In this document: positions 1 to 48,299 of the stretch, piece after piece
Layout of the letters: every line of letters begins with the position of its first letter
How positions within the stretch are numbered: the stretch's first letter is position 1
From: an uncultured Candidatus Saccharibacteria bacterium
Lineage (GTDB): Bacteria; Patescibacteriota; Minisyncoccia; Phycocordibacterales; UBA9973
Direction of reading: 5' to 3'
Assembly: GCA_964618925.1 (NCBI GenBank)
Contig: CAZUCZ010000002.1
Coordinates: forward strand, 1 to 48,299
DNA length: 48,299 nucleotides
Position numbers and translations under genes: made by a program
Notes under the pieces: model-generated
The model's input: the letters and a program-made list of their open reading frames with translations, nothing else
What the model was told of the DNA's origin: nothing
Databases searched by the model: none

Positions 1-1862
1 GTGTTGCCGCTGCCGGAGGAATGGCAACTTTTGCTGGTCTGAGAGCGGTACGTGGACTGCTCAGTAATACAACAGGACAGCTCGCGGGAAAAGTTTTTGA
101 TAAGGCTCATGATTGGTTATTTAAGAAAAAATCAGCAGCAAAGAAACAAGCTGAGGAAGAGAAATTATCACAACAATTTACTGAGATTAGCTACGCGACC
201 TTAAAAGTAGGTCAGGTGTCGCATGCTAAAATCCTAGAACAACAATATAAAGCAGATAGAAACAAACTCATCACCAAAGCTGCCATCACCCTCGCTGCAG
301 GTGGACTCACTTCATATAGTGCAGGGTATGCAACACACAGCATTTCAGATCAAATACATCAATCATCAGGTGCAAAAGTAGAAACGACAGAAGCGCCAAC
401 CACGGGGGGTAACCCAGTCCAAGATTCTAGTTATCAAAAATTAAAAAATTGGGTAAATAGTTTTTGGGACAAGGACTCAACGAGTAAAACAAACCCATCA
501 GGCACACCTCCAAAAATATCTGAAGTTGAAACTGGAGATAAAAAAACAGCAGATCTTGGCAGTTCAAATGATCTGTTTAAAAAAGAAGGTAGTTCTGCTG
601 CAGAAACAAAAACCTCAACGGTAGGGAAATTTGAAAATCAAGGAATTGGATTTGAAAAGGGTAGCGGCAAGGGTGCGATCGCAGCTATTAAAGATCTGCA
701 AGAGCAAATTAAAATCAAGTATCCAGAAGGAGATTATTCAAAAGCGCCACAAGGTGTGCAAGATTTTATGGCAGAAAAAGACCCGACAAAGCTTGCTATC
801 AAGTTAGGATTTTATGATCCAAAAGCACCAAAGGAAAGCGCTTTGATTCAAGAAGGCTCAATATTGAAATTCAACAACGAAGGTAAACTTGTCTTTGGTA
901 AACCTGATGCAGAAGGAAATATCTCTGAACTTGGAGAAAAATATAAAGGCAAAATGATCGACACGGATCACCACACCAAGGCTCCAAAGCATCACCATGG
1001 TGCTAAAACAACACAAGAAACGCATAAAATAAAAGTGCTCAAGCATCGCATCCATAAAGTTTTGACACCAGACGATACAAAAACCCCAGAACTCAACAAA
1101 ACAAATACTCTGGAAATAGAAAATACGCAGAAAAATAACCCTCCACAAACAGAGACCACAGAACAAGATTTTTCCAATAAAAAACTTAGACCTCTAAATA
1201 CACTTGAACACGGTAGTGATAATATTGAAAATGTTTCACAGTCTTCTAAAGAAGTCGCAAAAGGTGCTAAAACCATTACCGAAACAGAAGCCCTAAAAGA
1301 TAGCACCACTACAGAGAAAGCTACCGAAGCAAACATAAAAGCAAAACTAGATGAAAACTTTAAAAAAGATACTGGGGCAGACGAAGAAACTTCTCTAAAG
1401 AAAAAGCCAGAAACACAAAAAATAAATATTGATGGTGAACAAAACAAAAGCGCTGCACTAGACAAACATCCAGAGCTAAAAGGTACAAAATTTGCAGAAT
1501 CCAATCTCCCAGAAGAAAAGGTGAAAGTAGCTTACGAAATTCACAAAAAGAACATAGAAAAGTTTTATACAGGTGGCAGAGGATTGTCTGCCTTGGGTTT
1601 CAAGTCAGGTCTCGCTGGGTTTAATGATCAACTTGGAGAAGCCAGAGCAGCAAATTTCATAGTAGCAAAGACGGATGGCGAAGAGCCTATAGTAAAATAT
1701 ATCAACATAGTCGCAAAAAAGGCTGGATTTGTGCCTGGAGTAGACCAAACCACAGGAAAAGACGAGACGTTGAAGCAATTCCTTGAAAGATGCACACTCA
1801 AACTTACAGAAGAAGGCAAACTAGATGAAATCAAAGACATCAAGCTCGATATGAAAAAGTAA
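1..1862 (+). CDS. Hypothetical Lys/Glu/Thr-rich, mostly low-complexity protein; 5' end probably cut by the window edge
   Basis: The frame of ORF 21..1862 stays open back to base 3 (VAAAGG precedes the first Met). There is one hydrophobic segment (ITKAAITLAAGGLTSYSAGYA) followed by a long K/E/T-rich tract. No catalytic motif recognised. Confidence 0.5.
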   Translation, partial: VAAAGGMATFAGLRAVRGLLSNTTGQLAGKVFDKAHDWLFKKKSAAKKQAEEEKLSQQFTEISYATLKVGQVSHAKILEQQYKADRNKLITKAAITLAAGGLTSYSAGYATHSISDQIHQSSGAKVETTEAPTTGGNPVQDSSYQKLKNWVNSFWDKDSTSKTNPSGTPPKISEVETGDKKTADLGSSNDLFKKEGSSAAETKTSTVGKFENQGIGFEKGSGKGAIAAIKDLQEQIKIKYPEGDYSKAPQGVQDFMAEKDPTKLAIKLGFYDPKAPKESALIQEGSILKFNNEGKLVFGKPDAEGNISELGEKYKGKMIDTDHHTKAPKHHHGAKTTQETHKIKVLKHRIHKVLTPDDTKTPELNKTNTLEIENTQKNNPPQTETTEQDFSNKKLRPLNTLEHGSDNIENVSQSSKEVAKGAKTITETEALKDSTTTEKATEANIKAKLDENFKKDTGADEETSLKKKPETQKINIDGEQNKSAALDKHPELKGTKFAESNLPEEKVKVAYEIHKKNIEKFYTGGRGLSALGFKSGLAGFNDQLGEARAANFIVAKTDGEEPIVKYINIVAKKAGFVPGVDQTTGKDETLKQFLERCTLKLTEEGKLDEIKDIKLDMKK

Positions 1863-1884
1863 GATTATTAGTAAATATAAAATT

Positions 1885-2190
1885 ATGAACCCAATCAATA
1901 AAAATATTGTACATGCACTCGAAATAGACAAACTCCCACCCGAAGAACAACAGGAAATCATTGTCCGCGTTGGGGCACTCATATACCAAAACGTGCTTAT
2001 GCGTGTCATGGAAACAATGCCACAAGCAGACCAAGATGAATTTGAAAAGATACTCGACAAAAACGCTGGTCCTGAAGAAATATTTACCTTTTTGAAAAAC
2101 AAAGTTCCTGACTTTGAACAAGTCATTGACGAAGAAGCAATAAAGTTTCGGGATAAGGCAAATAGCATCATGGATCAAATAGGGAACTAA
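1885..2190 (+). CDS. Small helical conserved hypothetical protein (resembles the DUF5663-type proteins common in CPR genomes, from memory)
   Basis: 101-aa ORF. The pattern LPPEEQQEII...LMRVMETM...DEFEKIL...EEIFTFLKNKVPDF matches my recollection of that family. Needs an HMM check. Confidence 0.5.
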   Translation: MNPINKNIVHALEIDKLPPEEQQEIIVRVGALIYQNVLMRVMETMPQADQDEFEKILDKNAGPEEIFTFLKNKVPDFEQVIDEEAIKFRDKANSIMDQIGN

Positions 2191-2196
2191 ACTTTG

Positions 2197-2205
2197 TGCT
2201 ATATT
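2197..2205 (+). promoter_or_regulatory. Extended -10 (TGcTATATT) 7 nt upstream of the pcrA ATG; leaderless-type promoter
   Basis: Sequence tgctatatt sits at 2197-2205 and the ATG at 2213. No Shine-Dalgarno sequence in between. Confidence 0.4.
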
Positions 2206-2212
2206 GTATAGC

Positions 2213-4249
2213 ATGGATCATTTAGAAGGATTAAATAACGAACAAAAAGAAGCGGCACTACATATGGATGGTCCGCTTCTTATTGTTGCAGGGGCAGGAG
2301 CCGGAAAAACTAAGACAATCACCCATAGAATTGTAAACCTCATTAAAAACGGCGTGCCACCACACGAGATCCTCGCGGTCACCTTTACTAATAAAGCCGC
2401 CAAAGAAATGCGTGAGCGCATCACACACGAGATTGAGAAGCACTCTCAAGGGTTACAAGAACAAGACAGCATGCCTTTTGTGAGTACGTTTCACTCACTC
2501 GGAGTATATATCATCAAAGAAAATGCGCGTTTACTCGGGCTTACAAAGTATTTCACAATCCTCGATGAAGGAGATGCAAATAGCATGATCAAAGAAATAC
2601 TTAAGGAACTCAGCCTCGACCCAAAACAATATGAACCTAAAAAAATAAAGAACATTATCTCGAGACAAAAAGGGAAGTTTATTCACGTGAGTGAGTATGC
2701 TGAGATGGAGAATGGAAGCGGAGGTGGAACGATGGGTAGGGTGGTTGCGCAAGTCTGGAATCTCTATGAACAAAAGAAAGCCAAAGAAAATGCACTCGAT
2801 TTTGATGACCTCCTCTTAAAAGCCACAAAGTTACTCAAGGATAATGCGGAGATCAGATCGATGTACCAAGAACGATGGAAATACATACACATCGACGAGT
2901 ATCAGGACACGAACGAAGTGCAATACCTCATGTCAAAACTACTTTCAGAAAAACACAAGAACATCGTGGTGGTGGGGGATGCAGATCAAAACATTTATTC
3001 ATGGCGTGGGGCAAATCTGAAAAATATTCTAAATTTTGAAAAAGATTATCCCAATGCACGGATCATTATGCTCGAACAAAATTACAGATCTACACAAAAC
3101 ATCCTCGAAGCAGCGAACGTAATAATCAAGAAAAATAAATACCGCCCCGACAAAAACCTATTCACTAAAAACGAACCAGGAGAAAAAATAAGTCTCTATG
3201 AAGCGATCGATGAAACAGATGAAGCAGATTTTGTGGCAACTAAAATTTTAGAACTTATGGATGAAGGACAAGGTGTTTACGAGGGAAGCCTTGGGAGGAG
3301 TGTCGACGACGGACAGAGAGAATTTTCAGCAGAAAATTCTCGTGCTGAGTCCGGAAACATCTTGTCTGGAATTGCTGTTTTATATCGTGCAAATTTTCAA
3401 TCTCGCGTATTAGAAGAAGCGCTACTTAGATACAATGTACCGTATCAAGTACTCGGTATTAAATTCTTTGAACGAAAAGAAATAAAAGACACACTCGCAT
3501 ATCTGCGTGCGGCACTCAACCCACAAAGCTTGTCTGACATCAGAAGAATCATAAACTTCCCTGCACGAGGCATAGGCAAAGTAACCATCGCCAAAATATT
3601 TGCAGGCGAAACTGAAAATTTACCTATCAAAATAAGGGTTAAAATCAATACTTTCTATTCGACCCTTGAAGAAATAAAAGAAAAAATAGCGAGCGATACT
3701 GCAAGCCAAGTTATAAAATTTGTGGTGAAAAAATCGGGGATTGAACAAGAATTATCTACCGGATCAGAAGAAAATATGGAGAGGCTCGAAAACATAAAAG
3801 AGCTTGCGACACTCGCTCTCAAGTATGACAACCTAACCGAAGGTAAGGGGATAGAGAAACTTTTAGAAGATGCATCGCTTGCCTCAGACCAAGACAGTAT
3901 CATGGTAAACCAAGAAAAAAAGAACAACAAAAATGTAAATGCGATAAAACTCATGACGGTACATGCTGCAAAGGGGCTCGAATTCAAATACGTGTTTGTG
4001 GTCGGACTCGAAGAAGGACTCTTCCCATACGAACGAATGGGTGGCGATGAAACAGACAGCGAAGAAGAACGCAGACTTTTTTACGTTGCTATCACCCGAG
4101 CACGTAGTAAACTTTACTTATCGTTTACAAATTTCCGTACGATCTTTGGATCACGACAGATCAACACACCTTCAGAATTTATCTCCGACATCCCCGCAGA
4201 CATTTTAGAAAAGGAGGGGGAGGTCGGCATAAAAACAATTTACATATGA
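2213..4249 (+). CDS. pcrA: ATP-dependent DNA helicase, UvrD/PcrA family
   Basis: Helicase motif I AGAGAGKTKT, motif II DEYQDTN, and the C-terminal VHAAKGLEF...RLFYVAITRA motifs. The track start at 2204 is TTG; the in-frame ATG at 2213 (MDHLEGLNNEQ) is preferred. Confidence 0.9.
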   Translation: MDHLEGLNNEQKEAALHMDGPLLIVAGAGAGKTKTITHRIVNLIKNGVPPHEILAVTFTNKAAKEMRERITHEIEKHSQGLQEQDSMPFVSTFHSLGVYIIKENARLLGLTKYFTILDEGDANSMIKEILKELSLDPKQYEPKKIKNIISRQKGKFIHVSEYAEMENGSGGGTMGRVVAQVWNLYEQKKAKENALDFDDLLLKATKLLKDNAEIRSMYQERWKYIHIDEYQDTNEVQYLMSKLLSEKHKNIVVVGDADQNIYSWRGANLKNILNFEKDYPNARIIMLEQNYRSTQNILEAANVIIKKNKYRPDKNLFTKNEPGEKISLYEAIDETDEADFVATKILELMDEGQGVYEGSLGRSVDDGQREFSAENSRAESGNILSGIAVLYRANFQSRVLEEALLRYNVPYQVLGIKFFERKEIKDTLAYLRAALNPQSLSDIRRIINFPARGIGKVTIAKIFAGETENLPIKIRVKINTFYSTLEEIKEKIASDTASQVIKFVVKKSGIEQELSTGSEENMERLENIKELATLALKYDNLTEGKGIEKLLEDASLASDQDSIMVNQEKKNNKNVNAIKLMTVHAAKGLEFKYVFVVGLEEGLFPYERMGGDETDSEEERRLFYVAITRARSKLYLSFTNFRTIFGSRQINTPSEFISDIPADILEKEGEVGIKTIYI

Positions 4250-4264
4250 TAGAATACATAAATT

Positions 4265-4349
4265 AAACTTTTAGCCGGTACGGATTTTTTGAAGCTTAAA
4301 AAATCCTGAAATTCTCGGTTCGACAACCTCGAAACCCCTTTAAAAGTTT
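4265..4349 (+). repeat. 85-bp structured intergenic repeat, family A, copy 1
   Basis: aaacttttagccggtacggattttttgaagcttaaaaa...cccctttaaaagttt. The termini aaactttta/taaaagttt are complementary. An internal 9-bp hairpin ggatttttt/aaaaaatcc is present. Two further copies lie at 44341 and 47928. Confidence 0.8.
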
Positions 4350-4371
4350 ATTTATGTATCTATAGAAATTT

Positions 4372-5157
4372 ATGAAAGCAAAAAAATCATTAGGACAAAA
4401 TTTCTTAAAATCAACCCTGGCTCTAAAGAAAATTATAGAAGCGGGTGAAATCAAAAAAGAAGATTCCATATTAGAGATTGGACCCGGCAAAGGTGCACTC
4501 ACAGAAAAAATATTAGAGAAGGCGGGTACCGTGATAGCTGTAGAAAAAGACAACGAACTCTTTGAGTTCCTAAAAGTTAAATTTGAAAAAGAAATTGCAG
4601 ATAAAAAATTAATCTTGCTCAATGAAGACATTTTAGAATTCAGTATAAAGAAAACTGCAAAACATTTTTCTTATAAAATAATTGCCAATATTCCCTATAA
4701 CATCACAGGGTCCATATTGAAAAAATTCCTCACTGCAGAAAACCAGCCTGAAAAGATGGTGCTAATGGTGCAGCACGAAGTGGCAAAGCGCATCATCGCA
4801 CATGATGGCAAGGAAAGCATCTTATCAATATCCGTAAAGGCGTATGGAACACCCAAAATGATCATGAAGGTGCCGGCACGGTATTTTTCACCTGCCCCAA
4901 GGGTGGATTCTGCAGTTATTGCCATATCTGACATATCACGTGCGTTTTTCAGTAAAAACACGATAAATGAAGAGGATTTTTGGGAAATAGTCAAAGCAGG
5001 CTTTGCCCACAAGAGAAAAAAGTTGTCTAGCAACCTTAAAACTCTAAAAACGTTTAAAAATAAAGGTTTTTTGGCAAAATTAGCGGAACTCGGAGACAAA
5101 CGAGCTGAAACATTGAGTCTTTTAGAGTGGAAAAGTCTGTGTAAAAATAACGATTAG
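4372..5157 (+). CDS. rsmA: 16S rRNA (adenine1518/adenine1519-N6)-dimethyltransferase RsmA/KsgA
   Basis: N-terminal KKSLGQNFL motif, SAM-binding motif EIGPGKGALT, NIPYNIT motif. Confidence 0.9.
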   Translation: MKAKKSLGQNFLKSTLALKKIIEAGEIKKEDSILEIGPGKGALTEKILEKAGTVIAVEKDNELFEFLKVKFEKEIADKKLILLNEDILEFSIKKTAKHFSYKIIANIPYNITGSILKKFLTAENQPEKMVLMVQHEVAKRIIAHDGKESILSISVKAYGTPKMIMKVPARYFSPAPRVDSAVIAISDISRAFFSKNTINEEDFWEIVKAGFAHKRKKLSSNLKTLKTFKNKGFLAKLAELGDKRAETLSLLEWKSLCKNND

Positions 5158-5168
5158 CGGCGATATCC

Positions 5169-5522
5169 CTAAAAACCGGAAGGTAAAGATGTACCTATCA
5201 CCCTAATAACCCCCGTCATCGGAATTGAAGGGAGCGGATACGGCTGTATGCACGTACCACCCGGCGAGTATGTGCCCAGTGACAGTATTTTAACAAAAGG
5301 AATAAAAGACCCATAAAGGTAAACTTTAGATGTTGGAGATAATAAAAGGGGTTTACCATTTACAGACAAATAAAGACCATTGGTGCATAAAAATGTAGGT
5401 TGGTATATAGTAACACCACCAAAACTAACAAAAGCATTAATTTTTTTATAGAAAATTAAGTTACCAAATACTATTACACTAAATATCAGAATGAATAGCG
5501 CGACGTGTTTAACTGTGCTCAT
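5169..5522 (-). CDS. Hypothetical small protein with an N-terminal membrane anchor (117 aa)
   Basis: Internal Met of minus ORF 5169..6038 (MSTVKHVALFILIFSVIVFGNLIFY...). The longer version would overlap the plus-strand gene at 5563. TACAAT lies 6 nt upstream of this ATG. Confidence 0.45.
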   Translation of the reverse strand: MSTVKHVALFILIFSVIVFGNLIFYKKINAFVSFGGVTIYQPTFLCTNGLYLSVNGKPLLLSPTSKVYLYGSFIPFVKILSLGTYSPGGTCIQPYPLPSIPMTGVIRVIGTSLPSGF

Positions 5523-5562
5523 ATATACATTGTACATGAGATGAATTATTACACAAATATCC

Positions 5563-6525
5563 TTGTACACAGTGTTTGTTTGTTGGTATACTATATACAT
5601 AGAAAAGTTATATTGGTTAAAACAAAAAAAGGTAATCTTTATAGCCCTTGCGGTGGTGTTTTTGGTTGCACTTTTTCTTTCCAAGAACCAAACACTTTTC
5701 ACAAACAAGAGAGAAGACGGCTTAGTGTACAACGGCAATGAGAAAATAGGGGACCTTGTAAACCGAGACACTGATGGCGACACTGTTCCTGATTGGCAAG
5801 AAGCCTTATATGGCACGAGCCCCACAAAAAAAGACACAAATGATGATGGAATTCCAGACAACGTAGAGATCGCGCGACTCAGTAGCCAAAACATACAAAA
5901 TGGGGAATTAAATCTCAATGGATCAGGGGACCCCAGCGAACCAAATTTAAATGAAACAGATAAATTATCTCGAGAATTATTCTCTACTATGGCAGCACTA
6001 AACCAAGCAGGCACCATAGACCAAAACACCGTAGACACACTCAGTAGTTCTTTGATTAGTAAGATCCAGGATTCAGCCCCTCAAAAAGTATTTTTATATT
6101 CTGACCTAAAAATTTCAAAATCTGATACAAAGCAAGCTGCTAAAGCATATAATGACAATTTAACTAAACTATATACAAAATACCCGATCAAAAATACAGT
6201 TCCAGATGTCCTCGACAAATTCATCGTAGATGAAAATACCGTGGATGAAAGTGTGCTTGTAGAGCTCGACCCGATACTTAAACAATTTAATAATATCCTT
6301 ACTGCGATGTCTGCCCTCGAAGTACCACGAAGTCTGGCGCTTGTTCACCTCGATGTCTTAAATAAGATGCAAAAAGTTTCACAAAACATAAGTGATATTA
6401 GAATGTATGACACAGATATCGTGGTCGCAATGCGTGGCATAACACAATATCAAGCGAACGCAGATGCATTAGACGTTAGCTTGGGGAATCTTGATAAAAT
6501 GATCACCCAAAAATTGAAACAATAA
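5563..6525 (+). CDS. Hypothetical membrane-anchored protein with Asp-rich calcium-binding-type (thrombospondin type 3-like) repeats
   Basis: TM segment VIFIALAVVFLVALFL, then DTDGDTVPDWQE and DTNDDGIPD motifs. The start is uncertain (TTG 5563 or GTG 5572). Confidence 0.6.
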   Translation: MYTVFVCWYTIYIEKLYWLKQKKVIFIALAVVFLVALFLSKNQTLFTNKREDGLVYNGNEKIGDLVNRDTDGDTVPDWQEALYGTSPTKKDTNDDGIPDNVEIARLSSQNIQNGELNLNGSGDPSEPNLNETDKLSRELFSTMAALNQAGTIDQNTVDTLSSSLISKIQDSAPQKVFLYSDLKISKSDTKQAAKAYNDNLTKLYTKYPIKNTVPDVLDKFIVDENTVDESVLVELDPILKQFNNILTAMSALEVPRSLALVHLDVLNKMQKVSQNISDIRMYDTDIVVAMRGITQYQANADALDVSLGNLDKMITQKLKQ

Positions 6526-6543
6526 ATAAAAATATTGTATAAT
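6514..6543 (+). promoter_or_regulatory. Putative sigma70-type promoter TTGAAA-18 nt-TATAAT ahead of the T4SS-like operon
   Basis: ttgaaa at 6514-6519 and tataat at 6538-6543, 20 nt before the ATG at 6564. Confidence 0.4.
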
Positions 6544-6563
6544 TATAAGTACTATATAGAAAA

Positions 6564-8663
6564 ATGACAGCTCGATATAAATTAAAAAATAAAATAATTT
6601 CTCTACTTATAATCAGTGCAATATTTACTCCGGCAGTGTTACTCTCTACCCCTAAAATAATACACGCCCAGACTGACGAAGTTCGAGTCAACGATACAAA
6701 AGCAAACGCTACATTAAAAACAATATCAGCAGCCACAAAAACGAGCAGTACCACAGATACAAAAAGTTGGGCAAGAAGACTCGCGGAGGATGTACTAAAA
6801 GCATTTGCTAGAAAGCTCCTCGCACAGATGACCCAAGCCACCGTCAACTGGATCAATACTGGTTTTCATGGCGCACCATTGTTCGTAGAAAACCCTGGAA
6901 GCTTTTTTAAAGATATTGCAAAATCAGAAATCAAAGACCTGGTCACCATCATCGGATATAATAATTCCAAATTCCCATTTGGAAAATCCACTGCGATTGG
7001 TATCATAGATGACTTCAAAAATAAATTTGCTCAGAATGCACAATATTCACTCAGTAAAGTCACAAATGACCGAGTACTCATAGATAATTTCCAGACTGAC
7101 TTTAATGTAGGTGGCTGGGATGGATTCCTCCTCACTACTCAATTCCCACAGAATAACCCTATTGGTTTCCATATGCTTGTGGCGGAAGAGCTCGCCAAGA
7201 AACTCAAAGATAATGACCCATCAGATACTGACATTATCAAACAAACACTCCAGCAAGGACAAGGCTTTTTGTCTCCACAAATGTGCCCAGCAGACATAAA
7301 CCCAAATTATAATAATTTACAAAATCAATTTAAAAAACCAACATTTAAACCAAAACCATACACAGGATCATTTGATTGTTCGAGCGCAGCTGATGAACAA
7401 GAATATGCATCTTGCATGTATCAAAAAGGACAAGACGAAGAAGCGCAACAAGCAAAAGATTATGCAGAGTGGAGTAAAACTAATACGTGCCTAAAACCTG
7501 ATGGCACGAGCGGACTCGTAAACACAACTCCTGGCTCTGTAGTCGGTGGGCAGATCATTAAAGCCCTCGGTGCATCGACATTTGATTCTACCGTCCTCGC
7601 AGGATCTCTCGGCAACAGCCTCTCTGCGATTTTCGATGCACTCTTAAATAAATTCATGTCTTCTGGATTAAATGCGCTGTCAAACAAAATAAATGGCACC
7701 GGTGGTGGAAATAACACCCCAGATGATTTTAGTTATGATGGACACACACTCGGCACTGACACTACGAACACCACGACGACATCCACAAATAATAATTTTA
7801 ATTGGAATGGACCAGATGAAGTCATCGTCTTAGACAGCTTCAAGCAACAAGTCCAAGCTGCTATCGACGCCGCAAACAAAGAACTTCTCTTGATAGATAA
7901 TGCGGCTCTTTCCACGCCAACCACAAACGCATCTCCGGGAGTATTACAGATGTTCAATAAGATCTGGGGCAAAGAACAAGAGCTTGATATGTGTGTACCA
8001 GGACCAGATATTAATTGGCAAGACAGGGTAGACGGAGAAGTGGAGCGTATCAATAGCAACCTGACTACTTCGATCTATGCAGACCCTGCCACCATAGCTG
8101 CGACCGAAAACGCTACCCGTGCTGCTGCGGAAACATTTAAAAACACAGTGCTTGCAGCCATGAAGGCTGAACTTCCGAGTGCTGCAAGTTATATAAACTC
8201 ATTGAGTGCTATCAAACCGATCAATCAACAAGCAGTGGACCTCACAGAAAGGGAAGGTGTTCTGATAGACAATCTGATCCGTCTTAATGCAATAAACTCT
8301 GAATTAAGCTCTATCAACACCCAGCCAGACCCGGGCACTGATGCTGAGACAAACTTGATACAACTCAAACAGAGATTTAATGCAATGATCCTCGACATAT
8401 CTAGTACTGGCACATTAACCGACACACAAAACAAACTCGCTGATGCAACAGCAAAGTTTAATAACCTATCAGCACTTTCGACTAAATGCACCACAGAACG
8501 CACTGCTAAAGGCTGGAGTATCCCAGGAGGAGCAGAAAGCGCATTTTCACACCTCGACACCGTCACTACAGAAAAATACGCTTTCTGTGATGTATTTATG
8601 AATTTCGGAGCGAACTGCGATACGATATACAGAGCGAATATTACAGACTACAAGAAGAATTAG
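6564..8663 (+). CDS. Large secreted hypothetical protein (699 aa), first gene of the T4SS-like cluster
   Basis: Signal-peptide-like N-terminus (LLIISAIFTPAVLLSTPKIIHAQ). Long uninterrupted ORF. No domain recognised. Confidence 0.7.
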   Translation: MTARYKLKNKIISLLIISAIFTPAVLLSTPKIIHAQTDEVRVNDTKANATLKTISAATKTSSTTDTKSWARRLAEDVLKAFARKLLAQMTQATVNWINTGFHGAPLFVENPGSFFKDIAKSEIKDLVTIIGYNNSKFPFGKSTAIGIIDDFKNKFAQNAQYSLSKVTNDRVLIDNFQTDFNVGGWDGFLLTTQFPQNNPIGFHMLVAEELAKKLKDNDPSDTDIIKQTLQQGQGFLSPQMCPADINPNYNNLQNQFKKPTFKPKPYTGSFDCSSAADEQEYASCMYQKGQDEEAQQAKDYAEWSKTNTCLKPDGTSGLVNTTPGSVVGGQIIKALGASTFDSTVLAGSLGNSLSAIFDALLNKFMSSGLNALSNKINGTGGGNNTPDDFSYDGHTLGTDTTNTTTTSTNNNFNWNGPDEVIVLDSFKQQVQAAIDAANKELLLIDNAALSTPTTNASPGVLQMFNKIWGKEQELDMCVPGPDINWQDRVDGEVERINSNLTTSIYADPATIAATENATRAAAETFKNTVLAAMKAELPSAASYINSLSAIKPINQQAVDLTEREGVLIDNLIRLNAINSELSSINTQPDPGTDAETNLIQLKQRFNAMILDISSTGTLTDTQNKLADATAKFNNLSALSTKCTTERTAKGWSIPGGAESAFSHLDTVTTEKYAFCDVFMNFGANCDTIYRANITDYKKN

Positions 8664-8697
8664 TGTTTGTTTTGTTTTTAAGTTTTTTACCATATAT

Positions 8698-8804
8698 ACC
8701 TGTCCCGTACTAAATTTTTGATTCAATTATATTAAGAAAAATGATTATAAAAGATAAAATTAAATTAATATCAAAAGCTAAAAGTAAAATTTTAGTACTG
8801 GGAT
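8698..8804 (+). repeat. CCCGTA-hairpin repeat, family B, copy 1
   Basis: Left arm acctgtcccgtactaaattttt (8698-) and inverted right arm aaaattttagtactggga (8787-8804). The right arm lies inside the first codons of the 8741 ORF. Confidence 0.7.
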
Positions 8805-11509
8805 TAATACTGATTATACTCGTTGGATTTTTTAGTCCAGAAGTAAAAGTAAGTGCTCAAACCTGGCAACCCGGAGACAGAGCACTATGCACAGTAATGG
8901 TCCCAGACCCCACTTCAAATACTGGTGTATATACATACTATAAAGATTATTTTACATCATATTCTGATTGTAAAAGCTGGGAGGAAAAGTACGTTCCAAA
9001 TACAACACTTCAACGTTACAGAATTAGTTTTGAAAAAAGAGATGGTCATTGTGAAGACACTTCGGGTAATATTTATGAATATGGGCCTATCTCCTGTGCA
9101 TCTACAATATTTAAGACATATAAGTGGGTTAACACTGGGCAAAATAATGATGAAATAGTTTCACCTGGGAGTAATACTTCTGGAGATGCGACCACGGCAG
9201 GAACTTGTTATTATGGAGCAGGTAGTAATGCTGCTAGTCAAGGCATTAAAGCTAAATTTCCAAAAACAAAACAGGAATGTACCAATGATGGCTCAAGTGA
9301 CTGGAAAGAGGGTGACTGGACCAACGGAGGTCAAGATAAAAATGGGCAGACTGCTCCAATAAGTAGTGGCACAGTAAGCACCGGCGCATCTTCAAGCTCT
9401 AGTACTCGTGATTTGTTCGGGCACTGTACATTTGATTCTAATTTTTCTATGGGTGCGTGTATCACGTCTTGGGGATACTATATCTTAGTCACCTTGCCGT
9501 CGTATATATTGTATTTCACTGCATACATGTTCAACATCATGCTGGCACTGACACTCGGCACAGTGCTGTATGATAATAATTTCTTACCTGAAGCATGGAG
9601 AATCGTACGTGATTTTTCAAACATATTCTTTATCCTTGTATTGTTATATATATCTATCAAGATGATTCTCGGGCTCGGTGGCTCTGATATTAAGAAAATG
9701 ATAGTGAATGTTATCATCGCGGCATTACTCATAAACTTCTCTATGTTTTTCACCCAAGTAGTGATCGACTCTTCAAACATCCTCGCTCTTATTTTCTATA
9801 ACAAAATAAATGTTGTATCTGCCAACCCAGCAAGCCCATCTATCAGTGGCACTACTGCAGGGGCTAACACACAATCAGATATCCAAACAGGGGGGAACTA
9901 TAACACTGTAGTAAATGGTGCGGTGAATGGTATCCAAGACAAAGACATAGCCGCGGGTATCGTCACCGGATTCAATCCAGCAAACTTTATTAACCCAAGC
10001 GTCGCACAGAGACTCAACACTAAACTCGAAGAAAAACCTAAGGATGCTGGTTCATTTTATTCGACAGTGGCAGGATGTACCGCTGGCGCAGTCGGGGGTA
10101 TCGTAGGTATACCTATCGGGTGTGTTGTCGGGTATTCACTATATCAAGCAGGCAGTAATTCTACACTGCCATTTGCGATCGCACTTGCCATAGAAGTCAC
10201 AGCGTTTGCGATATACCTCTTTGCTTCGTATGCATTCTTTATGGCTGGTTTTTCATTCATCGGACGATTGATCGAACTCTGGATACTGATCATCTTTTCA
10301 CCGTTTGCATTTATGTCGCTATCTATACCACAGCTCGAAGGTGTGAAATATCTCGGATTCAAAGACTGGAGCGAGCGCCTCATAAAGACTGCATTCATGG
10401 CACCGATATTTATGTTCTTCTTGCTCCTCATCACTAAACTCATCCAAGTAGATATTTTTAGTCCAGTATTAGATACCAAGACGGATACTTCGATACCTCG
10501 CACCCTCATCATTATCGCAATTCCTGCGATTATATATATCAGTATGCTATACAAGGCGACAGAGTATGCCAAGGAAGGCTCTGGAGAATTCGGCAAGGCA
10601 GTTATAAAATATGGAACAATGGCAGCGGGACTCGTCGGCGGACTCGCCCTCACCGCAGCATCAGGCGGGGCATCAATTGCCTTAACAGCTGGACTTGGAT
10701 CCGTAGCGTCAGCTGCAAAAAATAGCCAAGGGTTAAAGGATGCAGCTTCACAAAAAGGATTTCGTGGTGCTGCTGCTAGAATGGCACTCAGAACAGCTGA
10801 TTATGGATCAAAAGCATCCTATGATATAAGAAAAATTCCTGGCATTGGTAACCTTGCAAAAAAAGCTGGAATAAATATGGAAGTAGGAAAAAGCCTTGGA
10901 TTGGGTGCTCTCAGTATGAAAGAAGGTGGTTATGAACAGAGAAGAAAAGAGAGGCAGGAAAAAGACCTTAAGCGTGCAAAACTTCTTGAGGTGTCAGAAG
11001 ATGAACCACTCAAACAAGCACTCAATAAAACAGAGAGTGATCTACAGGAACTCTTAGGTAAAAATGCAAAAGAGATTGAAAGCATAGATAAATTAATAGA
11101 GAAGAAAAAAGATGAAGTTTCCGCAGCAAGCAGTAAATTCAATGCGGCGAAAGGAACGGCAGGAGAGGCTGCGGCTAGAACTGCCCTACAAAACGCAAAC
11201 GAAAATCTAGACAATATCAAAAAAGCTAAAAAAGATTTAGTAACGGGAAGCGCTTATAGTTACACAGATCTACCTGGCACCGGAACAACAACACTTACAG
11301 GAGCTGCAATTTTAGCTGGAACTAAAAGTATTGATGACCTAGAAAAAGATCAGAAAACCCAGAAACAAAATATAAGAAACAGAAATATCACACGAAAGAG
11401 AGACCAAGCAGATAGCATAGAAAATAGATGGTTCTGGGGTAGAACAAATAGAGAAGTAGCACATAAAATAAGAATGGAGGAAAAATTAGATAGTGGAACA
11501 AAACATTAA
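8741..11509 (+). CDS. Polytopic inner-membrane protein, VirB6/TrbL-like, with a Cys-rich extracytoplasmic N-domain and a coiled-coil C-tail
   Basis: 922 aa with a signal/TM segment, a roughly 200-aa Cys-containing domain, at least 6 hydrophobic helices (e.g. IFFILVLLYISIKMILGLGG, IIAALLINFSMFFTQVVI), then a K/E-rich coiled coil. It lies upstream of the PrgI-like and VirB4 genes. The family call is by architecture and context only. Confidence 0.55.
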   Translation: MIIKDKIKLISKAKSKILVLGLILIILVGFFSPEVKVSAQTWQPGDRALCTVMVPDPTSNTGVYTYYKDYFTSYSDCKSWEEKYVPNTTLQRYRISFEKRDGHCEDTSGNIYEYGPISCASTIFKTYKWVNTGQNNDEIVSPGSNTSGDATTAGTCYYGAGSNAASQGIKAKFPKTKQECTNDGSSDWKEGDWTNGGQDKNGQTAPISSGTVSTGASSSSSTRDLFGHCTFDSNFSMGACITSWGYYILVTLPSYILYFTAYMFNIMLALTLGTVLYDNNFLPEAWRIVRDFSNIFFILVLLYISIKMILGLGGSDIKKMIVNVIIAALLINFSMFFTQVVIDSSNILALIFYNKINVVSANPASPSISGTTAGANTQSDIQTGGNYNTVVNGAVNGIQDKDIAAGIVTGFNPANFINPSVAQRLNTKLEEKPKDAGSFYSTVAGCTAGAVGGIVGIPIGCVVGYSLYQAGSNSTLPFAIALAIEVTAFAIYLFASYAFFMAGFSFIGRLIELWILIIFSPFAFMSLSIPQLEGVKYLGFKDWSERLIKTAFMAPIFMFFLLLITKLIQVDIFSPVLDTKTDTSIPRTLIIIAIPAIIYISMLYKATEYAKEGSGEFGKAVIKYGTMAAGLVGGLALTAASGGASIALTAGLGSVASAAKNSQGLKDAASQKGFRGAAARMALRTADYGSKASYDIRKIPGIGNLAKKAGINMEVGKSLGLGALSMKEGGYEQRRKERQEKDLKRAKLLEVSEDEPLKQALNKTESDLQELLGKNAKEIESIDKLIEKKKDEVSAASSKFNAAKGTAGEAAARTALQNANENLDNIKKAKKDLVTGSAYSYTDLPGTGTTTLTGAAILAGTKSIDDLEKDQKTQKQNIRNRNITRKRDQADSIENRWFWGRTNREVAHKIRMEEKLDSGTKH

Positions 11510-11518
11510 GATAAACAT

Positions 11519-12010
11519 ATGACAGAAAAATTAAAACAAAGAAGTCGGGAAGAAATATTGAAACTACCAAAAGAAGCACAGGAAGCTATTAATGCCATAA
11601 ATTGGGCAAATATTTCAGAGGAAATTGGTAAAAAATATCTATCTAACGAAAATGAAATAAATAATTTCCAAGTTGAAACTTTATTAATCTTGACAGGAAT
11701 AGAAGATGCGCAGGACTATGCTTTGAATATAGAAAGAGAGGTGGGTACCAGTAAAACTGAAGCAGAAAAAATAGCGGATGAAGTATTTGAAAAAATATTA
11801 AAACCAATTACCGAAACACTCGAGGATAATATAAAGAAAAACCTAGGAAACAAAAGGACAACACCAATGCAAAATATTGATTTCATATTATCAGGCGGAG
11901 ACTATACAAGCTTTTTAGATACACCAGGCAGAGCAAATGAAACAGAAACCACGGATAAAATTCTAGGTACATCAAATATCCTCGAAGTGAAGGATAGACT
12001 CATTAATTAG
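11519..12010 (+). CDS. Hypothetical helical protein, paralog of the next gene
   Basis: 163 aa. Shares an N-terminal pattern LP.E...AI.A..W......ET.L.L.G...Y with ORF 12038..12850. Confidence 0.6.
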   Translation: MTEKLKQRSREEILKLPKEAQEAINAINWANISEEIGKKYLSNENEINNFQVETLLILTGIEDAQDYALNIEREVGTSKTEAEKIADEVFEKILKPITETLEDNIKKNLGNKRTTPMQNIDFILSGGDYTSFLDTPGRANETETTDKILGTSNILEVKDRLIN

Positions 12011-12037
12011 ATAGCTAAATAATGTTACAATTAAAGA

Positions 12038-12850
12038 ATGCAAATTATGTCAGACGACAACACAATAGATTTACTAAAAATAAAAATAGAGCGTGCAAAA
12101 GAACAATTGCCGATTGAAACATTAAATGCAATTGCAGCAGTAGACTGGAAGGCTGCTATCCTCGCACTCCGAGAAAGAAAAGGCTACAGCTTTGAACAGC
12201 TCGGCGACCTAGAAACAGAGACAGAACTCGTCCTTTGTGGACTTGTCAGCTCTACTGAATACCCAAAAGAACTCCAGCATCGCATGAATATATCCAAAGC
12301 AGAAGTAGATGAACTCGTACAAGAAATGAACGTAGCAGTATTCTCAAAAATCAAAGAAGAATTGATAAAAAACACAGAAAGAAAGAAGATTTTTCAAAAG
12401 AAAAATGCAGAAGAAGCACGGTCTATGGATATCTCTCCAGTACCTCCGGTTTCTATAAACACACCCCCTCCAGTCATAGATAAGGTAGATGCCGCAGTAC
12501 TACAAAAGGCGGGGATAGAAGTAGATAAAGTTGTGGATATAGACAAACCTGCACAGGATATCTTTAGCACAGGAGGCATAAGCACTGCACAACTAGAACC
12601 TGCCCGCAATGCTTCCAGCATAGCTGATGCAGGCGGGGAAAACAGAGAAGAGCTACTAAAGAAGATAGAAAACCCCGAGCCTCCTCAGTCACTACTCGCA
12701 CAAAAGCTCTCTAATACGGTACAAACCCCAACAACAACGACTGACCATGTTTTAGACAATATCAGCAAGCCAAACACCGACACACATATCCCCGTAGTAG
12801 AAAAAAGTATTAAAACCAAGATAGACCCGTACCGTGAAATCCCGGAGTAA
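12038..12850 (+). CDS. Hypothetical protein; helical N-domain paralogous to 11519..12010 plus a Pro/Thr-rich tail
   Basis: 270 aa. The N-terminal roughly 110 aa align with the preceding ORF. The C-terminal half is low complexity (PVPPVSINTPPPV..). Confidence 0.6.
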   Translation: MQIMSDDNTIDLLKIKIERAKEQLPIETLNAIAAVDWKAAILALRERKGYSFEQLGDLETETELVLCGLVSSTEYPKELQHRMNISKAEVDELVQEMNVAVFSKIKEELIKNTERKKIFQKKNAEEARSMDISPVPPVSINTPPPVIDKVDAAVLQKAGIEVDKVVDIDKPAQDIFSTGGISTAQLEPARNASSIADAGGENREELLKKIENPEPPQSLLAQKLSNTVQTPTTTTDHVLDNISKPNTDTHIPVVEKSIKTKIDPYREIPE

Positions 12851-12865
12851 TAGTAATCAATCATT

Positions 12866-13291
12866 ATGCAATTTAAAGTTCCACAATTTTTAGAAATAGA
12901 AGATAAGATTTTTGGACCCTTTACCTTTCGGGAGTTCGTGTATTTAGCCGGCGGCGCAGGGATGTGTTTTGTCGTGTATAAGTTACTTGGGCTCGTCTTG
13001 GGTGCGATACCAATACTCTTGATAGGAGGGTTTGCTGGTATGCTTACATTTTATCGCCCAAACAACAAACCTTTTCTCGACATGCTCGAAGCTGGTTTTA
13101 AATATGGCACACAAAGCAAACTCTATATCTGGAAACGACGCCAAATAAAATCCACCGACAAAAAGACGCCAAGTGGAGCGGAGAATAAAGACATGCTGCT
13201 ACAAGAAAACGGTATGCGCCTCACCGGCAATAAATTACGAGATTTGGCGTGGAGTTTAGATGTGCTTGATTTGAAAAAAGAAGGAAACTAG
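12866..13291 (+). CDS. PrgI-family / VirB3-like small membrane protein
   Basis: The N-terminus QFKVPQFLEIEDKIFGPFTFREFVYL followed by two TM helices is the pattern I associate with PrgI-family proteins of Gram-positive conjugation systems. It lies immediately upstream of VirB4. Confidence 0.65.
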   Translation: MQFKVPQFLEIEDKIFGPFTFREFVYLAGGAGMCFVVYKLLGLVLGAIPILLIGGFAGMLTFYRPNNKPFLDMLEAGFKYGTQSKLYIWKRRQIKSTDKKTPSGAENKDMLLQENGMRLTGNKLRDLAWSLDVLDLKKEGN

Positions 13292-13368
13292 GTCTTTAGG
13301 ATCTTAGGTTATGGTATGATACTAAAACCTCAGGTCCTAGTGCCCCAGATATCAGGACTAGAAACAAT

Positions 13369-14007
13369 ATGGCATTAAATGCAAAAGCAACACAAGAATT
13401 CGTACCGATAAAAGAAGTACGCGATGGAGTAATCGTGCTTAAAGATGGCGGCTTGCGAGCGATTGTCCTCGCAAATTCTGTAAACCTATCCCTAAAATCT
13501 GAAGACGAGCAGAAGGCAACGATAATTCAATTCCAAAATTTCTTAAATACCCTTGATTTTGCAATACAAATCTCAGTGCAATCACGCAGGCTTGATATTA
13601 GACCATATCTACTGCTCCTCGAGAATAGAATCAAAACCCAAAATGAACCACTGTTAAAAATTCAGACAAAAGAATACATAGAATTCATCAGGAGTTTTAC
13701 CGAATCTGTAAACATTATGACGAAAAGTTTCTTTGTGGTCGTACCATACACCCATACCGTACTCAAATCAGACACTGGATTCTTCCAAAAAATATTCAAA
13801 CGCCAAAGCAAGGAAGAAAAAGCAACACTCAAAGAAGAAGATTTTGAAGAAAAGCGTTCACAGCTCGAAGAGAGAGTAGGCGTCATCCAGCAAGGACTCG
13901 CACGCTGTGGTATAAAATCAGCAGCCCTCGGCACAGAAGAAGTGGTAGAAGTGTTCTACAAAGTCTTTAATCCGGGAGAAGTAGAAGGTAAAATAAGAAT
14001 TGAATAA
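13369..14007 (+). CDS. VirB4 N-terminal-domain fragment (separate ORF or interrupted gene)
   Basis: EFVPIKEVRDGVIVLKDGGLRAIV..NLSLKSEDEQ..IIQFQNFLNTLDFAIQISVQS resembles the first roughly 200 aa of Firmicutes-type VirB4 (Tn916 Orf16 / ConE-like). It is in the same frame as 14011..15864, separated only by TAA TAT. Confidence 0.55.
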   Translation: MALNAKATQEFVPIKEVRDGVIVLKDGGLRAIVLANSVNLSLKSEDEQKATIIQFQNFLNTLDFAIQISVQSRRLDIRPYLLLLENRIKTQNEPLLKIQTKEYIEFIRSFTESVNIMTKSFFVVVPYTHTVLKSDTGFFQKIFKRQSKEEKATLKEEDFEEKRSQLEERVGVIQQGLARCGIKSAALGTEEVVEVFYKVFNPGEVEGKIRIE

Positions 14008-14010
14008 TAT

Positions 14011-15864
14011 ATGGACTTTTTTAAAAAATTATTTGGTGGAAAAAGTAATAGTGCAAACCAAGGAGCTGAGATGAAGGCATCTATTATGTCTGTATTGCCA
14101 GGGGAGATATACACTTCGGCAAATATCGAACTCCAAGACATCATCGCTCCGTCTGCACTAAAAATAGAATCCAAATCCATAAACCTCGGAGAAAAAATAG
14201 CACGTACTTTTTTCATCATATCGTATCCTCGGTTTCTAACTGATAATTGGTTTTCACCAATCATCAACCTCGACAAGGTGTTTGATATCTCGATCTTCGT
14301 CCACCCGATAGATACATCACTCGCACTCAGACAATTCCAAAAAAAGGTTGCTGAGGTGCAAAGTCAGATCAGTGTGCGAGAGCGAAAAGGTATGGTCCGT
14401 GACCCGATGCTCGACACTGCATACCAAGACCTCGAAAGTCTACGTGATAGCCTTATCCAAGCACAGGAAAAAATGTTTGATATGGGCATATATATCACTA
14501 TATATGCCGATGATGAGATGGAGCTCTTCCGTATTGAAAATGAAATAAAATCAATGCTTGAATCACGTTTGATCTATATAAAACCAGCATTATTCCAACA
14601 AGAAGAAGGTTTTAAGAGTATTATCCCTATCAATACAGACCTCTTAAACATCCACCAAAAATTAAATTCAGAACCACTCTCGAGTACATTTCCATTTGTA
14701 TCATTTGACCTTACTTCAGATACAGGAATACTCTATGGTATCAATAGACATAATTCGAGTTTGGTAATCTTTGATAGATTCTCTCTTGAAAACTACAATT
14801 CAGTAACTTTTGCAAAATCCGGCTCAGGAAAATCGTATGCAACCAAACTAGAAATATTAAGGTCCCTCATGTTTGATGTAGATGTGATGGTAATCGACCC
14901 TGAAAAAGAATACGAATTCTTGTCTGAAGCGGTAGGGGGGAGATATTTTAATATTTCATTGTCATCCGAACACCACATGAACCCATTTGATCTACCGATG
15001 CCTCGCGAAGACGAGACTGCCGAAGACGTCCTTAGATCAAACATCATCAACTTGGTCGGACTATTTAGGCTCATGCTCGGTGGACTTACTCCAGAAGAAG
15101 ATTCGATTGTCGATCGTGCTATTTCAGAAACATACGCGATGAAAGACATCACACCTGAGTCTGATTTCTCAAATATTGAACCACCATTACTCTCTGATTT
15201 TGAAATGGTACTTTCGGGAATGGAAGGCTCGGATTCTATCATCTCTAGACTTTCTAAGTACACGAGGGGTTCATGGTCTACATTCCTAAACAGACCAAGT
15301 AACGTGGACATTAATAAAAAGTTCGTTGTATTTTCTATTCGAGACATGGAAGACGAACTCAAACCTGTGGCAATGTATATCATCATGCACTATATCTGGA
15401 ACGCTATTCGTAAAAACCTAAAGAAACGCTTGCTTGTGGTAGATGAGGCATGGTGGATGATGAAATCAGAAGATACTGCATCATTCTTGTACTCTATCGC
15501 AAAACGCGGTAGAAAATACTATCTCGGTCTTGCAACCATCACCCAAGATGCTGCAGACTTTATGAAGTCACCATATGGAGTACCGATCGTTACCAACTCT
15601 TCTATTCAGATGCTTTTAAAGCAATCACCAACCACCATCGACATCCTCCAAAAGACCTTCAACCTTACAGATGAAGAAAAATACCTACTGCTTGAGTCAG
15701 GAGTCGGAGAAGGGATATTCTTTGCAGGACTCAAACACGTGGCGATAAAGATAGTGGCTTCGTACACCGAAGACCAGATCATCACCTCAGACCCTTCACA
15801 GATACTCTTAAACAGAAAGGAAAAAGAAGACTACGAAGCAATGGTAAAGAAAGCCAAACTCTAA
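14011..15864 (+). CDS. virB4: Type IV secretion ATPase, VirB4 family (middle and ATPase domains)
   Basis: IIAPSALKIE...SYPRFL motif, Walker A FAKSGSGKSYATK, Walker B LLVVDEAWWMM, and the RKYYLGLATITQD motif. Confidence 0.85.
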   Translation: MDFFKKLFGGKSNSANQGAEMKASIMSVLPGEIYTSANIELQDIIAPSALKIESKSINLGEKIARTFFIISYPRFLTDNWFSPIINLDKVFDISIFVHPIDTSLALRQFQKKVAEVQSQISVRERKGMVRDPMLDTAYQDLESLRDSLIQAQEKMFDMGIYITIYADDEMELFRIENEIKSMLESRLIYIKPALFQQEEGFKSIIPINTDLLNIHQKLNSEPLSSTFPFVSFDLTSDTGILYGINRHNSSLVIFDRFSLENYNSVTFAKSGSGKSYATKLEILRSLMFDVDVMVIDPEKEYEFLSEAVGGRYFNISLSSEHHMNPFDLPMPREDETAEDVLRSNIINLVGLFRLMLGGLTPEEDSIVDRAISETYAMKDITPESDFSNIEPPLLSDFEMVLSGMEGSDSIISRLSKYTRGSWSTFLNRPSNVDINKKFVVFSIRDMEDELKPVAMYIIMHYIWNAIRKNLKKRLLVVDEAWWMMKSEDTASFLYSIAKRGRKYYLGLATITQDAADFMKSPYGVPIVTNSSIQMLLKQSPTTIDILQKTFNLTDEEKYLLLESGVGEGIFFAGLKHVAIKIVASYTEDQIITSDPSQILLNRKEKEDYEAMVKKAKL

Positions 15865-15879
15865 AAGAGTTTGGCTTTT
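15852..15879 (+). terminator. Rho-independent terminator overlapping the virB4 stop codon
   Basis: Perfect 11-bp stem agccaaactct / agagtttggct with loop aaa, followed by ttt. Confidence 0.6.
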
Positions 15880-15923
15880 GGTGCAAAAGAGGGGAAGGGC
15901 TTTGTAGAAGTTTCGCTACAGGG

Positions 15924-15929
15924 TATAAT
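15924..15929 (+). promoter_or_regulatory. -10 box TATAAT 7 nt upstream of the ATG at 15937
   Basis: gggtataattaatactATG. Confidence 0.35.
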
Positions 15930-15936
15930 TAATACT

Positions 15937-16926
15937 ATGAATAGAGGACGTACATCTTTAATACTCTTTTTTGTTATCTGTGCACTATTGGTCAGTGCAC
16001 CTATCAAAATTTACGCGGTATCTCCGAGCTCTATTAACGTAGATATAGCTCCAATAAACCCAAACCCAGGTGAAAATACTACGATCACACTCAGTAGTTA
16101 TGCCACAAACCTAGATACGGTAAATATTTCTTGGTTTGTAAATGGCAAGAAAACTTCCGCCGATACTGGAATGAAATCTTTTAGTATCGTGGCACCGAGC
16201 GCAGGCACTGAAACCACGGTCAGAGCTGTCGTATCCATGACTGACGGAGACATAGAGAAAAAGATAGTGATACGCCCATCTACACTGGTACTACTCTGGC
16301 AAGCCATAGATTCATATGTACCTCCTTTTTATAAAGGAAAGGCATTACCCACTCCTGATAGTCAAATCAAAGTAGTAGCTATGCCTGAAGCAAAAAATAA
16401 AACAGGTTTGGTAAACCCTAAAAATCTTATCTACACCTGGAAGAAAAATTACAGTAATGATGCTACAAGCTCTGGATATGGTAAAAATGCACTTACTTTT
16501 GTGAATGATTATTTGGAAGATTTAGATACCATCAGCGTAAATGCAGCAACTACTGATGGACAATACTCTTCAAATGCAAGTATTAATATTACTGCCTCAG
16601 ATCCAAAAATATCTTTTTATAAAAACGATCCTGCACTAGGAATACTCTGGAACCAGGCGCTCCATAATGGACATAAAATACAAGGTGATGAGATCATCGT
16701 CGGAGAACCATATTTTATTTCACCTAAAAATTTAACAAGCAATAACCTGATATGGAATTGGTTTATAAACAATAATCTGACAAATAATACCTTAAATTAC
16801 AGGAAAAATTGGCTACCAATAAAGATAGAAGGGGGAGTGACCGGCACATCAAACATAGGTCTACAGATAGAAAATCAAGCAGAGCTCCTCGGCAATGTAA
16901 GTAATTCAATCAATGTGGAATTTTAA
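15937..16926 (+). CDS. Secreted hypothetical protein, beta-rich (329 aa)
   Basis: The ATG at 15937 gives MNRGRTSLILFFVICALLVSAPIKIYA, a signal peptide. The track start at 15871 is TTG inside the upstream terminator. Confidence 0.65.
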   Translation: MNRGRTSLILFFVICALLVSAPIKIYAVSPSSINVDIAPINPNPGENTTITLSSYATNLDTVNISWFVNGKKTSADTGMKSFSIVAPSAGTETTVRAVVSMTDGDIEKKIVIRPSTLVLLWQAIDSYVPPFYKGKALPTPDSQIKVVAMPEAKNKTGLVNPKNLIYTWKKNYSNDATSSGYGKNALTFVNDYLEDLDTISVNAATTDGQYSSNASINITASDPKISFYKNDPALGILWNQALHNGHKIQGDEIIVGEPYFISPKNLTSNNLIWNWFINNNLTNNTLNYRKNWLPIKIEGGVTGTSNIGLQIENQAELLGNVSNSINVEF

Positions 16927-16927
16927 A

Positions 16928-17000
16928 ACCTGTCCCGTATTAAATTTTTGATTAAAGCAAATGACCATTATAAATAACAACTTAAAATTTTAGTACTGGG
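16928..17000 (+). repeat. CCCGTA-hairpin repeat, family B, copy 2
   Basis: acctgtcccgtattaaatttttgatt ... aaaattttagtactggg directly abutting the ATG at 17001. The interior resembles copy 1. Confidence 0.7.
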
Positions 17001-18161
17001 ATGAAAAAACTTTTATCTCATATATTTATTTTTATCTCAATCGTTGCAGTATGTAATGGTTCATTACAGGTATATGCAGCACCTGGTGATATAGACTGTA
17101 GTCTACCTTCAAACCAAAATAATATAGAATGTCTTACCCCGGTACAATCATCGACAACAGCCGAACAAAGAGCGATAGATGCCCAGCAGCAAGCGCAAGA
17201 ATTATTACGAGTCAGTGAAGCAGCAAAAAATGGGAAATTAGCTGGTGAAAATACAGTAGGAGATGGAAGCTATCATCTCCTCCAACCCCTCCCTTGTAAA
17301 GACGGAGAGGAAGGATGTGTAAATGGGAAACTTACATCTTTTAACCCTGCAGAGAGTGGTAAACTCGGAGAATATTTAAACTTTGGTATTAGATTGTTTA
17401 TTGGGTTATGTGCAGTAGCGGCAGTGGTAATGATTGTAGTAGGTGGTATTGAGTATGCAACCAGTGAGTTAAGTCATAGTAAGACTGCAGCGAAAGATAG
17501 GATATATAATGCGATCTTTGGGTTATTGCTTGCTCTGGGATCATATACGATCTTGTATACGGTAAATCCTGACTTGCTGAAGACTGATTTTGATGTGGGT
17601 GGGGGGACGCTGACGAGTAGTGGGGAGATATCAATAAAAGAGTTAGAAGAAAGAATTATTACCGTTGGAGGTCCAATTACTGATAAAAACCGAGGTAGCA
17701 TTGGTACTCCTTGTGATGCTAATGTCATTTTTAACGCAGCACAATCTGCTGGTCGTACTTTAACTAAAGAACAGGCAGCTGCTATGGGATGTATCGGTGG
17801 AGCTGAATCTGGGGGGTGTAAAAATGTACAAGCTAATGTCACAGGAGTAACTAGTAGTGCTTCTGGTCCATTTCAAATTTTAGGATCAAATAGAACAAGA
17901 CTTGGTAACACCACAGCCTGTAAAAACAATCCAAGTAGTCTTGAATGCAATGCTACAATAGCTGCAGGATTATTACTAAGACAAACAAATTATCGAGACT
18001 GGCTAGATACTCAATACCCATGTAGTAATGCAAAATGTGTGATTAGATTTGATCCTCAGAAGGTAGATAGAGGAGTACAACTTCCAGAGTGGGTAAAGGT
18101 TGGTAAAAACTGGGTAAAAACAGACAGGAAAAGAAATCCTTATACAGGTTGTGGTTTGTAA
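17001..18161 (+). CDS. Pilin-like (VirB2/TrbC-type two-TM module) protein fused to a C-terminal lytic-transglycosylase-like domain
   Basis: Signal peptide, then LLQPLPC...FGIRLFIGLCAVAAVVMIVVGGI (TM1), a charged loop, and AIFGLLLALGSYTILYTV (TM2). The C-terminal part has GGAESGG...SASGPFQI, resembling the SLT catalytic E-S and G-x-x-Q-I motifs. Confidence 0.6.
   Translation: MKKLLSHIFIFISIVAVCNGSLQVYAAPGDIDCSLPSNQNNIECLTPVQSSTTAEQRAIDAQQQAQELLRVSEAAKNGKLAGENTVGDGSYHLLQPLPCKDGEEGCVNGKLTSFNPAESGKLGEYLNFGIRLFIGLCAVAAVVMIVVGGIEYATSELSHSKTAAKDRIYNAIFGLLLALGSYTILYTVNPDLLKTDFDVGGGTLTSSGEISIKELEERIITVGGPITDKNRGSIGTPCDANVIFNAAQSAGRTLTKEQAAAMGCIGGAESGGCKNVQANVTGVTSSASGPFQILGSNRTRLGNTTACKNNPSSLECNATIAAGLLLRQTNYRDWLDTQYPCSNAKCVIRFDPQKVDRGVQLPEWVKVGKNWVKTDRKRNPYTGCGL
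17277..17612 (+). repeat. 336-bp inverted repeat, copy 1 (pilin module); partner at 32121..32456
   Basis: Manual alignment to the reverse complement of 32121..32456. Positions 17277-17533 are identical (257 nt). Six mismatches lie in the last 79 nt, all synonymous. Confidence 0.95.
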
Positions 18162-18191
18162 TACTTAAAATAAGTATTAATAGATAAGCAA

Positions 18192-18200
18192 TGATATAAT
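18192..18200 (+). promoter_or_regulatory. Extended -10 (TGaTATAAT) 9 nt upstream of the ATG at 18210
   Basis: atgatataatatatcatacATG. Confidence 0.4.
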
Positions 18201-18209
18201 ATATCATAC

Positions 18210-19631
18210 ATGTCGAAAAGAAATTTTATACTTTTAATAATCATTTTGAGTATAGTCCTCGTAGGACTACTTGGTTATTTTTATATGAGTAGAAATACTC
18301 CAACAGGAGACAGCGCAATCCCTGGAGTAAATTTCCTTTCACAATTCAACCCTTTTAAAAGTAATGTAAATACAGACACAGGGAGCGAAAACCCTGGGGC
18401 AGGTGATACTGGTGGTGACCAACCCGGAGAAAACGGAGAAACCCCAATCACCACCCTCCACAAAGTCTCGAATATGCCTATCGCTGGCTTTATCGTCTAC
18501 CCCAAAGAAAGATTGAAAGAAATACCACCAGAAGATACAACGACAGGAGGAGAGAGCAACGTCACCACGACCCCAGTAGAAGAAATACCGAATGATAGTG
18601 CTACATCGAGTTCACGCACGACAGTCGCAGCAGATCTAAAGAAAAAGTTACTCGTCACAAAAAAGCCAATTGTTCCAGACACAGAGTTTGTCACCGCTGT
18701 AAGATATGCAGATCGTGCGAGTGGAAATATCTATCAGTCATTTGCAGACAAGATCCAAGAACACAAGTTCTCGGGAACAGTGATCCCTAAAATATACGAT
18801 GCGTATTTTGGCAATAATGCGAATGCCGTCTTAATGCGACATCTTAAAATAGACAATGTAACTATCGAGACTTTCTTAGGCACACTACCTAAAGAAAAAT
18901 TAGGAGATGACACAACCACAATAGCTGAAATGAAAGGGGGCTTTTTAACTAACAATATACAAGATGTTAGTGTTTCACCTGACGGATTAAAGGTGTTTTA
19001 TCTCTCTCCTGTAGGAGACGGGGTAATAGGCACAATACAAAATCTAATAGATGGTAAAAAGAATCAAATATTTAACAATGCATTTACCGAATGGAATTCA
19101 TGGTGGCCAAATAATAATGTCATTACACTTACCACCAAGCCTTCTTTTGGAACACTCGGCTATATGTATATGATCGATATCGCAAAGAAAAGCTTTACGA
19201 AAGTACTCGGCGACATTAATGGACTCACCACACAAATGAGCCCAAATGGTAAGCTCGTGCTTGTAGGCACCAATGATTTATCCCTCTACGTATATCATGT
19301 CGACACAAAGACCTACGACAAATTAGGTGTAAAAACACTCCCAGAAAAATGCACTTGGAATAAGGTAAGTGACACTGTATATTGTGCAGTCCCAAGCACT
19401 ATCGAGACTGCAAACTATCCAGATGATTGGTATCGTGGAGAAATATCGTTCTCTGATCAGATTTGGAAAATCAATCTTCAAGATGGAAGTACAACACTGA
19501 TCGCAGATCCACTTGTGATCTCAGGCGGGGAGGACACTGATGGTATCCAACTTGCAGTCGACACAAACGAAGATTACTTATTCTTCATAAATAAAAAAGA
19601 CTCCTTTTTATGGGAGCTTGAATTAAAATAA
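18210..19631 (+). CDS. Membrane-anchored hypothetical protein with a low-complexity linker and beta-propeller-type (PD40/TolB-like) repeats
   Basis: N-terminal TM segment ILLIIILSIVLVGLLGYFY and a G/T/P-rich linker. Repeats such as VSPDGLKVFYLS and MSPNGKLVLVGT are present. Confidence 0.65.
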   Translation: MSKRNFILLIIILSIVLVGLLGYFYMSRNTPTGDSAIPGVNFLSQFNPFKSNVNTDTGSENPGAGDTGGDQPGENGETPITTLHKVSNMPIAGFIVYPKERLKEIPPEDTTTGGESNVTTTPVEEIPNDSATSSSRTTVAADLKKKLLVTKKPIVPDTEFVTAVRYADRASGNIYQSFADKIQEHKFSGTVIPKIYDAYFGNNANAVLMRHLKIDNVTIETFLGTLPKEKLGDDTTTIAEMKGGFLTNNIQDVSVSPDGLKVFYLSPVGDGVIGTIQNLIDGKKNQIFNNAFTEWNSWWPNNNVITLTTKPSFGTLGYMYMIDIAKKSFTKVLGDINGLTTQMSPNGKLVLVGTNDLSLYVYHVDTKTYDKLGVKTLPEKCTWNKVSDTVYCAVPSTIETANYPDDWYRGEISFSDQIWKINLQDGSTTLIADPLVISGGEDTDGIQLAVDTNEDYLFFINKKDSFLWELELK

Positions 19632-19648
19632 ACTAGTAATAGTTTATT

Positions 19649-20140
19649 TTATATTTCGCCAACATATTTAATAACTACATGCCTCGTAGGTCCAAAACCT
19701 GCGGACTCTGTCTTTAAGTCAGACATTTCAGATAAAAACTCGTGTATAATACGACGATCAAATGCAGGCATAGGGTCAACCTCAACATTTGCTTTAAAAT
19801 ATCGTGCTCGTTCAGCCATCATGTGAGCAATCGTACGAATACTTTCAACTTTTCGTTTTTGAAAACCATTAATGTCAACGAGGATGGATGTATCGCGTTT
19901 CTTGTTCGTATTTTCTGCTACACTAGGGTTTGGTTCATTTACTTCTATTATTCTTCGTATAAGATGATTTAACGCTTGTAGAGCCTCTCCCTCATGCTGT
20001 GTAAAGAAATGTGGTTCATTCACTTCCACTGAAAACCATGTGGTGTTACCTTTGTCTTCAATGATCGTAATGTCAGCAACTTGCACTTTAGTCTTTTCAA
20101 TAAGTTCTTTTATTACATTTTTTATATCTTCGTGTTTCAT
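19649..20140 (-). CDS. jag: Jag/KhpB-type RNA-binding protein (KH + R3H)
   Basis: R3H-like motif RRIIHEFL...GFGPTRHVVIKY. Conserved position downstream of yidC. Confidence 0.8.
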   Translation of the reverse strand: MKHEDIKNVIKELIEKTKVQVADITIIEDKGNTTWFSVEVNEPHFFTQHEGEALQALNHLIRRIIEVNEPNPSVAENTNKKRDTSILVDINGFQKRKVESIRTIAHMMAERARYFKANVEVDPMPAFDRRIIHEFLSEMSDLKTESAGFGPTRHVVIKYVGEI

Positions 20141-20145
20141 ATGTA

Positions 20146-20904
20146 TTATTTGACTGAAAACTCAACATCAGTGACTTTTTCTTTCTTTAATTTATCTTGT
20201 TTACGGTTTACATAGATTTGTTGTGCCACCGCAAACAGATTACTTGTGATCCAATAGAGGGCAATCGCACCAGAAATCCTATATGCGATAAAGGCTACAA
20301 TGAAAGGAAAGATGTATTTCATCTGCAAATTCATGCTCTTACTAAAACTCTCAGCAAACCCACCTGGTTCATTATTAGATAGGCTTGGGGTCGGTGTAGG
20401 CATAAAATATGCTTGTAAATACTGGGAAATACCTGCGAGCACTGCAAGAAGTATACTTTTACCACTAATATCTAGGATACCAAGGAAGATCATATTCATA
20501 TGGTCCGGGATATGGATGAAAGAATACATTGCTTCGGGTTGGAAGCTGATACCCTTTAAAAATACATAATAAAGGGCAAAAATAATAGGAATCTGAATTA
20601 AAACAAGCAAACAACCTGAAAAAGGGTTGGTTTTATGTGTTTTATATAGCTCGAAGGTCAAGCGTGCTTGTTCTTCTTTACTTGCGCCACTATTTTTTAT
20701 TTTATTGATTTCAGGAGTTAATATAGCCATTTGAGCCTGGCTTTGTATGGATTTTTGAGAAAGAGGGAATAGGACGATTTTAACCAAAATAGTAAGCACT
20801 ATCACAGCAAGACCAACATCCCCTCCGGGGATGATTGAAATTAAAAACGCAAGGGCGTTTATAAGAGGATGATATAAAACTATATTCCATATATGAGCGA
20901 TCAT
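20146..20904 (-). CDS. yidC: Membrane protein insertase YidC (short form)
   Basis: QAQMAILTPEINKIK...ELYKTHKTNPFSGCLLVLIQIPIIFALY signature and synteny with rnpA/yidD. Confidence 0.9.
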   Translation of the reverse strand: MIAHIWNIVLYHPLINALAFLISIIPGGDVGLAVIVLTILVKIVLFPLSQKSIQSQAQMAILTPEINKIKNSGASKEEQARLTFELYKTHKTNPFSGCLLVLIQIPIIFALYYVFLKGISFQPEAMYSFIHIPDHMNMIFLGILDISGKSILLAVLAGISQYLQAYFMPTPTPSLSNNEPGGFAESFSKSMNLQMKYIFPFIVAFIAYRISGAIALYWITSNLFAVAQQIYVNRKQDKLKKEKVTDVEFSVK

Positions 20905-20914
20905 TAGGTCATTC

Positions 20915-20958
20915 TACCCCGAAGTAAAATTTTTAGCAAAATTTACTACGGGGCAAGT
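20915..20958 (-). repeat. CCCGTA-hairpin repeat, family B, short diverged copy between yidD and yidC
   Basis: The minus strand reads acttgccccgtagtaaattttgctaaaaattttacttcggggta. It has the same left-arm motif as copies 1-3 with a short loop. Confidence 0.6.
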
Positions 20959-20971
20959 AGGAAAAATTTCT

Positions 20972-21187
20972 TTATTTTACTGGGTCGATATGATTTGTCT
21001 GCCACGGATGACAACGCAAAATACGCAAAAATCCTAAATATATGCCCTTGAAAACCCCGTATTTATCGATTGCTTGCTGTGTATACATAGAACAGGTAGG
21101 GTAAAAAACACAATTTCGCTTAAAAAAGACTGAAATATAACGCTGATAGAGACTAATGAACTGTATTATATATTTTTTTAATTTCAT
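20972..21187 (-). CDS. yidD: Membrane protein insertion efficiency factor YidD
   Basis: CVFYPTCSMYTQQAIDKYG...ILRCHPW motif. The start is taken at MKLKKY, giving a 35-nt overlap with rnpA. Confidence 0.85.
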   Translation of the reverse strand: MKLKKYIIQFISLYQRYISVFFKRNCVFYPTCSMYTQQAIDKYGVFKGIYLGFLRILRCHPWQTNHIDPVK

Positions 21188-21479
21188 CTTCGAGTGTGGA
21201 AACGTCGTCTTGATACTTTTTAAACACAAAAACACCCAAGAAACCAGTGGGGAATAGGTCTATATACTTTGAGAGAGCTTTATAACCCCTTCGACGCAAA
21301 AGATTCCTTTTCACTGCCAGTTTTGCAACGTTTTTAGGAGCGATAAAGGATATACGAGGGGGTAACGTATCCTGTGTATGTATATATCTAAAGGTTAAAT
21401 GAGGAGATGCCAAAAAACCACCCTCTGTAAAGAGGCGGTTTATGTGTTTTTTGTCTACTCGATTGTTTTTGGAGAGCAT
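21153..21479 (-). CDS. rnpA: Ribonuclease P protein component
   Basis: 108 aa and basic, with an LSKNNRV.K..I..LF..G pattern. Lies between rpmH and yidD. Confidence 0.85.
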   Translation of the reverse strand: MLSKNNRVDKKHINRLFTEGGFLASPHLTFRYIHTQDTLPPRISFIAPKNVAKLAVKRNLLRRRGYKALSKYIDLFPTGFLGVFVFKKYQDDVSTLEDEIKKIYNTVH

Positions 21480-21552
21480 CCCAGTACTAAAATTTTAAAT
21501 TATTAATAATAGTGACTGATATACGCTATGTGAATTTAGTACGGGACAAGTA
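21480..21552 (-). repeat. CCCGTA-hairpin repeat, family B, copy 3, between rpmH and rnpA
   Basis: The minus strand reads acttgtcccgtactaaatt...aaaattttagtactggg directly abutting the rnpA ATG. Confidence 0.7.
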
Positions 21553-21571
21553 ATACACCCAAAAGAGGGAA

Positions 21572-21706
21572 CTACACAGAGAGTTTCGCTCGTCCTTTTC
21601 TTCTTCTTCGTGTGAGAACAGCAGAACCTGTCTTTGTTCTAGATCTAACTAGAAAACCGTGGGTTCGAGCTCTTTTTCTCTTTTTTGGTTGGTATGTTTG
21701 CGACAT
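21572..21706 (-). CDS. rpmH: 50S ribosomal protein L34
   Basis: Hand translation gives [44 protein letters not shown] (44 aa). It is below the ORF-track size cutoff. Confidence 0.9.
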
Positions 21707-21806
21707 AGCTTTAATATACATCAAAAGTGGGCTTTAGGCAAATATATTCTGATTCTTGGAAAATACTACTCAGGTATAAAGAGGTATATTGCCATGCCTC
21801 AGATTG

Positions 21807-21815
21807 TTATCCACA
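21807..21815 (+). promoter_or_regulatory. Perfect DnaA box TTATCCACA upstream of dnaA
   Basis: Exact 9-mer in the rpmH-dnaA intergenic region. Confidence 0.6.
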
Positions 21816-21869
21816 GCTTATCAACATAGTTATTATTTTTGTAAATGTTTCATTTTTGAGTCCAAGTAG

Positions 21870-21875
21870 TATAAT
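21870..21875 (+). promoter_or_regulatory. -10 box TATAAT 9 nt upstream of the dnaA ATG
   Basis: agtagtataatgtcttacacATG. Confidence 0.4.
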
Positions 21876-21884
21876 GTCTTACAC

Positions 21885-23231
21885 ATGGATACAAAAGAAC
21901 TTTGGAGGAATTGTTTGATTCACATTGAAGCCAACTTATCTAAAGCTAATTTTAGTACGTGGTTTAAAAATACCTCTATTTTAAAAGAAGAAATGGGAAT
22001 TATCTATATACGAGTCCCAAATGAGTTCGTACGTGATTGGTTAATGAACAAATATCACAAACTTATCACTAAAACCATTGCTGATGCACATGAAAACATG
22101 CGGGGAGTTGAGTATGTCATTACAAAAATAGAGCCAAATAGACAAGAAAATGACACCATGAGTAAAGCTCCTTATATTAATAAGGAGTTACCTCTCCGAG
22201 ATCTATATATCAACCCAGATGACAACTTAAATCCTCGCTATCACTTTGATTCTTTCATTGTGGGTGGCTTTAATGAGCTGGCTTATGCTGCAGCCCAAGC
22301 CATAATCGAAAGTCCTGGTACAAAATACAATCCTTTTTTCATTTATGGACCAACTGGGCTTGGTAAAACTCACCTTCTCCAAGCAGTGGGGAATACTATT
22401 AAAGAAAAGTATGAGAATAAGAAAGTGCATTATATGACTCTGGAAAAGTTTGCAACTGATTTTATAAACTCACTGCAGAGCAACAAAGCTAATTCTTTTA
22501 AAGAGAAATATAGAAAATACGACTTACTCATTATAGATGATATTCAATTCATAGGAAAAATGGAAAAAATTCAAGAAGAACTTTTCCATACATTTAATAC
22601 ATTCTATGAAAACAACAAGCAGATAATATTTTCTTCTGACAAACACCCTAATTATATTCCTGAGCTTGCGGATAGATTAAAATCAAGATTTTCTGCAGGA
22701 ATGATAGTGGATGTTTCAATGCCAGAATACGAATCACGCCTCGCAATCTTGAAAGTAAAACTAAAAGAATTAAATATAGACCTCGAACCAGAAGTTGTAG
22801 AGTATATTGCTTCAGCAGTAGAGGGCAACATCCGTGAGCTGGAAGGCAGCCTAAATATCATTGTATGCCAATATCGCCTTAAAAATAGACCTATTACGTT
22901 GTTTGAGGTAAAAAACTTACTCAAAAACAACATGAAGCCAAAGAAAAATATTGCGATAAAAGAAGTAGTGAAGATAGTAGGGGATTATTACAAAATAGAA
23001 GAATCTTCGATCTATGAAAAAATAAGAAAAAAAGAGATTGTAAAAGCAAGACAAGTGATCATGTATTTACTTCGTGAAGACTTTAATATTTCATATCCTC
23101 TTATTGGACAGAAATTAGGTGGTAAGGATCATACTACGGTTATACATTCATGTCTTAAGATAAAAGAAGATTTAAAAAATGATCCGCAGTTATTACAAGA
23201 ATTAGAACAGATCCGTATTATGTTTAAATAG
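21885..23231 (+). CDS. dnaA: Chromosomal replication initiator protein DnaA
   Basis: Walker A GPTGLGKTHL, AAA+ motifs, and a C-terminal DNA-binding helix (GGKDHTTVIHSCLKI). Confidence 0.95.
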   Translation: MDTKELWRNCLIHIEANLSKANFSTWFKNTSILKEEMGIIYIRVPNEFVRDWLMNKYHKLITKTIADAHENMRGVEYVITKIEPNRQENDTMSKAPYINKELPLRDLYINPDDNLNPRYHFDSFIVGGFNELAYAAAQAIIESPGTKYNPFFIYGPTGLGKTHLLQAVGNTIKEKYENKKVHYMTLEKFATDFINSLQSNKANSFKEKYRKYDLLIIDDIQFIGKMEKIQEELFHTFNTFYENNKQIIFSSDKHPNYIPELADRLKSRFSAGMIVDVSMPEYESRLAILKVKLKELNIDLEPEVVEYIASAVEGNIRELEGSLNIIVCQYRLKNRPITLFEVKNLLKNNMKPKKNIAIKEVVKIVGDYYKIEESSIYEKIRKKEIVKARQVIMYLLREDFNISYPLIGQKLGGKDHTTVIHSCLKIKEDLKNDPQLLQELEQIRIMFK

Positions 23232-23455
23232 TTGTTTATAAGATGGTGATAAGTGTAAATAAAATTGTGAATAAAAAAGGATAAATAAATTGTTTTTGTA
23301 AAATAAAAAAAATTTAACACAAAAACAAAAAGTTATTATATAGAAATCAAATAAAAAATAATCAGAATAACCAATAGTATCAATGTAAAAATAATTTATC
23401 CACTTATTAACAACACTAATAGTATTAATAAATTTAATAGATAAGATATAAACAT
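23232..23455. other. Candidate oriC / DNA-unwinding region (dnaA-dnaN spacer)
   Basis: 224-bp, extremely AT-rich spacer with DnaA-box-like 9-mers: tgtgaataa at 23266-23274 and ttatccact at 23396-23404, each 1 mismatch from consensus. Confidence 0.5.
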
Positions 23456-24553
23456 ATGAAGCTCGAATGTAAAATAGAAAATCTAAAGAATGGAATTTCT
23501 CAAGCGGAAAGAATAGTAGGAAAGAATCTCACACTTCCTGTTCTTAGCTCTATCTTAATAACAACTAGTAAAAATTCTCTTATCCTTAGATCTACAAACT
23601 TAAGTATTGGTATTGAAATTCAAATCCCAGCAAAAATTGAAAGAGAAGGAGTTATGGCAATATCCGGTTCAGTATTAAATGGTGTATTTTCAAATTTTTC
23701 ACAAAATGAGAATGTGTCACTCGAAGGAATAGATGGTAATTTATTAGTTACAACCAAGAAAAGTAAAATAAAACTAAAAGGTCAACCACACGAAGATTTC
23801 CCCACAATACCAAAGGTTGCAGGGGTTGATTTTGAAATAGATTCAAAGAAATTAATCGAGGGTATAAAGTCTGTATACTATAGTTCACTTGTGTCAGATA
23901 TCAAGCCTGAAATCTCAAGTGTGTATATCTATTCAAAAGATGATCAACTCGTATTCGTATCCACGGACTCATTTCGACTTGCAGAAAAAAAGGTTAAGGT
24001 TAAAAACCTCCCGGAAGTACCTGGTATTCTTATTCCATATAAAAATATATCAGAAATGCTTCGAATTTTCGGGGATTTTAACGGTGTTTTAAAAGTTTGT
24101 TTTAATAAAAATGCGATTTCTTTCTCTTCTGACTCTATATATCTTACTTCACGAGTGATCGACGGCATTTTCCCAGATTATCATCAAATTATTCCAAAAG
24201 AATCCACTACAAATGTAGTTGTTTTAAAACAAGATTTATTAAATGCACTCAAACTTTCTAATATATTTTCAGATAAGTTTAATCAGGTAAATCTATCTAT
24301 TAATGTAAAAGAAAAAATATTTGAACTATCTTCCGTGAATCATGATATTGGAGAAAATAAGACAAATGTAGATGCAGCATTAACTGGGGAGAATATAGAG
24401 CTAGGATTTAATTATAAATATTTCTTGGATTGTTTTCAGTCTATTACCACAGACAGTATGTCTCTGAAACTCACTGGTGCCTCTAAGCCTATCGTGATCG
24501 GAGCTATCTCTGACCCATCCTTCACATACCTTATCATGCCTATGAATAAGTAA
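23456..24553 (+). CDS. dnaN: DNA polymerase III beta sliding clamp
   Basis: 365 aa immediately after dnaA, with typical three-domain clamp length and motifs (ending ..YLIMPM). Confidence 0.9.
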   Translation: MKLECKIENLKNGISQAERIVGKNLTLPVLSSILITTSKNSLILRSTNLSIGIEIQIPAKIEREGVMAISGSVLNGVFSNFSQNENVSLEGIDGNLLVTTKKSKIKLKGQPHEDFPTIPKVAGVDFEIDSKKLIEGIKSVYYSSLVSDIKPEISSVYIYSKDDQLVFVSTDSFRLAEKKVKVKNLPEVPGILIPYKNISEMLRIFGDFNGVLKVCFNKNAISFSSDSIYLTSRVIDGIFPDYHQIIPKESTTNVVVLKQDLLNALKLSNIFSDKFNQVNLSINVKEKIFELSSVNHDIGENKTNVDAALTGENIELGFNYKYFLDCFQSITTDSMSLKLTGASKPIVIGAISDPSFTYLIMPMNK

Positions 24554-24556
24554 TAT

Positions 24557-24814
24557 ATGATTGAAATAAAAGATCTTTTATCGCGATTCAATGATATTTT
24601 ATTTTCTGAAGAAATAAAAATTCAAGCGATACAAGGTGTATTAGAGAAAATCATACACTTAAAAATAGCACACACAGATATAAAAATAAAAAACAATAAT
24701 ATTTATTTAAATATTAAACCTATTTATAAAAACGAAATTTTTCTCCACCAAGAAAAAATCTTTTCTTTATTAGAAGAGACTTTGGGTAAAAAATCACCTA
24801 AAAATTTTAGATAG
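24557..24814 (+). CDS. Small hypothetical protein, possibly DUF721/DciA-like
   Basis: 85 aa, 3 nt after dnaN. The pattern DIKIKNNNIYLNIKP..KNEIFLHQEKIFSLLEETLG resembles the C-terminal half of DUF721 proteins. This is a weak call from memory. Confidence 0.4.
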   Translation: MIEIKDLLSRFNDILFSEEIKIQAIQGVLEKIIHLKIAHTDIKIKNNNIYLNIKPIYKNEIFLHQEKIFSLLEETLGKKSPKNFR

Positions 24815-27010
24815 TTAGTTGGTGATGATTGGTAGACCACCATATTTGTATTTATTCTGAGCCCACCAGTTTTGTACAGGGATTTCCCAGTGATTGAATT
24901 GAGGATCACTTTCTGGATTTGTTGGGGCTGGTCCAGTGACATCGTTCTTGTTTACAAAGTATAGAATAGTGTGGACATCGCCTTGCCATTCTCCACGGAG
25001 GATTGGTTTTGTGTTTGGGTCTATATATAGATCCGGTGCTTCAAATTTTTCGTCAGGAATTTTTTGTAAGGCTTGAGTTATAAAATCATGCCAGATTGGT
25101 CCTGCAAGTGCAGCTCCACCTTTTTTCATTGGTTTATTGTCGTTATTTCCTGCCCAGACACCCACCGCGATAGAAGGCGTGTATCCTACAGTCCAAGCAT
25201 CTTTGTTGTTGTTTGTTGTTCCTGTTTTTACTGCTACATCTCTCCCTGGGATTTCTAGTACAGAATGGGCGCCAAATGTAGGAATACGTGATTCATCACG
25301 TTTCAAAATGTCTGACATAGTAAGCGCTGTGTTTTTAGGTAATACTTCAATTTGATTTGGTTGATATTCTTCTAGAACCTGACCAGTCGCGTCTTCTATT
25401 TTTAGAATTCCGGTGTAAGGATTGCGTACACCATTATTTCCAAAAACACTATATGCAGACGTGAGATCAAGTAATGTGACTTCACCACCTCCGATAACGA
25501 GTGTAAGCCCATAACGGCTTATATCGCTCAATGTGGTGATACCCATGGCTTGGGCTGTCTTCAGTGAATTATTTAGCCCAGCGAGGTAGAATAGCTTTAC
25601 TGCAGGTATGTTTCTCGATTCTGCAAGTGCGCTACGTAGGGTGATCGGTCCGACAGTCTTACCATCATAATCTTGTGGCATATAGCATTCTGATTGGCTG
25701 TGCCCTGGGAGTGCTTTACCATATGCATTACAAGTTGTTTGGAATTCTGTAGGTACATCAAATAATATGGTACTCGGTGTAAAACCTTCATTAAATGCAG
25801 TCGCATAGATAAATGGTTTAAATGAAGAACCTGGTTGACGCGCTGCGGTTGCGACATTGAAATTCCCATCTATGTCTTTATCAAAATAATCTCTAGACCC
25901 TACCATTGTTAAGATTTGCCCTGTTTTTGGATCTATTGCCACTAGTGCAGCATTTGTACCATTCCAATCTTTTGTATTCTTTAAGGCGCCATCTTTGACT
26001 ATTTGTTCACCTTTCGCTTGGAGATCATAATCAAGGGTGGTGGTGACTTTGAGTCCACCAGATTCGAGTATACCTGGACCATATTTTTGTTCTATGTAGT
26101 CTTTGATGAAAAATACAAAGTGGGGAGCCTTGATACCAGTATTTGATTGAGGCATAAATGTTACCACTTCATTTTTTGCAGCATCATATTCTGCTTGCGT
26201 TATGAATTTAAGCGCGAGTTCTCGAGAAAGGACTAGGTTCTTTCTCGCTTCGAGTTTGTCTCTATTTTTGCCATAGGGCGATAGTAGTGTAGGGGATTGA
26301 GGTATTGCTGCGAGGTATGCAGATTCGGCGATAGTGAGATCTCTTGCACCCTTATTGAAATACGTACGACTTGCTTCTTCGACTCCATATATATTGCCCC
26401 CATATGGGTTTTCATTGAGATAATATTCAAGAATTTTATCTTTTGGGAGAGACCGGTCGATCTTTATTGCGAGTATCCATTCTTTTATTTTTCTTGTGTA
26501 AGATTTTTCGGGTGTAAGGAGAGTATTCTTTACGAGTTGTTGGGTGATGGTCGATCCTCCTTGGGTGCGTCCAATACTGAGGAAATTTGCTAACGCAGCA
26601 CGAATGATCGAAGTGACTCGTATGCCTCCATGACTATAAAATTCGGCATCTTCTATGGCAATCGTCGCATTCTTGATATTAATACTCATGTCTGCAAATC
26701 CGATATCTGTCCTTTTTTCATCTCTATGGATATCGTACAAGACGACGGTGCCTGTGCGATCATATATTTTTGTAGAGTTTTCCACTTTTCTATCTTGGAA
26801 TGAATGAAAATCAGGAATCTGCAATGTGGAAAGCCAGATGATAATAACCGCAACAATAAACACACAAATCCCCGCACTAAACAAAAGTACGTTTTTCCAG
26901 AAATGGTGGTTTTTCTTAATATGTTTTACTGTTTTTTTGATCCAGGTGTGTATGTTTTTGATGAATGTATCCATTAATACAATCATATCAGAAAAACAAA
27001 TATTTCTCAT
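24815..27010 (-). CDS. ponA: Class A penicillin-binding protein (glycosyltransferase + transpeptidase)
   Basis: GT51 motifs EDAEFYSHGG and RTQGGSTITQQLVKN, transpeptidase motif SSFKP, and an N-terminal TM anchor. Confidence 0.9.
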   Translation of the reverse strand: MRNICFSDMIVLMDTFIKNIHTWIKKTVKHIKKNHHFWKNVLLFSAGICVFIVAVIIIWLSTLQIPDFHSFQDRKVENSTKIYDRTGTVVLYDIHRDEKRTDIGFADMSINIKNATIAIEDAEFYSHGGIRVTSIIRAALANFLSIGRTQGGSTITQQLVKNTLLTPEKSYTRKIKEWILAIKIDRSLPKDKILEYYLNENPYGGNIYGVEEASRTYFNKGARDLTIAESAYLAAIPQSPTLLSPYGKNRDKLEARKNLVLSRELALKFITQAEYDAAKNEVVTFMPQSNTGIKAPHFVFFIKDYIEQKYGPGILESGGLKVTTTLDYDLQAKGEQIVKDGALKNTKDWNGTNAALVAIDPKTGQILTMVGSRDYFDKDIDGNFNVATAARQPGSSFKPFIYATAFNEGFTPSTILFDVPTEFQTTCNAYGKALPGHSQSECYMPQDYDGKTVGPITLRSALAESRNIPAVKLFYLAGLNNSLKTAQAMGITTLSDISRYGLTLVIGGGEVTLLDLTSAYSVFGNNGVRNPYTGILKIEDATGQVLEEYQPNQIEVLPKNTALTMSDILKRDESRIPTFGAHSVLEIPGRDVAVKTGTTNNNKDAWTVGYTPSIAVGVWAGNNDNKPMKKGGAALAGPIWHDFITQALQKIPDEKFEAPDLYIDPNTKPILRGEWQGDVHTILYFVNKNDVTGPAPTNPESDPQFNHWEIPVQNWWAQNKYKYGGLPIITN

Positions 27011-27062
27011 GTAAAATACAATATATTTTTGATTTTATCGCTGATTATGATACTGTTTAATT

Positions 27063-28247
27063 ATGTTAGATACAGATAAAATTCACGAGTTATTACATAG
27101 AGGTGTTGATAAAATTTACCCCTCAAGGGAAGTTTTGGAAAAAGCACTACTCTCTGGGCAAAAATTAAAGTTATACCAAGGCTTCGACCCTACTGGTGAC
27201 AAGCTCCATATTGGGCATATGGTCGGTTTTCGTAAACATCGACAATGGCAGGATCTCGGACATGAAGTGATATTTCTGATTGGTGATGGTACGGGGCAAG
27301 CAGGTGACCCAACAGGTAAAAAGAAAACACGCGAGAAATTCTTTACGAGTGAAGAACTGCGTACAAATGCAAAAAATTACCTTACCCAAGCACAAAAGAT
27401 CGTTCGCTTTGATGGACCAAACCCGATTAAGATAATGTACAACGGTGATTGGTTGAATAAACTCAACCTTACTGATATTTTAGATATTGCACAACATTTC
27501 TCTGTACAACAATTGATCGAGCGAGATATGTTTCAAGAAAGACTTAAAAAAGGTGAATCTATTAATCTCAGAGAGTTCCTTTACCCACTCTTGCAAGCAT
27601 ATGATTCTGTGGAGATGGAGGTAGACCTGGAACTCGGTGGCTCAGATCAGACATTTAATATGCTTGCCGGACGAACACTGCTCAAAGCCATGAAAAACAA
27701 AGAGAAGTTCGTAATGACGACCCCACTGTTGTCTGACTCCAAAGGAGTAAAGATCGGTAAAAGTGAAGGGAATGTGATCGCCCTTATTGATGAACCGAGC
27801 GATTTATTCGGTAAGATTATGTCTTTGGGTGATGATGCGATCATACCTATGTTTACATTACTCACAGACTTTCCACTCGACGAGATAGAGAAATTTGATC
27901 TGAGTAAGGATGCAATGATACTTAAAAAGAAAGTTGCATCTCTAATCATTACTCAGTTATACGATGCAGCGGCTGCAGTGCAGGCAGAAGAGAACTTTTC
28001 TAAAACCTTCCAAAAAAATGAAATCCCAGATACTATGACTGAGATAAAAAAAGATGGAGATATGAGTTTTATGGAATTACTCGTCGGAGCACAGGTGGTG
28101 TCTTCAAAAGGTGAATTCCGAAGGCTTTTAGATGAGGGTGCTATTACAGACCTTGATGCTAATACTAAGATAACCGATGTGAATATGGTTCCTGCGGCAG
28201 GGCAGCGGTTTAAGATAGGTAAAAAGAGGTTTATAAAAATAATATAA
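27063..28247 (+). CDS. tyrS: Tyrosine--tRNA ligase
   Basis: HIGH motif (LHIGHMVG), KMSKS-like motif KIGKSEG, and a C-terminal S4-like domain. Confidence 0.9.
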   Translation: MLDTDKIHELLHRGVDKIYPSREVLEKALLSGQKLKLYQGFDPTGDKLHIGHMVGFRKHRQWQDLGHEVIFLIGDGTGQAGDPTGKKKTREKFFTSEELRTNAKNYLTQAQKIVRFDGPNPIKIMYNGDWLNKLNLTDILDIAQHFSVQQLIERDMFQERLKKGESINLREFLYPLLQAYDSVEMEVDLELGGSDQTFNMLAGRTLLKAMKNKEKFVMTTPLLSDSKGVKIGKSEGNVIALIDEPSDLFGKIMSLGDDAIIPMFTLLTDFPLDEIEKFDLSKDAMILKKKVASLIITQLYDAAAAVQAEENFSKTFQKNEIPDTMTEIKKDGDMSFMELLVGAQVVSSKGEFRRLLDEGAITDLDANTKITDVNMVPAAGQRFKIGKKRFIKII

Positions 28248-28252
28248 ACAAT

Positions 28253-28277
28253 AAAAGACCCCTAAGCGGGGTCTTTT
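28253..28277. terminator. Bidirectional hairpin terminator between tyrS and the small acidic ORF
   Basis: aaaagacccc-taagc-ggggtctttt, a GC stem flanked by an A-run and a T-run. Confidence 0.65.
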
Positions 28278-28280
28278 ATA

Positions 28281-28418
28281 TTAGTGATAGGCATCTTCTG
28301 GATCGTCTGATTCATCATCTAGGTCTATAGGACCGAGCGCATCATCACCGTCGTCGATGAATTCATCTTCGTCAAAGTCATTCATCTTGAAATCACCATC
28401 ATCTTCATCATAACTCAT
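28281..28418 (-). CDS. Putative 45-aa extremely acidic peptide
   Basis: Hand translation gives MSYDEDDGDFKMNDFDEDEFIDDGDDALGPIDLDDESDDPEDAYH. It is followed by the 28253 hairpin and is below the track cutoff. Confidence 0.35.
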   Translation of the reverse strand: MSYDEDDGDFKMNDFDEDEFIDDGDDALGPIDLDDESDDPEDAYH

Positions 28419-28690
28419 ATGAAATATTGTTTTTTATTTTTAACACCCCTAGTAATGCCTCCTTTGTAACAAAATATAAAAAACTTAGCAATAGAAAATG
28501 TGGATAAGTCCCAATTTTATTTTTATAAAATAAATTAGAAAATTGAGGATCCCGCCAAAGGCGGGATAAAGTAGATAATAACTCAGTTTCAAGCTTGCTG
28601 ACCATGATTTTTTATGTTAAAAACAAGATAGAAAAAACACAAAAATTAGTCATGGGGATTAATTGGGAAGTGTTCTTTCTAAGGAAAAGT

Positions 28691-28894
28691 ATGTCTATTT
28701 ACATCAAAGAAGAAGAGAGATTTTCTTCTAATAAAGAAAACAAATCTGGGTCACTGGATCCAGACCGCGAGTTGCCAAAAGATGAGTTTTGCTTAGAAGG
28801 CTCTAATTCTTCTGAACAAATACATTTTTCAAAACAACCTGAAGAACCTGTGGTCCAAAAAATTGAATATAACAATGACGCACTTTGGGACTAA
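28691..28894 (+). CDS. Putative small hydrophilic protein (67 aa)
   Basis: Internal Met of ORF 28595..28894, preceded by aaggaaaagt (SD-like) and followed by the 28907 hairpin. No homology recognised. Confidence 0.3.
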   Translation: MSIYIKEEERFSSNKENKSGSLDPDRELPKDEFCLEGSNSSEQIHFSKQPEEPVVQKIEYNNDALWD

Positions 28895-28906
28895 AATTAT
28901 GATTGA

Positions 28907-28936
28907 AGAAAATTTATAGCCGGTATTCTCTAGGGA
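28907..28936. terminator. Bidirectional hairpin terminator (small ORF / ruvC)
   Basis: 12-bp stem tagccggtattc / gaatgccggcta with one G-U pair, flanked by A/T runs. Confidence 0.6.
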
Positions 28937-28949
28937 ATGCCGGCTAATT

Positions 28950-29456
28950 TTATTTATGATCAATTTTTAAGTAGGCAAATGCGGTGAGAGCGATAGCTAT
29001 CGCATCGAGCTCATCATCAGAGGTTTTACTTTTTTCCTCGCCAAGGCATACAGGTAAGTCTACGAGCATCTGCACCATTTTTATAATCTGACTTTTATCA
29101 GCTTTACCGTATCCCGTAGTCGCTACCTTGATTTGCAGGGGAGTAGCTTCGAATATTTTTAAATCTGCCCGCATGGCTTCATAGAGGAGTACCCCTCGTG
29201 CTTCGGCTACATGCATGACTGTCTTTTGGTTTGTAGTCAAAAACAATGTCTCGATAGATACGGCATCTGGTTTGTATTTTTTGATTACATTTCGCACTTC
29301 ATCACCGAGAAGGAGTAGCCGCTTTGAAAATTCGAGCTTGCTCGACGTCTTAAAACACTCAGAAAAGAGGACTTTTTCCTTTTTATCTCCAATATTCTTC
29401 TCGAGCACCGCAACCCCAAGCCTTTCGTACCCCGGATCTATTCCTAGAATTCTCAT
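28950..29456 (-). CDS. ruvC: Crossover junction endodeoxyribonuclease RuvC
   Basis: MRILGIDPGYERLGVAVLE N-terminus and typical size (168 aa). Confidence 0.9.
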   Translation of the reverse strand: MRILGIDPGYERLGVAVLEKNIGDKKEKVLFSECFKTSSKLEFSKRLLLLGDEVRNVIKKYKPDAVSIETLFLTTNQKTVMHVAEARGVLLYEAMRADLKIFEATPLQIKVATTGYGKADKSQIIKMVQMLVDLPVCLGEEKSKTSDDELDAIAIALTAFAYLKIDHK

Positions 29457-29497
29457 ATGTTGATTTTAACACTATTATTAGGTTCCCCATAATATGC

Positions 29498-29526
29498 TTG
29501 CAATATATAGACATGTATGGTTATAT
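29498..29526 (+). promoter_or_regulatory. Putative promoter TTGCAA-17 nt-TTATAT
   Basis: ttgcaa at 29498-29503 and ttatat at 29521-29526. It would give a roughly 130-nt leader for the 29664 gene. Confidence 0.4.
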
Positions 29527-29536
29527 ACACAATAGA

Positions 29537-29606
29537 GACAAGATTAAGTTGTTTTTACAACTTATGGTGCTTGTCACTAATAAAGTTCCCAGAACTTGTT
29601 CTGTGG
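29537..29606 (+). promoter_or_regulatory. Structured 5' leader (two hairpins) upstream of the small secreted-protein gene
   Basis: gacaag..[taagttgt-tttt-acaactta]..cttgtc (29537-29575) and cccagaac-ttg-ttctgtgg (29588-29606). Confidence 0.4.
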
Positions 29607-29663
29607 AAAAATATAAACGTTCTTTGATTCTACTCTATTGAATTGAGTAAGGAGTTAAATAAA

Positions 29664-30002
29664 ATGAAAAAAATTAAAAATTTTTTTAACATGCTTGTTG
29701 TAGCCATTTCATTGCTTGTGGAAGGTGTGGTAAAATCCATTGCACCACAAAATCAACTCGCTTTCGATGCGGGAACCGGAGCAAATATTCCTAACACTAT
29801 CGTCGGTGCTGGTGATAGCGACAAGGGAGCAGGTCCAAAGGCTAAAAGCGGATTCTTCACATTGAATCGAAATTCAAATAACGGAAATACAACAGGTTCA
29901 TTCTGGCGAGGTAATAAACTTACAGCAGTCGAAGGTGAGGACAATCAACCAGAGGAAGAAGAAGTCGTCGATGAAAACTCTGAAGCTGAAAATAACGTCT
30001 AA
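29664..30002 (+). CDS. Small secreted hypothetical protein with an acidic tail (112 aa)
   Basis: ATG preceded by aaggag. Signal-like segment MKKIKNFFNMLVVAISLLVEGVV. C-terminus EEEEVVDENSEAENNV. Confidence 0.55.
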   Translation: MKKIKNFFNMLVVAISLLVEGVVKSIAPQNQLAFDAGTGANIPNTIVGAGDSDKGAGPKAKSGFFTLNRNSNNGNTTGSFWRGNKLTAVEGEDNQPEEEEVVDENSEAENNV

Positions 30003-30147
30003 TTTTTGTTGAAAAATATGAGGTGTTTTAAGTTAAAAAGATAGGTCCGGGACGACATTCCCGAGAAGGTCTTCTTGAAATAGAGGATGAAAAATAAGAG
30101 GAACTCTATAAGTTTTCCTCGAGATTTAAAATCTCAATCAAAAAATT

Positions 30148-30180
30148 AAAGCACTGGGACCTTACGGGACCAGTGCTTTT
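30148..30180. terminator. Bidirectional hairpin terminator (29664 gene / ruvB)
   Basis: aaagcactgg-gaccttacggga-ccagtgctttt. Confidence 0.55.
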
Positions 30181-30186
30181 CTACTT

Positions 30187-31230
30187 TTAGTTTGTTTCTG
30201 GAAATTCGAACCCGAGGTGGTCGTATGCTTTTTTCGTAGCTACACGCCCACGAGCGGTGCGTTCGAGGAGTCCGAGCTGGATGAGGTAGGGTTCTATGAC
30301 TTCTTCGACGGTAGCTTCTTCTTCACTCATCGCTGCAGCGATGGTTTTAATGCCGACAGGTCCACCACCAAATTTATCTATCAATATCTCAAGGAATTTT
30401 CTATCATTTTGATTTAATCCCATTTCATCTATGGCGAGCATATTTAATGCATCACGCACTATCTTTTTATCTAGTTTAGCAATATCTGTACCCACCGAAG
30501 GGGAACCTTTGACTTGGGCAAAATCACGCACCCGTTTCAAGAAATAATTTGCGGTACGTGGGGTAAATCTACTTCTCTTAGCTATCTCTTCTAGTGCTTC
30601 TTGTTCGAGTGCAATATCCAAAAGTTTACTTGATCTATCCACGATCTGTTCGATCTCTTCATTTGAATAAAATTCTAATCTAAATACTCCACCAGAGAAA
30701 CGTGAACGCAGTGGAGAAGATACGAGCGCCACACGAGTGGTCGCAGCGATAAGTGTAAAGGGTGGTAGATCGAGTTGGATGGTCCGCGCCGAAGGACCCT
30801 TGCCGATGATTATGTCGAGCACGCCTGACTCCATGGCAGGGTAGAGGATTTCTTCAACCATTTTATTAAGTCTGTGTATTTCATCTATGAATAAGATGTC
30901 TCCAGAAGAAAGGTTGGTTAGGATGGATGCGAGGTCGCCGACTTTCTCAATCGCCGGACCAGAAGTGATTTTCATCTGACGTCCTGTCTCGCGAGCAATC
31001 AAGTGCGCGAAGGTAGTTTTACCCAAACCCGGTGGCCCATAGAATAAAATATGCTCTGGGATATGTCCGCGTCCGCTTGCTGCATCGAGAAGTATCTTCA
31101 CATTGTCTTTTATGTGTTTTTGACCTATGTATTCATCCCATCTACTCGGACGGAGTGCTTGATCCAGGAAAGAATCATCAGATTTTTCAGATTTAGGAGG
31201 GGTATTTTTCTTTGTAATATCACTTGACAT
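30187..31230 (-). CDS. ruvB: Holliday junction branch migration ATPase RuvB
   Basis: Walker A GPPGLGKTT, Walker B LFIDEIHRL, and the C-terminal winged-helix region. Confidence 0.95.
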   Translation of the reverse strand: MSSDITKKNTPPKSEKSDDSFLDQALRPSRWDEYIGQKHIKDNVKILLDAASGRGHIPEHILFYGPPGLGKTTFAHLIARETGRQMKITSGPAIEKVGDLASILTNLSSGDILFIDEIHRLNKMVEEILYPAMESGVLDIIIGKGPSARTIQLDLPPFTLIAATTRVALVSSPLRSRFSGGVFRLEFYSNEEIEQIVDRSSKLLDIALEQEALEEIAKRSRFTPRTANYFLKRVRDFAQVKGSPSVGTDIAKLDKKIVRDALNMLAIDEMGLNQNDRKFLEILIDKFGGGPVGIKTIAAAMSEEEATVEEVIEPYLIQLGLLERTARGRVATKKAYDHLGFEFPETN

Positions 31231-31384
31231 TGTTTTTATATTATGCTATATTGTTTGAGTCCACAGAAGTAGGGTGTTTATCAACACAGTATTCACACCT
31301 CTATACACATTATAGCATTTTATTGTATTTACACTGTTTTTTACGTAGTACAATATGTGTAGTCAAGGGCAGGCACGTTTTTTT

Positions 31385-31408
31385 AAAAAAATCCACCGCA
31401 TAGCGGGG
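31385..31408 (-). terminator. Rho-independent terminator (minus strand) downstream of the pilin-NlpC/P60 gene and the 141-nt element
   Basis: The minus strand reads ccccgctatgcggtgg followed by attttttt. Confidence 0.5.
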
Positions 31409-31416
31409 TAAAGAAG

Positions 31417-31557
31417 ACATTAATCTCTAAGCAATCAGCCACCGGTTATATGATTTTGCGTAGGACGTTTTGGTTAGATTTATCTTTCTGGTACTATCCT
31501 ACAATAATTTATTACTTTTAGAACTTAGTTCCAAAAGGATTGTTTAGAGATTAATGT
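31417..31557. repeat. 141-bp element closed by a 19-bp inverted repeat (structured RNA or MITE-like)
   Basis: acattaatctctaagcaat (31417-31435) against attgtttagagattaatgt (31539-31557), with 1 mismatch. Inner hairpins are ttttggaac/gttctaaaa and gtagga/tcctac. Confidence 0.6.
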
Positions 31558-31565
31558 TTTTTTAT

Positions 31566-32684
31566 TTAAAGTCGTTTAACGTATTTTATTTTACCCTTTA
31601 AATATCTACTATTTATACTTTCTGTTTTTACACCATCTGCACGCCTCGTGCTTTCTATAACTAATCCATTACCAATATACATCATAACGTGTCCTATTTT
31701 TATTCCTCCATTTCCTGCTTGCCAACCCACCAGGTCTCCAACTCTGAGTGGTATACCATCAATTGAAGTACCATCTGTGCTAATAGAACCAACATTTGAT
31801 ACATTACCACTACTAAATATCTGCGCAGTTGTTTCTCCTGGACTAGAGATACCAACACATTTATACACCTGAGCAACATACGAGGAACAGTCAGTATAAA
31901 GTATATTTCCAGAAATTTGATTTCTCTTATCCATACTATAGGAAGTTTTTCCCATAAAAGATTGAGCAGTTGATAATAATGCTGGAGATCCACCACCTCT
32001 GCATTGTATACCTAACGCTTCTAGTTTTTTATTTTCAACCGCGGTAAAAGGAATATTCACATTTTCGTTACTAATATTCTGCTCAATATAACTATTGATA
32101 GCTTGCTCCCCCCCACTGCTCAGCGTCCCCCCACCCACATCAAAATCAGTCTTCAACAAGTCAGGATTTACGGTATACAAGATCGTATATGACCCTAATG
32201 CAAGCAATAACCCAAAGATCGCATTATATATCCTATCTTTCGCTGCAGTCTTACTATGACTTAACTCACTGGTTGCATACTCAATACCACCTACTACAAT
32301 CATTACCACTGCCGCTACTGCACATAACCCAATAAACAATCTAATACCAAAGTTTAAATATTCTCCGAGTTTACCACTCTCTGCAGGGTTAAAAGATGTA
32401 AGTTTCCCATTTACACATCCTTCCTCTCCGTCTTTACAAGGGAGGGGTTGGAGGAGGTTATAATTGCCATCTCCTGTCGTTGATGTTTTTGTTGCAGCTG
32501 GTGTTACGTTTGATGGATTCTCAGGCGGTGTATTTTGACCAGAAGAATCTATTGGAGGGGGTGTAGAGTAATCGGGGTAATCAATACCAGGAGTGGGGTA
32601 ATATTGTGCTTTAACATCCAAAAAAGAAGTAAAAAATACTATAGCTATAAGTATTATTAAAAAATATAACGAATATTTTTTCAT
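31566..32684 (-). CDS. Pilin-like (VirB2/TrbC-type two-TM module) protein fused to a C-terminal NlpC/P60 peptidase domain
   Basis: Signal peptide, then a roughly 112-aa pilin module identical to that of the 17001 gene. The C-terminal part has YTDCSSYVAQVY (catalytic Cys context) and IGHVMMYIGNG (His), the NlpC/P60 signature. Confidence 0.65.
   Translation of the reverse strand: MKKYSLYFLIILIAIVFFTSFLDVKAQYYPTPGIDYPDYSTPPPIDSSGQNTPPENPSNVTPAATKTSTTGDGNYNLLQPLPCKDGEEGCVNGKLTSFNPAESGKLGEYLNFGIRLFIGLCAVAAVVMIVVGGIEYATSELSHSKTAAKDRIYNAIFGLLLALGSYTILYTVNPDLLKTDFDVGGGTLSSGGEQAINSYIEQNISNENVNIPFTAVENKKLEALGIQCRGGGSPALLSTAQSFMGKTSYSMDKRNQISGNILYTDCSSYVAQVYKCVGISSPGETTAQIFSSGNVSNVGSISTDGTSIDGIPLRVGDLVGWQAGNGGIKIGHVMMYIGNGLVIESTRRADGVKTESINSRYLKGKIKYVKRL
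32121..32456 (-). repeat. 336-bp inverted repeat, copy 2 (pilin module); partner at 17277..17612
   Basis: Its reverse complement matches 17277..17612 with 6 mismatches. Confidence 0.95.
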
Positions 32685-32691
32685 TAGAATT

Positions 32692-34398
32692 TTATTCTTC
32701 GTTTAGATCTACCACACTACGCACTTCTTCGATGGAAGTAATTCCATTTAATACTTTTACGATGCCATCCTGGCGCATTGAAAGCGTGCCTTGGTTACGT
32801 CCTACTTTCTTTATCTCACGTTCACTTGGGTTTTGTGGGATGATGGTCTCGATGGCTTCATCTGTTTTAATCGCTTCAAATATTCCCATGCGTCCTTTGA
32901 ATCCTGTCATGTTGCATTTATCACACCCCGCTGGTGCATAGATTTTGATCGGTGCATCAGGGTTTATATTATAATTCGAGAGACTTTTACCTTCGGCTTT
33001 GATCGTATCCATGACGAGCTTGATGGTTTGCAGTTCTTCTTCGGTTGGTTTCTTTTCTTTTCTACAAAATGTACAGAGTTTACGCACGAGTCTTTGCGCG
33101 ATAGAAAGTGTTAATGCAGAAACTAAAATTTTTGGATTTACCTTGAGGTCAATCAAGCGGGGGATAACCCCAGCAGCATTGTTTGTGTGTAGTGTAGAGA
33201 AGACCATGTGCCCAGTGAGTGCTGACTGCACAGCTATTTCTGCGGTCTCTCCATCACGGATTTCTCCAACCATGATTACATCTGGGTCTTGGCGGAGTGC
33301 AGAACGGAGCCCTTCGGGGAAGCTGTAGCCTCTTTTTGTGTTTGTCTGTGTTTGAGTAATGCCTTCGAGGTGGTATTCTACTGGATCTTCGATGGTAATG
33401 ATATTTATCTCTTTGGAATATATTTTTCTCAAGAATGCATAGAGTGTGGTGGTTTTTCCAGAGCCCGTTGGTCCCGTAACGAGGATCATACCATTTGGTT
33501 TGACGATCTCTTTTTCGATAATACTAAATAGATACGGCTCAATGCCGAGCTCTTCTAGGTTTACTTGGATTGATTTCGGATCAAGGATACGCATCACAAT
33601 AGCTTCACCGTATGTCCCTGGGATGAGTGATGAACGAATACTGATCTCTTCATCTCCTTCCATGATATTAAAACGTCCGTCTTGGGCGATCTTTGAAGTT
33701 AATTTCATTTGAGAAAGTAATTTGATACGTGAATTCAAGAGCTGATATGTCTCAAGGTCAAAGAAATTTATATCTTGGAGAATACCATCGAGTCTGAGTC
33801 TGAGGCGGCATAGTTCTTTTTCTGGTTCGATGTGGATGTCAGATGCTTTAATAGCTATCGCTCCTGCGAGTATGACTTCGAGGAGTCGAGATATTCTATG
33901 GATTTTATTTCCTTCGAGCGCTTCTTTGAGGAGATTTTCTATGTCTTGAATATGATGAATATTTTTTGCTGTATCACGTAAGACTTCTCCAGAGATATCC
34001 AAGCCCCCCACAGTAGAGCTTTCTGCCATAGATATCTCTTTGTATCTACCCCAGACTTTGTTCAAGCTCGCACTACTCGCCATATAAAAGGTCGGCACAA
34101 GGTTCTGTCTTTCCATGAGGTCTTTGAGCCTACCGAGGAGGTCTTCATCTGGTACTCGTACGGCGATATATATGTTTTTACCAAAAAGTTTAAAAGGAGC
34201 GACCTTCATTTGAATAGCATCTTTTTCAGAAATGACACGGAGGGCTTCATTGTCGATACCCATGCGGTAGAGGTCTATATAGGGAAGGTGGTATTTTGAC
34301 TCGGCGAGCATCGCGACGAGCTGTTCTTCTTCTTGTTTATGTAGGTCGTCAAGTTGTCTGTTTTCGGTTGTATCATCAAAGTCTTTCATTGTATACAA
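32692..34398 (-). CDS. PilB/GspE-family secretion ATPase (type II/IV secretion NTPase)
   Basis: Walker A GPTGSGKTTTLYA, the Asp box and Walker B VIMVGEIRD, the His box, and a tetracysteine motif CTFC...CDKC. An N-terminal GspE_N-like domain is present. Confidence 0.85.
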   Translation of the reverse strand: MYTMKDFDDTTENRQLDDLHKQEEEQLVAMLAESKYHLPYIDLYRMGIDNEALRVISEKDAIQMKVAPFKLFGKNIYIAVRVPDEDLLGRLKDLMERQNLVPTFYMASSASLNKVWGRYKEISMAESSTVGGLDISGEVLRDTAKNIHHIQDIENLLKEALEGNKIHRISRLLEVILAGAIAIKASDIHIEPEKELCRLRLRLDGILQDINFFDLETYQLLNSRIKLLSQMKLTSKIAQDGRFNIMEGDEEISIRSSLIPGTYGEAIVMRILDPKSIQVNLEELGIEPYLFSIIEKEIVKPNGMILVTGPTGSGKTTTLYAFLRKIYSKEINIITIEDPVEYHLEGITQTQTNTKRGYSFPEGLRSALRQDPDVIMVGEIRDGETAEIAVQSALTGHMVFSTLHTNNAAGVIPRLIDLKVNPKILVSALTLSIAQRLVRKLCTFCRKEKKPTEEELQTIKLVMDTIKAEGKSLSNYNINPDAPIKIYAPAGCDKCNMTGFKGRMGIFEAIKTDEAIETIIPQNPSEREIKKVGRNQGTLSMRQDGIVKVLNGITSIEEVRSVVDLNEE

Positions 34399-34450
34399 TA
34401 TTGTAACTCAAAGCGTTATGGATTACCATATATCAATAACATTCGTATAT

Positions 34451-34459
34451 TGGTATAAT
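34451..34459 (+). promoter_or_regulatory. Extended -10 (TGgTATAAT) 7 nt upstream of the polA ATG
   Basis: attggtataatttacctcATG. Confidence 0.45.
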
Positions 34460-34466
34460 TTACCTC

Positions 34467-36908
34467 ATGCAGAGCAAAAACAGCCCAGCCAAAAATAAAG
34501 AAAAAACCCTCGTATTGCTTGATTCTCATGCGATTATTCACCGTGCGTACCATGCCTTACCAGAATTCATGTCTTCCGAAGGTATGCCGACTGGGGCTTT
34601 GTATGGGCTGTCGACCATGCTCATGAAGATTATCGCTGATTTAAAACCAGACTATATTGTCGCGTGTTATGACTTACCACAAAAAACATTTCGCCATGAA
34701 GCATATGATGCGTACAAAGCGGGGAGGAAAAAGACAGACGATGCGCTCGTCATGCAGCTTAAAAATTCTCGTTTGATTTTTGAAGCGTTTAACATACCCA
34801 TGTATGATGCACCTGGCTTTGAAGCAGACGATATTCTGGGTACGATTGTTGCTCAATATAAAAAAGATAAAAAGATAAAAATAATCATCGCTTCCGGGGA
34901 TATGGATACCATGCAACTGGTTGATGATAAAAAGGTTCAAGTATATACACTCAAAAAGGGGATCACTGACACTATTTTATACGATGAACAAAAAGTAGAA
35001 GAACGATTTAAATTTAAACCAAAATTTTTACCTGATTATAAGGGACTTCGTGGTGACCCTTCAGATAATATTATCGGCATCAAAGGTATCGGTGAGAAGA
35101 CCGCTGAGACACTTATCACTACATTTGGTACGATCGAAGACATTTATAAAAAAATAAAAAAGGATGAGAGTGCCTTTACAGCTGCAGGCATCAGTCCTCG
35201 AATGATAGAACTTTTGAAAAACAACGAAGAAGAGGCTCTCTTTTCAAAGACACTCGCAACTATCCGTACTGATGCACCGATTCATTTTACATTACCCGAG
35301 AAGACTTTCTGGGAAAGTGCGGACTTAAAAAAAATAGAGCAAATATTTATAAAATTCGAATTTCGAAGTTTGTTCTCAAGATTGAGAAATTTTTTTGGTG
35401 AGAAATCTGAGAAAGAAAGTTTTGGAGTTGGTCTGGCTGGGGAAGGGGACCCAGAGATCCGAGGACCCGAGAAAACTTTACTTTCTCAGGTTGACCCCTT
35501 GAAACTTAGAGAAGCGAGTATCGCCCTCTGGCTTATTAATTCAGAGATGCAAAATCCAACTCTTGAAGATATATTTATCTTTGCGAAGACGGAATCCTTT
35601 GAAACTGCCTATGAATACATTTTCAAAAAATTAAAAGAGAAAAAGCTAGATATAGTATATGAAGAGTTAGAAAAACCCATCATGCCGATCATTAAGGAAA
35701 TGGAAGACCACGGCATACTAATAGATAAAAAATATTTTGCAAAGCTATCTACGGAATACCACAAAGAATTAGATAAACTCACACTCAAAATCCACCAGAT
35801 GGCTGGTGTGGAATTCAATATAAATTCGCCAAAACAACTCGGTGAAGTTCTTTTTGAAAAAATGGAAATAAAAATGCCAAACAAAAAGCCAGTAAAGAAA
35901 AGCGCCAACGGTTCTTTTTCGACGAAAGTCTCCGTGCTCGAAGAGCTCGAAGAAGATAATCCGATCATAAAAGAAATACTTGCGTATCGAGAATTACAGA
36001 AACTCCTTTCTACGTATATAGATTTAATACCTCAAATGGCAGGAGATGATAATAGACTGCATGCAAAATTTTTACAGAATGGCTCTGCGACAGGGAGGTT
36101 TTCTTCACAAGATCCAAATTTGCAAAACTTACCCATCAAGACCGAGCTCGGCAGACGTATTCGTGATGGCTTTGTAGCTCAAAAAGGACACAAACTCACT
36201 GCGTTTGATTATAGTCAGATCGAGCTTCGAGTGGCAGCGATCTTATCTCAAGATGAAAAAATGATCAAGGTATTTAAAGATAGAAAAGACATTCATCGCG
36301 GTGTCGCGTCTTTTGTGTTTGGGGTGCCTTCAGATAAGGTTGATGCTGAGATGCGGCGTAAATCAAAAGTGATAAACTTCGGCATCATTTATGGTATGGG
36401 TGTTTCTTCATTGCGTAAGAATTTGGGTGGTACACGCGAAGAGGCACAAAAGTTTTATGACAATTATTTTAATCAGTTTTCGGGAGTGCGAGACTACCTC
36501 GAAGGAGTAAAGAAGTTTGCAGTCGAGCACTCTTATACAGAGACATTGTTTGGGCGACGTAGATATTTCCCAAATATTAATTCTCGCATTCCATTTTTAA
36601 AAAATATGGCAGAACGAACTGCTATCAATGCTCCAGTGCAGGGGACAGCAGCAGATATTATCAAGCTCGCGACACGCTATGCACACGAAGATCTCGAGAA
36701 AAAAGGTTTACTAGCTAAAGTTCATCTTGTGCTCCAGATACACGATGAGCTTGTGTATGAAATCGAAGAAAGTGTACTAGAACAAGCAAGCGAGATAATA
36801 AAATCTGCGATGGAGGGGGTTCTCGAACGATCATATCTGCACTATAAAACCGAGGTCCCCCTCGAAGTACACTTTGGTTCTGGTGACAATTTCGGAGAGG
36901 TAAAATAA
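34467..36908 (+). CDS. polA: DNA polymerase I
   Basis: 5'-nuclease domain (LLDSHAIIHRAYHA..), polymerase motif A DYSQIELR, motif B RRKSKVINFGIIYG, and motif C QIHDELV. Confidence 0.95.
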   Translation: MQSKNSPAKNKEKTLVLLDSHAIIHRAYHALPEFMSSEGMPTGALYGLSTMLMKIIADLKPDYIVACYDLPQKTFRHEAYDAYKAGRKKTDDALVMQLKNSRLIFEAFNIPMYDAPGFEADDILGTIVAQYKKDKKIKIIIASGDMDTMQLVDDKKVQVYTLKKGITDTILYDEQKVEERFKFKPKFLPDYKGLRGDPSDNIIGIKGIGEKTAETLITTFGTIEDIYKKIKKDESAFTAAGISPRMIELLKNNEEEALFSKTLATIRTDAPIHFTLPEKTFWESADLKKIEQIFIKFEFRSLFSRLRNFFGEKSEKESFGVGLAGEGDPEIRGPEKTLLSQVDPLKLREASIALWLINSEMQNPTLEDIFIFAKTESFETAYEYIFKKLKEKKLDIVYEELEKPIMPIIKEMEDHGILIDKKYFAKLSTEYHKELDKLTLKIHQMAGVEFNINSPKQLGEVLFEKMEIKMPNKKPVKKSANGSFSTKVSVLEELEEDNPIIKEILAYRELQKLLSTYIDLIPQMAGDDNRLHAKFLQNGSATGRFSSQDPNLQNLPIKTELGRRIRDGFVAQKGHKLTAFDYSQIELRVAAILSQDEKMIKVFKDRKDIHRGVASFVFGVPSDKVDAEMRRKSKVINFGIIYGMGVSSLRKNLGGTREEAQKFYDNYFNQFSGVRDYLEGVKKFAVEHSYTETLFGRRRYFPNINSRIPFLKNMAERTAINAPVQGTAADIIKLATRYAHEDLEKKGLLAKVHLVLQIHDELVYEIEESVLEQASEIIKSAMEGVLERSYLHYKTEVPLEVHFGSGDNFGEVK

Positions 36909-36916
36909 CGTATTTG

Positions 36917-36925
36917 TGTTATAGT
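36917..36925 (+). promoter_or_regulatory. Extended -10 (TGtTATAGT) 6 nt upstream of the ATG at 36932
   Basis: tgtgttatagtatatagATG. Confidence 0.4.
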
Positions 36926-36931
36926 ATATAG

Positions 36932-37402
36932 ATGGAAAAGGTAAATCAAAAACATCTCCGTAACCGCGTGCATCATGTTTTGGCACATTCATATATCGTG
37001 TATTTGATCTGGTTTTTTATCGGTGTGGCACTTGATCTAGTATTTCCTATAAGGATTTTCACTCATGCGATATTGCTTCCTATTGGTTTTGTGCTCTTGG
37101 TGCTTGCTTCATTATTGATACTTTGGGCACAAAAAACAGGACGAAATCTACGCAATGTAACCGAACTCAAAACAGAACATTTTCATCGTGGACCATATCG
37201 TTACACAAAGATTCCTACACAATATGGACTACTCTTACTCATGCTTGGGTTTGGGTTCGTAGCGAACGCATCTTTTGTGATTGTAACCACCATCATCTCT
37301 TTCTTTGTCGCACGGTTTGTCTTTATGGGTAAGCATGAAAAAATGCTCGAAGAAAAATATGGTGTCCTGTATAAAGAATACAAGAAATTAGTGAAGTTTT
37401 AA
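36932..37402 (+). CDS. Isoprenylcysteine carboxyl methyltransferase (ICMT)/PEMT-like membrane protein
   Basis: Four to five TM helices and an HRGPYRYTKIPTQYG motif resembling the GPYR..RHP.Y signature. Confidence 0.55.
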   Translation: MEKVNQKHLRNRVHHVLAHSYIVYLIWFFIGVALDLVFPIRIFTHAILLPIGFVLLVLASLLILWAQKTGRNLRNVTELKTEHFHRGPYRYTKIPTQYGLLLLMLGFGFVANASFVIVTTIISFFVARFVFMGKHEKMLEEKYGVLYKEYKKLVKF

Positions 37403-37414
37403 TCTACCCATCAT

Positions 37415-38062
37415 ATGTTATATATTTTTTCTGGTGATGATTCAAAGCGCAAACTCCTGGCGTATGAGAAGTTTCTAAAATCTATACCAAAAAATATCGA
37501 AAAATTTTCGATTAACCGAAACAATTTTAACTCTATCGACATAGAAAATTTTTATGCTGGTGGTGGTTTGTTTTCCAAAAAACATGCTATTTTGTTTTCT
37601 GACATCTTAGAGAAAGACGATATTCGTGAAAACCTTTTTAAGAAATTTGAAGGCATGGGCGCGTCAGAGAGCATGTTTATTTTCTTAGAACGTAAGCTCA
37701 ATAAATCAGTCTTGGATATGTTTAAAAAACATGAGGGTGAAGTCAATGTGTTTGAGCTTCCGAAAGAAAAAAAAGAAAAGTTTAATAATTTTCTTCTTGC
37801 GAATGCATTTGGAGAAAAAGACAAACTACACCTCTGGATTTATTATCGCCAAGCAGTAGAGTGTGGAGTCGGACTCGAAGAACTCGTCGGGGTGTTGTTC
37901 TGGAAGATGAAAGATCTGCTTATAAAAAATAATTTTAGGAAATTCTCACCAGAGCAGTTAAAAAACCTTGTCGCACAGATGCCGTACCTTTTACCTGAGG
38001 CACGCAAGAAAGGCATGGATGCGGAGATTGCGTTCGAGAAATTTTTACTCGAGATTTTTTAA
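37415..38062 (+). CDS. holA: DNA polymerase III delta subunit-like protein (short)
   Basis: MLYIFSGDD N-terminus, plus NNFLLANAFGEKDKLHLWIYYRQ resembling the holA domain III pattern. At 215 aa it is much shorter than canonical. Confidence 0.45.
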   Translation: MLYIFSGDDSKRKLLAYEKFLKSIPKNIEKFSINRNNFNSIDIENFYAGGGLFSKKHAILFSDILEKDDIRENLFKKFEGMGASESMFIFLERKLNKSVLDMFKKHEGEVNVFELPKEKKEKFNNFLLANAFGEKDKLHLWIYYRQAVECGVGLEELVGVLFWKMKDLLIKNNFRKFSPEQLKNLVAQMPYLLPEARKKGMDAEIAFEKFLLEIF

Positions 38063-38368
38063 TCAGAAAGAATTATTTGGTAGTAAGTCTTTATATTTTT
38101 CATAGTCATCTTCTCCAATGCGATTTTTTATAAAATACTTTACAAAATCTTCCATTGCGTCCTTATCCCAATCTTTTACGTCGTTGTCACCATTATTATA
38201 ATTTTTCATTTTTTCTAGTTGCTTGATAGCTGTTTCGTTTATCTTGTGTAAAAGAAATTTCTTGCCTTCCAAGTCAGCTTTCATCCAGTTTTTTTGGAAA
38301 ACTTCGTGTTTTATTTTTTCGAGCTCTTCGGCTGTGGGGACATATACTCCTTTTCCTATTTCTTCCAT
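38063..38368 (-). CDS. Hypothetical protein (101 aa)
   Basis: Clean ORF with an extended -10 box 7 nt upstream. No domain recognised. Confidence 0.5.
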   Translation of the reverse strand: MEEIGKGVYVPTAEELEKIKHEVFQKNWMKADLEGKKFLLHKINETAIKQLEKMKNYNNGDNDVKDWDKDAMEDFVKYFIKNRIGEDDYEKYKDLLPNNSF

Positions 38369-38375
38369 AGTTACA

Positions 38376-38384
38376 ATTATATCA
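38376..38384 (-). promoter_or_regulatory. Extended -10 (TGaTATAAT, minus strand) 7 nt upstream of the ATG at 38368
   Basis: The minus strand reads gtgatataattgtaactATG. Confidence 0.4.
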
Positions 38385-38392
38385 CTTAACAG

Positions 38393-38428
38393 AAACGAAA
38401 AAATCTCCGCAGGGAGATTGTTTCGTTT
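38393..38428 (-). terminator. Long hairpin just downstream of tRNA-Lys (possible terminator or processing signal)
   Basis: aaacgaaaaaatctcc / ggagattgtttcgttt, a 16-position stem with 1 mismatch. There is no separate U-tract beyond the stem. Confidence 0.4.
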
Positions 38429-38431
38429 CTG

Positions 38432-38504
38432 TGCGCCCAGTAGGGATCGAACCTACGACCTTATCCTTAAAAGGGATCTGCTCTACCAGCTGAGCTATAG
38501 GCGC
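38432..38504 (-). tRNA. tRNA-Lys (anticodon UUU)
   Basis: Hand-folded cloverleaf: acceptor stem gcgccta/tgggcgc, D arm gctc-agctggta-gagc, anticodon loop cuUUUaa, T arm gtagg-ttcgatc-cctac, discriminator A. No CCA is encoded. Confidence 0.9.
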
Positions 38505-38563
38505 ATGCAATATGTAGTAACTAGTCAAATATATATTAAAAAGTCATAAAAATCAACAAAATA

Positions 38564-38572
38564 TGTTAAAAT
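38564..38572 (+). promoter_or_regulatory. Extended -10 (TGtTAAAAT) 6 nt upstream of the ATG at 38579
   Basis: atatgttaaaatttatatATG. Confidence 0.4.
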
Positions 38573-38578
38573 TTATAT

Positions 38579-39073
38579 ATGCATAGAATAAACCTTACAT
38601 TAGTCTTTTTCTTAATATTCACCGTGGTTACCTCTGGACTTGCATATACAATAGTCATGAGTGCGTATGATAGCTATGGGGACATATATATTGTCGAACA
38701 ATCCCATACGAAGACACTCAAACCAACGCACGTGGATTTGATTACTATTTCATTTCCTCAGAAAAATACAGTGGTCATGAGTCCGCTTGTGATAAAAGGC
38801 AAAGCACGAGGGAATTGGTACTTCGAAGCCTCTTTTCCTGTGAGGTTGTTTGACGGTGATGGTAAAGAAATAGCCCTGACACCTGCTCATGCCAAGGGTG
38901 ACCCCGCAAGTAATGACGGGGCAAGCTGGATGACCACACAGTTTGTGCCTTTCGAAGCAACCCTTACATTTGTAAAACCAAATACTCCTAATGGTACACT
39001 TGTGTTAATCAAAGATAATCCATCCGGAGATCCTGCTAAAGATGATAGTATTTCTATACCTGTACGATTCTAG
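38579..39073 (+). CDS. Gmad2-type immunoglobulin-like domain protein, membrane anchored
   Basis: N-terminal TM segment. The sequence SPLVIKGKARGNWYFEASFPVRLFDGDGKEIA...FVPFEATLTF matches the Gmad2 Ig-like domain pattern. Confidence 0.65.
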   Translation: MHRINLTLVFFLIFTVVTSGLAYTIVMSAYDSYGDIYIVEQSHTKTLKPTHVDLITISFPQKNTVVMSPLVIKGKARGNWYFEASFPVRLFDGDGKEIALTPAHAKGDPASNDGASWMTTQFVPFEATLTFVKPNTPNGTLVLIKDNPSGDPAKDDSISIPVRF

Positions 39074-39120
39074 TAGAATATATCATTTGTTTATGTTACA
39101 TTTCTATATACTAAAAAAGT

Positions 39121-41238
39121 ATGAGTAAAAATATTTTCAAACTAAAGAAAGATTGGGAGCCTGCTGGGGATCAGCCCGAAGCCATTATACAGCTCGTAAA
39201 AGGGCTTGATGGCAATATGCACGCCCAGACATTACTCGGTGCCACAGGTACAGGGAAGACTTTTACCATGGCAAACGTTATTGCAAAGCACGACAAGCCG
39301 ACACTTGTGATCGCTCACAATAAAACCTTAGCCGCTCAACTTGCTCAAGAATTTAAACAATTTTTCCCAGATGCTGCAGTGCATTATTTCGTCTCATACT
39401 ATGACTACTATCAACCAGAGGCATATATGCCTGCATCAGATACATACATAGAAAAAGACGCCTCAATAAACAAAGAAATAGATAGACTTCGCCATGCGAG
39501 TACCCAAGCACTGCTTACCCGAAAAGATGTTATCATTGTCGCGTCAGTTTCTTGTATATATGGTCTTGGTTCTCCAGAAGAATACGAAAAGACAAATCTC
39601 AAGCTCGAGCTCGGTCAAAAATTAGATCGTATGACATTAATGAAAAAACTCATTTCTATCCATTTTGAACGAACCAATGCTGACCTTACTCCAGGGACAT
39701 TTCGTTCTATTGGTGCACGAGTCGAGTTTATGCCAGTATCAGAAACCATCATGTATCAAGTGGAATTTTCAGGAACACAGATCTCAACCATCACAAAGAT
39801 CGACCCGATCTCTTCACAGATAATCAGTGAAGAAAAAAACATTTTTATCTTTCCAGCCAAGCACTTCATTACCGAAGATTCTAAAAGGAAGAAAGCCATC
39901 GTAGATATAAAAAAAGAACTCGAAACGCAATTAAAGAAATTTAAAAAAGAAGGAAAGTTACTGGAGGCAGAGCGGATCAAAAGACGTACAAATTATGACC
40001 TGGCGATGATCAAGGAAGTCGGCTATTGTAATGGCATCGAAAATTATTCAAGGCACCTATCAGGCAAGAGTGAAGGAGAACCACCAGAAACCTTGCTATC
40101 TTATTTCCCTCACACCAAAGAAGGCAAGCCGGACTTCCTTACCATTATCGATGAATCTCATGTCACTCTACCGCAACTCCAAGGTATGTATGCTGGTGAT
40201 GCGTCTCGTAAAAATACTCTTGTGGAATATGGTTTTCGTCTGCCTTCAGCAAAAGACAACAGACCACTAAAATACGATGAATTTAAAGAACGCATCGGTC
40301 AGGTGATATACACGAGTGCAACACCGAGCGAACGAGAGCGAGAACAAAGCGAGCAAATCGTTGAGCAGATTATTCGTCCGACAGGTCTCATCGACCCAGA
40401 GACGATCGTTCGACCAGTGACTCCAAAAGGTGCATATAAAGGTCAGATATCAGATTTTATCGAAGAGACAGAAAAAACTATCAAGAAAGGTTTTAGAGTT
40501 TTAGCCACAACGCTGACAAAAAAAATGGCTGAAGATCTATCAGCGTACTTAAAAGACAAAAAAATAAAAGCAGAATATTTACATAGTGATATTAAAACCA
40601 TCGAAAGAATAAAGATTTTAACTCAATTCCGAAAAGGGGAATACGATGTGCTCGTCGGGGTGAACCTTCTTCGTGAAGGATTGGACCTGCCTGAGGTAGC
40701 GCTGATCGGGATACTCGATGCTGATAAAGCCGGCTTCCTTCGTTCAGAGACGTCACTGATCCAGACGATAGGTCGTGCCGCACGTAACAGCGAGGGCAAG
40801 GTTATTCTATATGCTGACATCATGACCGATGCAATGGCTTATGCACTCAAAGAGACAAAGCGTCGTCGCGAGGTCCAGCTTGCATATAATAAAAAACATG
40901 GCATTACTCCAAAAACAATCTTGAAGAATATTAAAGACATCACCGAAGAACTCGAGAGTGAGCACGGCAAGACCGTGAATGCCGAGCTTCTCCTTGATGT
41001 CGAACTTTTCAAAAAGGCATTTGCGAAAGATAAAAGCAATAAAGGAAAAAATGAATCTGATTCGATAAAGAATATGCTCATGTCCGACGAAGAGAGAGAA
41101 GGACTTGTGTATGAAAAAATAATAAAACTCAAAGAAAAAGAAATGAATAAAGCAGTCAAGGAACTAGACTTTGAAACTGCAGCTATATTACGAGATGAGA
41201 TTGGAGTTTTGCGAACTCGCCTGGAGAATAAATACTAA
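39121..41238 (+). CDS. uvrB: Excinuclease ABC subunit B
   Basis: GATGTGKTF Walker A, DESH box (IIDESHVT), and a C-terminal UVR domain (FETAAILRDEI). Confidence 0.95.
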   Translation: MSKNIFKLKKDWEPAGDQPEAIIQLVKGLDGNMHAQTLLGATGTGKTFTMANVIAKHDKPTLVIAHNKTLAAQLAQEFKQFFPDAAVHYFVSYYDYYQPEAYMPASDTYIEKDASINKEIDRLRHASTQALLTRKDVIIVASVSCIYGLGSPEEYEKTNLKLELGQKLDRMTLMKKLISIHFERTNADLTPGTFRSIGARVEFMPVSETIMYQVEFSGTQISTITKIDPISSQIISEEKNIFIFPAKHFITEDSKRKKAIVDIKKELETQLKKFKKEGKLLEAERIKRRTNYDLAMIKEVGYCNGIENYSRHLSGKSEGEPPETLLSYFPHTKEGKPDFLTIIDESHVTLPQLQGMYAGDASRKNTLVEYGFRLPSAKDNRPLKYDEFKERIGQVIYTSATPSEREREQSEQIVEQIIRPTGLIDPETIVRPVTPKGAYKGQISDFIEETEKTIKKGFRVLATTLTKKMAEDLSAYLKDKKIKAEYLHSDIKTIERIKILTQFRKGEYDVLVGVNLLREGLDLPEVALIGILDADKAGFLRSETSLIQTIGRAARNSEGKVILYADIMTDAMAYALKETKRRREVQLAYNKKHGITPKTILKNIKDITEELESEHGKTVNAELLLDVELFKKAFAKDKSNKGKNESDSIKNMLMSDEEREGLVYEKIIKLKEKEMNKAVKELDFETAAILRDEIGVLRTRLENKY

Positions 41239-41261
41239 CATAGTAGAATTAACTATTAAAT

Positions 41262-41537
41262 ATGAATAAAAAAGAATATAAAGTAGATGAGGGTAAGGTA
41301 ATTGATACGTATGATGCAGTGGATAACTTAGTTATTTCAGAATACTATGATTTAGATGATAATCTAATCTCTAAAACTCAATATTTATATGATAAAAATA
41401 ATAATAACATAGAGCGAATCATTACAGACAAAGATGGTAAACAGATATGGAGACTTGAGTTTGGTTTTAATGAAAAAGGAGAAGTTATTTCTACTACGGA
41501 ATTTGATTCTACAGATAAAATTATATTTAAATATTAA
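41262..41537 (+). CDS. Small hypothetical protein with YD-repeat-like motifs
   Basis: 91 aa with [37 protein letters not shown]. It is visibly more AT-rich than the flanking uvrB and uvrA. Confidence 0.5.
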
Positions 41538-41573
41538 TTTTTAAGCTCCCCATCATGACTTTTATGTATATTG

Positions 41574-41582
41574 TGCTATAAT
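41574..41582 (+). promoter_or_regulatory. Extended -10 (TGcTATAAT) about 70 nt upstream of uvrA
   Basis: attgtgctataatac. The leader contains the hairpin acaccc...gggtgt. Confidence 0.4.
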
Positions 41583-41653
41583 ACAACCATAAATATTGAT
41601 ACACACCCCCTAAGAACAAGGACGGGTGTAGTTGTGTTGTAGTATAAAAATAT

Positions 41654-44263
41654 ATGAAAACAGAGAAAAACATAGATAAAATAAGGGTAAAGGGGGCACG
41701 AACCCACAACTTGAAGAATATCAGTGTAGAAATACCACGAAACAAAATGGTGGTTATTACTGGTGTGTCCGGCTCAGGTAAGTCTTCACTGGCTTTCGAT
41801 ACGATATTTGCCGAAGGGCAGAGGAGATATGTGGAGTCTTTGTCTTCTTATGCAAGGCAGTTTTTAAACCAAATGCCAAAGCCAGATGTGGATGAGATAA
41901 CTGGGCTTTCACCAGCTATATCTATTGATCAAAAGTCGAGATCAAACAATCCTCGTTCAACCGTGGCGACCATTACGGAGATCTACGACTATCTTCGGGT
42001 AATGTATGCCCGTATCGGGCACCCACATTGTCCAAAGTGTGGTGAAGAGATAAAGAAGTTATCGAACGAAGAAATATTAAATTTTATTTTAGAGAAAATT
42101 CAGATTCTTGAAAAGAGTACAAAAAATAAAAAGTCTGTTATGGGCGTGGAGTGGAATCAGACCGAGATCAGTATTTTTTCTCCAGTGGTTCGCGGACGTA
42201 AGGGTGAATATTATCAGATGTTGTACGATTTACTCGGTAAAGGTTTTTCTGAGATTAGACTGGATGGAGAAATAAAAAAATTACGAGAAAAGATTACTCT
42301 CTCCAAAAACAAGGCACACAATATCGATATCTTAGTAGATAAATTTTTAGTGCATGAATTTAAATATAGCAAGGAGGCAAGTCGTATGCGTCTCGCTGAA
42401 GCTCTCGAGCGTGCACTCCTCGAATCCGATGGACTTGTAGCTATCAAGATAGCAGGTGAGAATACTAGCGAAGAATTTATTATGTCTGCAAAATTTGCTT
42501 GTAAGAATGATGGATTTTCTTTCCCCGAAGTCGAGCCTCGACTTTTCTCATTTAATTCACCATATGGTGCGTGTCCTACATGTAATGGACTTGGATCTAA
42601 ATATTTTATGGGCGATGAAGTCTGTGATGATTGTAAAGGTGCTAGACTTCGCCCTGAGGCACTCAATGTTTTCCTCGAAGACAAAAAAATGAAAGTGAAT
42701 ATACTAGACCTAGCATCACTCTCTATACAAGACGCGCATACATTTTTCAAAAATTTAAAACTTTCTGAACAAGAGCGTGAAATATCTGTTCCAGTAGTAC
42801 GAGAGATAGAAGCACGTTTGCAATTCATGCTTGATGTGGGACTTGATTATTTACAGCTCTCTCGTAAAGCAAACACCCTCTCCGGAGGTGAGGCGCAACG
42901 TATTCGTTTGGCTTCACAACTAGGCTCACGACTCGTCGGCGCTATGTATGTGCTCGATGAGCCGACGATAGGTCTCCATCAGAGAGATAACGATAGGCTT
43001 ATAAAAACCTTACAAAATCTACGTAATTTGGGGAATACGATTTTGATCGTGGAGCACGATGAAGATACTATTTATGCATCGGATTATATCGTTGATATCG
43101 GACCAAAAGCAGGCGTGCACGGAGGAGAGGTCATCGTCTCTGGTGATTTAGATGAATTATTAACTGCAAAGAAAAACAGTAGCGGTTCTCGTACTCTTGG
43201 ATATTTGCGTGGCGATATAAAAATAGAAGTTCCTGAAAAGCGTAGAAAGTCTCACGGCACTATCAAGATAGTCGGAGGAAAAGTTTTCAATATAAAAAAT
43301 ATGAATGTCGAAGTGCCGCTCGGTGTCATGACTTCGATTACTGGAGTTTCTGGCTCAGGTAAGAGTTCTTTTATGTATGAAATTTTATACAAAAACCTTC
43401 AAGGGCGCCTCGAGAGAAAATATCGCACTGCCAAACTTTATAACTGTGCGTCTTTTTCAGGAACAGAATATCTTTCTCGTGTTATTTTGATCGATCAGTC
43501 ACCGATAGGGCGTACTCCGCGTTCAAACCTCGCTACTTACACAGGAGCATTTACACATATCCGAGATCTATTTGCGACGACTGATGAAGCCCGACTTCGT
43601 GGTTGGAAATCAAACCGTTTTTCTTTTAACGTCAAAGGCGGACGTTGTGAAGCCTGCGAGGGGAATGGAGAGATAGCTGTCGAGATGCATTTCTTGCCGA
43701 CAGTGTATGTGACATGCGATGTGTGCTTAGGGAAAAGATTTGATAAAGAAACTCTCACCGTAAAATACAAAAAGAAAAATATCTACGACGTGCTTCATAT
43801 GACCGTAGAAGAGGGGCTAACTTTCTTCAAAGATATTCCAGCTGTGTCAGATAGATTGCAGACTCTTATGGACGTAGGGCTTGGATACTTAGAGCTTGGA
43901 CAGAGTGCGACGACTCTATCCGGAGGTGAAGCACAGCGTGTAAAGATTTCTAGTGAGTTGTATCGTCCACATACAGAAAAGACGATATATCTCCTCGATG
44001 AGCCGACCGTAGGCTTGCATTATGATGATGTACAAAAACTCCTCGAAGTCTTAAATAAGCTTGTTTCTAAAGGGAATACTGTAGTTTTGATCGAACACAA
44101 CCTCGACATAGTGAAGAGTTCGGATCATATTATAGACATAGGTCCTGAAGGGGGAGTGAACGGTGGAACCTTGGTTGCAAAAGGTACCCCAGAAGAAGTG
44201 TCCAACAACAGCAAAAGTTACACGGGGTATTACTTAAAAAAGATGTTAAAAAGAAATAGGTAA
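41654..44263 (+). CDS. uvrA: Excinuclease ABC subunit A
   Basis: Two ABC ATPase modules ([14 protein letters not shown] and [13 protein letters not shown]), LSGGEAQR signatures, and zinc-finger CxxC pairs. Confidence 0.95.
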
Positions 44264-44268
44264 GCTTG

Positions 44269-44297
44269 CCCCGTAGTGAGCTTGCTCTACTATGGGG
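44269..44297 (+). terminator. Hairpin after uvrA that shares the CTTGCCCCGTAGT motif of repeat family B
   Basis: ccccgtagtgag-cttg-ctctactatgggg followed by tattt. Confidence 0.5.
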
Positions 44298-44340
44298 TAT
44301 TTAAAGAAAATGTTAAGAAAGTAATAAAAATTTAAAAATA

Positions 44341-44425
44341 AAACTTTTAGCCGGTACGGATTTTTTGAAGCTTAAAAATTTCTGAAGTTGGCTCGTCGTC
44401 ACTCGCCAAACCCCTTTAAAAGTTT
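44341..44425 (+). repeat. 85-bp structured intergenic repeat, family A, copy 2
   Basis: Differs from copy 3 at only 3 positions. It ends 24 nt before the uvrC ATG. Confidence 0.8.
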
Positions 44426-44449
44426 ATTTTTAAATTTTAAAAAGTATAC

Positions 44450-45703
44450 ATGGAGTTAAAATCTTTTAAAAAAATAAAATTACCGAATTCTCCAGGGGTA
44501 TATTTTTTCCTTGGCTCGCCGAAGGGTACCAAAGGAGGCTATAAAGGGAAAAGTATTCTATATATTGGAAAAGCGACTTCACTCAAAGATAGAGTCAAGA
44601 GTTATTTCGGTAAAGATCTCATAGAGACACGCGGCCCACTCTTGGTGGATATGGTTTTTCATGCTGATAATATTAAATTTGAAAAGACTGACAGCGTACT
44701 CGAAGCGCTCATCCTTGAGGCTGAGCTCATAAAGAAATACCAGCCAAAATATAATACCAAAGAAAAATCAGATAAAAGTTTTAATTATGTATGTGTTACC
44801 AAAGGCGCGCGTTCTGATATTTTAGATTTACCAAAAGTGATAATTGTGCGGGGCAAGGACCTAAAGAATTTTTCTGGTAATTTCTTTGGACCATTTCCAA
44901 ATAGTAGTCAGCTTCGCGAGGCGCTCAAGATCGTTCGTCGCATTTTTCCATTTCTTGATGATAAAAGTAAAAATTATTTAGAATTTTATAAGCAGATAAA
45001 TCTCGTCCCTGATTTACAAGATACAGAGATGTATCTGAAAAATATTAAAAATATTAAATTATTTTTCCAGGGTAAAAAGAAAGAAATTTTAAGAAATTTA
45101 AAGAAGGAGATGACCGCATATGCAAAAGCACGTGCCTTTGAAAAAGCAGGGGAGCTCAAGAGGCAGATATTTGCCTTGCAGCATATAAACGATATAGCCC
45201 TTATGAAATATACCCCAAATAGTAGGTCACTCAGCGGTGATAAGCTTTTCAGGATAGAGGCGTATGATATTGCACACATGAGTGGCAAGAATATGGTGGG
45301 GGTAATGACCGTGCTTGAAGATGGGCAGGTTCAAAAAAGCGAATACAAAAAATTTAAAATCCGCACCCAGGCTGATGCAAACGACACAGGTGCCCTGAGG
45401 GAAGTTCTAGAAAGGAGGCTCGCTCATAGTGAATGGACTTTACCGGACTTGATTGTCGTTGATGGGGGTGTGGCGCAGATAAATGTAACTCATAAAGTCT
45501 TAAAAGAAATGAAAATGGATATACGTATAGTATCTGTCTTAAAAGACGAGAGACATAAACCAAAAGACATCATGGGTGACAGGGAAAGTGCCATGAAATA
45601 CAGAAAAGAGATATTGCTTGCAAACAGCGAAGCACATAGGTTCGCTATCGCGTACCATAAAAATATGCGTAATAAGAACTTTTTACAGAAAGTTAGTAAG
45701 TAG
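44450..45703 (+). CDS. uvrC: Excinuclease ABC subunit C, shortened form
   Basis: GIY-YIG motifs (PGVYFF..ILYIGKATSLKDRV), UVR domain (FEKAGELKRQIFALQHI), and the endonuclease motif IEAYDIAHMSG. At 417 aa it has no C-terminal HhH region. Confidence 0.85.
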   Translation: MELKSFKKIKLPNSPGVYFFLGSPKGTKGGYKGKSILYIGKATSLKDRVKSYFGKDLIETRGPLLVDMVFHADNIKFEKTDSVLEALILEAELIKKYQPKYNTKEKSDKSFNYVCVTKGARSDILDLPKVIIVRGKDLKNFSGNFFGPFPNSSQLREALKIVRRIFPFLDDKSKNYLEFYKQINLVPDLQDTEMYLKNIKNIKLFFQGKKKEILRNLKKEMTAYAKARAFEKAGELKRQIFALQHINDIALMKYTPNSRSLSGDKLFRIEAYDIAHMSGKNMVGVMTVLEDGQVQKSEYKKFKIRTQADANDTGALREVLERRLAHSEWTLPDLIVVDGGVAQINVTHKVLKEMKMDIRIVSVLKDERHKPKDIMGDRESAMKYRKEILLANSEAHRFAIAYHKNMRNKNFLQKVSK

Positions 45704-45738
45704 TTGGATTTTGCTTAAAAAGGGCATATCATAAAAAC

Positions 45739-47436
45739 ATGAATCCAGAAACAAGATTTTGTAAAAATTGCACAAAAGAATTTACGATCGAAGTCGATGA
45801 CTTTAGTTTTTATAGAAAAGTAGGCGTACAAGATCCAGGTCTATGCGTGGAGTGTCGAGCGCAGCTAAGGCATATTTTTAGGAATGAGAGAAATTTCTAC
45901 AAGCGGAACTGCGATCTTTGCGGTGAAAGTATGATAACCATCTGGTCTCCAAACAAAGAGACCCTCGTGTATTGTGTGTCTTGCTGGTGGAGCGACAAAT
46001 GGGATCCATATATGTATGGCATCTCGTATGACCCTACTAAAACTTTTTTTGAACAAATAGGTGAATTGTATAAAAATGTTCCCAAGCCAGCTCTGATCGG
46101 GACACGCAATGTTGATTCTAATTATCTCAATTATGTGGCTGACTGTAATAGATGCTATATGATTTTTGAAAGTTCTAATAACGAGGACTGCATTCATTGT
46201 TATTGGATCCAACTCTCCAAAGACTTAGTGGATTGTTCGTTTACAAACAAAGTCGAGCGCTCGTATGAGAGCGATGATTGCTATGATTCATATGGGCTTT
46301 TGTATTCAAAAGGTTGTTATTCTTGCACTGATAGCTATTTTCTCTTGGATTGTCGTGGGTGCACTGACTCTATTGGATGTATAAATTTACGAAACAAGAG
46401 CCACTGTATTTTAAATGTACAATATACAAAAGAAGAGTATGAGAAAATCAAAAAAGAATTACGACTCGATACATATACCGGTGTAGAAAATTTTCGCCAA
46501 AAATTTAATGAATTTATAAAACATCAACCACGAAAATTTAACGAAGCGACGAACGCGATACATTCTACGGGCAACTATCTCTCGAACATAAAAAATAGTA
46601 GAAAAGTTTTTCATTCATACGAAGCCGAAGATAATGCATATTCTTGTCATGTCTGGCGTGATGCCAAGGATTGTTTTGACTGTCATACAGCAGGGAGAAG
46701 CGCTGAACGCATTTATAATTCTACTAACACAGGTATCCAAGCTTCAAATTGTATTTGTTGCCATAATTGTTGGAGTTCAAATTTTACAGAGTACTCTTTT
46801 TATTGTTTTAATGGAGTAAATGTTTTCGGATGTGTTGGGCTGCAAAAAGCTACTTATACTATTTTAAATAAAAAATACAGCAAAGAAGAGTATGAAAAGA
46901 TACGTACTCAAATCATAGAGGAACTTAAAAAAGAAAATATGTATGGAGAATTTTTCCCGAAAGAGCTAGCGCTTTTTGGGTACAATGAAACAACCGCCAT
47001 GGAAGAGTCTCCACTTTCAAAAGAAGACGCTTTGGCACAAGGTTATAAATGGGAAGACACCCCTCGGGGCACATATGGCAAGCAAACAAAGGCATCACAC
47101 GAAATTCCTGACGGAATACATGATATAGATTTTGATGCGACAAAGGAAATTTTTGAATGTATTGAGTGCAAGAAGAATTATCGTATTATTCAAAATGAAT
47201 TTTTGTTTTATAAAAAACTCTCTATCCCACTACCGAGGCTTTGCCCTGACTGTAGGCATGCAAGGCGTATGAAAAATAGGGGACCAAATAAACTCTGGCA
47301 TAGATCATGTATGTGTGATAAAAAGAATCATGCACATGGAGAACAAAAATGTCCTGTAGAATTTGAGACGAGTTATGCACCCGAGAGGACTGAAGTTATT
47401 TATTGCGAGAAATGTTATCAGCAGGAAGTATATTAA
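45739..47436 (+). CDS. Cys-rich hypothetical protein with homologous N- and C-terminal zinc-ribbon-like modules
   Basis: 565 aa. N-terminal module FCKNCTKEFTI..DFSFYRKVGV..PGLCVECR...VYCVSCW. C-terminal module FECIECKKNYRI..EFLFYKKLSIPLPRLCPDCR...IYCEKCY. The middle holds repeated Cys-containing units. Confidence 0.7.
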   Translation: MNPETRFCKNCTKEFTIEVDDFSFYRKVGVQDPGLCVECRAQLRHIFRNERNFYKRNCDLCGESMITIWSPNKETLVYCVSCWWSDKWDPYMYGISYDPTKTFFEQIGELYKNVPKPALIGTRNVDSNYLNYVADCNRCYMIFESSNNEDCIHCYWIQLSKDLVDCSFTNKVERSYESDDCYDSYGLLYSKGCYSCTDSYFLLDCRGCTDSIGCINLRNKSHCILNVQYTKEEYEKIKKELRLDTYTGVENFRQKFNEFIKHQPRKFNEATNAIHSTGNYLSNIKNSRKVFHSYEAEDNAYSCHVWRDAKDCFDCHTAGRSAERIYNSTNTGIQASNCICCHNCWSSNFTEYSFYCFNGVNVFGCVGLQKATYTILNKKYSKEEYEKIRTQIIEELKKENMYGEFFPKELALFGYNETTAMEESPLSKEDALAQGYKWEDTPRGTYGKQTKASHEIPDGIHDIDFDATKEIFECIECKKNYRIIQNEFLFYKKLSIPLPRLCPDCRHARRMKNRGPNKLWHRSCMCDKKNHAHGEQKCPVEFETSYAPERTEVIYCEKCYQQEVY

Positions 47437-47437
47437 T

Positions 47438-47914
47438 ATGAAAAAACAAGAAAATATTTTAATACTCAATGATATCCGAAGCATAGAAAACGTCGGGGCG
47501 ATGTTTCGCACTGCTGATGCAGTGGGTGTAGATAAGATTTATCTTTGTGGGTATACTCCTGCGCCGATAGACCGCTTTGGAAGGAAGAGAAAAGATTTAG
47601 CCAAGTCTGCACTTGGCGCCGAAGAATTTGTAAAATGGGAGCAAAAAAAATTAGTCTGCCCGGTGATAGCTAAAATGAAACGAGATGGGTTTAAAGTCAT
47701 AGCCATTGAGCAAGATGAAAAATCCGTCGACTATAAAAAGGTAAAACTAGGTGCAAAAAATGCATTTATTGTCGGCACAGAGGTTACCGGTATCCCAAAA
47801 GATGTGTTGGAAAGATGCGACATAATAGCCGAGATACCCATGAAAGGGAAGAAAGAATCACTCAACGTATCTGTGGCTACTGGTATAGCATTATTTAGAA
47901 TACTTAATATTTAG
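47438..47914 (+). CDS. SpoU/TrmH-family RNA 2'-O-methyltransferase
   Basis: NVGAMFRTADAVGV motif and C-terminal ESLNVSVATGIALF motif. The ATG at 47438 is preferred over the upstream track start, which overlaps the previous gene. Confidence 0.8.
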   Translation: MKKQENILILNDIRSIENVGAMFRTADAVGVDKIYLCGYTPAPIDRFGRKRKDLAKSALGAEEFVKWEQKKLVCPVIAKMKRDGFKVIAIEQDEKSVDYKKVKLGAKNAFIVGTEVTGIPKDVLERCDIIAEIPMKGKKESLNVSVATGIALFRILNI

Positions 47915-47927
47915 AATCTTAAAAATC

Positions 47928-48012
47928 AAACTTTCAGCCGGTACGGATTTTTTGAAGCTTAAAAATTCCTGAAGTTGGCTCGTCGTCACTCGCCAAACCT
48001 CTTTAAAAGTTT
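47928..48012 (+). repeat. 85-bp structured intergenic repeat, family A, copy 3
   Basis: aaactttcagccggtacggattttttgaagctt...cctctttaaaagttt, lying between the methyltransferase stop and the mutM stop. Confidence 0.8.
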
Positions 48013-48026
48013 ATTTTTAGGATTCT

Positions 48027-48299
48027 TTATTTCTGACACTGGGGGCAAAATATAGTTGTTCTGCCACCAACGATTATTTTCTCAAGTGGCGTTTTGCAAC
48101 GTGGGCAGCGTTGTCCTACTTTTCCATATACCTTGTGTTCTCTACCATAATTACCCTTGGTATTATCGAGGAGGCGATAGCTCGCCATAGAAGAGCCACC
48201 GACTTCGACAGCACGTTTCAATATCCGTATTATTGCTATATGTAATTTACTGACTTCAGAAGGTGAAAGAGAGTTCGCATTTCGCTCTGGGTGTATGCG
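48027..48299 (-). CDS. mutM: Formamidopyrimidine-DNA glycosylase (Fpg/MutM), C-terminal part; continues beyond the window
   Basis: C-terminal zinc finger CPRCKTPLEKIIVGGRTTIFCPQCQ. The frame stays open to base 48299 (..IHPERNANSLSPSEVSKLH.., H2TH region). Confidence 0.85.
   Translation of the reverse strand, partial: RIHPERNANSLSPSEVSKLHIAIIRILKRAVEVGGSSMASYRLLDNTKGNYGREHKVYGKVGQRCPRCKTPLEKIIVGGRTTIFCPQCQK

What the first reader, a model, noticed from the sequence alone, without database searches (positions are those of the whole stretch)
6514..19631. Origin-proximal Gram-positive-type T4SS-like module with no relaxase or coupling protein and five uncharacterised partner proteins
**What the sequence shows.** Ten co-oriented genes run from a TTGAAA-18-TATAAT promoter at 6514 to the convergent jag gene. 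The order is:
- a 699-aa secreted protein
- a 922-aa VirB6/TrbL-like polytopic protein
- two paralogous helical proteins
- a PrgI/VirB3-like protein
- VirB4, as two in-frame ORFs
- a 329-aa secreted protein
- a pilin-like protein fused to a lytic transglycosylase
- a 473-aa membrane-anchored beta-propeller-type protein

**Comparison with known systems.** The recognisable parts (VirB3-like, VirB4, VirB6-like, cell-wall hydrolase) form the minimal core of Firmicutes conjugation machines such as Tn916 Orf17/16/15/14, ICEBs1 ConD/ConE/ConG/CwlT and pCF10 PrgI/J/H/K. Three things separate this cluster from an ordinary conjugative element:
- No relaxase, VirD4-type coupling ATPase, integrase, oriT-like repeat or tRNA/att boundary is visible in the window.
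- The cluster sits between housekeeping genes (rsmA on one side, jag-yidC-rnpA-rpmH-dnaA on the other).
- About half of its coding capacity has no recognisable domain.

**Inference.** This may be a domesticated, non-conjugative envelope machine of an ultrasmall CPR-type cell, serving host attachment, DNA or nutrient uptake, or effector delivery. The unknown proteins would be lineage-specific structural parts.
Basis: partly seen in the sequence, partly recalled or inferred. Interest (0 to 1): 0.8.

Follow-up and report, generated by a model that had tools for sequence, protein, structure and literature searches.

The report
Known Patescibacteria type IV secretion cluster

Summary
The ten co-oriented genes exist as described. 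An eleventh conserved gene (5563-6525) sits upstream. Profile searches confirm PrgI/VirB3, a VirB4 of the monoderm CD1110/MPF_FATA type, and a VirB2-like pilin module fused to a probable lysozyme-like domain. They give only weak support for a VirB6-like and a TolB-like beta-propeller protein.

The "split VirB4" is two real genes, a TrsD-like VirB4 N-domain protein and the ATPase. They are never fused in 78 related loci and share a frame in only 23, so the frame match here is chance.

The whole block, from UvrD-RsmA through the T4SS genes to Jag-YidC-RnpA-RpmH|DnaA-DnaN, is syntenic in 80 species-level Paceibacteria genomes. VirB4 is more conserved than DnaA in 55 of 55 loci. No relaxase, coupling protein, integrase or att-type boundary lies in the window. 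The cluster is vertically inherited, not an ICE.

All of this matches Quinonero-Coronel et al. 2025 and Wang et al. 2023, so the finding is real and well interpreted but already known.

New details:
- The protein after VirB4 is a membrane-anchored triple Ig-like protein, not VirB8.
- The enzyme domain behind the pilin module is swapped between species.
- A near-identical pilin module is duplicated 14.5 kb away.
- An ultra-conserved promoter/leader cassette drives two cluster genes.

The parts
5563..6525 (+). Conserved upstream gene (about 300 aa): N-terminal TM anchor, thrombospondin-type-3-like Ca-binding repeat, then a further region of unknown fold. Probable eleventh member of the cluster.
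   Evidence: Syntenic in 36-38 related loci, abutting or overlapping gene 1 in the distant ones. One TM segment. Weak TSP3-type hits to CglD and MtsD at residues 67-107.
6514..6543 (+). Sigma-70-like promoter TTGAAA-18-TATAAT in front of gene 1.
   Evidence: 11/12 match, best in the region. TTGAAT-17-TATAAT at the same position in about 10 close relatives.
6564..8663 (+). 699-aa secreted protein, family restricted to Paceibacteria, no known domain. C-terminal 280 aa form a confident long helical bundle.
   Evidence: Signal-type N-terminus. 282 homologues, all 'hypothetical' with no Pfam domain. AF2 mean pLDDT 69, above 90 for residues 420-699. No PDB fold match at E <= 1e-3.
8741..11509 (+). 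922-aa polytopic membrane protein, candidate VirB6 analogue: signal/TM segment, about 200-aa Cys-rich ectodomain, at least 7 TM segments, long charged C-terminal tail.
   Evidence: Topology. 6/32 family members hit NF045848 MMCAP2_0566 conjugal transfer protein (best 9.6e-6) and 2/32 hit the Mbov_0396 ICE TM protein. hhalign to pGO1 TrsL (TrbL family) 58% probability, E 1e-4. No Pfam TrbL. PrgH comparison negative.
11519..12010 (+). 163-aa cytoplasmic protein, paralogue of the next gene, no known domain.
   Evidence: BLASTP E 4e-7 to the next gene. No TM segment. No consistent Pfam hit in 35 family members.
12038..12850 (+). 270-aa cytoplasmic protein, paralogue of the previous gene, no known domain.
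   Evidence: Found in 53 related loci.
12866..13291 (+). PrgI/VirB3-like small membrane protein.
   Evidence: Pfam PrgI 1e-8, 36 bits against a cut-off of 27. Found in 77 of 80 loci.
13369..14007 (+). TrsD-like protein: a stand-alone homologue of the VirB4 N-terminal domain.
   Evidence: NCBIfam VirB4_plasma positions 102-236, 2.8e-10; CD1110 VirB4 positions 2-125, 7.6e-6; TrsD NF041427 positions 15-198/201, 2.8e-6. Never fused to VirB4 in 78 loci: 54 in another frame, 23 in the same frame, 1 on the opposite strand.
14011..15864 (+). VirB4 ATPase (CD1110/MPF_FATA type) lacking the N-terminal domain. Walker A (GSGKS) and Walker B (LLVVDEAW) are intact.
   Evidence: NF045971 370 bits against a cut-off of 325, model positions 183-733 of 752. 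P-loop_TraG 1e-24. 74-93% identical to thousands of Paceibacterota proteins. Motifs read from the translation.
15937..16926 (+). 329-aa membrane-anchored surface protein with three tandem Ig/FnIII-like beta-sandwich domains.
   Evidence: Homologues are about 328 aa. AF2 mean pLDDT 84.7. Foldseek top hits are Hoc, SiiE and FnIII/Ig arrays at 4e-7 and weaker. The model has no NTF2-type alpha+beta domain, so it is not VirB8-like.
17001..18161 (+). VirB2-like pilin module fused to a probable lysozyme/lytic-transglycosylase-like domain.
   Evidence: T4SS_pilin 2.9e-6, above the cut-off, and SLT_3 E 0.024. In relatives 29/32 hit T4SS_pilin and 7/32 hit TrbC/VirB2. The C-terminal domain differs between species.
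18210..19631 (+). 473-aa membrane-anchored protein with a probable TolB/PD40-like beta-propeller.
   Evidence: TM at residues 6-24. hhalign to E. coli TolB residues 243-392, 42% probability, E 2.6e-4. PDB profile hit to TolB at 0.09. PD40 in 2/32 members.
8697..8804 (+). Inverted-repeat promoter/leader cassette, long form. The start codon of the 922-aa gene lies between the arms, and the second arm encodes part of its signal peptide.
16928..17003 (+). Inverted-repeat promoter/leader cassette, short form, ending exactly at the ATG of the pilin-hydrolase gene.
   Evidence: The same cassette precedes diverse housekeeping genes in at least 120 metagenome loci.
31566..32684 (-). Dispersed paralogue: a near-identical VirB2-like pilin module fused to NlpC/P60, next to a PilB-type ATPase. 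Probably the second cell-wall enzyme of the system.
   Evidence: Pfam NLPC_P60 4.5e-13 and T4SS_pilin 7.3e-6. 89% protein identity over 138 aa to 17001-18161. 381-nt, 95% inverted DNA repeat. Clusters with the proteins at the post-VirB4 pilin position of 12 relatives.

Best explanation
This is the chromosomally fixed, vertically inherited type IV secretion system of the class Paceibacteria (Patescibacteria/CPR). It derives from the conjugation machinery of monoderm bacteria (MPF_FATA type) and is no longer part of a mobile element.

Shown:
- The cluster encodes a VirB4 ATPase whose N-terminal domain is a separate TrsD-like protein.
- It encodes a PrgI/VirB3 membrane partner.
- It encodes a large polytopic candidate VirB6.
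- It encodes a VirB2-like pilin module carrying a cell-wall enzyme.
- It encodes six further lineage-specific proteins: four extracytoplasmic (a TSP3-repeat anchor protein, a 699-aa helical secreted protein, a triple-Ig protein and a TolB-like propeller) and two cytoplasmic paralogues.
- All of these are kept in the same order between rsmA and jag-yidC-rnpA-rpmH|dnaA in 80 species.

Inferred mechanism:
- VirB4 with TrsD docks on PrgI and the VirB6-like protein in the cytoplasmic membrane and powers assembly of a VirB2-type filament or conduit.
- The pilin-anchored peptidoglycan enzymes open the wall, either the cell's own or the host's.
- The Ig-like, propeller and helical proteins form the extracellular part that replaces the VirB8 and adhesin components of classical Gram-positive systems.
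- The machine mediates contact-dependent transfer of macromolecules between the epibiont and its host, not conjugation.

The substrate and the direction of transfer are not determined.
For: -
- The split VirB4 is a fixed two-gene state, and the two halves tile one VirB4 model, positions 2-125 and 183-733 of NF045971.
- Taxon: the best VirB4 hits are Paceibacterota, Nomurabacteria and Minisyncoccia MAGs.
- Synteny holds in 80 species-level loci, housekeeping flanks included.
- Median identity across loci is VirB4 84%, DnaA 78%, TrsD-like 73% and PrgI 58%. VirB4 exceeds DnaA in 55/55 loci.
- No mobility genes, tRNA or att-type boundary, and even G+C.
- Two cluster genes are preceded by the same promoter/leader cassette that precedes rnpA here and ribosomal-protein, secY, dnaB, ftsA and clpP-type genes elsewhere. 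This argues for housekeeping-type expression.
- Literature: PMC12102498 describes the same system, components and genomic context. PMC10633639 shows the Saccharimonadia counterpart is essential for epibiotic growth. bioRxiv 10.64898/2026.06.21.733656 reports tubular structures, possibly T4SS pili, at a parasite-host interface.
Against: - The VirB6 assignment is weak: no Pfam TrbL in 32 members and a negative PrgH comparison.
- No VirB8-like component was found. The obvious candidate has an Ig-like fold.
- A coupling protein or an unrecognised relaxase could be encoded elsewhere in the genome. Only 48 kb is available, and PMC12102498 finds VirD4 homologues in most Patescibacteria genomes.
- No expression, localisation or substrate data exist for this organism.
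- The roles given to the six lineage-specific proteins rest only on co-location, conservation and predicted topology.
Confidence: 0.85

Rival explanations
1. An ordinary integrative conjugative element, or a recent remnant of one, that happens to lie near the origin. Its relaxase, coupling protein and integrase would lie outside the window.
For: The core genes are homologous to those of Gram-positive conjugative elements. The gene order VirB3-TrsD-VirB4-...-hydrolase mirrors the pGO1 trs operon.
Against: The cluster sits at the same position with the same housekeeping flanks in 80 species-level genomes. VirB4 is more conserved than DnaA. There are no mobility genes, tRNA or att-type repeats and no G+C anomaly. 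PMC12102498 finds relaxases in only 103 of 3,035 genomes.
Confidence: 0.03
2. The machine works inwards. It would be a Ced/ComB-like importer that takes up host DNA, RNA or other macromolecules to feed a cell that cannot make nucleotides.
For: No relaxase or T4CP in the window. A weak VirB4 resemblance to the archaeal DNA-import ATPase CedB (1.2e-9, 37 bits). PMC12102498 proposes import. The 2026 preprint 10.64898/2026.06.21.733656 reports feeding on host RNA and links VirB4 to macromolecule transfer.
Against: The CedB score is far below its cut-off of 700 bits, and the best match is the conjugative CD1110 family. No nuclease or nucleic-acid-binding domain lies in the cluster. Direction cannot be read from sequence.
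Confidence: 0.3
3. The machine works outwards. It would export or display protein effectors, above all the pilin-anchored peptidoglycan enzymes, which would act on the host wall rather than on the cell's own wall.
For: The enzyme domain behind the conserved pilin module is swapped between species: NlpC/P60, YkuD, Amidase_5, VanY, CHAP and M15. It falls into at least 11 unrelated clusters plus 12 singletons that do not follow VirB4 relatedness. The window holds two such proteins with a 95%-identical pilin module. This architecture resembles polymorphic effectors. Wang et al. (PMC10633639) suggest protein export.
Against: Gram-positive T4SSs also need their own wall hydrolase (PrgK, TrsG, CwlT), so action on the cell's own wall is the simpler reading. 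No variable immunity gene follows, because the next gene is the conserved propeller. YkuD is a synthetic enzyme, not a lytic one.
Confidence: 0.3
4. The two VirB4 ORFs are a pseudogene, a sequencing error or a programmed read-through of one gene.
For: They are in frame and separated only by TAA-TAT. Together they tile one VirB4 model.
Against: In 78 related loci they are never fused. 54 are in different frames with gaps from -83 to +497 nt, and one pair is on opposite strands. VirB4 homologues are uniformly about 615 aa. TrsD as a separate gene is the norm (PMC12102498).
Confidence: 0.01

Closest known systems
Patescibacteria-clade T4SS (Quinonero-Coronel et al. 2025, PMC12102498; Southlakia epibionticum SEML1_0006-0019, Wang et al. 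2023, PMC10633639)
   Same: MPF_FATA-type VirB4, adjacent TrsD homologue, PrgI/VirB3, candidate VirB6 and VirB2-like pilin. Wall enzymes lie downstream of virB4. No relaxase or T4CP in the cluster. The location next to dnaA, dnaN, rnpA, rpmH and ksgA is explicitly reported for Paceibacteria.
   Different: Nothing essential. This locus has one pilin module in the cluster plus a dispersed near-identical copy, rather than the tandem array of divergent pilins of Saccharimonadia. The accessory proteins are not named in those papers; two were modelled and one compared by profile here.
Staphylococcal pGO1/pSK41 trs conjugation operon (MPF_FATA subclass with TrsD)
   Same: The order VirB3-like (TrsC), TrsD, VirB4 (TrsE), membrane protein, wall hydrolase (TrsG). 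A pilin-like TrsB and a TrbL-family TrsL are present. The NCBIfam TrsD model matches the 212-aa protein nearly end to end.
   Different: pGO1 has the T4CP TrsK, relaxases, topoisomerase, SSB and oriT on a plasmid. Direct profile comparison with pGO1 TrsD is only marginal (E 0.007, 5% probability). TrsG carries CHAP in one protein without a pilin module.
Enterococcal pCF10 Prg/Pcf system
   Same: PrgI family protein followed by a CD1110-family VirB4 (PrgJ) and a wall hydrolase (PrgK).
   Different: PrgJ is one 796-aa protein. PrgH gives no significant match to the 922-aa protein and PrgF none to the helical paralogues. No PrgL/PrgD-type VirB8 fold was found; the Ig-like protein modelled after VirB4 lacks it. 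LPXTG adhesins, PcfC and PcfG are absent here.
Mycoplasma ICE transfer genes (Mbov_0395 pilin-like, Mbov_0396/MMCAP2_0566 polytopic protein, Mbov_0397 VirB4)
   Same: The only named families that give hits to three neighbouring components: the TrsD-like protein at 2.8e-10, VirB4 at 260 bits, the polytopic protein in 6/32 and 2/32 members, and the pilin module at 0.012.
   Different: All scores are below the family cut-offs. Mycoplasma ICEs are mobile, with a DDE transposase and a T4CP, and their hosts lack a cell wall.
Archaeal Ced DNA-import system
   Same: A VirB4-family ATPase used for a non-conjugative, possibly inward, transfer. No relaxase.
   Different: The CedB model scores 37 bits against a cut-off of 700. 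No family search returned a CedA-type protein. The resemblance is in concept only.

Membership tests
Patescibacteria-clade T4SS (MPF_FATA-derived) | VirB4 that groups with Patescibacteria VirB4s inside the monoderm MPF_FATA class | tested here: met
   Top 120 of more than 8,000 hits are Paceibacterota, Nomurabacteria or Patescibacteria proteins at 86-93% identity. The best curated model is the CD1110-family VirB4, above its cut-off. PrgJ of pCF10 carries the same family name. No phylogenetic tree was built.
Patescibacteria-clade T4SS (MPF_FATA-derived) | TrsD homologue next to virB4 | tested here: met
   NF041427 TrsD 2.8e-6 over model positions 15-198/201, plus VirB4 N-domain hits. Adjacent in 80/80 loci. 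The score is below the curated cut-off of 200 bits.
Patescibacteria-clade T4SS (MPF_FATA-derived) | PrgI/VirB3 homologue near virB4 | tested here: met
   Pfam PrgI 36 bits against a cut-off of 27.
Patescibacteria-clade T4SS (MPF_FATA-derived) | VirB6-like polytopic protein near virB4 | tested here: inconclusive
   Topology fits. Weak hits to Mycoplasma ICE polytopic families and to TrsL. No Pfam TrbL. PrgH comparison negative.
Patescibacteria-clade T4SS (MPF_FATA-derived) | VirB2-like pilin near virB4 | tested here: met
   PF18895 27.7 bits against a cut-off of 26.6. 29/32 relatives hit PF18895 and 7/32 hit TrbC/VirB2.
Patescibacteria-clade T4SS (MPF_FATA-derived) | No relaxase associated with the cluster; chromosomal location near dnaA in Paceibacteria | tested here: met
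   No relaxase, T4CP or integrase domains in the window. dnaA lies 2.2 kb from the last gene. The same holds in relatives. The rest of the genome could not be searched.
Integrative conjugative element / conjugative MPF_FATA system | Relaxase and type IV coupling protein | tested here: not met
   None in 48 kb. Genome-wide absence is not testable here.
Integrative conjugative element / conjugative MPF_FATA system | Integrase/excisionase and att or tRNA boundary; variable presence among related genomes | tested here: not met
   No integrase. The only tRNA is 19 kb away. No flanking repeats. The cluster is at the same site in 80 species.
VirB8/TcpC/PrgL-like T4SS component (for the 329-aa protein after VirB4) | N-terminal TM followed by NTF2-like alpha+beta domain(s) | tested here: not met
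   The AF2 model (mean pLDDT 84.7) has a TM helix and three all-beta sandwiches. Foldseek returns Ig/FnIII arrays.
VirB1-type T4SS wall hydrolase (PrgK/TrsG/CwlT) | Lysozyme/SLT domain and/or CHAP-NlpC/P60 domain in a membrane-anchored protein of the cluster | tested here: inconclusive
   SLT_3 only E 0.024, with ES and GPFQI motifs. No PDB sequence match. A clear NlpC/P60 domain lies on the dispersed paralogue and on the proteins at the same cluster position in relatives.
TolB/PD40-type beta-propeller (for the 473-aa protein) | Repeated PD40-like blades forming a propeller | tested here: inconclusive
   hhalign to the TolB propeller 42% probability, E 2.6e-4 over 146 columns. Weak PDB and Pfam hits.

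The most novel reading that the evidence does not exclude
The VirB2-like pilin module may be a conserved trafficking/anchor and recombination handle for a polymorphic set of peptidoglycan-active enzymes. These would be displayed or delivered by the T4SS onto the host cell wall.

Under this reading:
- Species-to-species swapping of the enzyme domain reflects adaptation to different host walls. The observed domains include NlpC/P60, amidase, VanY/M15, YkuD, CHAP and lysozyme-like.
- The 95%-identical duplicated module in this genome is the trace of cassette exchange.
- The Ig-like, propeller and helical proteins form a lineage-specific extracellular apparatus unlike any characterised T4SS.
Probability: 0.25. 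Interest if true: 0.6.

Novelty: already known. Interest (0 to 1): 0.25.

Why it matters
The Patescibacteria T4SS is one of the few molecular handles on how ultrasmall, biosynthetically crippled bacteria live on other cells. In the one species tested it is essential for epibiotic growth, yet its substrate and direction of transfer are unknown. This window adds nothing to the existence or context of the system.

It does offer some concrete leads:
- VirB4 is under stronger constraint than DnaA.
- The missing VirB8 is not the neighbouring gene, which is an Ig-like surface protein.
- The wall-enzyme domain fused to the pilin module behaves like an exchangeable cassette.
- At least two transcription units of the cluster use the same ultra-conserved promoter/leader cassette as core housekeeping genes.

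Tried and rejected
- **VirB4 pseudogene or read-through.** Rejected by frame and gap statistics in 78 loci.
- **The 329-aa protein as the VirB8/TcpC analogue.** Rejected, because its fold is three Ig-like domains.
- **The 922-aa protein against Pfam TrbL and against PrgH.** No support. Only weak NCBIfam and TrsL links.
- **The TrsD-like protein against single pGO1 TrsD and TrsE sequences by hhalign.** Marginal or negative. The curated TrsD and VirB4 HMMs were needed.
- **Profile searches of the TrsD-like, 922-aa, 473-aa, 329-aa and 699-aa families against PDB sequences.** Nothing significant.
- **The 699-aa protein model.** The N-terminal half has low confidence, and no fold match reaches E <= 1e-3.
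- **The helical paralogues against PrgF, DUF5663 and Pfam.** Nothing.
- **C-terminal domain of the pilin fusion against PDB sequences.** Nothing.
- **Promoter cassette as a structured RNA.** The arms pair, but the energies are not better than shuffles (z -0.7 to -2.0). There is no Rfam family. The arms are nearly invariant, so covariation cannot be tested.
- **Literature search for the cassette.** Nothing found.

Full report
**1. Observation**

The + strand carries ten consecutive ORFs, at 6564-8663, 8741-11509, 11519-12010, 12038-12850, 12866-13291, 13369-14007, 14011-15864, 15871/15937-16926, 17001-18161 and 18210-19631. They are followed by convergent jag, yidC, yidD and rnpA, then rpmH (21572-21724, -) and divergent dnaA-dnaN. 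Upstream lie uvrD and rsmA/ksgA.

The stated TTGAAA-18-TATAAT is at 6514-6543 and is the best match in the region. The number of promoter-like sites overall is no higher than in shuffles. A TTGAAT-17-TATAAT sits at the same place in about ten close relatives.

It has an N-terminal membrane anchor and a thrombospondin-type-3-like Ca-binding repeat. It is probably an eleventh member of the cluster.

**2. Family assignments**

- *PrgI* passes Pfam's threshold (36 against 27 bits).
- *The 617-aa protein* passes NCBIfam's threshold for the CD1110 family of VirB4 ATPases (370 against 325 bits). It aligns only to model positions 183-733 of 752.
- *The 212-aa protein upstream* aligns to positions 2-125 of the same model, to the N-terminal part of the Mycoplasma ICE VirB4 model (2.8e-10), and almost end to end to the TrsD model (2.8e-6).
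- *The frame match is chance.* In 78 related loci the two genes are never fused. They are in different frames in 54, in the same frame in 23 (the one-third expected by chance) and on opposite strands in one. VirB4 homologues are uniformly about 615 aa. This is the TrsD-plus-VirB4 arrangement reported as the commonest T4SS feature of Patescibacteria (PMC12102498).
- *The 386-aa protein* has a T4SS_pilin (VirB2-like) module just above threshold. Its C-terminal domain matches SLT_3 only at E 0.024, but it has ES and GPFQI motifs typical of lytic transglycosylases (sequence; motif knowledge from memory).
- *The 922-aa protein* is polytopic: a signal/TM segment, a Cys-rich ectodomain, at least 7 TM segments and a charged tail. 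It gives no Pfam TrbL hit in any of 32 family members and no match to PrgH. Six of 32 members hit the MMCAP2_0566 conjugal-transfer family, two hit the Mbov_0396 ICE membrane protein, and the family profile aligns to the start of pGO1 TrsL, a TrbL-family protein, at 58% probability. 'VirB6-like' is plausible but not established.
- *The 163- and 270-aa proteins* are paralogues (E 4e-7), are cytoplasmic by hydropathy, and match nothing.
- *The 473-aa protein* has an N-terminal anchor and aligns weakly to the TolB propeller (42% probability, E 2.6e-4).

**3. Origin and inheritance**

VirB4 finds more than 8,000 relatives. The best are 86-93% identical and, where named, come from Paceibacterota, Nomurabacteria or Minisyncoccia MAGs.

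A scan of one genome per species returned 80 loci. In essentially all of them the order is uvrD - rsmA - 5563-gene - ten genes - jag - yidC - yidD - rnpA | dnaA - dnaN - PBP1, as far as the contigs reach.

Median identities to the window proteins are:

| Protein | Median identity |
|---|---|
| VirB4 | 84% |
| DnaA | 78% |
| TrsD-like | 73% |
| DnaN | 67% |
| YidC | 63% |
| PrgI | 58% |
| Pilin fusion | 44% |
| Propeller | 42% |
| Ig-like protein | 36% |
| Polytopic protein | 32% |
| 699-aa protein | 29% |

VirB4 is more conserved than DnaA in all 55 loci that hold both.

The window has no relaxase, coupling ATPase or integrase domain. It has no nearby tRNA, no flanking direct repeats and no compositional break. 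This is a vertically inherited chromosomal system under strong purifying selection, not an ICE.

**4. Comparison with the literature**

Quinonero-Coronel et al. 2025 (PMC12102498) report the following:
- a monophyletic Patescibacteria VirB4 clade nested in MPF_FATA;
- associated TrsD, PrgI/VirB3, VirB6 and VirB2-like genes;
- rare VirB8 and VirB1;
- relaxases in only 103 of 3,035 genomes;
- T4CP homologues that are common but usually far from virB4;
- for Paceibacteria and Microgenomatia, proximity to dnaA, dnaN, rnpA, ksgA and rpmH, which they interpret as a gene-dosage effect.

Wang et al. 2023 (PMC10633639) showed by Tn-seq that the Saccharimonadia counterpart (SEML1_0006-0019) is essential for epibiotic growth. 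They noted its pilins and its lack of recognisable coupling and relaxase proteins. A 2025 review treats these systems as a recognised T4SS type (PMC12857230). A 2026 preprint reports possible T4SS pili at a parasite-host interface and feeding on host RNA.

The finding is correct and already known.

**5. What was added here**

*(a) The protein after VirB4 is not VirB8.* By position and size it was the best candidate for the missing VirB8/TcpC component. Its model has a TM helix followed by three Ig/FnIII-like sandwiches (mean pLDDT 84.7), and its fold matches are Hoc, SiiE and similar arrays. It is not an NTF2-fold protein.

*(b) The 699-aa secreted protein remains unassigned.* It has a confidently predicted long C-terminal helical bundle and no significant fold match.

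*(c) The enzyme domain behind the pilin module is swapped between species.*
- At the post-VirB4 pilin position the pilin module is conserved (29/32 relatives), but the enzyme domain differs: NlpC/P60, YkuD, Amidase_5, VanY, CHAP and M15.
- Across 69 species it falls into at least 11 mutually unrelated clusters plus 12 singletons, and these do not follow VirB4 relatedness.
- The window has a second such protein (31566-32684, -; NlpC/P60) beside a PilB-type ATPase.
- The pilin modules of the two proteins are almost identical: 89% over 138 aa at protein level, and a 381-nt inverted repeat at 95% at DNA level.
- The NlpC/P60 domain of the second protein clusters with the proteins that occupy the cluster position in 12 relatives.
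- This looks like cassette exchange through the conserved pilin module. The two window proteins together supply the lysozyme-like and NlpC/P60 activities that PrgK/TrsG/CwlT-type hydrolases combine in one chain (family knowledge).
- Whether these enzymes act on the cell's own wall or on the host's wall is open. The second possibility is the most novel reading I cannot exclude.

**6. Mechanism**

Shown: the parts list, their topology, their conservation and their chromosomal fixation.

Inferred from what is established for VirB4, VirB3, VirB6, VirB2 and VirB1 in other T4SSs:
- VirB4 with its detached N-domain docks on PrgI and the polytopic protein, and energises assembly of a VirB2-type structure.
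- Pilin-anchored enzymes open peptidoglycan.
- The Ig-like, propeller, helical and TSP3-repeat proteins build the extracellular part.

The substrate and the direction of transfer cannot be decided from sequence. The options are import of host nucleic acids, export of proteins, or attachment only. I rate import and export about equally, and conjugation as very unlikely.

**7. Side observation bearing on expression**

- A bipartite inverted-repeat element, TGTCCCGTACTAAATTT ... AAATTTTAGTACTGGGAT, encloses a -35/-10-like sequence. It occurs upstream of the 922-aa gene, the pilin-fusion gene and rnpA, and partially upstream of yidC. The counts are far above chance.
- In the short form the second arm ends exactly at the ATG. 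In the long form the ATG lies between the arms and the second arm encodes SKILVLGL of the signal peptide.
- Exact copies occur in at least 120 metagenome contigs. In 81 of 82 matches found in the 80 contigs held, the next base completes an ATG that opens an ORF. By their N-terminal sequences (read by eye, no profile search) these ORFs look like unrelated housekeeping genes such as rodA, dnaB, ribosomal proteins, ddl, ftsA, serS, clpP and secY.
- The arms are almost invariant.
- The cluster is therefore probably transcribed in at least three units, two of them from the lineage's standard housekeeping-type cassette. What the cassette is remains unexplained.

**8. Verdict**

The novelty rating is 'already known', and interest is low to moderate, carried by the details in sections 5 and 7.

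Noticed in passing
window 8697-8804 (+), 16928-17003 (+), 21552-21477 (-); partial copy 20955-20939 (-): An ultra-conserved bipartite inverted-repeat cassette, TGTCCCGTACTAAATTT - promoter-like spacer - AAATTTTAGTACTGGGAT(G). In the short form it ends exactly at a start codon. Exact copies occur in at least 120 metagenome contigs, and 81 of 82 matches examined are followed by an ORF. By their N-termini these look like unrelated housekeeping genes (rodA, dnaB, ribosomal proteins, ddl, ftsA, serS, clpP, secY). There is no Rfam family, and the RNA fold is not significant. It could be an operator pair, a leader RNA or a mobile promoter module.
   Followed up: partly
window 8741-8810, and L041 12950-13037, L011 6113-6207, L003 5872-5965: In the long form of the cassette the start codon lies between the arms, so non-orthologous secreted proteins share an element-encoded N-terminus. 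The window's 922-aa protein begins MIIKDKIKLISKAKSKILVLGL. The pilin-fusion protein of L041 begins MIIKDENKLRLRTTSKILVLGF.
   Followed up: partly
window 17258-17638 and 32095-32475: A 381-nt inverted repeat at 95% identity encodes a near-identical VirB2-like pilin module in two proteins with different enzyme domains (lysozyme-like and NlpC/P60). The arms bracket 14.5 kb that contains rnpA, rpmH, dnaA, dnaN and the presumed origin, so recombination between them would invert the origin region.
   Followed up: partly
L001-L080, gene after the Ig-like protein (the position of window 17001-18161): The domain behind the conserved pilin module is exchanged between species: NlpC/P60, YkuD, Amidase_5, VanY, CHAP, M15 and unknown types. 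It forms at least 11 unrelated clusters plus 12 singletons in 69 species, not following VirB4 relatedness. This architecture resembles polymorphic effectors.
   Followed up: partly
window 4249-4356, 44325-44432, 47912-48019: A 108-nt intergenic repeat family (80-94% identity) has terminal inverted repeats AAACTTTTAG...TTAAAAGTTT and a predicted long hairpin with an internal CCG-GTA-CGG-T-run stem. It lies after uvrD, before uvrC and after the SpoU methylase gene. There is no Rfam match. It may be MITE-like or a terminator/promoter module.
   Followed up: partly
window 14011-15864 against 21885-23231, and L001-L080: VirB4 is more conserved than the replication initiator DnaA in all 55 related loci that hold both. 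Median identity to the window protein is 84% for VirB4 and 78% for DnaA.
   Followed up: yes
window 31566-34398 (-): The dispersed pilin-NlpC/P60 gene lies directly next to a PilB/GspE-type ATPase (T2SSE, 1.4e-116). This hints at a physical or regulatory link between the type IV pilus genes and the T4SS pilin-enzyme proteins.
   Followed up: no
window 21-1862 (+), 1885-2190 (+), 45739-47436 (+): Two large ORFs (613 and 565 aa) have no recognisable domain. A DUF5663 protein lies between the first of them and the uvrD gene. None of the three is in the conserved T4SS block.
   Followed up: no
window 5169-6038 (-): A 289-aa antisense ORF overlaps the conserved 5563-6525 gene. Its weak tblastn hits in relatives lie on the opposite strand of that gene, so it is most likely a shadow ORF.
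   Followed up: partly

Follow-up and report, generated by a model that had tools for sequence, protein, structure and literature searches.

Pilins of the Pfam family T4SS_pilin (PF18895) in Patescibacteria have a signal peptide and a hairpin with a short basic loop, and their genes lie near PrgI/VirB3, TrsD, VirB4 and dnaA (Quinonero-Coronel et al. 2025, PMC12102498). According to the same survey, the T4SS clusters often adjoin dnaA in these bacteria, VirB2-bearing species mostly have no recognisable VirB1, and the pilins of Saccharimonadia and Microgenomatia form divergent tandem arrays whose members average 25% identity (PMC12102498). In S. epibionticum, the sole species tested, epibiotic growth requires the pilin array of the T4SS cluster (PMC10633639), and two puzzles attach to the patescibacterial T4SS, namely VirB2-like pilins in monoderm cells and a VirB1 that is mostly missing. 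Experimental data are available for none of the patescibacterial VirB2-like proteins (PMC12857230). The VirB1-like hydrolases PrgK (pCF10), TraG (pIP501), CwlT (ICEBs1) and TcpG (pCW3) are membrane-anchored, extracellular wall hydrolases of MPF-FATA-type T4SS clusters; in each, one N-terminal TM helix is followed by two or three catalytic domains, which combine an SLT or muramidase with an NlpC/P60 or CHAP domain. A constant N-terminal module followed by unrelated C-terminal enzymes that are swapped at one locus is known from the polymorphic toxins (T6SS Tae/Tge/Tlde1, LXG, Rhs, CDI), whose trafficking domains are soluble and which have a cognate immunity gene. The wall-targeting enzyme classes described below serve as antibacterial effectors too.

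The window analysed here, a stretch of DNA of 48,299 nucleotides in all, encodes two proteins, W1 (386 aa) and W2 (372 aa), with the same predicted order of parts: a signal peptide, a variable linker, a VirB2-like two-helix hairpin and an extracellular enzyme head (Table 1). They share the profile, the signal peptide and the hairpin with the surveyed pilins, and W1 also shares their gene neighbourhood. The fused proteins differ in adding an enzymatic domain of 150-240 aa after TM2 (some also have large N-terminal domains), in being encoded by single genes rather than arrays, and in having paralogous modules that are near-identical within a genome. The fusion is not mentioned in the survey (PMC12102498), and the literature searched yielded no account of VirB2 joined to a hydrolase. 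Like the VirB1-like hydrolases, W1 and W2 are predicted to be membrane-anchored with a wall hydrolase outside, the family draws on the same catalytic repertoire, and W1 is encoded in a T4SS cluster, whereas W2 is encoded away from it. Unlike them, W1 and W2 have one head each and are anchored by a VirB2-like hairpin, and the heads of the family extend beyond that repertoire to VanY, M15, YkuD, Amidase_2 and an unassigned domain. Compared with an ordinary pilin, a single domain of ~70-130 aa when mature, both proteins are also large, with heads of ~180 aa.

Table 1 Features of the W1 and W2 loci, in window coordinates.
Feature	Position	Strand	Basis
Four more conserved cluster genes (699, 922, 163, 270 aa), 5' of PrgI	6564..12850	+	Synteny
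PrgI (VirB3-like)	12866..13291	+	Pfam PrgI 1e-08
TrsD/TraD-like, resembles VirB4 N-terminal region	13369..14007	+	NCBIfam TrsD 2.8e-06, VirB4_plasma 2.8e-10, both sub-cut-off
VirB4-like ATPase, CD1110 family	14011..15864	+	NCBIfam NF045971 1.7e-110, 370.5 bits (cut-off 325); Pfam P-loop_TraG
o351, conserved secreted 351-aa protein, directly 5' of W1	15871..16926	+	No family match; syntenic in nearly all related loci
W1 gene, VirB2-like pilin module and lysozyme-like head	17001..18161	+	ORF, Pfam; slot syntenic in ~76/80 related loci
W1 predicted signal peptide, aa 1-26 (MKK..., hydrophobic core, VYA/AP)	17001..17078	+	Hydrophobicity, sequence; model helix 2-19
W1 variable extracellular linker, aa 27-88, unrelated to W2 linker	17079..17264	+	Codon comparison; low pLDDT
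DNA repeat copy 1, gene-conversion tract	17258..17627	+	blastn
W1 VirB2-like module, aa 89-204, NPDLL junction	17265..17612	+	PF18895, AlphaFold helices
Cys-pair segment LLQPLPCKDGEEGC in W1 module	within 17265..17612	+	
W1 predicted TM1	17373..17462	+	
W1 predicted cytoplasmic loop	17463..17501	+	3 K/R
W1 predicted TM2	17502..17564	+	
W1 head, aa 210-386, lysozyme/SLT_3-like, 8 Cys	17628..18158	+	Profiles; invariant residues
W1 putative catalytic Glu269	17805..17807	+	E-S motif; GPFQI at aa 289
o473, conserved membrane-anchored 473-aa protein, directly 3' of W1	18210..19631	+	No family match; synteny
Class A PBP	24815..27010		
Terminator-like hairpin and T-run, downstream of W2, then ruvB	31393..31406	-	Consensus scan only
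W2 gene, VirB2-like pilin module and NlpC/P60 head	31566..32684	-	ORF, Pfam; PilB-gene-RuvB slot also in L002, L006
W2 NlpC/P60 domain, aa 263-367	31584..31898	-	Pfam 4.5e-13; alignment to PDB 3h41
W2 catalytic-position residues Cys266, His332, Glu344	31887..31889, 31689..31691, 31653..31655	-	
DNA repeat copy 2	32106..32475	-	blastn
W2 VirB2-like module, aa 73-188, 112 aa identical to W1	32121..32468	-	BLASTP; PF18895 26.4 bits
PilB/GspE-type ATPase; stop codon 7 nt upstream of W2 start	32692..34398	-	Pfam T2SSE 1.4e-116 and MshEN

By BLASTP, W1 and W2 align with 123/138 identities (E = 4e-77), and the longest stretch without a difference measures exactly 112 aa (W1 93-204, W2 77-188). Against PF18895, W1 scored 27.7 bits and W2 26.4 bits, the latter 0.2 short of the cut-off of 26.6; the profile also matches 72 of 74 fused relatives (best E = 8.9e-11). 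The TrbC/VirB2 profile PF04956 gave 12.9 bits on W1 against a cut-off of 27.9 and matched 19 of the 74 fused relatives (E < 0.01). In W1, residues 1-26 are predicted to be a Sec-type signal peptide, and the TM helices are placed at ~125-154 (TM1, strongly hydrophobic, KD 2.8) and ~168-188 (TM2); the AlphaFold model has helices at 121-154 and 158-188. The loop between the two TM helices, EYATSELSHSKTAAKDR, holds three K/R and is predicted to be cytoplasmic, with both termini of the module, and the heads of W1 and W2, outside the cell. The extracellular segments of W1 are Cys-rich, and a location outside the cytoplasm agrees with the many conserved Cys of head 1 and of the module's N-terminal portion. 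Right at the outer end of TM2 lie an invariant N-P and a conserved D-L-L motif, in bare and fused pilins alike. The first-pass annotation had described two ORFs built alike around an identical module of about 112 aa, with a T4SS-pilin-family hairpin of two TM helices behind a signal peptide and hydrolase domains facing outside, and this description was borne out by the ORFs, profiles and predictions. When the module profile was searched against PDB sequences, the VirB2, TraA and TrbC structures were not matched, and Foldseek with the full-length model returned generic helical hairpins only. A holin/endolysin-like reading of the hairpin was set aside in favour of VirB2, to which the match to PF18895, the presence of a signal peptide and the synteny with T4SS genes all point.

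The head of W2 is clearly an NlpC/P60 peptidase by sequence, as had been proposed from the letters of the gene. It matches PF00877 with 49.5 bits (cut-off 23, E = 4.5e-13) and has the Cys/His/Glu triad in the catalytic positions (C266, H332, E344); among ten related NlpC/P60 heads the Cys and His are invariant (10/10), and the third position holds N, D or E. The lytic-transglycosylase-like head that had been proposed for W1 stood in part. Both of its motifs, AES and GPFQI, are found together with E269, but the direct match to Pfam SLT_3 (PF18896; E = 0.024, 15.5 bits) is under the cut-off of 27. A profile of the head 1 family searched against PDB retrieved i-type and c-type lysozymes (E = 0.002 and 0.0035, range to 0.05) with the catalytic motif covered, and the invariant residues line up with the stretch around the catalytic Glu in lysozymes. 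The G-x-F/W-Q-I motif is invariant in the head 1 families, as is the Glu-Ser (E269-S270 in W1); in head clusters A6 and A7 the invariant residues are E65, S66, G85, Q88, I89, W130 (head numbering) and the Cys. By hhalign, the W1 head family joins that of the related locus L001 with 100% probability, the two sets sharing members, and the L001 head reaches 27.1 bits on SLT_3 (cut-off 27). The AlphaFold model of head 1 is mainly helical (pLDDT 76, pTM 0.77). Foldseek with the head-only model against PDB and BFVD gave nothing at E < 0.9 and did not retrieve lysozyme; the lysozyme assignment therefore rests on sequence profiles, which support a lysozyme/SLT-like head 1. A homologue search with the head-1 segment alone gave no match owing to a word-index limit, and 76%-identical heads exist in full-length relatives.

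W1 sits in a Gram-positive-type T4SS cluster (PrgI, TrsD, VirB4), two genes 3' of VirB4. The slot, in the order VirB4, o351, pilin, o473, is conserved and near dnaA, and in the window too the cluster lies near dnaA. The 922-aa cluster protein has a weak match to the conjugal-transfer family MMCAP2_0566. W2 lies outside the cluster, amid housekeeping genes (RuvB, PolA), and is probably co-transcribed with the gene of the PilB-type ATPase. Judged by its gene for a class A PBP, the genome makes its own peptidoglycan. The downstream neighbour o473 is present with every head type and is therefore not a head-specific immunity gene. We accordingly rejected a polymorphic toxin/immunity pair, since neither protein has a head-specific downstream gene (W1 is followed by o473, W2 by the hairpin and ruvB); the integral membrane hairpin also differs from the soluble trafficking domains of such toxins.

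The DNA of the two modules forms a repeat whose copies, on opposite strands, are 95.9% identical over 370 nt and differ at 15 positions. Within the identical core there are only five differences, all of them synonymous, so that both loci are real and not an assembly duplicate. In three genomes, this one included, the paralogous modules within a genome share 93-96% DNA identity, compared with at most 70% between genomes. The modules of paralogues evolve in concert, homogenised, as we read it, by gene conversion.

We compared the loci of the 80 closest Patescibacteria species, which hold 81 module genes. A tail of at least 130 aa is present in 65/81. In ~76/80 species loci the module gene is found in the same slot as W1, flanked by VirB4-o351 and o473, and in 79/80 it is the sole module-bearing ORF within +/-10 kb. 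In ~20% of species a bare pilin fills the slot, so a head is not obligatory. The fusion had been described in two versions from this genome; what the first-pass annotation had met is a widespread, polymorphic Patescibacteria family with unrelated heads in at least 13 clusters, the five largest of which are mutually unrelated by hhalign. The heads include VanY, NlpC/P60, SLT_3, SLT_2, SLT, M15_4, YkuD, CHAP, Amidase_2 and an unassigned His/Asp-rich domain, and all recognised tail families are peptidoglycan enzymes; the SLT, NlpC/P60 and CHAP tails that the annotation had suggested looking for are all among them. The largest unassigned head cluster had no relative by profile against PDB or by hhalign against the other head clusters. 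The nearest module neighbour has the same head in 8/66 cases, and in 2/18 at >=80% module identity. By this measure heads change far faster than modules diverge, and head identity is uncoupled from module similarity. In this constant module with exchangeable, unrelated heads the family resembles the polymorphic toxins. The nearest bare relatives (110-214 aa) have the whole module in common at 40-64% identity, and the C-terminal tails of bare pilins beyond the NPDLL motif vary, with lengths of 3-93 aa. When the module alone was used as the query, the homologue search returned bare pilins only and missed every fused relative.

With a probability of roughly 55%, we read W1 and W2 as T4SS-associated display scaffolds that fuse VirB2 and VirB1 function and hold interchangeable wall enzymes outside the cell. 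The Sec signal peptide would export the hairpin, which would be seated in the membrane with one peptidoglycan enzyme at its outer C-terminus, and would either dock into the T4SS encoded beside W1 (PrgI/VirB3, TrsD, VirB4 and the conserved unknowns) or be incorporated by it. In this lineage, the VirB2 role and the wall-opening VirB1 role would thus be merged in one protein. W1 would cut glycan strands as a lysozyme or lytic-transglycosylase-like enzyme and W2 stem peptides as an NlpC/P60 enzyme, the pair jointly supplying the two activities that are united in PrgK, TraG or CwlT. Because gene conversion keeps the modules near-identical, both enzymes would fit one docking or polymerisation interface at the same site. 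The docking to the T4SS, the enzymatic activity and the choice of wall to be cut (own or host) are what we infer in this account. Several results fit it less well. W2 is just below the Pfam cut-off, lies outside the T4SS cluster and probably goes with the PilB-type ATPase, and head 1 is sub-threshold in its direct Pfam score and negative by Foldseek. Non-lytic enzymes also occur among the heads, such as the L,D-transpeptidase YkuD and the carboxypeptidase VanY, and the ~20% of species with a bare pilin in the slot also count against it. The extreme turnover of heads would not be expected if the enzyme only remodelled the cell's own wall. This rapid swapping hints at an external target, but a VirB1-like role on the own wall accounts for the data equally well.

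The best surviving alternative, which we nevertheless hold to be unlikely, is a weaponised pilus, along the lines of the wall-cutting filament tip suggested in the first-pass annotation: the modules would polymerise, and heads at the surface or tip would digest the host wall under the epibiont and open a path for uptake or delivery. In its favour, VirB2-family pilins expose their termini on the outside of known conjugative pili, as the F- and T-pilus structures show. Adaptation to varied target walls would be expected to produce such fast swaps among unrelated heads, and homogenised modules would permit co-polymerisation. The essential pilin array of S. epibionticum (PMC10633639) also favours such a pilus, as does the proposal that wall-degrading enzymes compromise host envelopes (PMC11665869). 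On the other side, no monoderm T4SS is known to make a pilus, a ~20-kDa head on each subunit would leave little room in a VirB2-type helical lattice, with no bare pilin within +/-10 kb to dilute it in 79/80 loci, and a head-specific immunity gene is absent. In a speculative version, to which we give rather low odds, the single VirB2-like protein of the Paceibacteria-type T4SS would polymerise, or be extruded, to give a short conduit that is studded on its outside with exchangeable peptidoglycan enzymes and drills the host wall; gene conversion would keep all paralogous modules able to co-polymerise, and head swaps would retune it to a new host wall and set the host range.

Improbable, in our view, is that the proteins are housekeeping autolysins or wall remodellers that use a pilin-derived hairpin as a mere membrane anchor during growth and division, with no tie to the T4SS. 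The synthetic or trimming heads (YkuD, VanY, M15) are typical of normal wall maturation, W2 lies among housekeeping genes (RuvB, PolA) outside the T4SS cluster, and the cell appears to synthesise its own peptidoglycan. Against this, the slot between VirB4-o351 and o473 is kept in most of the species compared, and one would not expect a housekeeping enzyme to give way to unrelated classes in close relatives or to be missing from ~20% of species.

C-terminal processing is established for TrbC/VirB2 pilins, and the C-terminus of TrbC is trimmed. The head might thus be part of a pro-protein and be cleaved off at NPDLL during pilin maturation, to yield an ordinary pilin and a soluble wall hydrolase or effector. 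In bare and fused pilins the N-P/D-L-L motif sits precisely where TM2 ends on the outer side, a position that would suit such a cut, as would the variable tails of bare pilins past the same motif. We give this little credence, however, as NPDLL may just mark the membrane boundary and family profile searches of the T4SS cluster found no candidate for a TraF-like maturation protease. An artefact (a frameshift, a mis-assembly across the repeat or a mis-called ORF) is effectively refuted: the near-identical 370-nt repeat could in principle mislead an assembler, but its copies differ at 15 positions, synonymously in the core, and have four distinct flanks, the same continuous architecture occurs in 65 independent species genomes and >100 metagenomic cluster representatives, and the two-copy arrangement is repeated by the slot pairs L001/L002 and L003/L006.

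If W1 and W2 are T4SS-associated scaffolds for wall enzymes, the union of VirB2 and VirB1 in one protein across a large clade would account for some of the VirB1 that seems to be missing. The cluster's only detectable VirB2-like subunit can evidently bear a bulky enzyme, predicted to face outward, and two evolutionary signatures, homogenisation of the module within a genome and exchange of the head between species, bear on the mechanism. The family offers defined candidate proteins for the breach of the cell wall by ultrasmall bacteria at the contact site, and head type suggests itself as a possible genomic marker of host-wall specificity. Current labels for these proteins ('hypothetical', 'pilin', 'NlpC hydrolase') would merit replacement by one architecture-based name. 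Long extensions are also found at the other end of the protein: the N-terminal extensions of ten relatives were searched against Pfam and gave one match, an FN3/purple-acid-phosphatase-N-like domain.

Two proteins encoded in the window, W1 and W2, are built on one common module and end in different enzyme domains (heads). They aligned with 123/138 identities in BLASTP (E = 4e-77), and the longest stretch without a mismatch comprises exactly 112 residues (W1 93-204, W2 77-188), in agreement with the first-pass annotation, which had called both ORFs and an identical module of about 112 aa. The shared DNA tract (17258..17627 and 32106..32475) is 95.9% identical over 370 nt and has sharp edges that match the module limits; its identical core contains five nucleotide differences, all of them synonymous. 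Outside the tract, codon comparison found that 100% of codons differ on the N-terminal side and most on the C-terminal side. The synonymous core differences and divergent flanks therefore identify W1 and W2 as real, distinct loci under purifying selection.

Coordinates of features in the window and of example members of an unassigned head cluster in related loci
Feature	Position	Strand	Remarks
Four conserved genes of the T4SS cluster	6564..12850	+	no assigned function
PrgI/VirB3-like	12866..13291	+	
TrsD-like	13369..14007	+	
VirB4, CD1110 family	14011..15864	+	370.5 bits, cut-off 325
o351	15871..16926	+	351 aa, predicted secreted; between VirB4 and W1
W1	17001..18161	+	386-aa ORF
o473	18210..19631	+	473 aa, predicted membrane-anchored; after W1
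W2-ruvB intergenic region	31231..31565		335 nt; terminator-like hairpin 31406..31393, minus strand
W2	31566..32684	-	372-aa ORF
tRNA-Lys (anticodon UUU)	38431..38504	-	sole RNA gene detected in the window
Head cluster member, L008	10343-10846		
Head cluster member, L009	10343-10804		
Head cluster member, L012	10337-10825		

At the N-terminus of both proteins is a Sec-type signal peptide, in which MKK and a hydrophobic core precede VYA-A or VKA-Q; mutually unrelated linkers of 62 aa (W1) and 46 aa (W2) come next. The module itself consists of a Cys-pair segment (LLQPLPCKDGEEGC) N-terminal of TM1, a strongly hydrophobic helix (approximately residues 125-154, Kyte-Doolittle 2.8), a loop with three K/R (EYATSELSHSKTAAKDR), a second hydrophobic helix (approximately 168-188) and a terminal NPDLL motif. 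Helices 121-154 and 158-188 form a hairpin in the full-length AlphaFold2 model (mean pLDDT 68.6), and the positive-inside rule predicts both module ends to be extracellular, together with the C-terminal heads, which is consistent with the eight Cys of the W1 head and the conserved Cys pair of the module. The proposed two-TM pilin-type module is supported by this predicted hairpin and by Pfam T4SS_pilin (PF18895, cut-off 26.6 bits), which W1 exceeds at 27.7 bits and W2 misses by 0.2 bits at 26.4. PF18895 matched 72 of 74 fused relatives (best E = 8.9e-11) and TrbC/VirB2 matched 19 of the 74. The match of the module to the NCBIfam mycoplasma 'pilin-like conjugal transfer protein' model was weak (E ~0.01), and sequence search of the PDB detected no related solved structure.

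The head of W2 is an NlpC/P60 domain, as first claimed: it scored 49.5 bits in Pfam (E = 4.5e-13, cut-off 23), and alignment to PDB 3h41 matches C266 to the catalytic Cys and H332 to the catalytic His, with E344 at the position of the third His. Ten related heads all keep this Cys and His and have N, D or E as the third residue. The lytic-transglycosylase-like head claimed for W1 stood in part. Across the 17 aligned members of its family, Glu-Ser (E269-S270 in W1), G-x-x-Q-I, a Trp and several Cys are invariant. A ten-sequence profile matched lysozymes of the i-type (3ab6, E = 0.002) and of the silkworm c-type (1gd6, E = 0.0035) together with dozens of human lysozyme entries, and each of these alignments covers both the catalytic Glu and the G-x-F-Q-I strand. 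However, W1 scored only 15.5 bits against SLT_3 (E = 0.024), and Foldseek found no fold neighbour in PDB or BFVD for a head-only AlphaFold model (pLDDT 76, pTM 0.77, mostly helical). On iterated search the family joined a larger head family, of which one member, the L001 head, lies barely above the SLT_3 cut-off; hhalign linked the two at 100% probability, with sets that have members in common. Judged from sequence, the W1 head is probably lysozyme/SLT-like, either a hydrolase or a lytic transglycosylase.

W1 is encoded among PrgI/VirB3-like, TrsD-like and VirB4 genes in a Gram-positive-type T4SS cluster. No Pfam or NCBIfam match was found for o351 and o473, the conserved genes on either side of W1. 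Almost all related loci have the two genes at the borders of the pilin slot, and their products are candidates for surface components of this T4SS. The cluster (6564..19631) adjoins the replication origin region with jag/R3H, yidC, dnaA and dnaN (19649..24553), and no gene in the window was recognisable as encoding a relaxase or coupling protein; patescibacterial T4SSs have the same dnaA-adjacent, relaxase-less layout (Quinonero-Coronel et al. 2025, PMC12102498). The start of W2 lies 7 nt beyond the stop codon of the gene for a PilB/GspE-type ATPase (T2SSE, E = 1.4e-116; junction 32685..32694), and downstream of W2 come a terminator-like hairpin and then ruvB; the intergenic region gave no Rfam match, and no further type IV pilus genes adjoin the PilB-W2 pair. 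The same PilB-fusion-RuvB order recurs in two related loci, L002 and L006, which share MAGs with L001 and L003. The remaining genes of the window (GC content 38%) are chromosomal housekeeping genes (UvrD, KsgA, PBP1, TyrRS, RuvC, PolA, UvrB and UvrA).

Fusions of T4SS pilins to SLT, NlpC/P60 and CHAP domains, for which a survey of CPR genomes had been suggested, proved to be widespread. Word-index searches depended on the query: with the module, all matches were bare patescibacterial pilins of 108-214 aa (the entire module, then short variable tails), with the W1 head alone there were none, and with the full-length query there were 75 further proteins of 212-667 aa, in nearly all of which a 150-225-aa tail follows the module. 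Rarity inferred from one query would thus mislead. Pfam assigned the heads of 74 fused proteins, including the two in the window, to SLT_2 (10), SLT_3 (10), VanY (9), NlpC/P60 (7), YkuD (3), SLT (3), Peptidase_M15_4 (2), CHAP (2) and Amidase_2 (1). An exhaustive phmmer search of 1.84 billion cluster representatives matched 11,308 of them at E <= 1e-3, of which 1,929 reached E <= 1e-10, and 103 of the best 150 had a tail of at least 130 aa. Scanning the module alignment against one genome per GTDB species confirmed 454 relatives, of which the best 80 loci were analysed, all from Patescibacteria MAGs labelled Nomurabacteria, Paceibacterota or similar. In approximately 76 of these 80 the module gene occupies the slot of W1: it is immediately preceded by o351 and immediately followed by o473, VirB4 lies about 3 kb before it, and the distance to yidC and dnaA is about 3-4.5 kb. 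Tails of at least 130 aa were present in 65/81 module ORFs and tails of 3-93 aa in the other 16; the 65 comprised VanY (15), NlpC/P60 (9), SLT_2 (5), SLT_3 (5), SLT (4), M15_4 (2), YkuD (2), CHAP (2) and Extensin-like_C (1). When all ORFs were scanned with an HMM, 79/80 loci had a single module-bearing ORF within 10 kb on either side; over that range, therefore, no VirB2-like gene of the cluster other than the fused one is detectable.

The heads are highly polymorphic. BLAST grouped 67 long tails into 13 clusters, and among the five largest no two are related by hhalign (probability <4% for every pair). The locus with the nearest module carried the same head cluster in 8/66 cases, and in 2/18 at module identity of at least 80%. 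Heads also pass between slots, since L004 (T4SS slot) and W2 (PilB slot) are 52% identical over their full length. One of the joint-largest clusters (17/67 tails, approximately 150-165 aa) had no Pfam or PDB sequence match and no link to any known family. Its invariant residues (E102, W104, H106, H115, D123 in H-x7-D, H159-W-H161 and four Cys) suggest a Zn peptidase, which may be an undescribed LAS-type enzyme.

The modules, in contrast to the heads and linkers, are homogenised within genomes. Besides W1/W2, module DNA is 93.3% identical in L001/L002 (329 nt) and 94.1% in L003/L006 (219 nt), with unrelated linkers and heads in each pair; between genomes, same-slot genes are at most 70% identical or undetectable by blastn. 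Because both slots are conserved across the three two-copy genomes while paralogues are near-identical within each, repeated gene conversion of the module only is the simplest explanation. Such conversion would imply a shared partner or interface that the two proteins both have to fit.

We infer, at a probability of roughly 55%, a T4SS-docked VirB2-like scaffold that displays one peptidoglycan enzyme and merges the roles of VirB2 and VirB1. The hairpin would dock at the T4SS and hold its enzyme outside the membrane, W1 acting as glycan cutter and W2 as peptide cutter, so that the pair would supply both wall-cutting activities. These are combined in one chain in PrgK, TraG and CwlT, whereas here they would be divided between two proteins. 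VirB1 is recognisable in only a minority of VirB2-bearing Patescibacteria (PMC12102498), and in the T4SS literature VirB1-like matches are tied to VirB4 in Paceibacteria only; a merged protein would account for both. Head turnover favours an external, variable wall as the putative target, and neither the missing immunity genes nor the non-lytic heads weigh for own or host wall. An enzyme-armed pilus built from the same fusions is rather unlikely. Housekeeping autolysins on a borrowed pilin-derived anchor are an improbable reading, and a pro-protein from which the head is cleaved off is more improbable still.

VirB2 pilins and VirB1 hydrolases are each known. VirB2-like pilins are treated in a patescibacterial T4SS survey (PMC12102498), a T4SS nomenclature review (PMC12857230), an S. 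epibionticum Tn-seq study (PMC10633639) and a Patescibacteria perspective (PMC11665869); none of the four, nor another paper citing PF18895, mentions their fusion to a wall enzyme. Database names for these proteins include 'hypothetical protein', 'pilin' and 'cell wall-associated NlpC family hydrolase'. The adjacent accessions of T4SS_pilin (PF18895) and SLT_3 (PF18896) suggest that Pfam curators may have seen such a fused protein. The fusion is of interest because it is widespread, belongs to a system already shown to be essential, and offers testable handles.

The only two-module locus among the 80 (L080:3334-5516) has a tandem pair of fused pilin genes with unlike heads in the T4SS slot, one head being unassigned and bearing an NNYGNI motif. 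N-terminal extracellular extensions of 300-630 aa precede the module in L066:8117-10000, L072:6558-7991, L069:2198-3409, L065, L076 and L077, indicating that the module can carry cargo at both ends; only that of L066 contains a recognisable domain (FN3/purple-acid-phosphatase-N-like). Bare pilins, such as the stand-alone homologues P0012, P0015, P0016 and P0026, often have Cys-rich tails of 50-90 aa, which may be small binding domains.

Follow-up and report, generated by a model that had tools for sequence, protein, structure and literature searches.

Shufflons and related invertible switches, such as R64 Rci/pilV, Hin/Gin and the hsdS inversions, act at short recombination sites with a dedicated recombinase gene nearby. 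Inversion at the sap locus of Campylobacter fetus, studied by Dworkin and Blaser, is reportedly RecA-dependent and takes place between conserved 5' regions of opposed S-layer gene cassettes, and is said to move a single promoter so that one cassette alone is expressed. The Salmonella genes tufA and tufB flank oriC, one on each side, and undergo concerted evolution (Abdulkarim & Hughes 1996; Hughes 2000; Paulsson et al. 2017, PMC5485169; Brandis et al. 2019, PMC6735719), with up to 50% of recombination events generating an inversion that carries a fitness cost (PMC6735719). In Saccharomyces, the chromosome XIV 'flip/flop' region shows an inversion polymorphism that is conserved from species to species, since each lineage keeps homogenising the inverted-repeat genes on its flanks (Salzberg et al. 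2022, PMC9731477). For Paceibacteria, a 2025 article (Microb Genom 2025, PMC12102498) places a VirB4/PrgI/T4SS_pilin cluster next to rnpA, rpmH, dnaA and dnaN and notes pilin paralogues; searches of its text yielded diverged pilin arrays (mean 25%, maximum 54% identity) and no mention of inversion, of pilin–hydrolase fusions or of a second, homogenised copy next to PilB.

The pilin–hydrolase gene pair described here is probably a variant of the tufA/tufB type of co-evolution with inversion. As in that system, inverted paralogous sequences flank the origin and would be held in concert by homologous recombination, with the same events inverting the origin-containing segment to give a state that would be viable but disfavoured. 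The two systems differ in segment size (14.5 kb here, 761 kb in Salmonella), in the host, here an uncultured, ultra-small Patescibacterium, and in that only a ~340-nt internal module is homogenised, within two otherwise unrelated multidomain genes, such that crossover would make chimeric proteins with exchanged enzymatic heads. Within the window (the whole stretch of DNA analysed, 48,299 nt), the two genes and the repeat arms inside them are located as follows:

17001-18161, plus strand: gene A, 386 aa; signal peptide, coiled linker, T4SS_pilin module, Cys-rich lysozyme-like head
31566-32684, minus strand: gene B, 372 aa; signal peptide, Pro-rich linker, T4SS_pilin module, NlpC/P60 head
17277-17612, plus strand: left arm, pilin-like module DNA of gene A, with a weaker extension over 17258-17638
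32121-32456, minus strand: right arm, pilin-like module DNA of gene B, with a weaker extension over 32095-32475
17277-17533, plus strand: 257-nt core, 100% identical to the reverse complement of 32200-32456

Base-by-base comparison of 17277-17612 with the reverse complement of 32121-32456 found six mismatches (left-arm positions 17534, 17535, 17537, 17540, 17561 and 17577), confirming the first-pass annotation, which had described a 336-bp inverted repeat with six synonymous mismatches and an identical first 257 nt. Both arms are in codon phase 0 in their genes and encode the same 112 aa, so all six mismatches are synonymous. A repeat search of the window reported one long inverted repeat, 17258-17638/32095-32475 (381 nt, 95%). 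Given six mismatches in 336 nt, an identical run of 257 nt has a permutation P of 0.0011, and none of 200,000 permutations reached such a run when all 20 mismatches across 381 nt were used; the clustering of mismatches at one repeat end is not due to chance, and the 257-nt core is the most recent conversion tract in the window. The earlier description of the flanks as unrelated holds farther out, where both the N-terminal linkers and the C-terminal heads of genes A and B are unrelated, but not immediately beside the repeat, where weak homology is kept for ~19 nt upstream and ~25 nt downstream (residues GDG-S/N-Y-H/N and T/S-S-S/G-GE).

The repeat is the coding DNA for a VirB2-like T4SS_pilin two-helix membrane module common to both proteins, matched to PF18895 at 27.7 bits in gene A (aa 93-204), for which an AF2 model places a helical hairpin at 121-187, and at 26.4 bits in gene B (aa 77-188). 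Pfam likewise bears out the NlpC/P60 head proposed for gene B (PF00877, 49.5 bits), while the 'SLT' head proposed for gene A stands weakly, as a lysozyme-like domain with an invariant E-S motif whose match to SLT_3 (E=0.018) falls below threshold. Among species, the heads of cluster-side genes vary widely, encompassing NlpC/P60, VanY, M15_4, YkuD and lysozyme-like domains.

Between and beside the arms lie the following features:

17613-32120, no strand: segment between the arms, 14.5 kb; both heads, o473, jag, yidC, yidD, rnpA, rpmH, dnaA, dnaN, an 85-aa ORF, PBP1, tyrS, ruvC, ruvB and a candidate ncRNA
12866-16926, plus strand: T4SS-like cluster directly upstream of gene A, assigned by domain matches and synteny in relatives
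12866-13291, plus strand: PrgI/VirB3-like gene of the cluster
13369-14007, plus strand: TraC-like gene of the cluster
14011-15864, plus strand: VirB4/TraG P-loop gene of the cluster
15871-16926, plus strand: o351, unassigned ORF of the cluster
18210-19631, plus strand: o473, unassigned ORF just after the cluster-side pilin gene (gene A in the window)
21572-23231, no strand: putative origin region with rpmH, DnaA-box pair and dnaA
21572-21706, minus strand: rpmH
21807-21826: DnaA-box pair between rpmH and dnaA
21885-23231, plus strand: dnaA
28950-29456, minus strand: ruvC, a Holliday-junction gene within the segment, downstream of gene B
30187-31230, minus strand: ruvB, likewise a Holliday-junction gene within the segment, downstream of gene B
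32692-34398, minus strand: PilB-type (T2SSE) ATPase directly upstream of gene B

The first-pass gene list for the segment (jag-yidC-rnpA-rpmH-dnaA-dnaN-PBP-tyrS-ruvCB) was right, and Pfam agrees with its placement of a T4SS-like cluster beside gene A and PilB beside gene B. The segment also holds yidD, a 473-aa ORF of no assigned family, the 85-aa ORF and the candidate ncRNA, which is conserved. The position of the cluster beside the dnaA region and the presence of pilin paralogues resemble the arrangement described for Paceibacteria (PMC12102498). The repeat pair has its midpoint at 24866, ~3 kb away from the putative origin region, and inversion would be tolerated because the segment is nearly symmetric about the origin. 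As in shufflons and invertible switches, inversion here would exchange C-terminal portions between pilus or surface proteins without breaking the reading frame, but the window has neither short recombination sites nor a nearby recombinase gene: Pfam identified no recombinase or invertase among its larger ORFs, including every ORF adjoining genes A and B.

Besides that of the window, at least five Nomurabacteria-like lineages have an A/B-type gene pair around the same jag-to-ruvB segment, the bracketing pair being present in JGI Ga0558121_06680, CAYREQ (L005/L006), JANPIZ (L007/L010) and JGI 3300060670 (L167/L168). Within genomes, module DNA identity is 98.1% in the window, 100% in JGI 3300056625, 96.8% in JGI 3300060670, 91.8% in CAYREQ and 82.7% in JANPIZ, whereas between genomes it is 60-74%, with the exception of one closely related pair (84-87%); Nei–Gojobori dS of the modules is 0-0.45 within and 0.5-2.9 between genomes. 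In all six lineages, within-genome identity far exceeds that between genomes, and the elevated identity of module pairs extends to five lineages besides that of the window, in which modules are much closer to their own-genome partner than to positional orthologues. In JANPIZ, identity is 94% over the last 219 nt only, a partial tract. These comparisons (83-100% identity within genomes) strongly support the concerted evolution of the modules by repeated gene conversion, as first proposed from the window. Recent duplication or insertion of the module independently in each lineage, as domain shuffling rather than ongoing conversion of old paralogues, would suit the clear shuffling of heads and linkers across evolutionary time; it is very unlikely, as at least six lineages would each have had to undergo a like module-sized replacement at the same pair of positions, and the graded identities (100, 98, 97, 92 and 83%), the JANPIZ tract and edge-decaying homology fit repeated conversion, a module-sized replacement derived from a paralogue being in practice a conversion event. 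The coupling of inversion with within-lineage homogenisation of flanking inverted-repeat genes is reminiscent of flip/flop, although that system is eukaryotic, involves 4-kb whole-gene repeats near a centromere and yields no chimeric proteins.

The N-terminal linkers, too, have been reshuffled between the two loci from species to species: the window gene A linker resembles that of the JGI PilB-side gene, and the linker of the ENA cluster-side gene resembles those found on the PilB side in SRR304 and JGI2. In L169, the head has been replaced without inversion. Both observations go beyond module-to-module exchange alone.

An assembly artefact, with near-identity arising from repeat collapse or bubble-popping and/or a contig chimeric at the repeat, could be suspected of a window that is one whole metagenome contig with an exact 257-nt core longer than common k-mer and read lengths. 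It is extremely improbable: gene order matches that from independent pipelines (JGI, SPAdes NODE contigs and MEGAHIT k141 contigs), the edges of the repeat match a protein-domain boundary in all lineages, and six mismatches are kept in the window with copies 3-17% apart in other assemblies, so identity was not forced by assemblers.

Evidence for inversion comes from the assemblies of relatives, the window's genes A and B having 54-60% protein identity to their nearest relatives. Comparison of related genomes for the inverted arrangement identified two near-identical pairs with alternative junctions. The ENA contigs L003 and L004 are collinear at 99.9% identity over positions 1-10578, through the T4SS cluster and module, after which 7471 nt of the dnaA segment are reverse-complemented at 100% identity; the breakpoint is the module 3' end, and the cluster-side gene thereby acquires a different head. 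L008 runs from a T4SS flank through the module and an NlpC/P60 head to a PilB-side element, which in all other genomes carrying the PilB-side gene separates that gene from ruvB, and L008 differs by one mismatch in 919 nt from L085, which has a PilB flank, the module and head being common to the two contigs and the upstream flanks different. Both pairs appear to differ as the predicted inversion with in-frame head swap would make them. The two contigs in this second orientation (L004 and L008) are taken to be real; both are short-read SPAdes metagenome assemblies, one at 3x coverage and one a co-assembly, and each spans an exact repeat (~350 nt) longer than a read, hence a mis-join is possible. 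The inversion first proposed from the window is thus supported by these junctions, with the reservation that the window's own orientation is far commoner (~16 repeat crossings against two); ~150 cluster-side loci of other species share it, although most may lack a second copy.

Conversion alone, with L004 and L008 mis-assembled and a segment that (almost) never inverts in nature, would fit with both cases being SPAdes assemblies at low coverage or from co-assembly, with the overwhelming dominance of the window's orientation and with the search of database proteins for the reciprocal junction, which found none. We regard this as possible but rather unlikely, since conversion and crossover at inverted repeats are mechanistically linked (up to 50% of tufA/tufB events invert; PMC6735719), the breakpoints fall exactly at the module in two independent cases, and random joins would place about half of crossings in the second orientation, against the two of ~18 observed.

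The probable explanation is that the repeat is real, conserved and driven by homologous recombination, with the module homogenised by conversion and the origin segment inverting occasionally as a by-product. Genes A and B would be old paralogues that flank the dnaA region in opposite orientations; in each, a signal peptide and a rapidly evolving linker precede the module, which is followed by an interchangeable peptidoglycan-hydrolase head. General homologous recombination, presumably of RecA/RuvABC type, would repeatedly copy one module onto the other, keeping the two near-identical within a genome while lineages diverge freely, over tracts that range from the entire module (the window and JGI 3300056625) to its 3' half only (JANPIZ), with a fresh 257-nt tract nested in an older one in the window. 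Exchanges resolved as crossovers would invert the 14.5-kb origin segment and, both copies being in the same codon phase, swap heads in frame between the T4SS-linked and PilB-linked genes. The orientations would differ in fitness, and the predominance of the window's orientation suggests that inversion is most likely an occasional by-product, probably mildly costly, rather than a programmed switch.

A programmed phase-variation switch, in which selection for frequent flipping keeps the inverted modules identical and reassorts hydrolase heads, would explain the arrangement, inverted orientation and homogenisation kept in at least six lineages, the in-frame swap, the occurrence of both junction states in near-identical strains, twice, and the wide differences between cluster-side heads. 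The C. fetus sap locus offers a parallel in its use of homologous rather than site-specific recombination at the conserved part of opposed paralogues, changing the variable C-terminal part joined to a fixed upstream part; here, however, each gene retains its own upstream operon, and essential replication genes lie within the segment. Such a switch is improbable: no invertase or other site-specific recombinase was identified among the window's larger ORFs, ~16 crossings in one orientation face two in the other, o473 follows the T4SS-side gene in all ~150 loci of the window's orientation sequenced past that gene, which argues for one favoured state, and copy divergence of 8-17% in some lineages would slow switching. 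If it were nonetheless true, the reassortment of heads between T4SS-linked and pilus-linked anchors would suit different host cell walls.

Two genes on opposite sides of the dnaA region share a layout of signal peptide, variable linker, pilin-like module and C-terminal hydrolase head:

17001-18161, + strand: gene A, 386 aa, beside the T4SS-like cluster
31566-32684, - strand: gene B, 372 aa, beside PilB

The module is encoded by the arms of an inverted repeat, and base-by-base comparison of 17277-17612 with the reverse complement of 32121-32456 exactly reproduced the near-identity reported by the first-pass annotation: six mismatches (17534, 17535, 17537, 17540, 17561 and 17577), with the 257 nt of 17277-17533 matching the other arm at 100%. 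Both arms stand in codon phase 0, and since their 112 encoded residues agree throughout, all six differences are synonymous. A repeat search extended the homology to 381 nt at 95% identity (17258-17638 / 32095-32475), the sole long inverted repeat in the window; the flanks, initially described as unrelated, are so only beyond the ~20 nt either side of the arms, in which weak homology persists. Mismatches are significantly clustered, as a 257-nt identical run given six mismatches has a permutation probability of P = 0.0011, and when the 381-nt repeat was taken in full, with its 20 mismatches, such a run was reached in 0 of 200,000 permutations.

The module, for which AF2 predicts two long helices (121-154 and 158-187) forming a hairpin, scores close to the gathering cut-off (26.6 bits) of the Pfam family T4SS_pilin (PF18895, VirB2-like), gene A lying above it at 27.7 bits and gene B, with the identical module, falling just short at 26.4. 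A classical pilin role is uncertain because a 180-aa enzyme is fused to the C-terminus. The NlpC/P60 head proposed for gene B was upheld by PF00877 (49.5 bits against a cut-off of 23, E = 4.5e-13). For gene A, the proposed SLT head is likely lysozyme-like: its SLT_3 match is weak (16 bits against a cut-off of 27, E = 0.018), and a head-only AF2 model (pLDDT 76) ranks MltE and lysozyme-like folds first in Foldseek at a non-significant E of ~2. This head is Cys-rich, with an E-S motif and G..Q invariant across 12-13 homologues, and its positional orthologues match more firmly, L006 to SLT_3 (E = 5e-6; whole protein 27.2 bits, just over the cut-off of 27) and protein P0019 to SLT_2 (E = 6e-6; whole protein 26.0 bits, just over the cut-off of 24.3). 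A sequence search of the gene A head against the PDB gave no match, and Foldseek matches of the whole-protein AF2 model of gene A (pLDDT 65) were set aside as meaningless.

Domain matches bore out the gene surroundings previously assigned. Upstream of gene A lie genes for PrgI/VirB3-like, TraC-like and VirB4/TraG P-loop proteins, the last separated from gene A by one ORF without assigned function (o351, 15871-16926, + strand); gene B instead adjoins, on its upstream side, a PilB-type T2SSE ATPase, followed by polA. Between the arms are o473 (unknown ORF, 18210-19631, + strand), jag, yidC, yidD, rnpA, rpmH (21572-21706), dnaA, dnaN, an 85-aa ORF, a class A PBP gene, tyrS, ruvC and ruvB. The segment thus holds dnaA and dnaN, and the repeat midpoint (24866) falls ~3 kb from a DnaA-box pair, one box perfect and one with a single mismatch, at 21807-21826, 60 nt upstream of dnaA. 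Across the window DnaA boxes show no enrichment (15 found against 14 expected), and GC skew climbs along its whole length with no origin signal; the presumed position of oriC near dnaA is accordingly set only by gene context and the one box pair.

Several features of this neighbourhood are recorded in their own right. The 85-aa ORF (24557-24814, + strand), directly after dnaN, recurs at the same place and with the same length in relatives (85 aa in L001/L002, the two loci of JGI Ga0558121_06680) and has no Pfam match. The entire 20-kb stretch to the left of dnaA, T4SS cluster included (21-19631, + strand), is transcribed toward the presumed origin, and would therefore run head-on to replication if oriC lies at dnaA; the order and orientation T4SS-pilin-o473-jag-yidC-rnpA-rpmH-dnaA is invariant across ~150 Paceibacteria loci (L002-L166). 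That the T4SS adjoins dnaA in Paceibacteria is already published (PMC12102498), and no mention of the head-on orientation turned up at keyword level in that paper. A short inverted repeat (16966-17003 / 21477-21514; 38 nt, 87%, of which 22 nt are exact, TTAAAATTTTAGTACTGGGATG, including the start codon) has its arms directly before gene A and rnpA; relatives lack this repeat, the o351 stop there abutting the pilin start, and it may be a trace of how gene A came by its unusual N-terminal linker.

By protein search both genes belong to a large Paceibacteria/Nomurabacteria family whose members fuse the module to diverse wall hydrolases (NlpC/P60, VanY, SLT_2, YkuD, Peptidase_M15_4 and Amidase_2). 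The nearest database relatives of the window proteins reach 60% and 54% identity, so that the databases hold no second genome of the window's organism, and no chimeric A/B protein was found among them. Module-alignment scans yielded 80 genome loci and 80 metagenome loci, which on marker mapping were nearly all cluster-side copies and rarely PilB-side ones. Every cluster-side locus of sufficient length follows the window's order (PrgI-TraC-VirB4-o351-pilin-o473-jag-yidC-rnpA-dnaA-dnaN-PBP-tyrS), with a head that varies by species between NlpC/P60, VanY, M15_4, YkuD and lysozyme-like. The second, PilB-side copy occurs in a subclade, where it lies upstream of ruvB and is inverted as in the window.

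Genomes with both copies, their loci, and DNA identity between the cluster-side and PilB-side modules
JGI Ga0558121_06680 (JGI 3300056625); L001/L002; 100% over ~345 nt, with abrupt borders
Window; genes A and B; 98.1%
JGI 3300060670 and 3300067032; L167/L168; 96.8% (JGI 3300060670)
MAG CAYREQ; L005/L006, contigs overlapping by 55 nt inside dnaA; 91.8%
MAG JANPIZ; L007/L010; 82.7%, with 94% over only the last 219 nt

The JGI 3300060670/3300067032 lineage additionally carries a GIY-YIG (homing-endonuclease-like) ORF between ruvB and ruvC (L168 12498-12761) and a serine-recombinase (PF07508) ORF ~6 kb upstream of the PilB-side pilin gene, both absent from the window.

Module copies within a genome are far closer (83-100%) than positional orthologues across genomes (60-74%, with the close pair CAYREQ and CAYYJU at 84-87%), and dS spans 0-0.45 within genomes against 0.5-2.9 between them. 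The modules therefore group by genome, with positions and flanks orthologous, a pattern that formally marks repeated gene conversion; the 257-nt identical run of the window and the last 219 nt of JANPIZ represent mosaic or partial tracts. Gene conversion between the modules, proposed initially from the window's uneven mismatches, is thus strongly supported by these comparisons, the elevated identity recurring in JGI Ga0558121_06680, JGI 3300060670, CAYREQ and JANPIZ. Constraint at the nucleotide level, through an embedded RNA or regulatory element, was rejected as the cause of the identity, since the modules of most genomes share only 60-74% with one another. A single recent duplication is ruled out by the genome-wise grouping of modules at orthologous positions. 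Different assemblers keep copy divergences of 0-17% and reproduce the same synteny, which makes it very unlikely that the repeats were collapsed or that the window contig is chimeric.

Whether conversion is accompanied by inversion of the segment between the arms (17613-32120), as the first-pass annotation had suggested, is addressed by two pairs of contigs. Two contigs of one ENA submission series, L003 (ERZ2855410 NODE_488) and L004 (ERZ2855235 NODE_587), are collinear at 99.9% over 10,578 nt comprising the T4SS cluster, pilin N-terminus and module, after which 7,471 nt of L003 equal the reverse complement of L004 at 100% identity. Past the module, L003 continues into a lysozyme-like head, o473 and jag through to dnaA, dnaN, PBP and tyrS, and L004 into a LAS/M15-like head, ruvB, ruvC, tyrS, PBP, dnaN, dnaA and rnpA; the break falls at the module's 3' end, and the difference matches the predicted inversion and head swap exactly, as read from short-read assemblies across an exact repeat. 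In the second pair, MAG CAYYJU (L008) bears an NlpC/P60 head on its cluster-side gene, followed by a ~150-nt element that in every other genome having a PilB-side gene lies between that gene and ruvB; in a Logan contig (L085) this module, head and element recur behind PilB after a different N-terminus, with 1 mismatch over the 919 nt that run from the module.

Set against these two exceptions, ~16 repeat crossings in the subclade show the window's orientation, and both exceptions are SPAdes short-read assemblies over an exact repeat, one at 3x coverage and one a co-assembly. A database protein search with P0006 did not recover the reciprocal junction of the ENA species (a PilB-type N-terminus joined to the P0006 head). 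On balance these contigs make natural inversion fairly likely in relatives, as distinct from the window's own lineage; the proposal of an invertible, head-swapping segment is thus supported in relatives, subject to the caveat on short-read assembly. The LAS/M15-like head of L004 contains a single frameshift (10780-10800), the remainder continuing in another frame to ...HLHVNFRGP*; either an assembly error at 3x coverage or genuine damage to the swapped gene could account for it.

The element beside ruvB is itself conserved:

31417-31557, - strand: candidate ncRNA, 9 nt after the gene B stop, upstream of ruvB
Copies: L001 4532-4691; L005 10824-10980; L010 10944-11115; L168 11091-11244
Copies: L004 11052-11203; L008 10883-11054; L169 2948-3063

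Its ~140 nt are 93-97% identical in DNA across genomes, the neighbouring proteins being merely 50-60% identical. The predicted fold has a 19-bp closing stem (14 and 5 bp around a one-base bulge), with compensatory changes at three pairs each in the inner hairpin and the small distal stem, and most genomes have a U-run behind it. The element, which is no tRNA and matches no Rfam family, is put forward as a candidate new structured RNA from conservation and predicted folding; a conserved extended -10 promoter (TGCTATAAT) lies ~100-130 nt downstream. A separate intergenic element of ~90 nt, perhaps MITE/REP-like or else serving as a common terminator or small RNA, has three copies (80-94% identical) with terminal inverted repeats AAACTTTTA...TAAAAGTTT:

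4249-4356: copy following uvrD
44325-44432: copy following uvrA
47912-48019: copy following the SpoU methylase gene

Linkers have been reassorted between the two loci across species, the linker of window gene A resembling the PilB-side linker of JGI and CAYUFE, and the ENA cluster-side linker those of the PilB side in L085 and protein P0013. In MAG CAYUFE (L169 1836-2948), compared with L001 3464-4522 of a species 89% identical, a lysozyme-like head replaces the LAS/M15-like head of the PilB-side gene, with the ruvB-side ncRNA element still behind it despite the new head, so that L169 reads as a head-cassette replacement without inversion. Linker exchange and this replacement imply that heads and linkers behave as cassettes around a homogenised core, and module-to-module crossover alone is insufficient for all of the mosaicism. 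The 'pilin' gene of the T4SS cluster is, in sum, best read as encoding a cell-wall hydrolase that is anchored in the membrane and carries exchangeable heads.

Textbook homologous recombination of inverted repeats, acting here between the inverted modules, is the best-supported mechanism: a non-reciprocal outcome would homogenise the module, and a reciprocal one would flip the segment that contains the origin, exchanging the heads in frame. With 336-381 nt of coding homology that varies in sequence between lineages, the repeat is unlike a short specific recombination site; no recombinase (Hin/Gin/Rci or tyrosine or serine invertase) was found by Pfam in the window's larger ORFs, including all those adjoining genes A and B. 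The Holliday-junction genes ruvB and ruvC are encoded in the window; recA is not. The closest known case is tufA/tufB of Salmonella, two genes that flank oriC on either side and undergo concerted evolution (PMC6735719; PMC5485169), with inversion arising from up to 50% of recombination events and being viable but costly because operon order is broken (PMC6735719). That cost parallels the single dominant orientation seen here, in which o473 is kept with the T4SS operon; unlike tufA/tufB, only an internal domain is common to both genes, so that crossovers would create chimeric enzymes. Chimeric products also link the system to the Campylobacter fetus sap inversions and to shufflons, with the difference that the window shows no dedicated recombinase. 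A eukaryotic parallel of homogenised inverted repeats is the yeast flip/flop region, where an inversion polymorphism persists via continual repeat homogenisation (PMC9731477).

A programmed, adaptive switch is conceivable, though improbable. Equally doubtful is a conserved origin-spanning flip-flop, run by homologous recombination, in a Nomurabacteria-like clade, in which the identical module lets hydrolase heads and o473/ruvBC reassort reversibly between the T4SS and the type IV pilus (PilB) operon; if true, it would offer adaptive variation for attacking or attaching to different hosts, without a dedicated invertase. A life on other microbes is presumed for Patescibacteria, and in the one species tested the origin-proximal T4SS is essential for it (as cited in PMC12102498). 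Structural polymorphism of this kind at the origin would confront assemblers and binners of these genomes. The novelty lies in the setting and its conservation, not in the principle: a subclade has a second copy beside PilB, and recombination couples both copies across the replication origin, giving a natural example of concerted evolution limited to a single domain within multidomain proteins and a simple recombination route to domain swapping.
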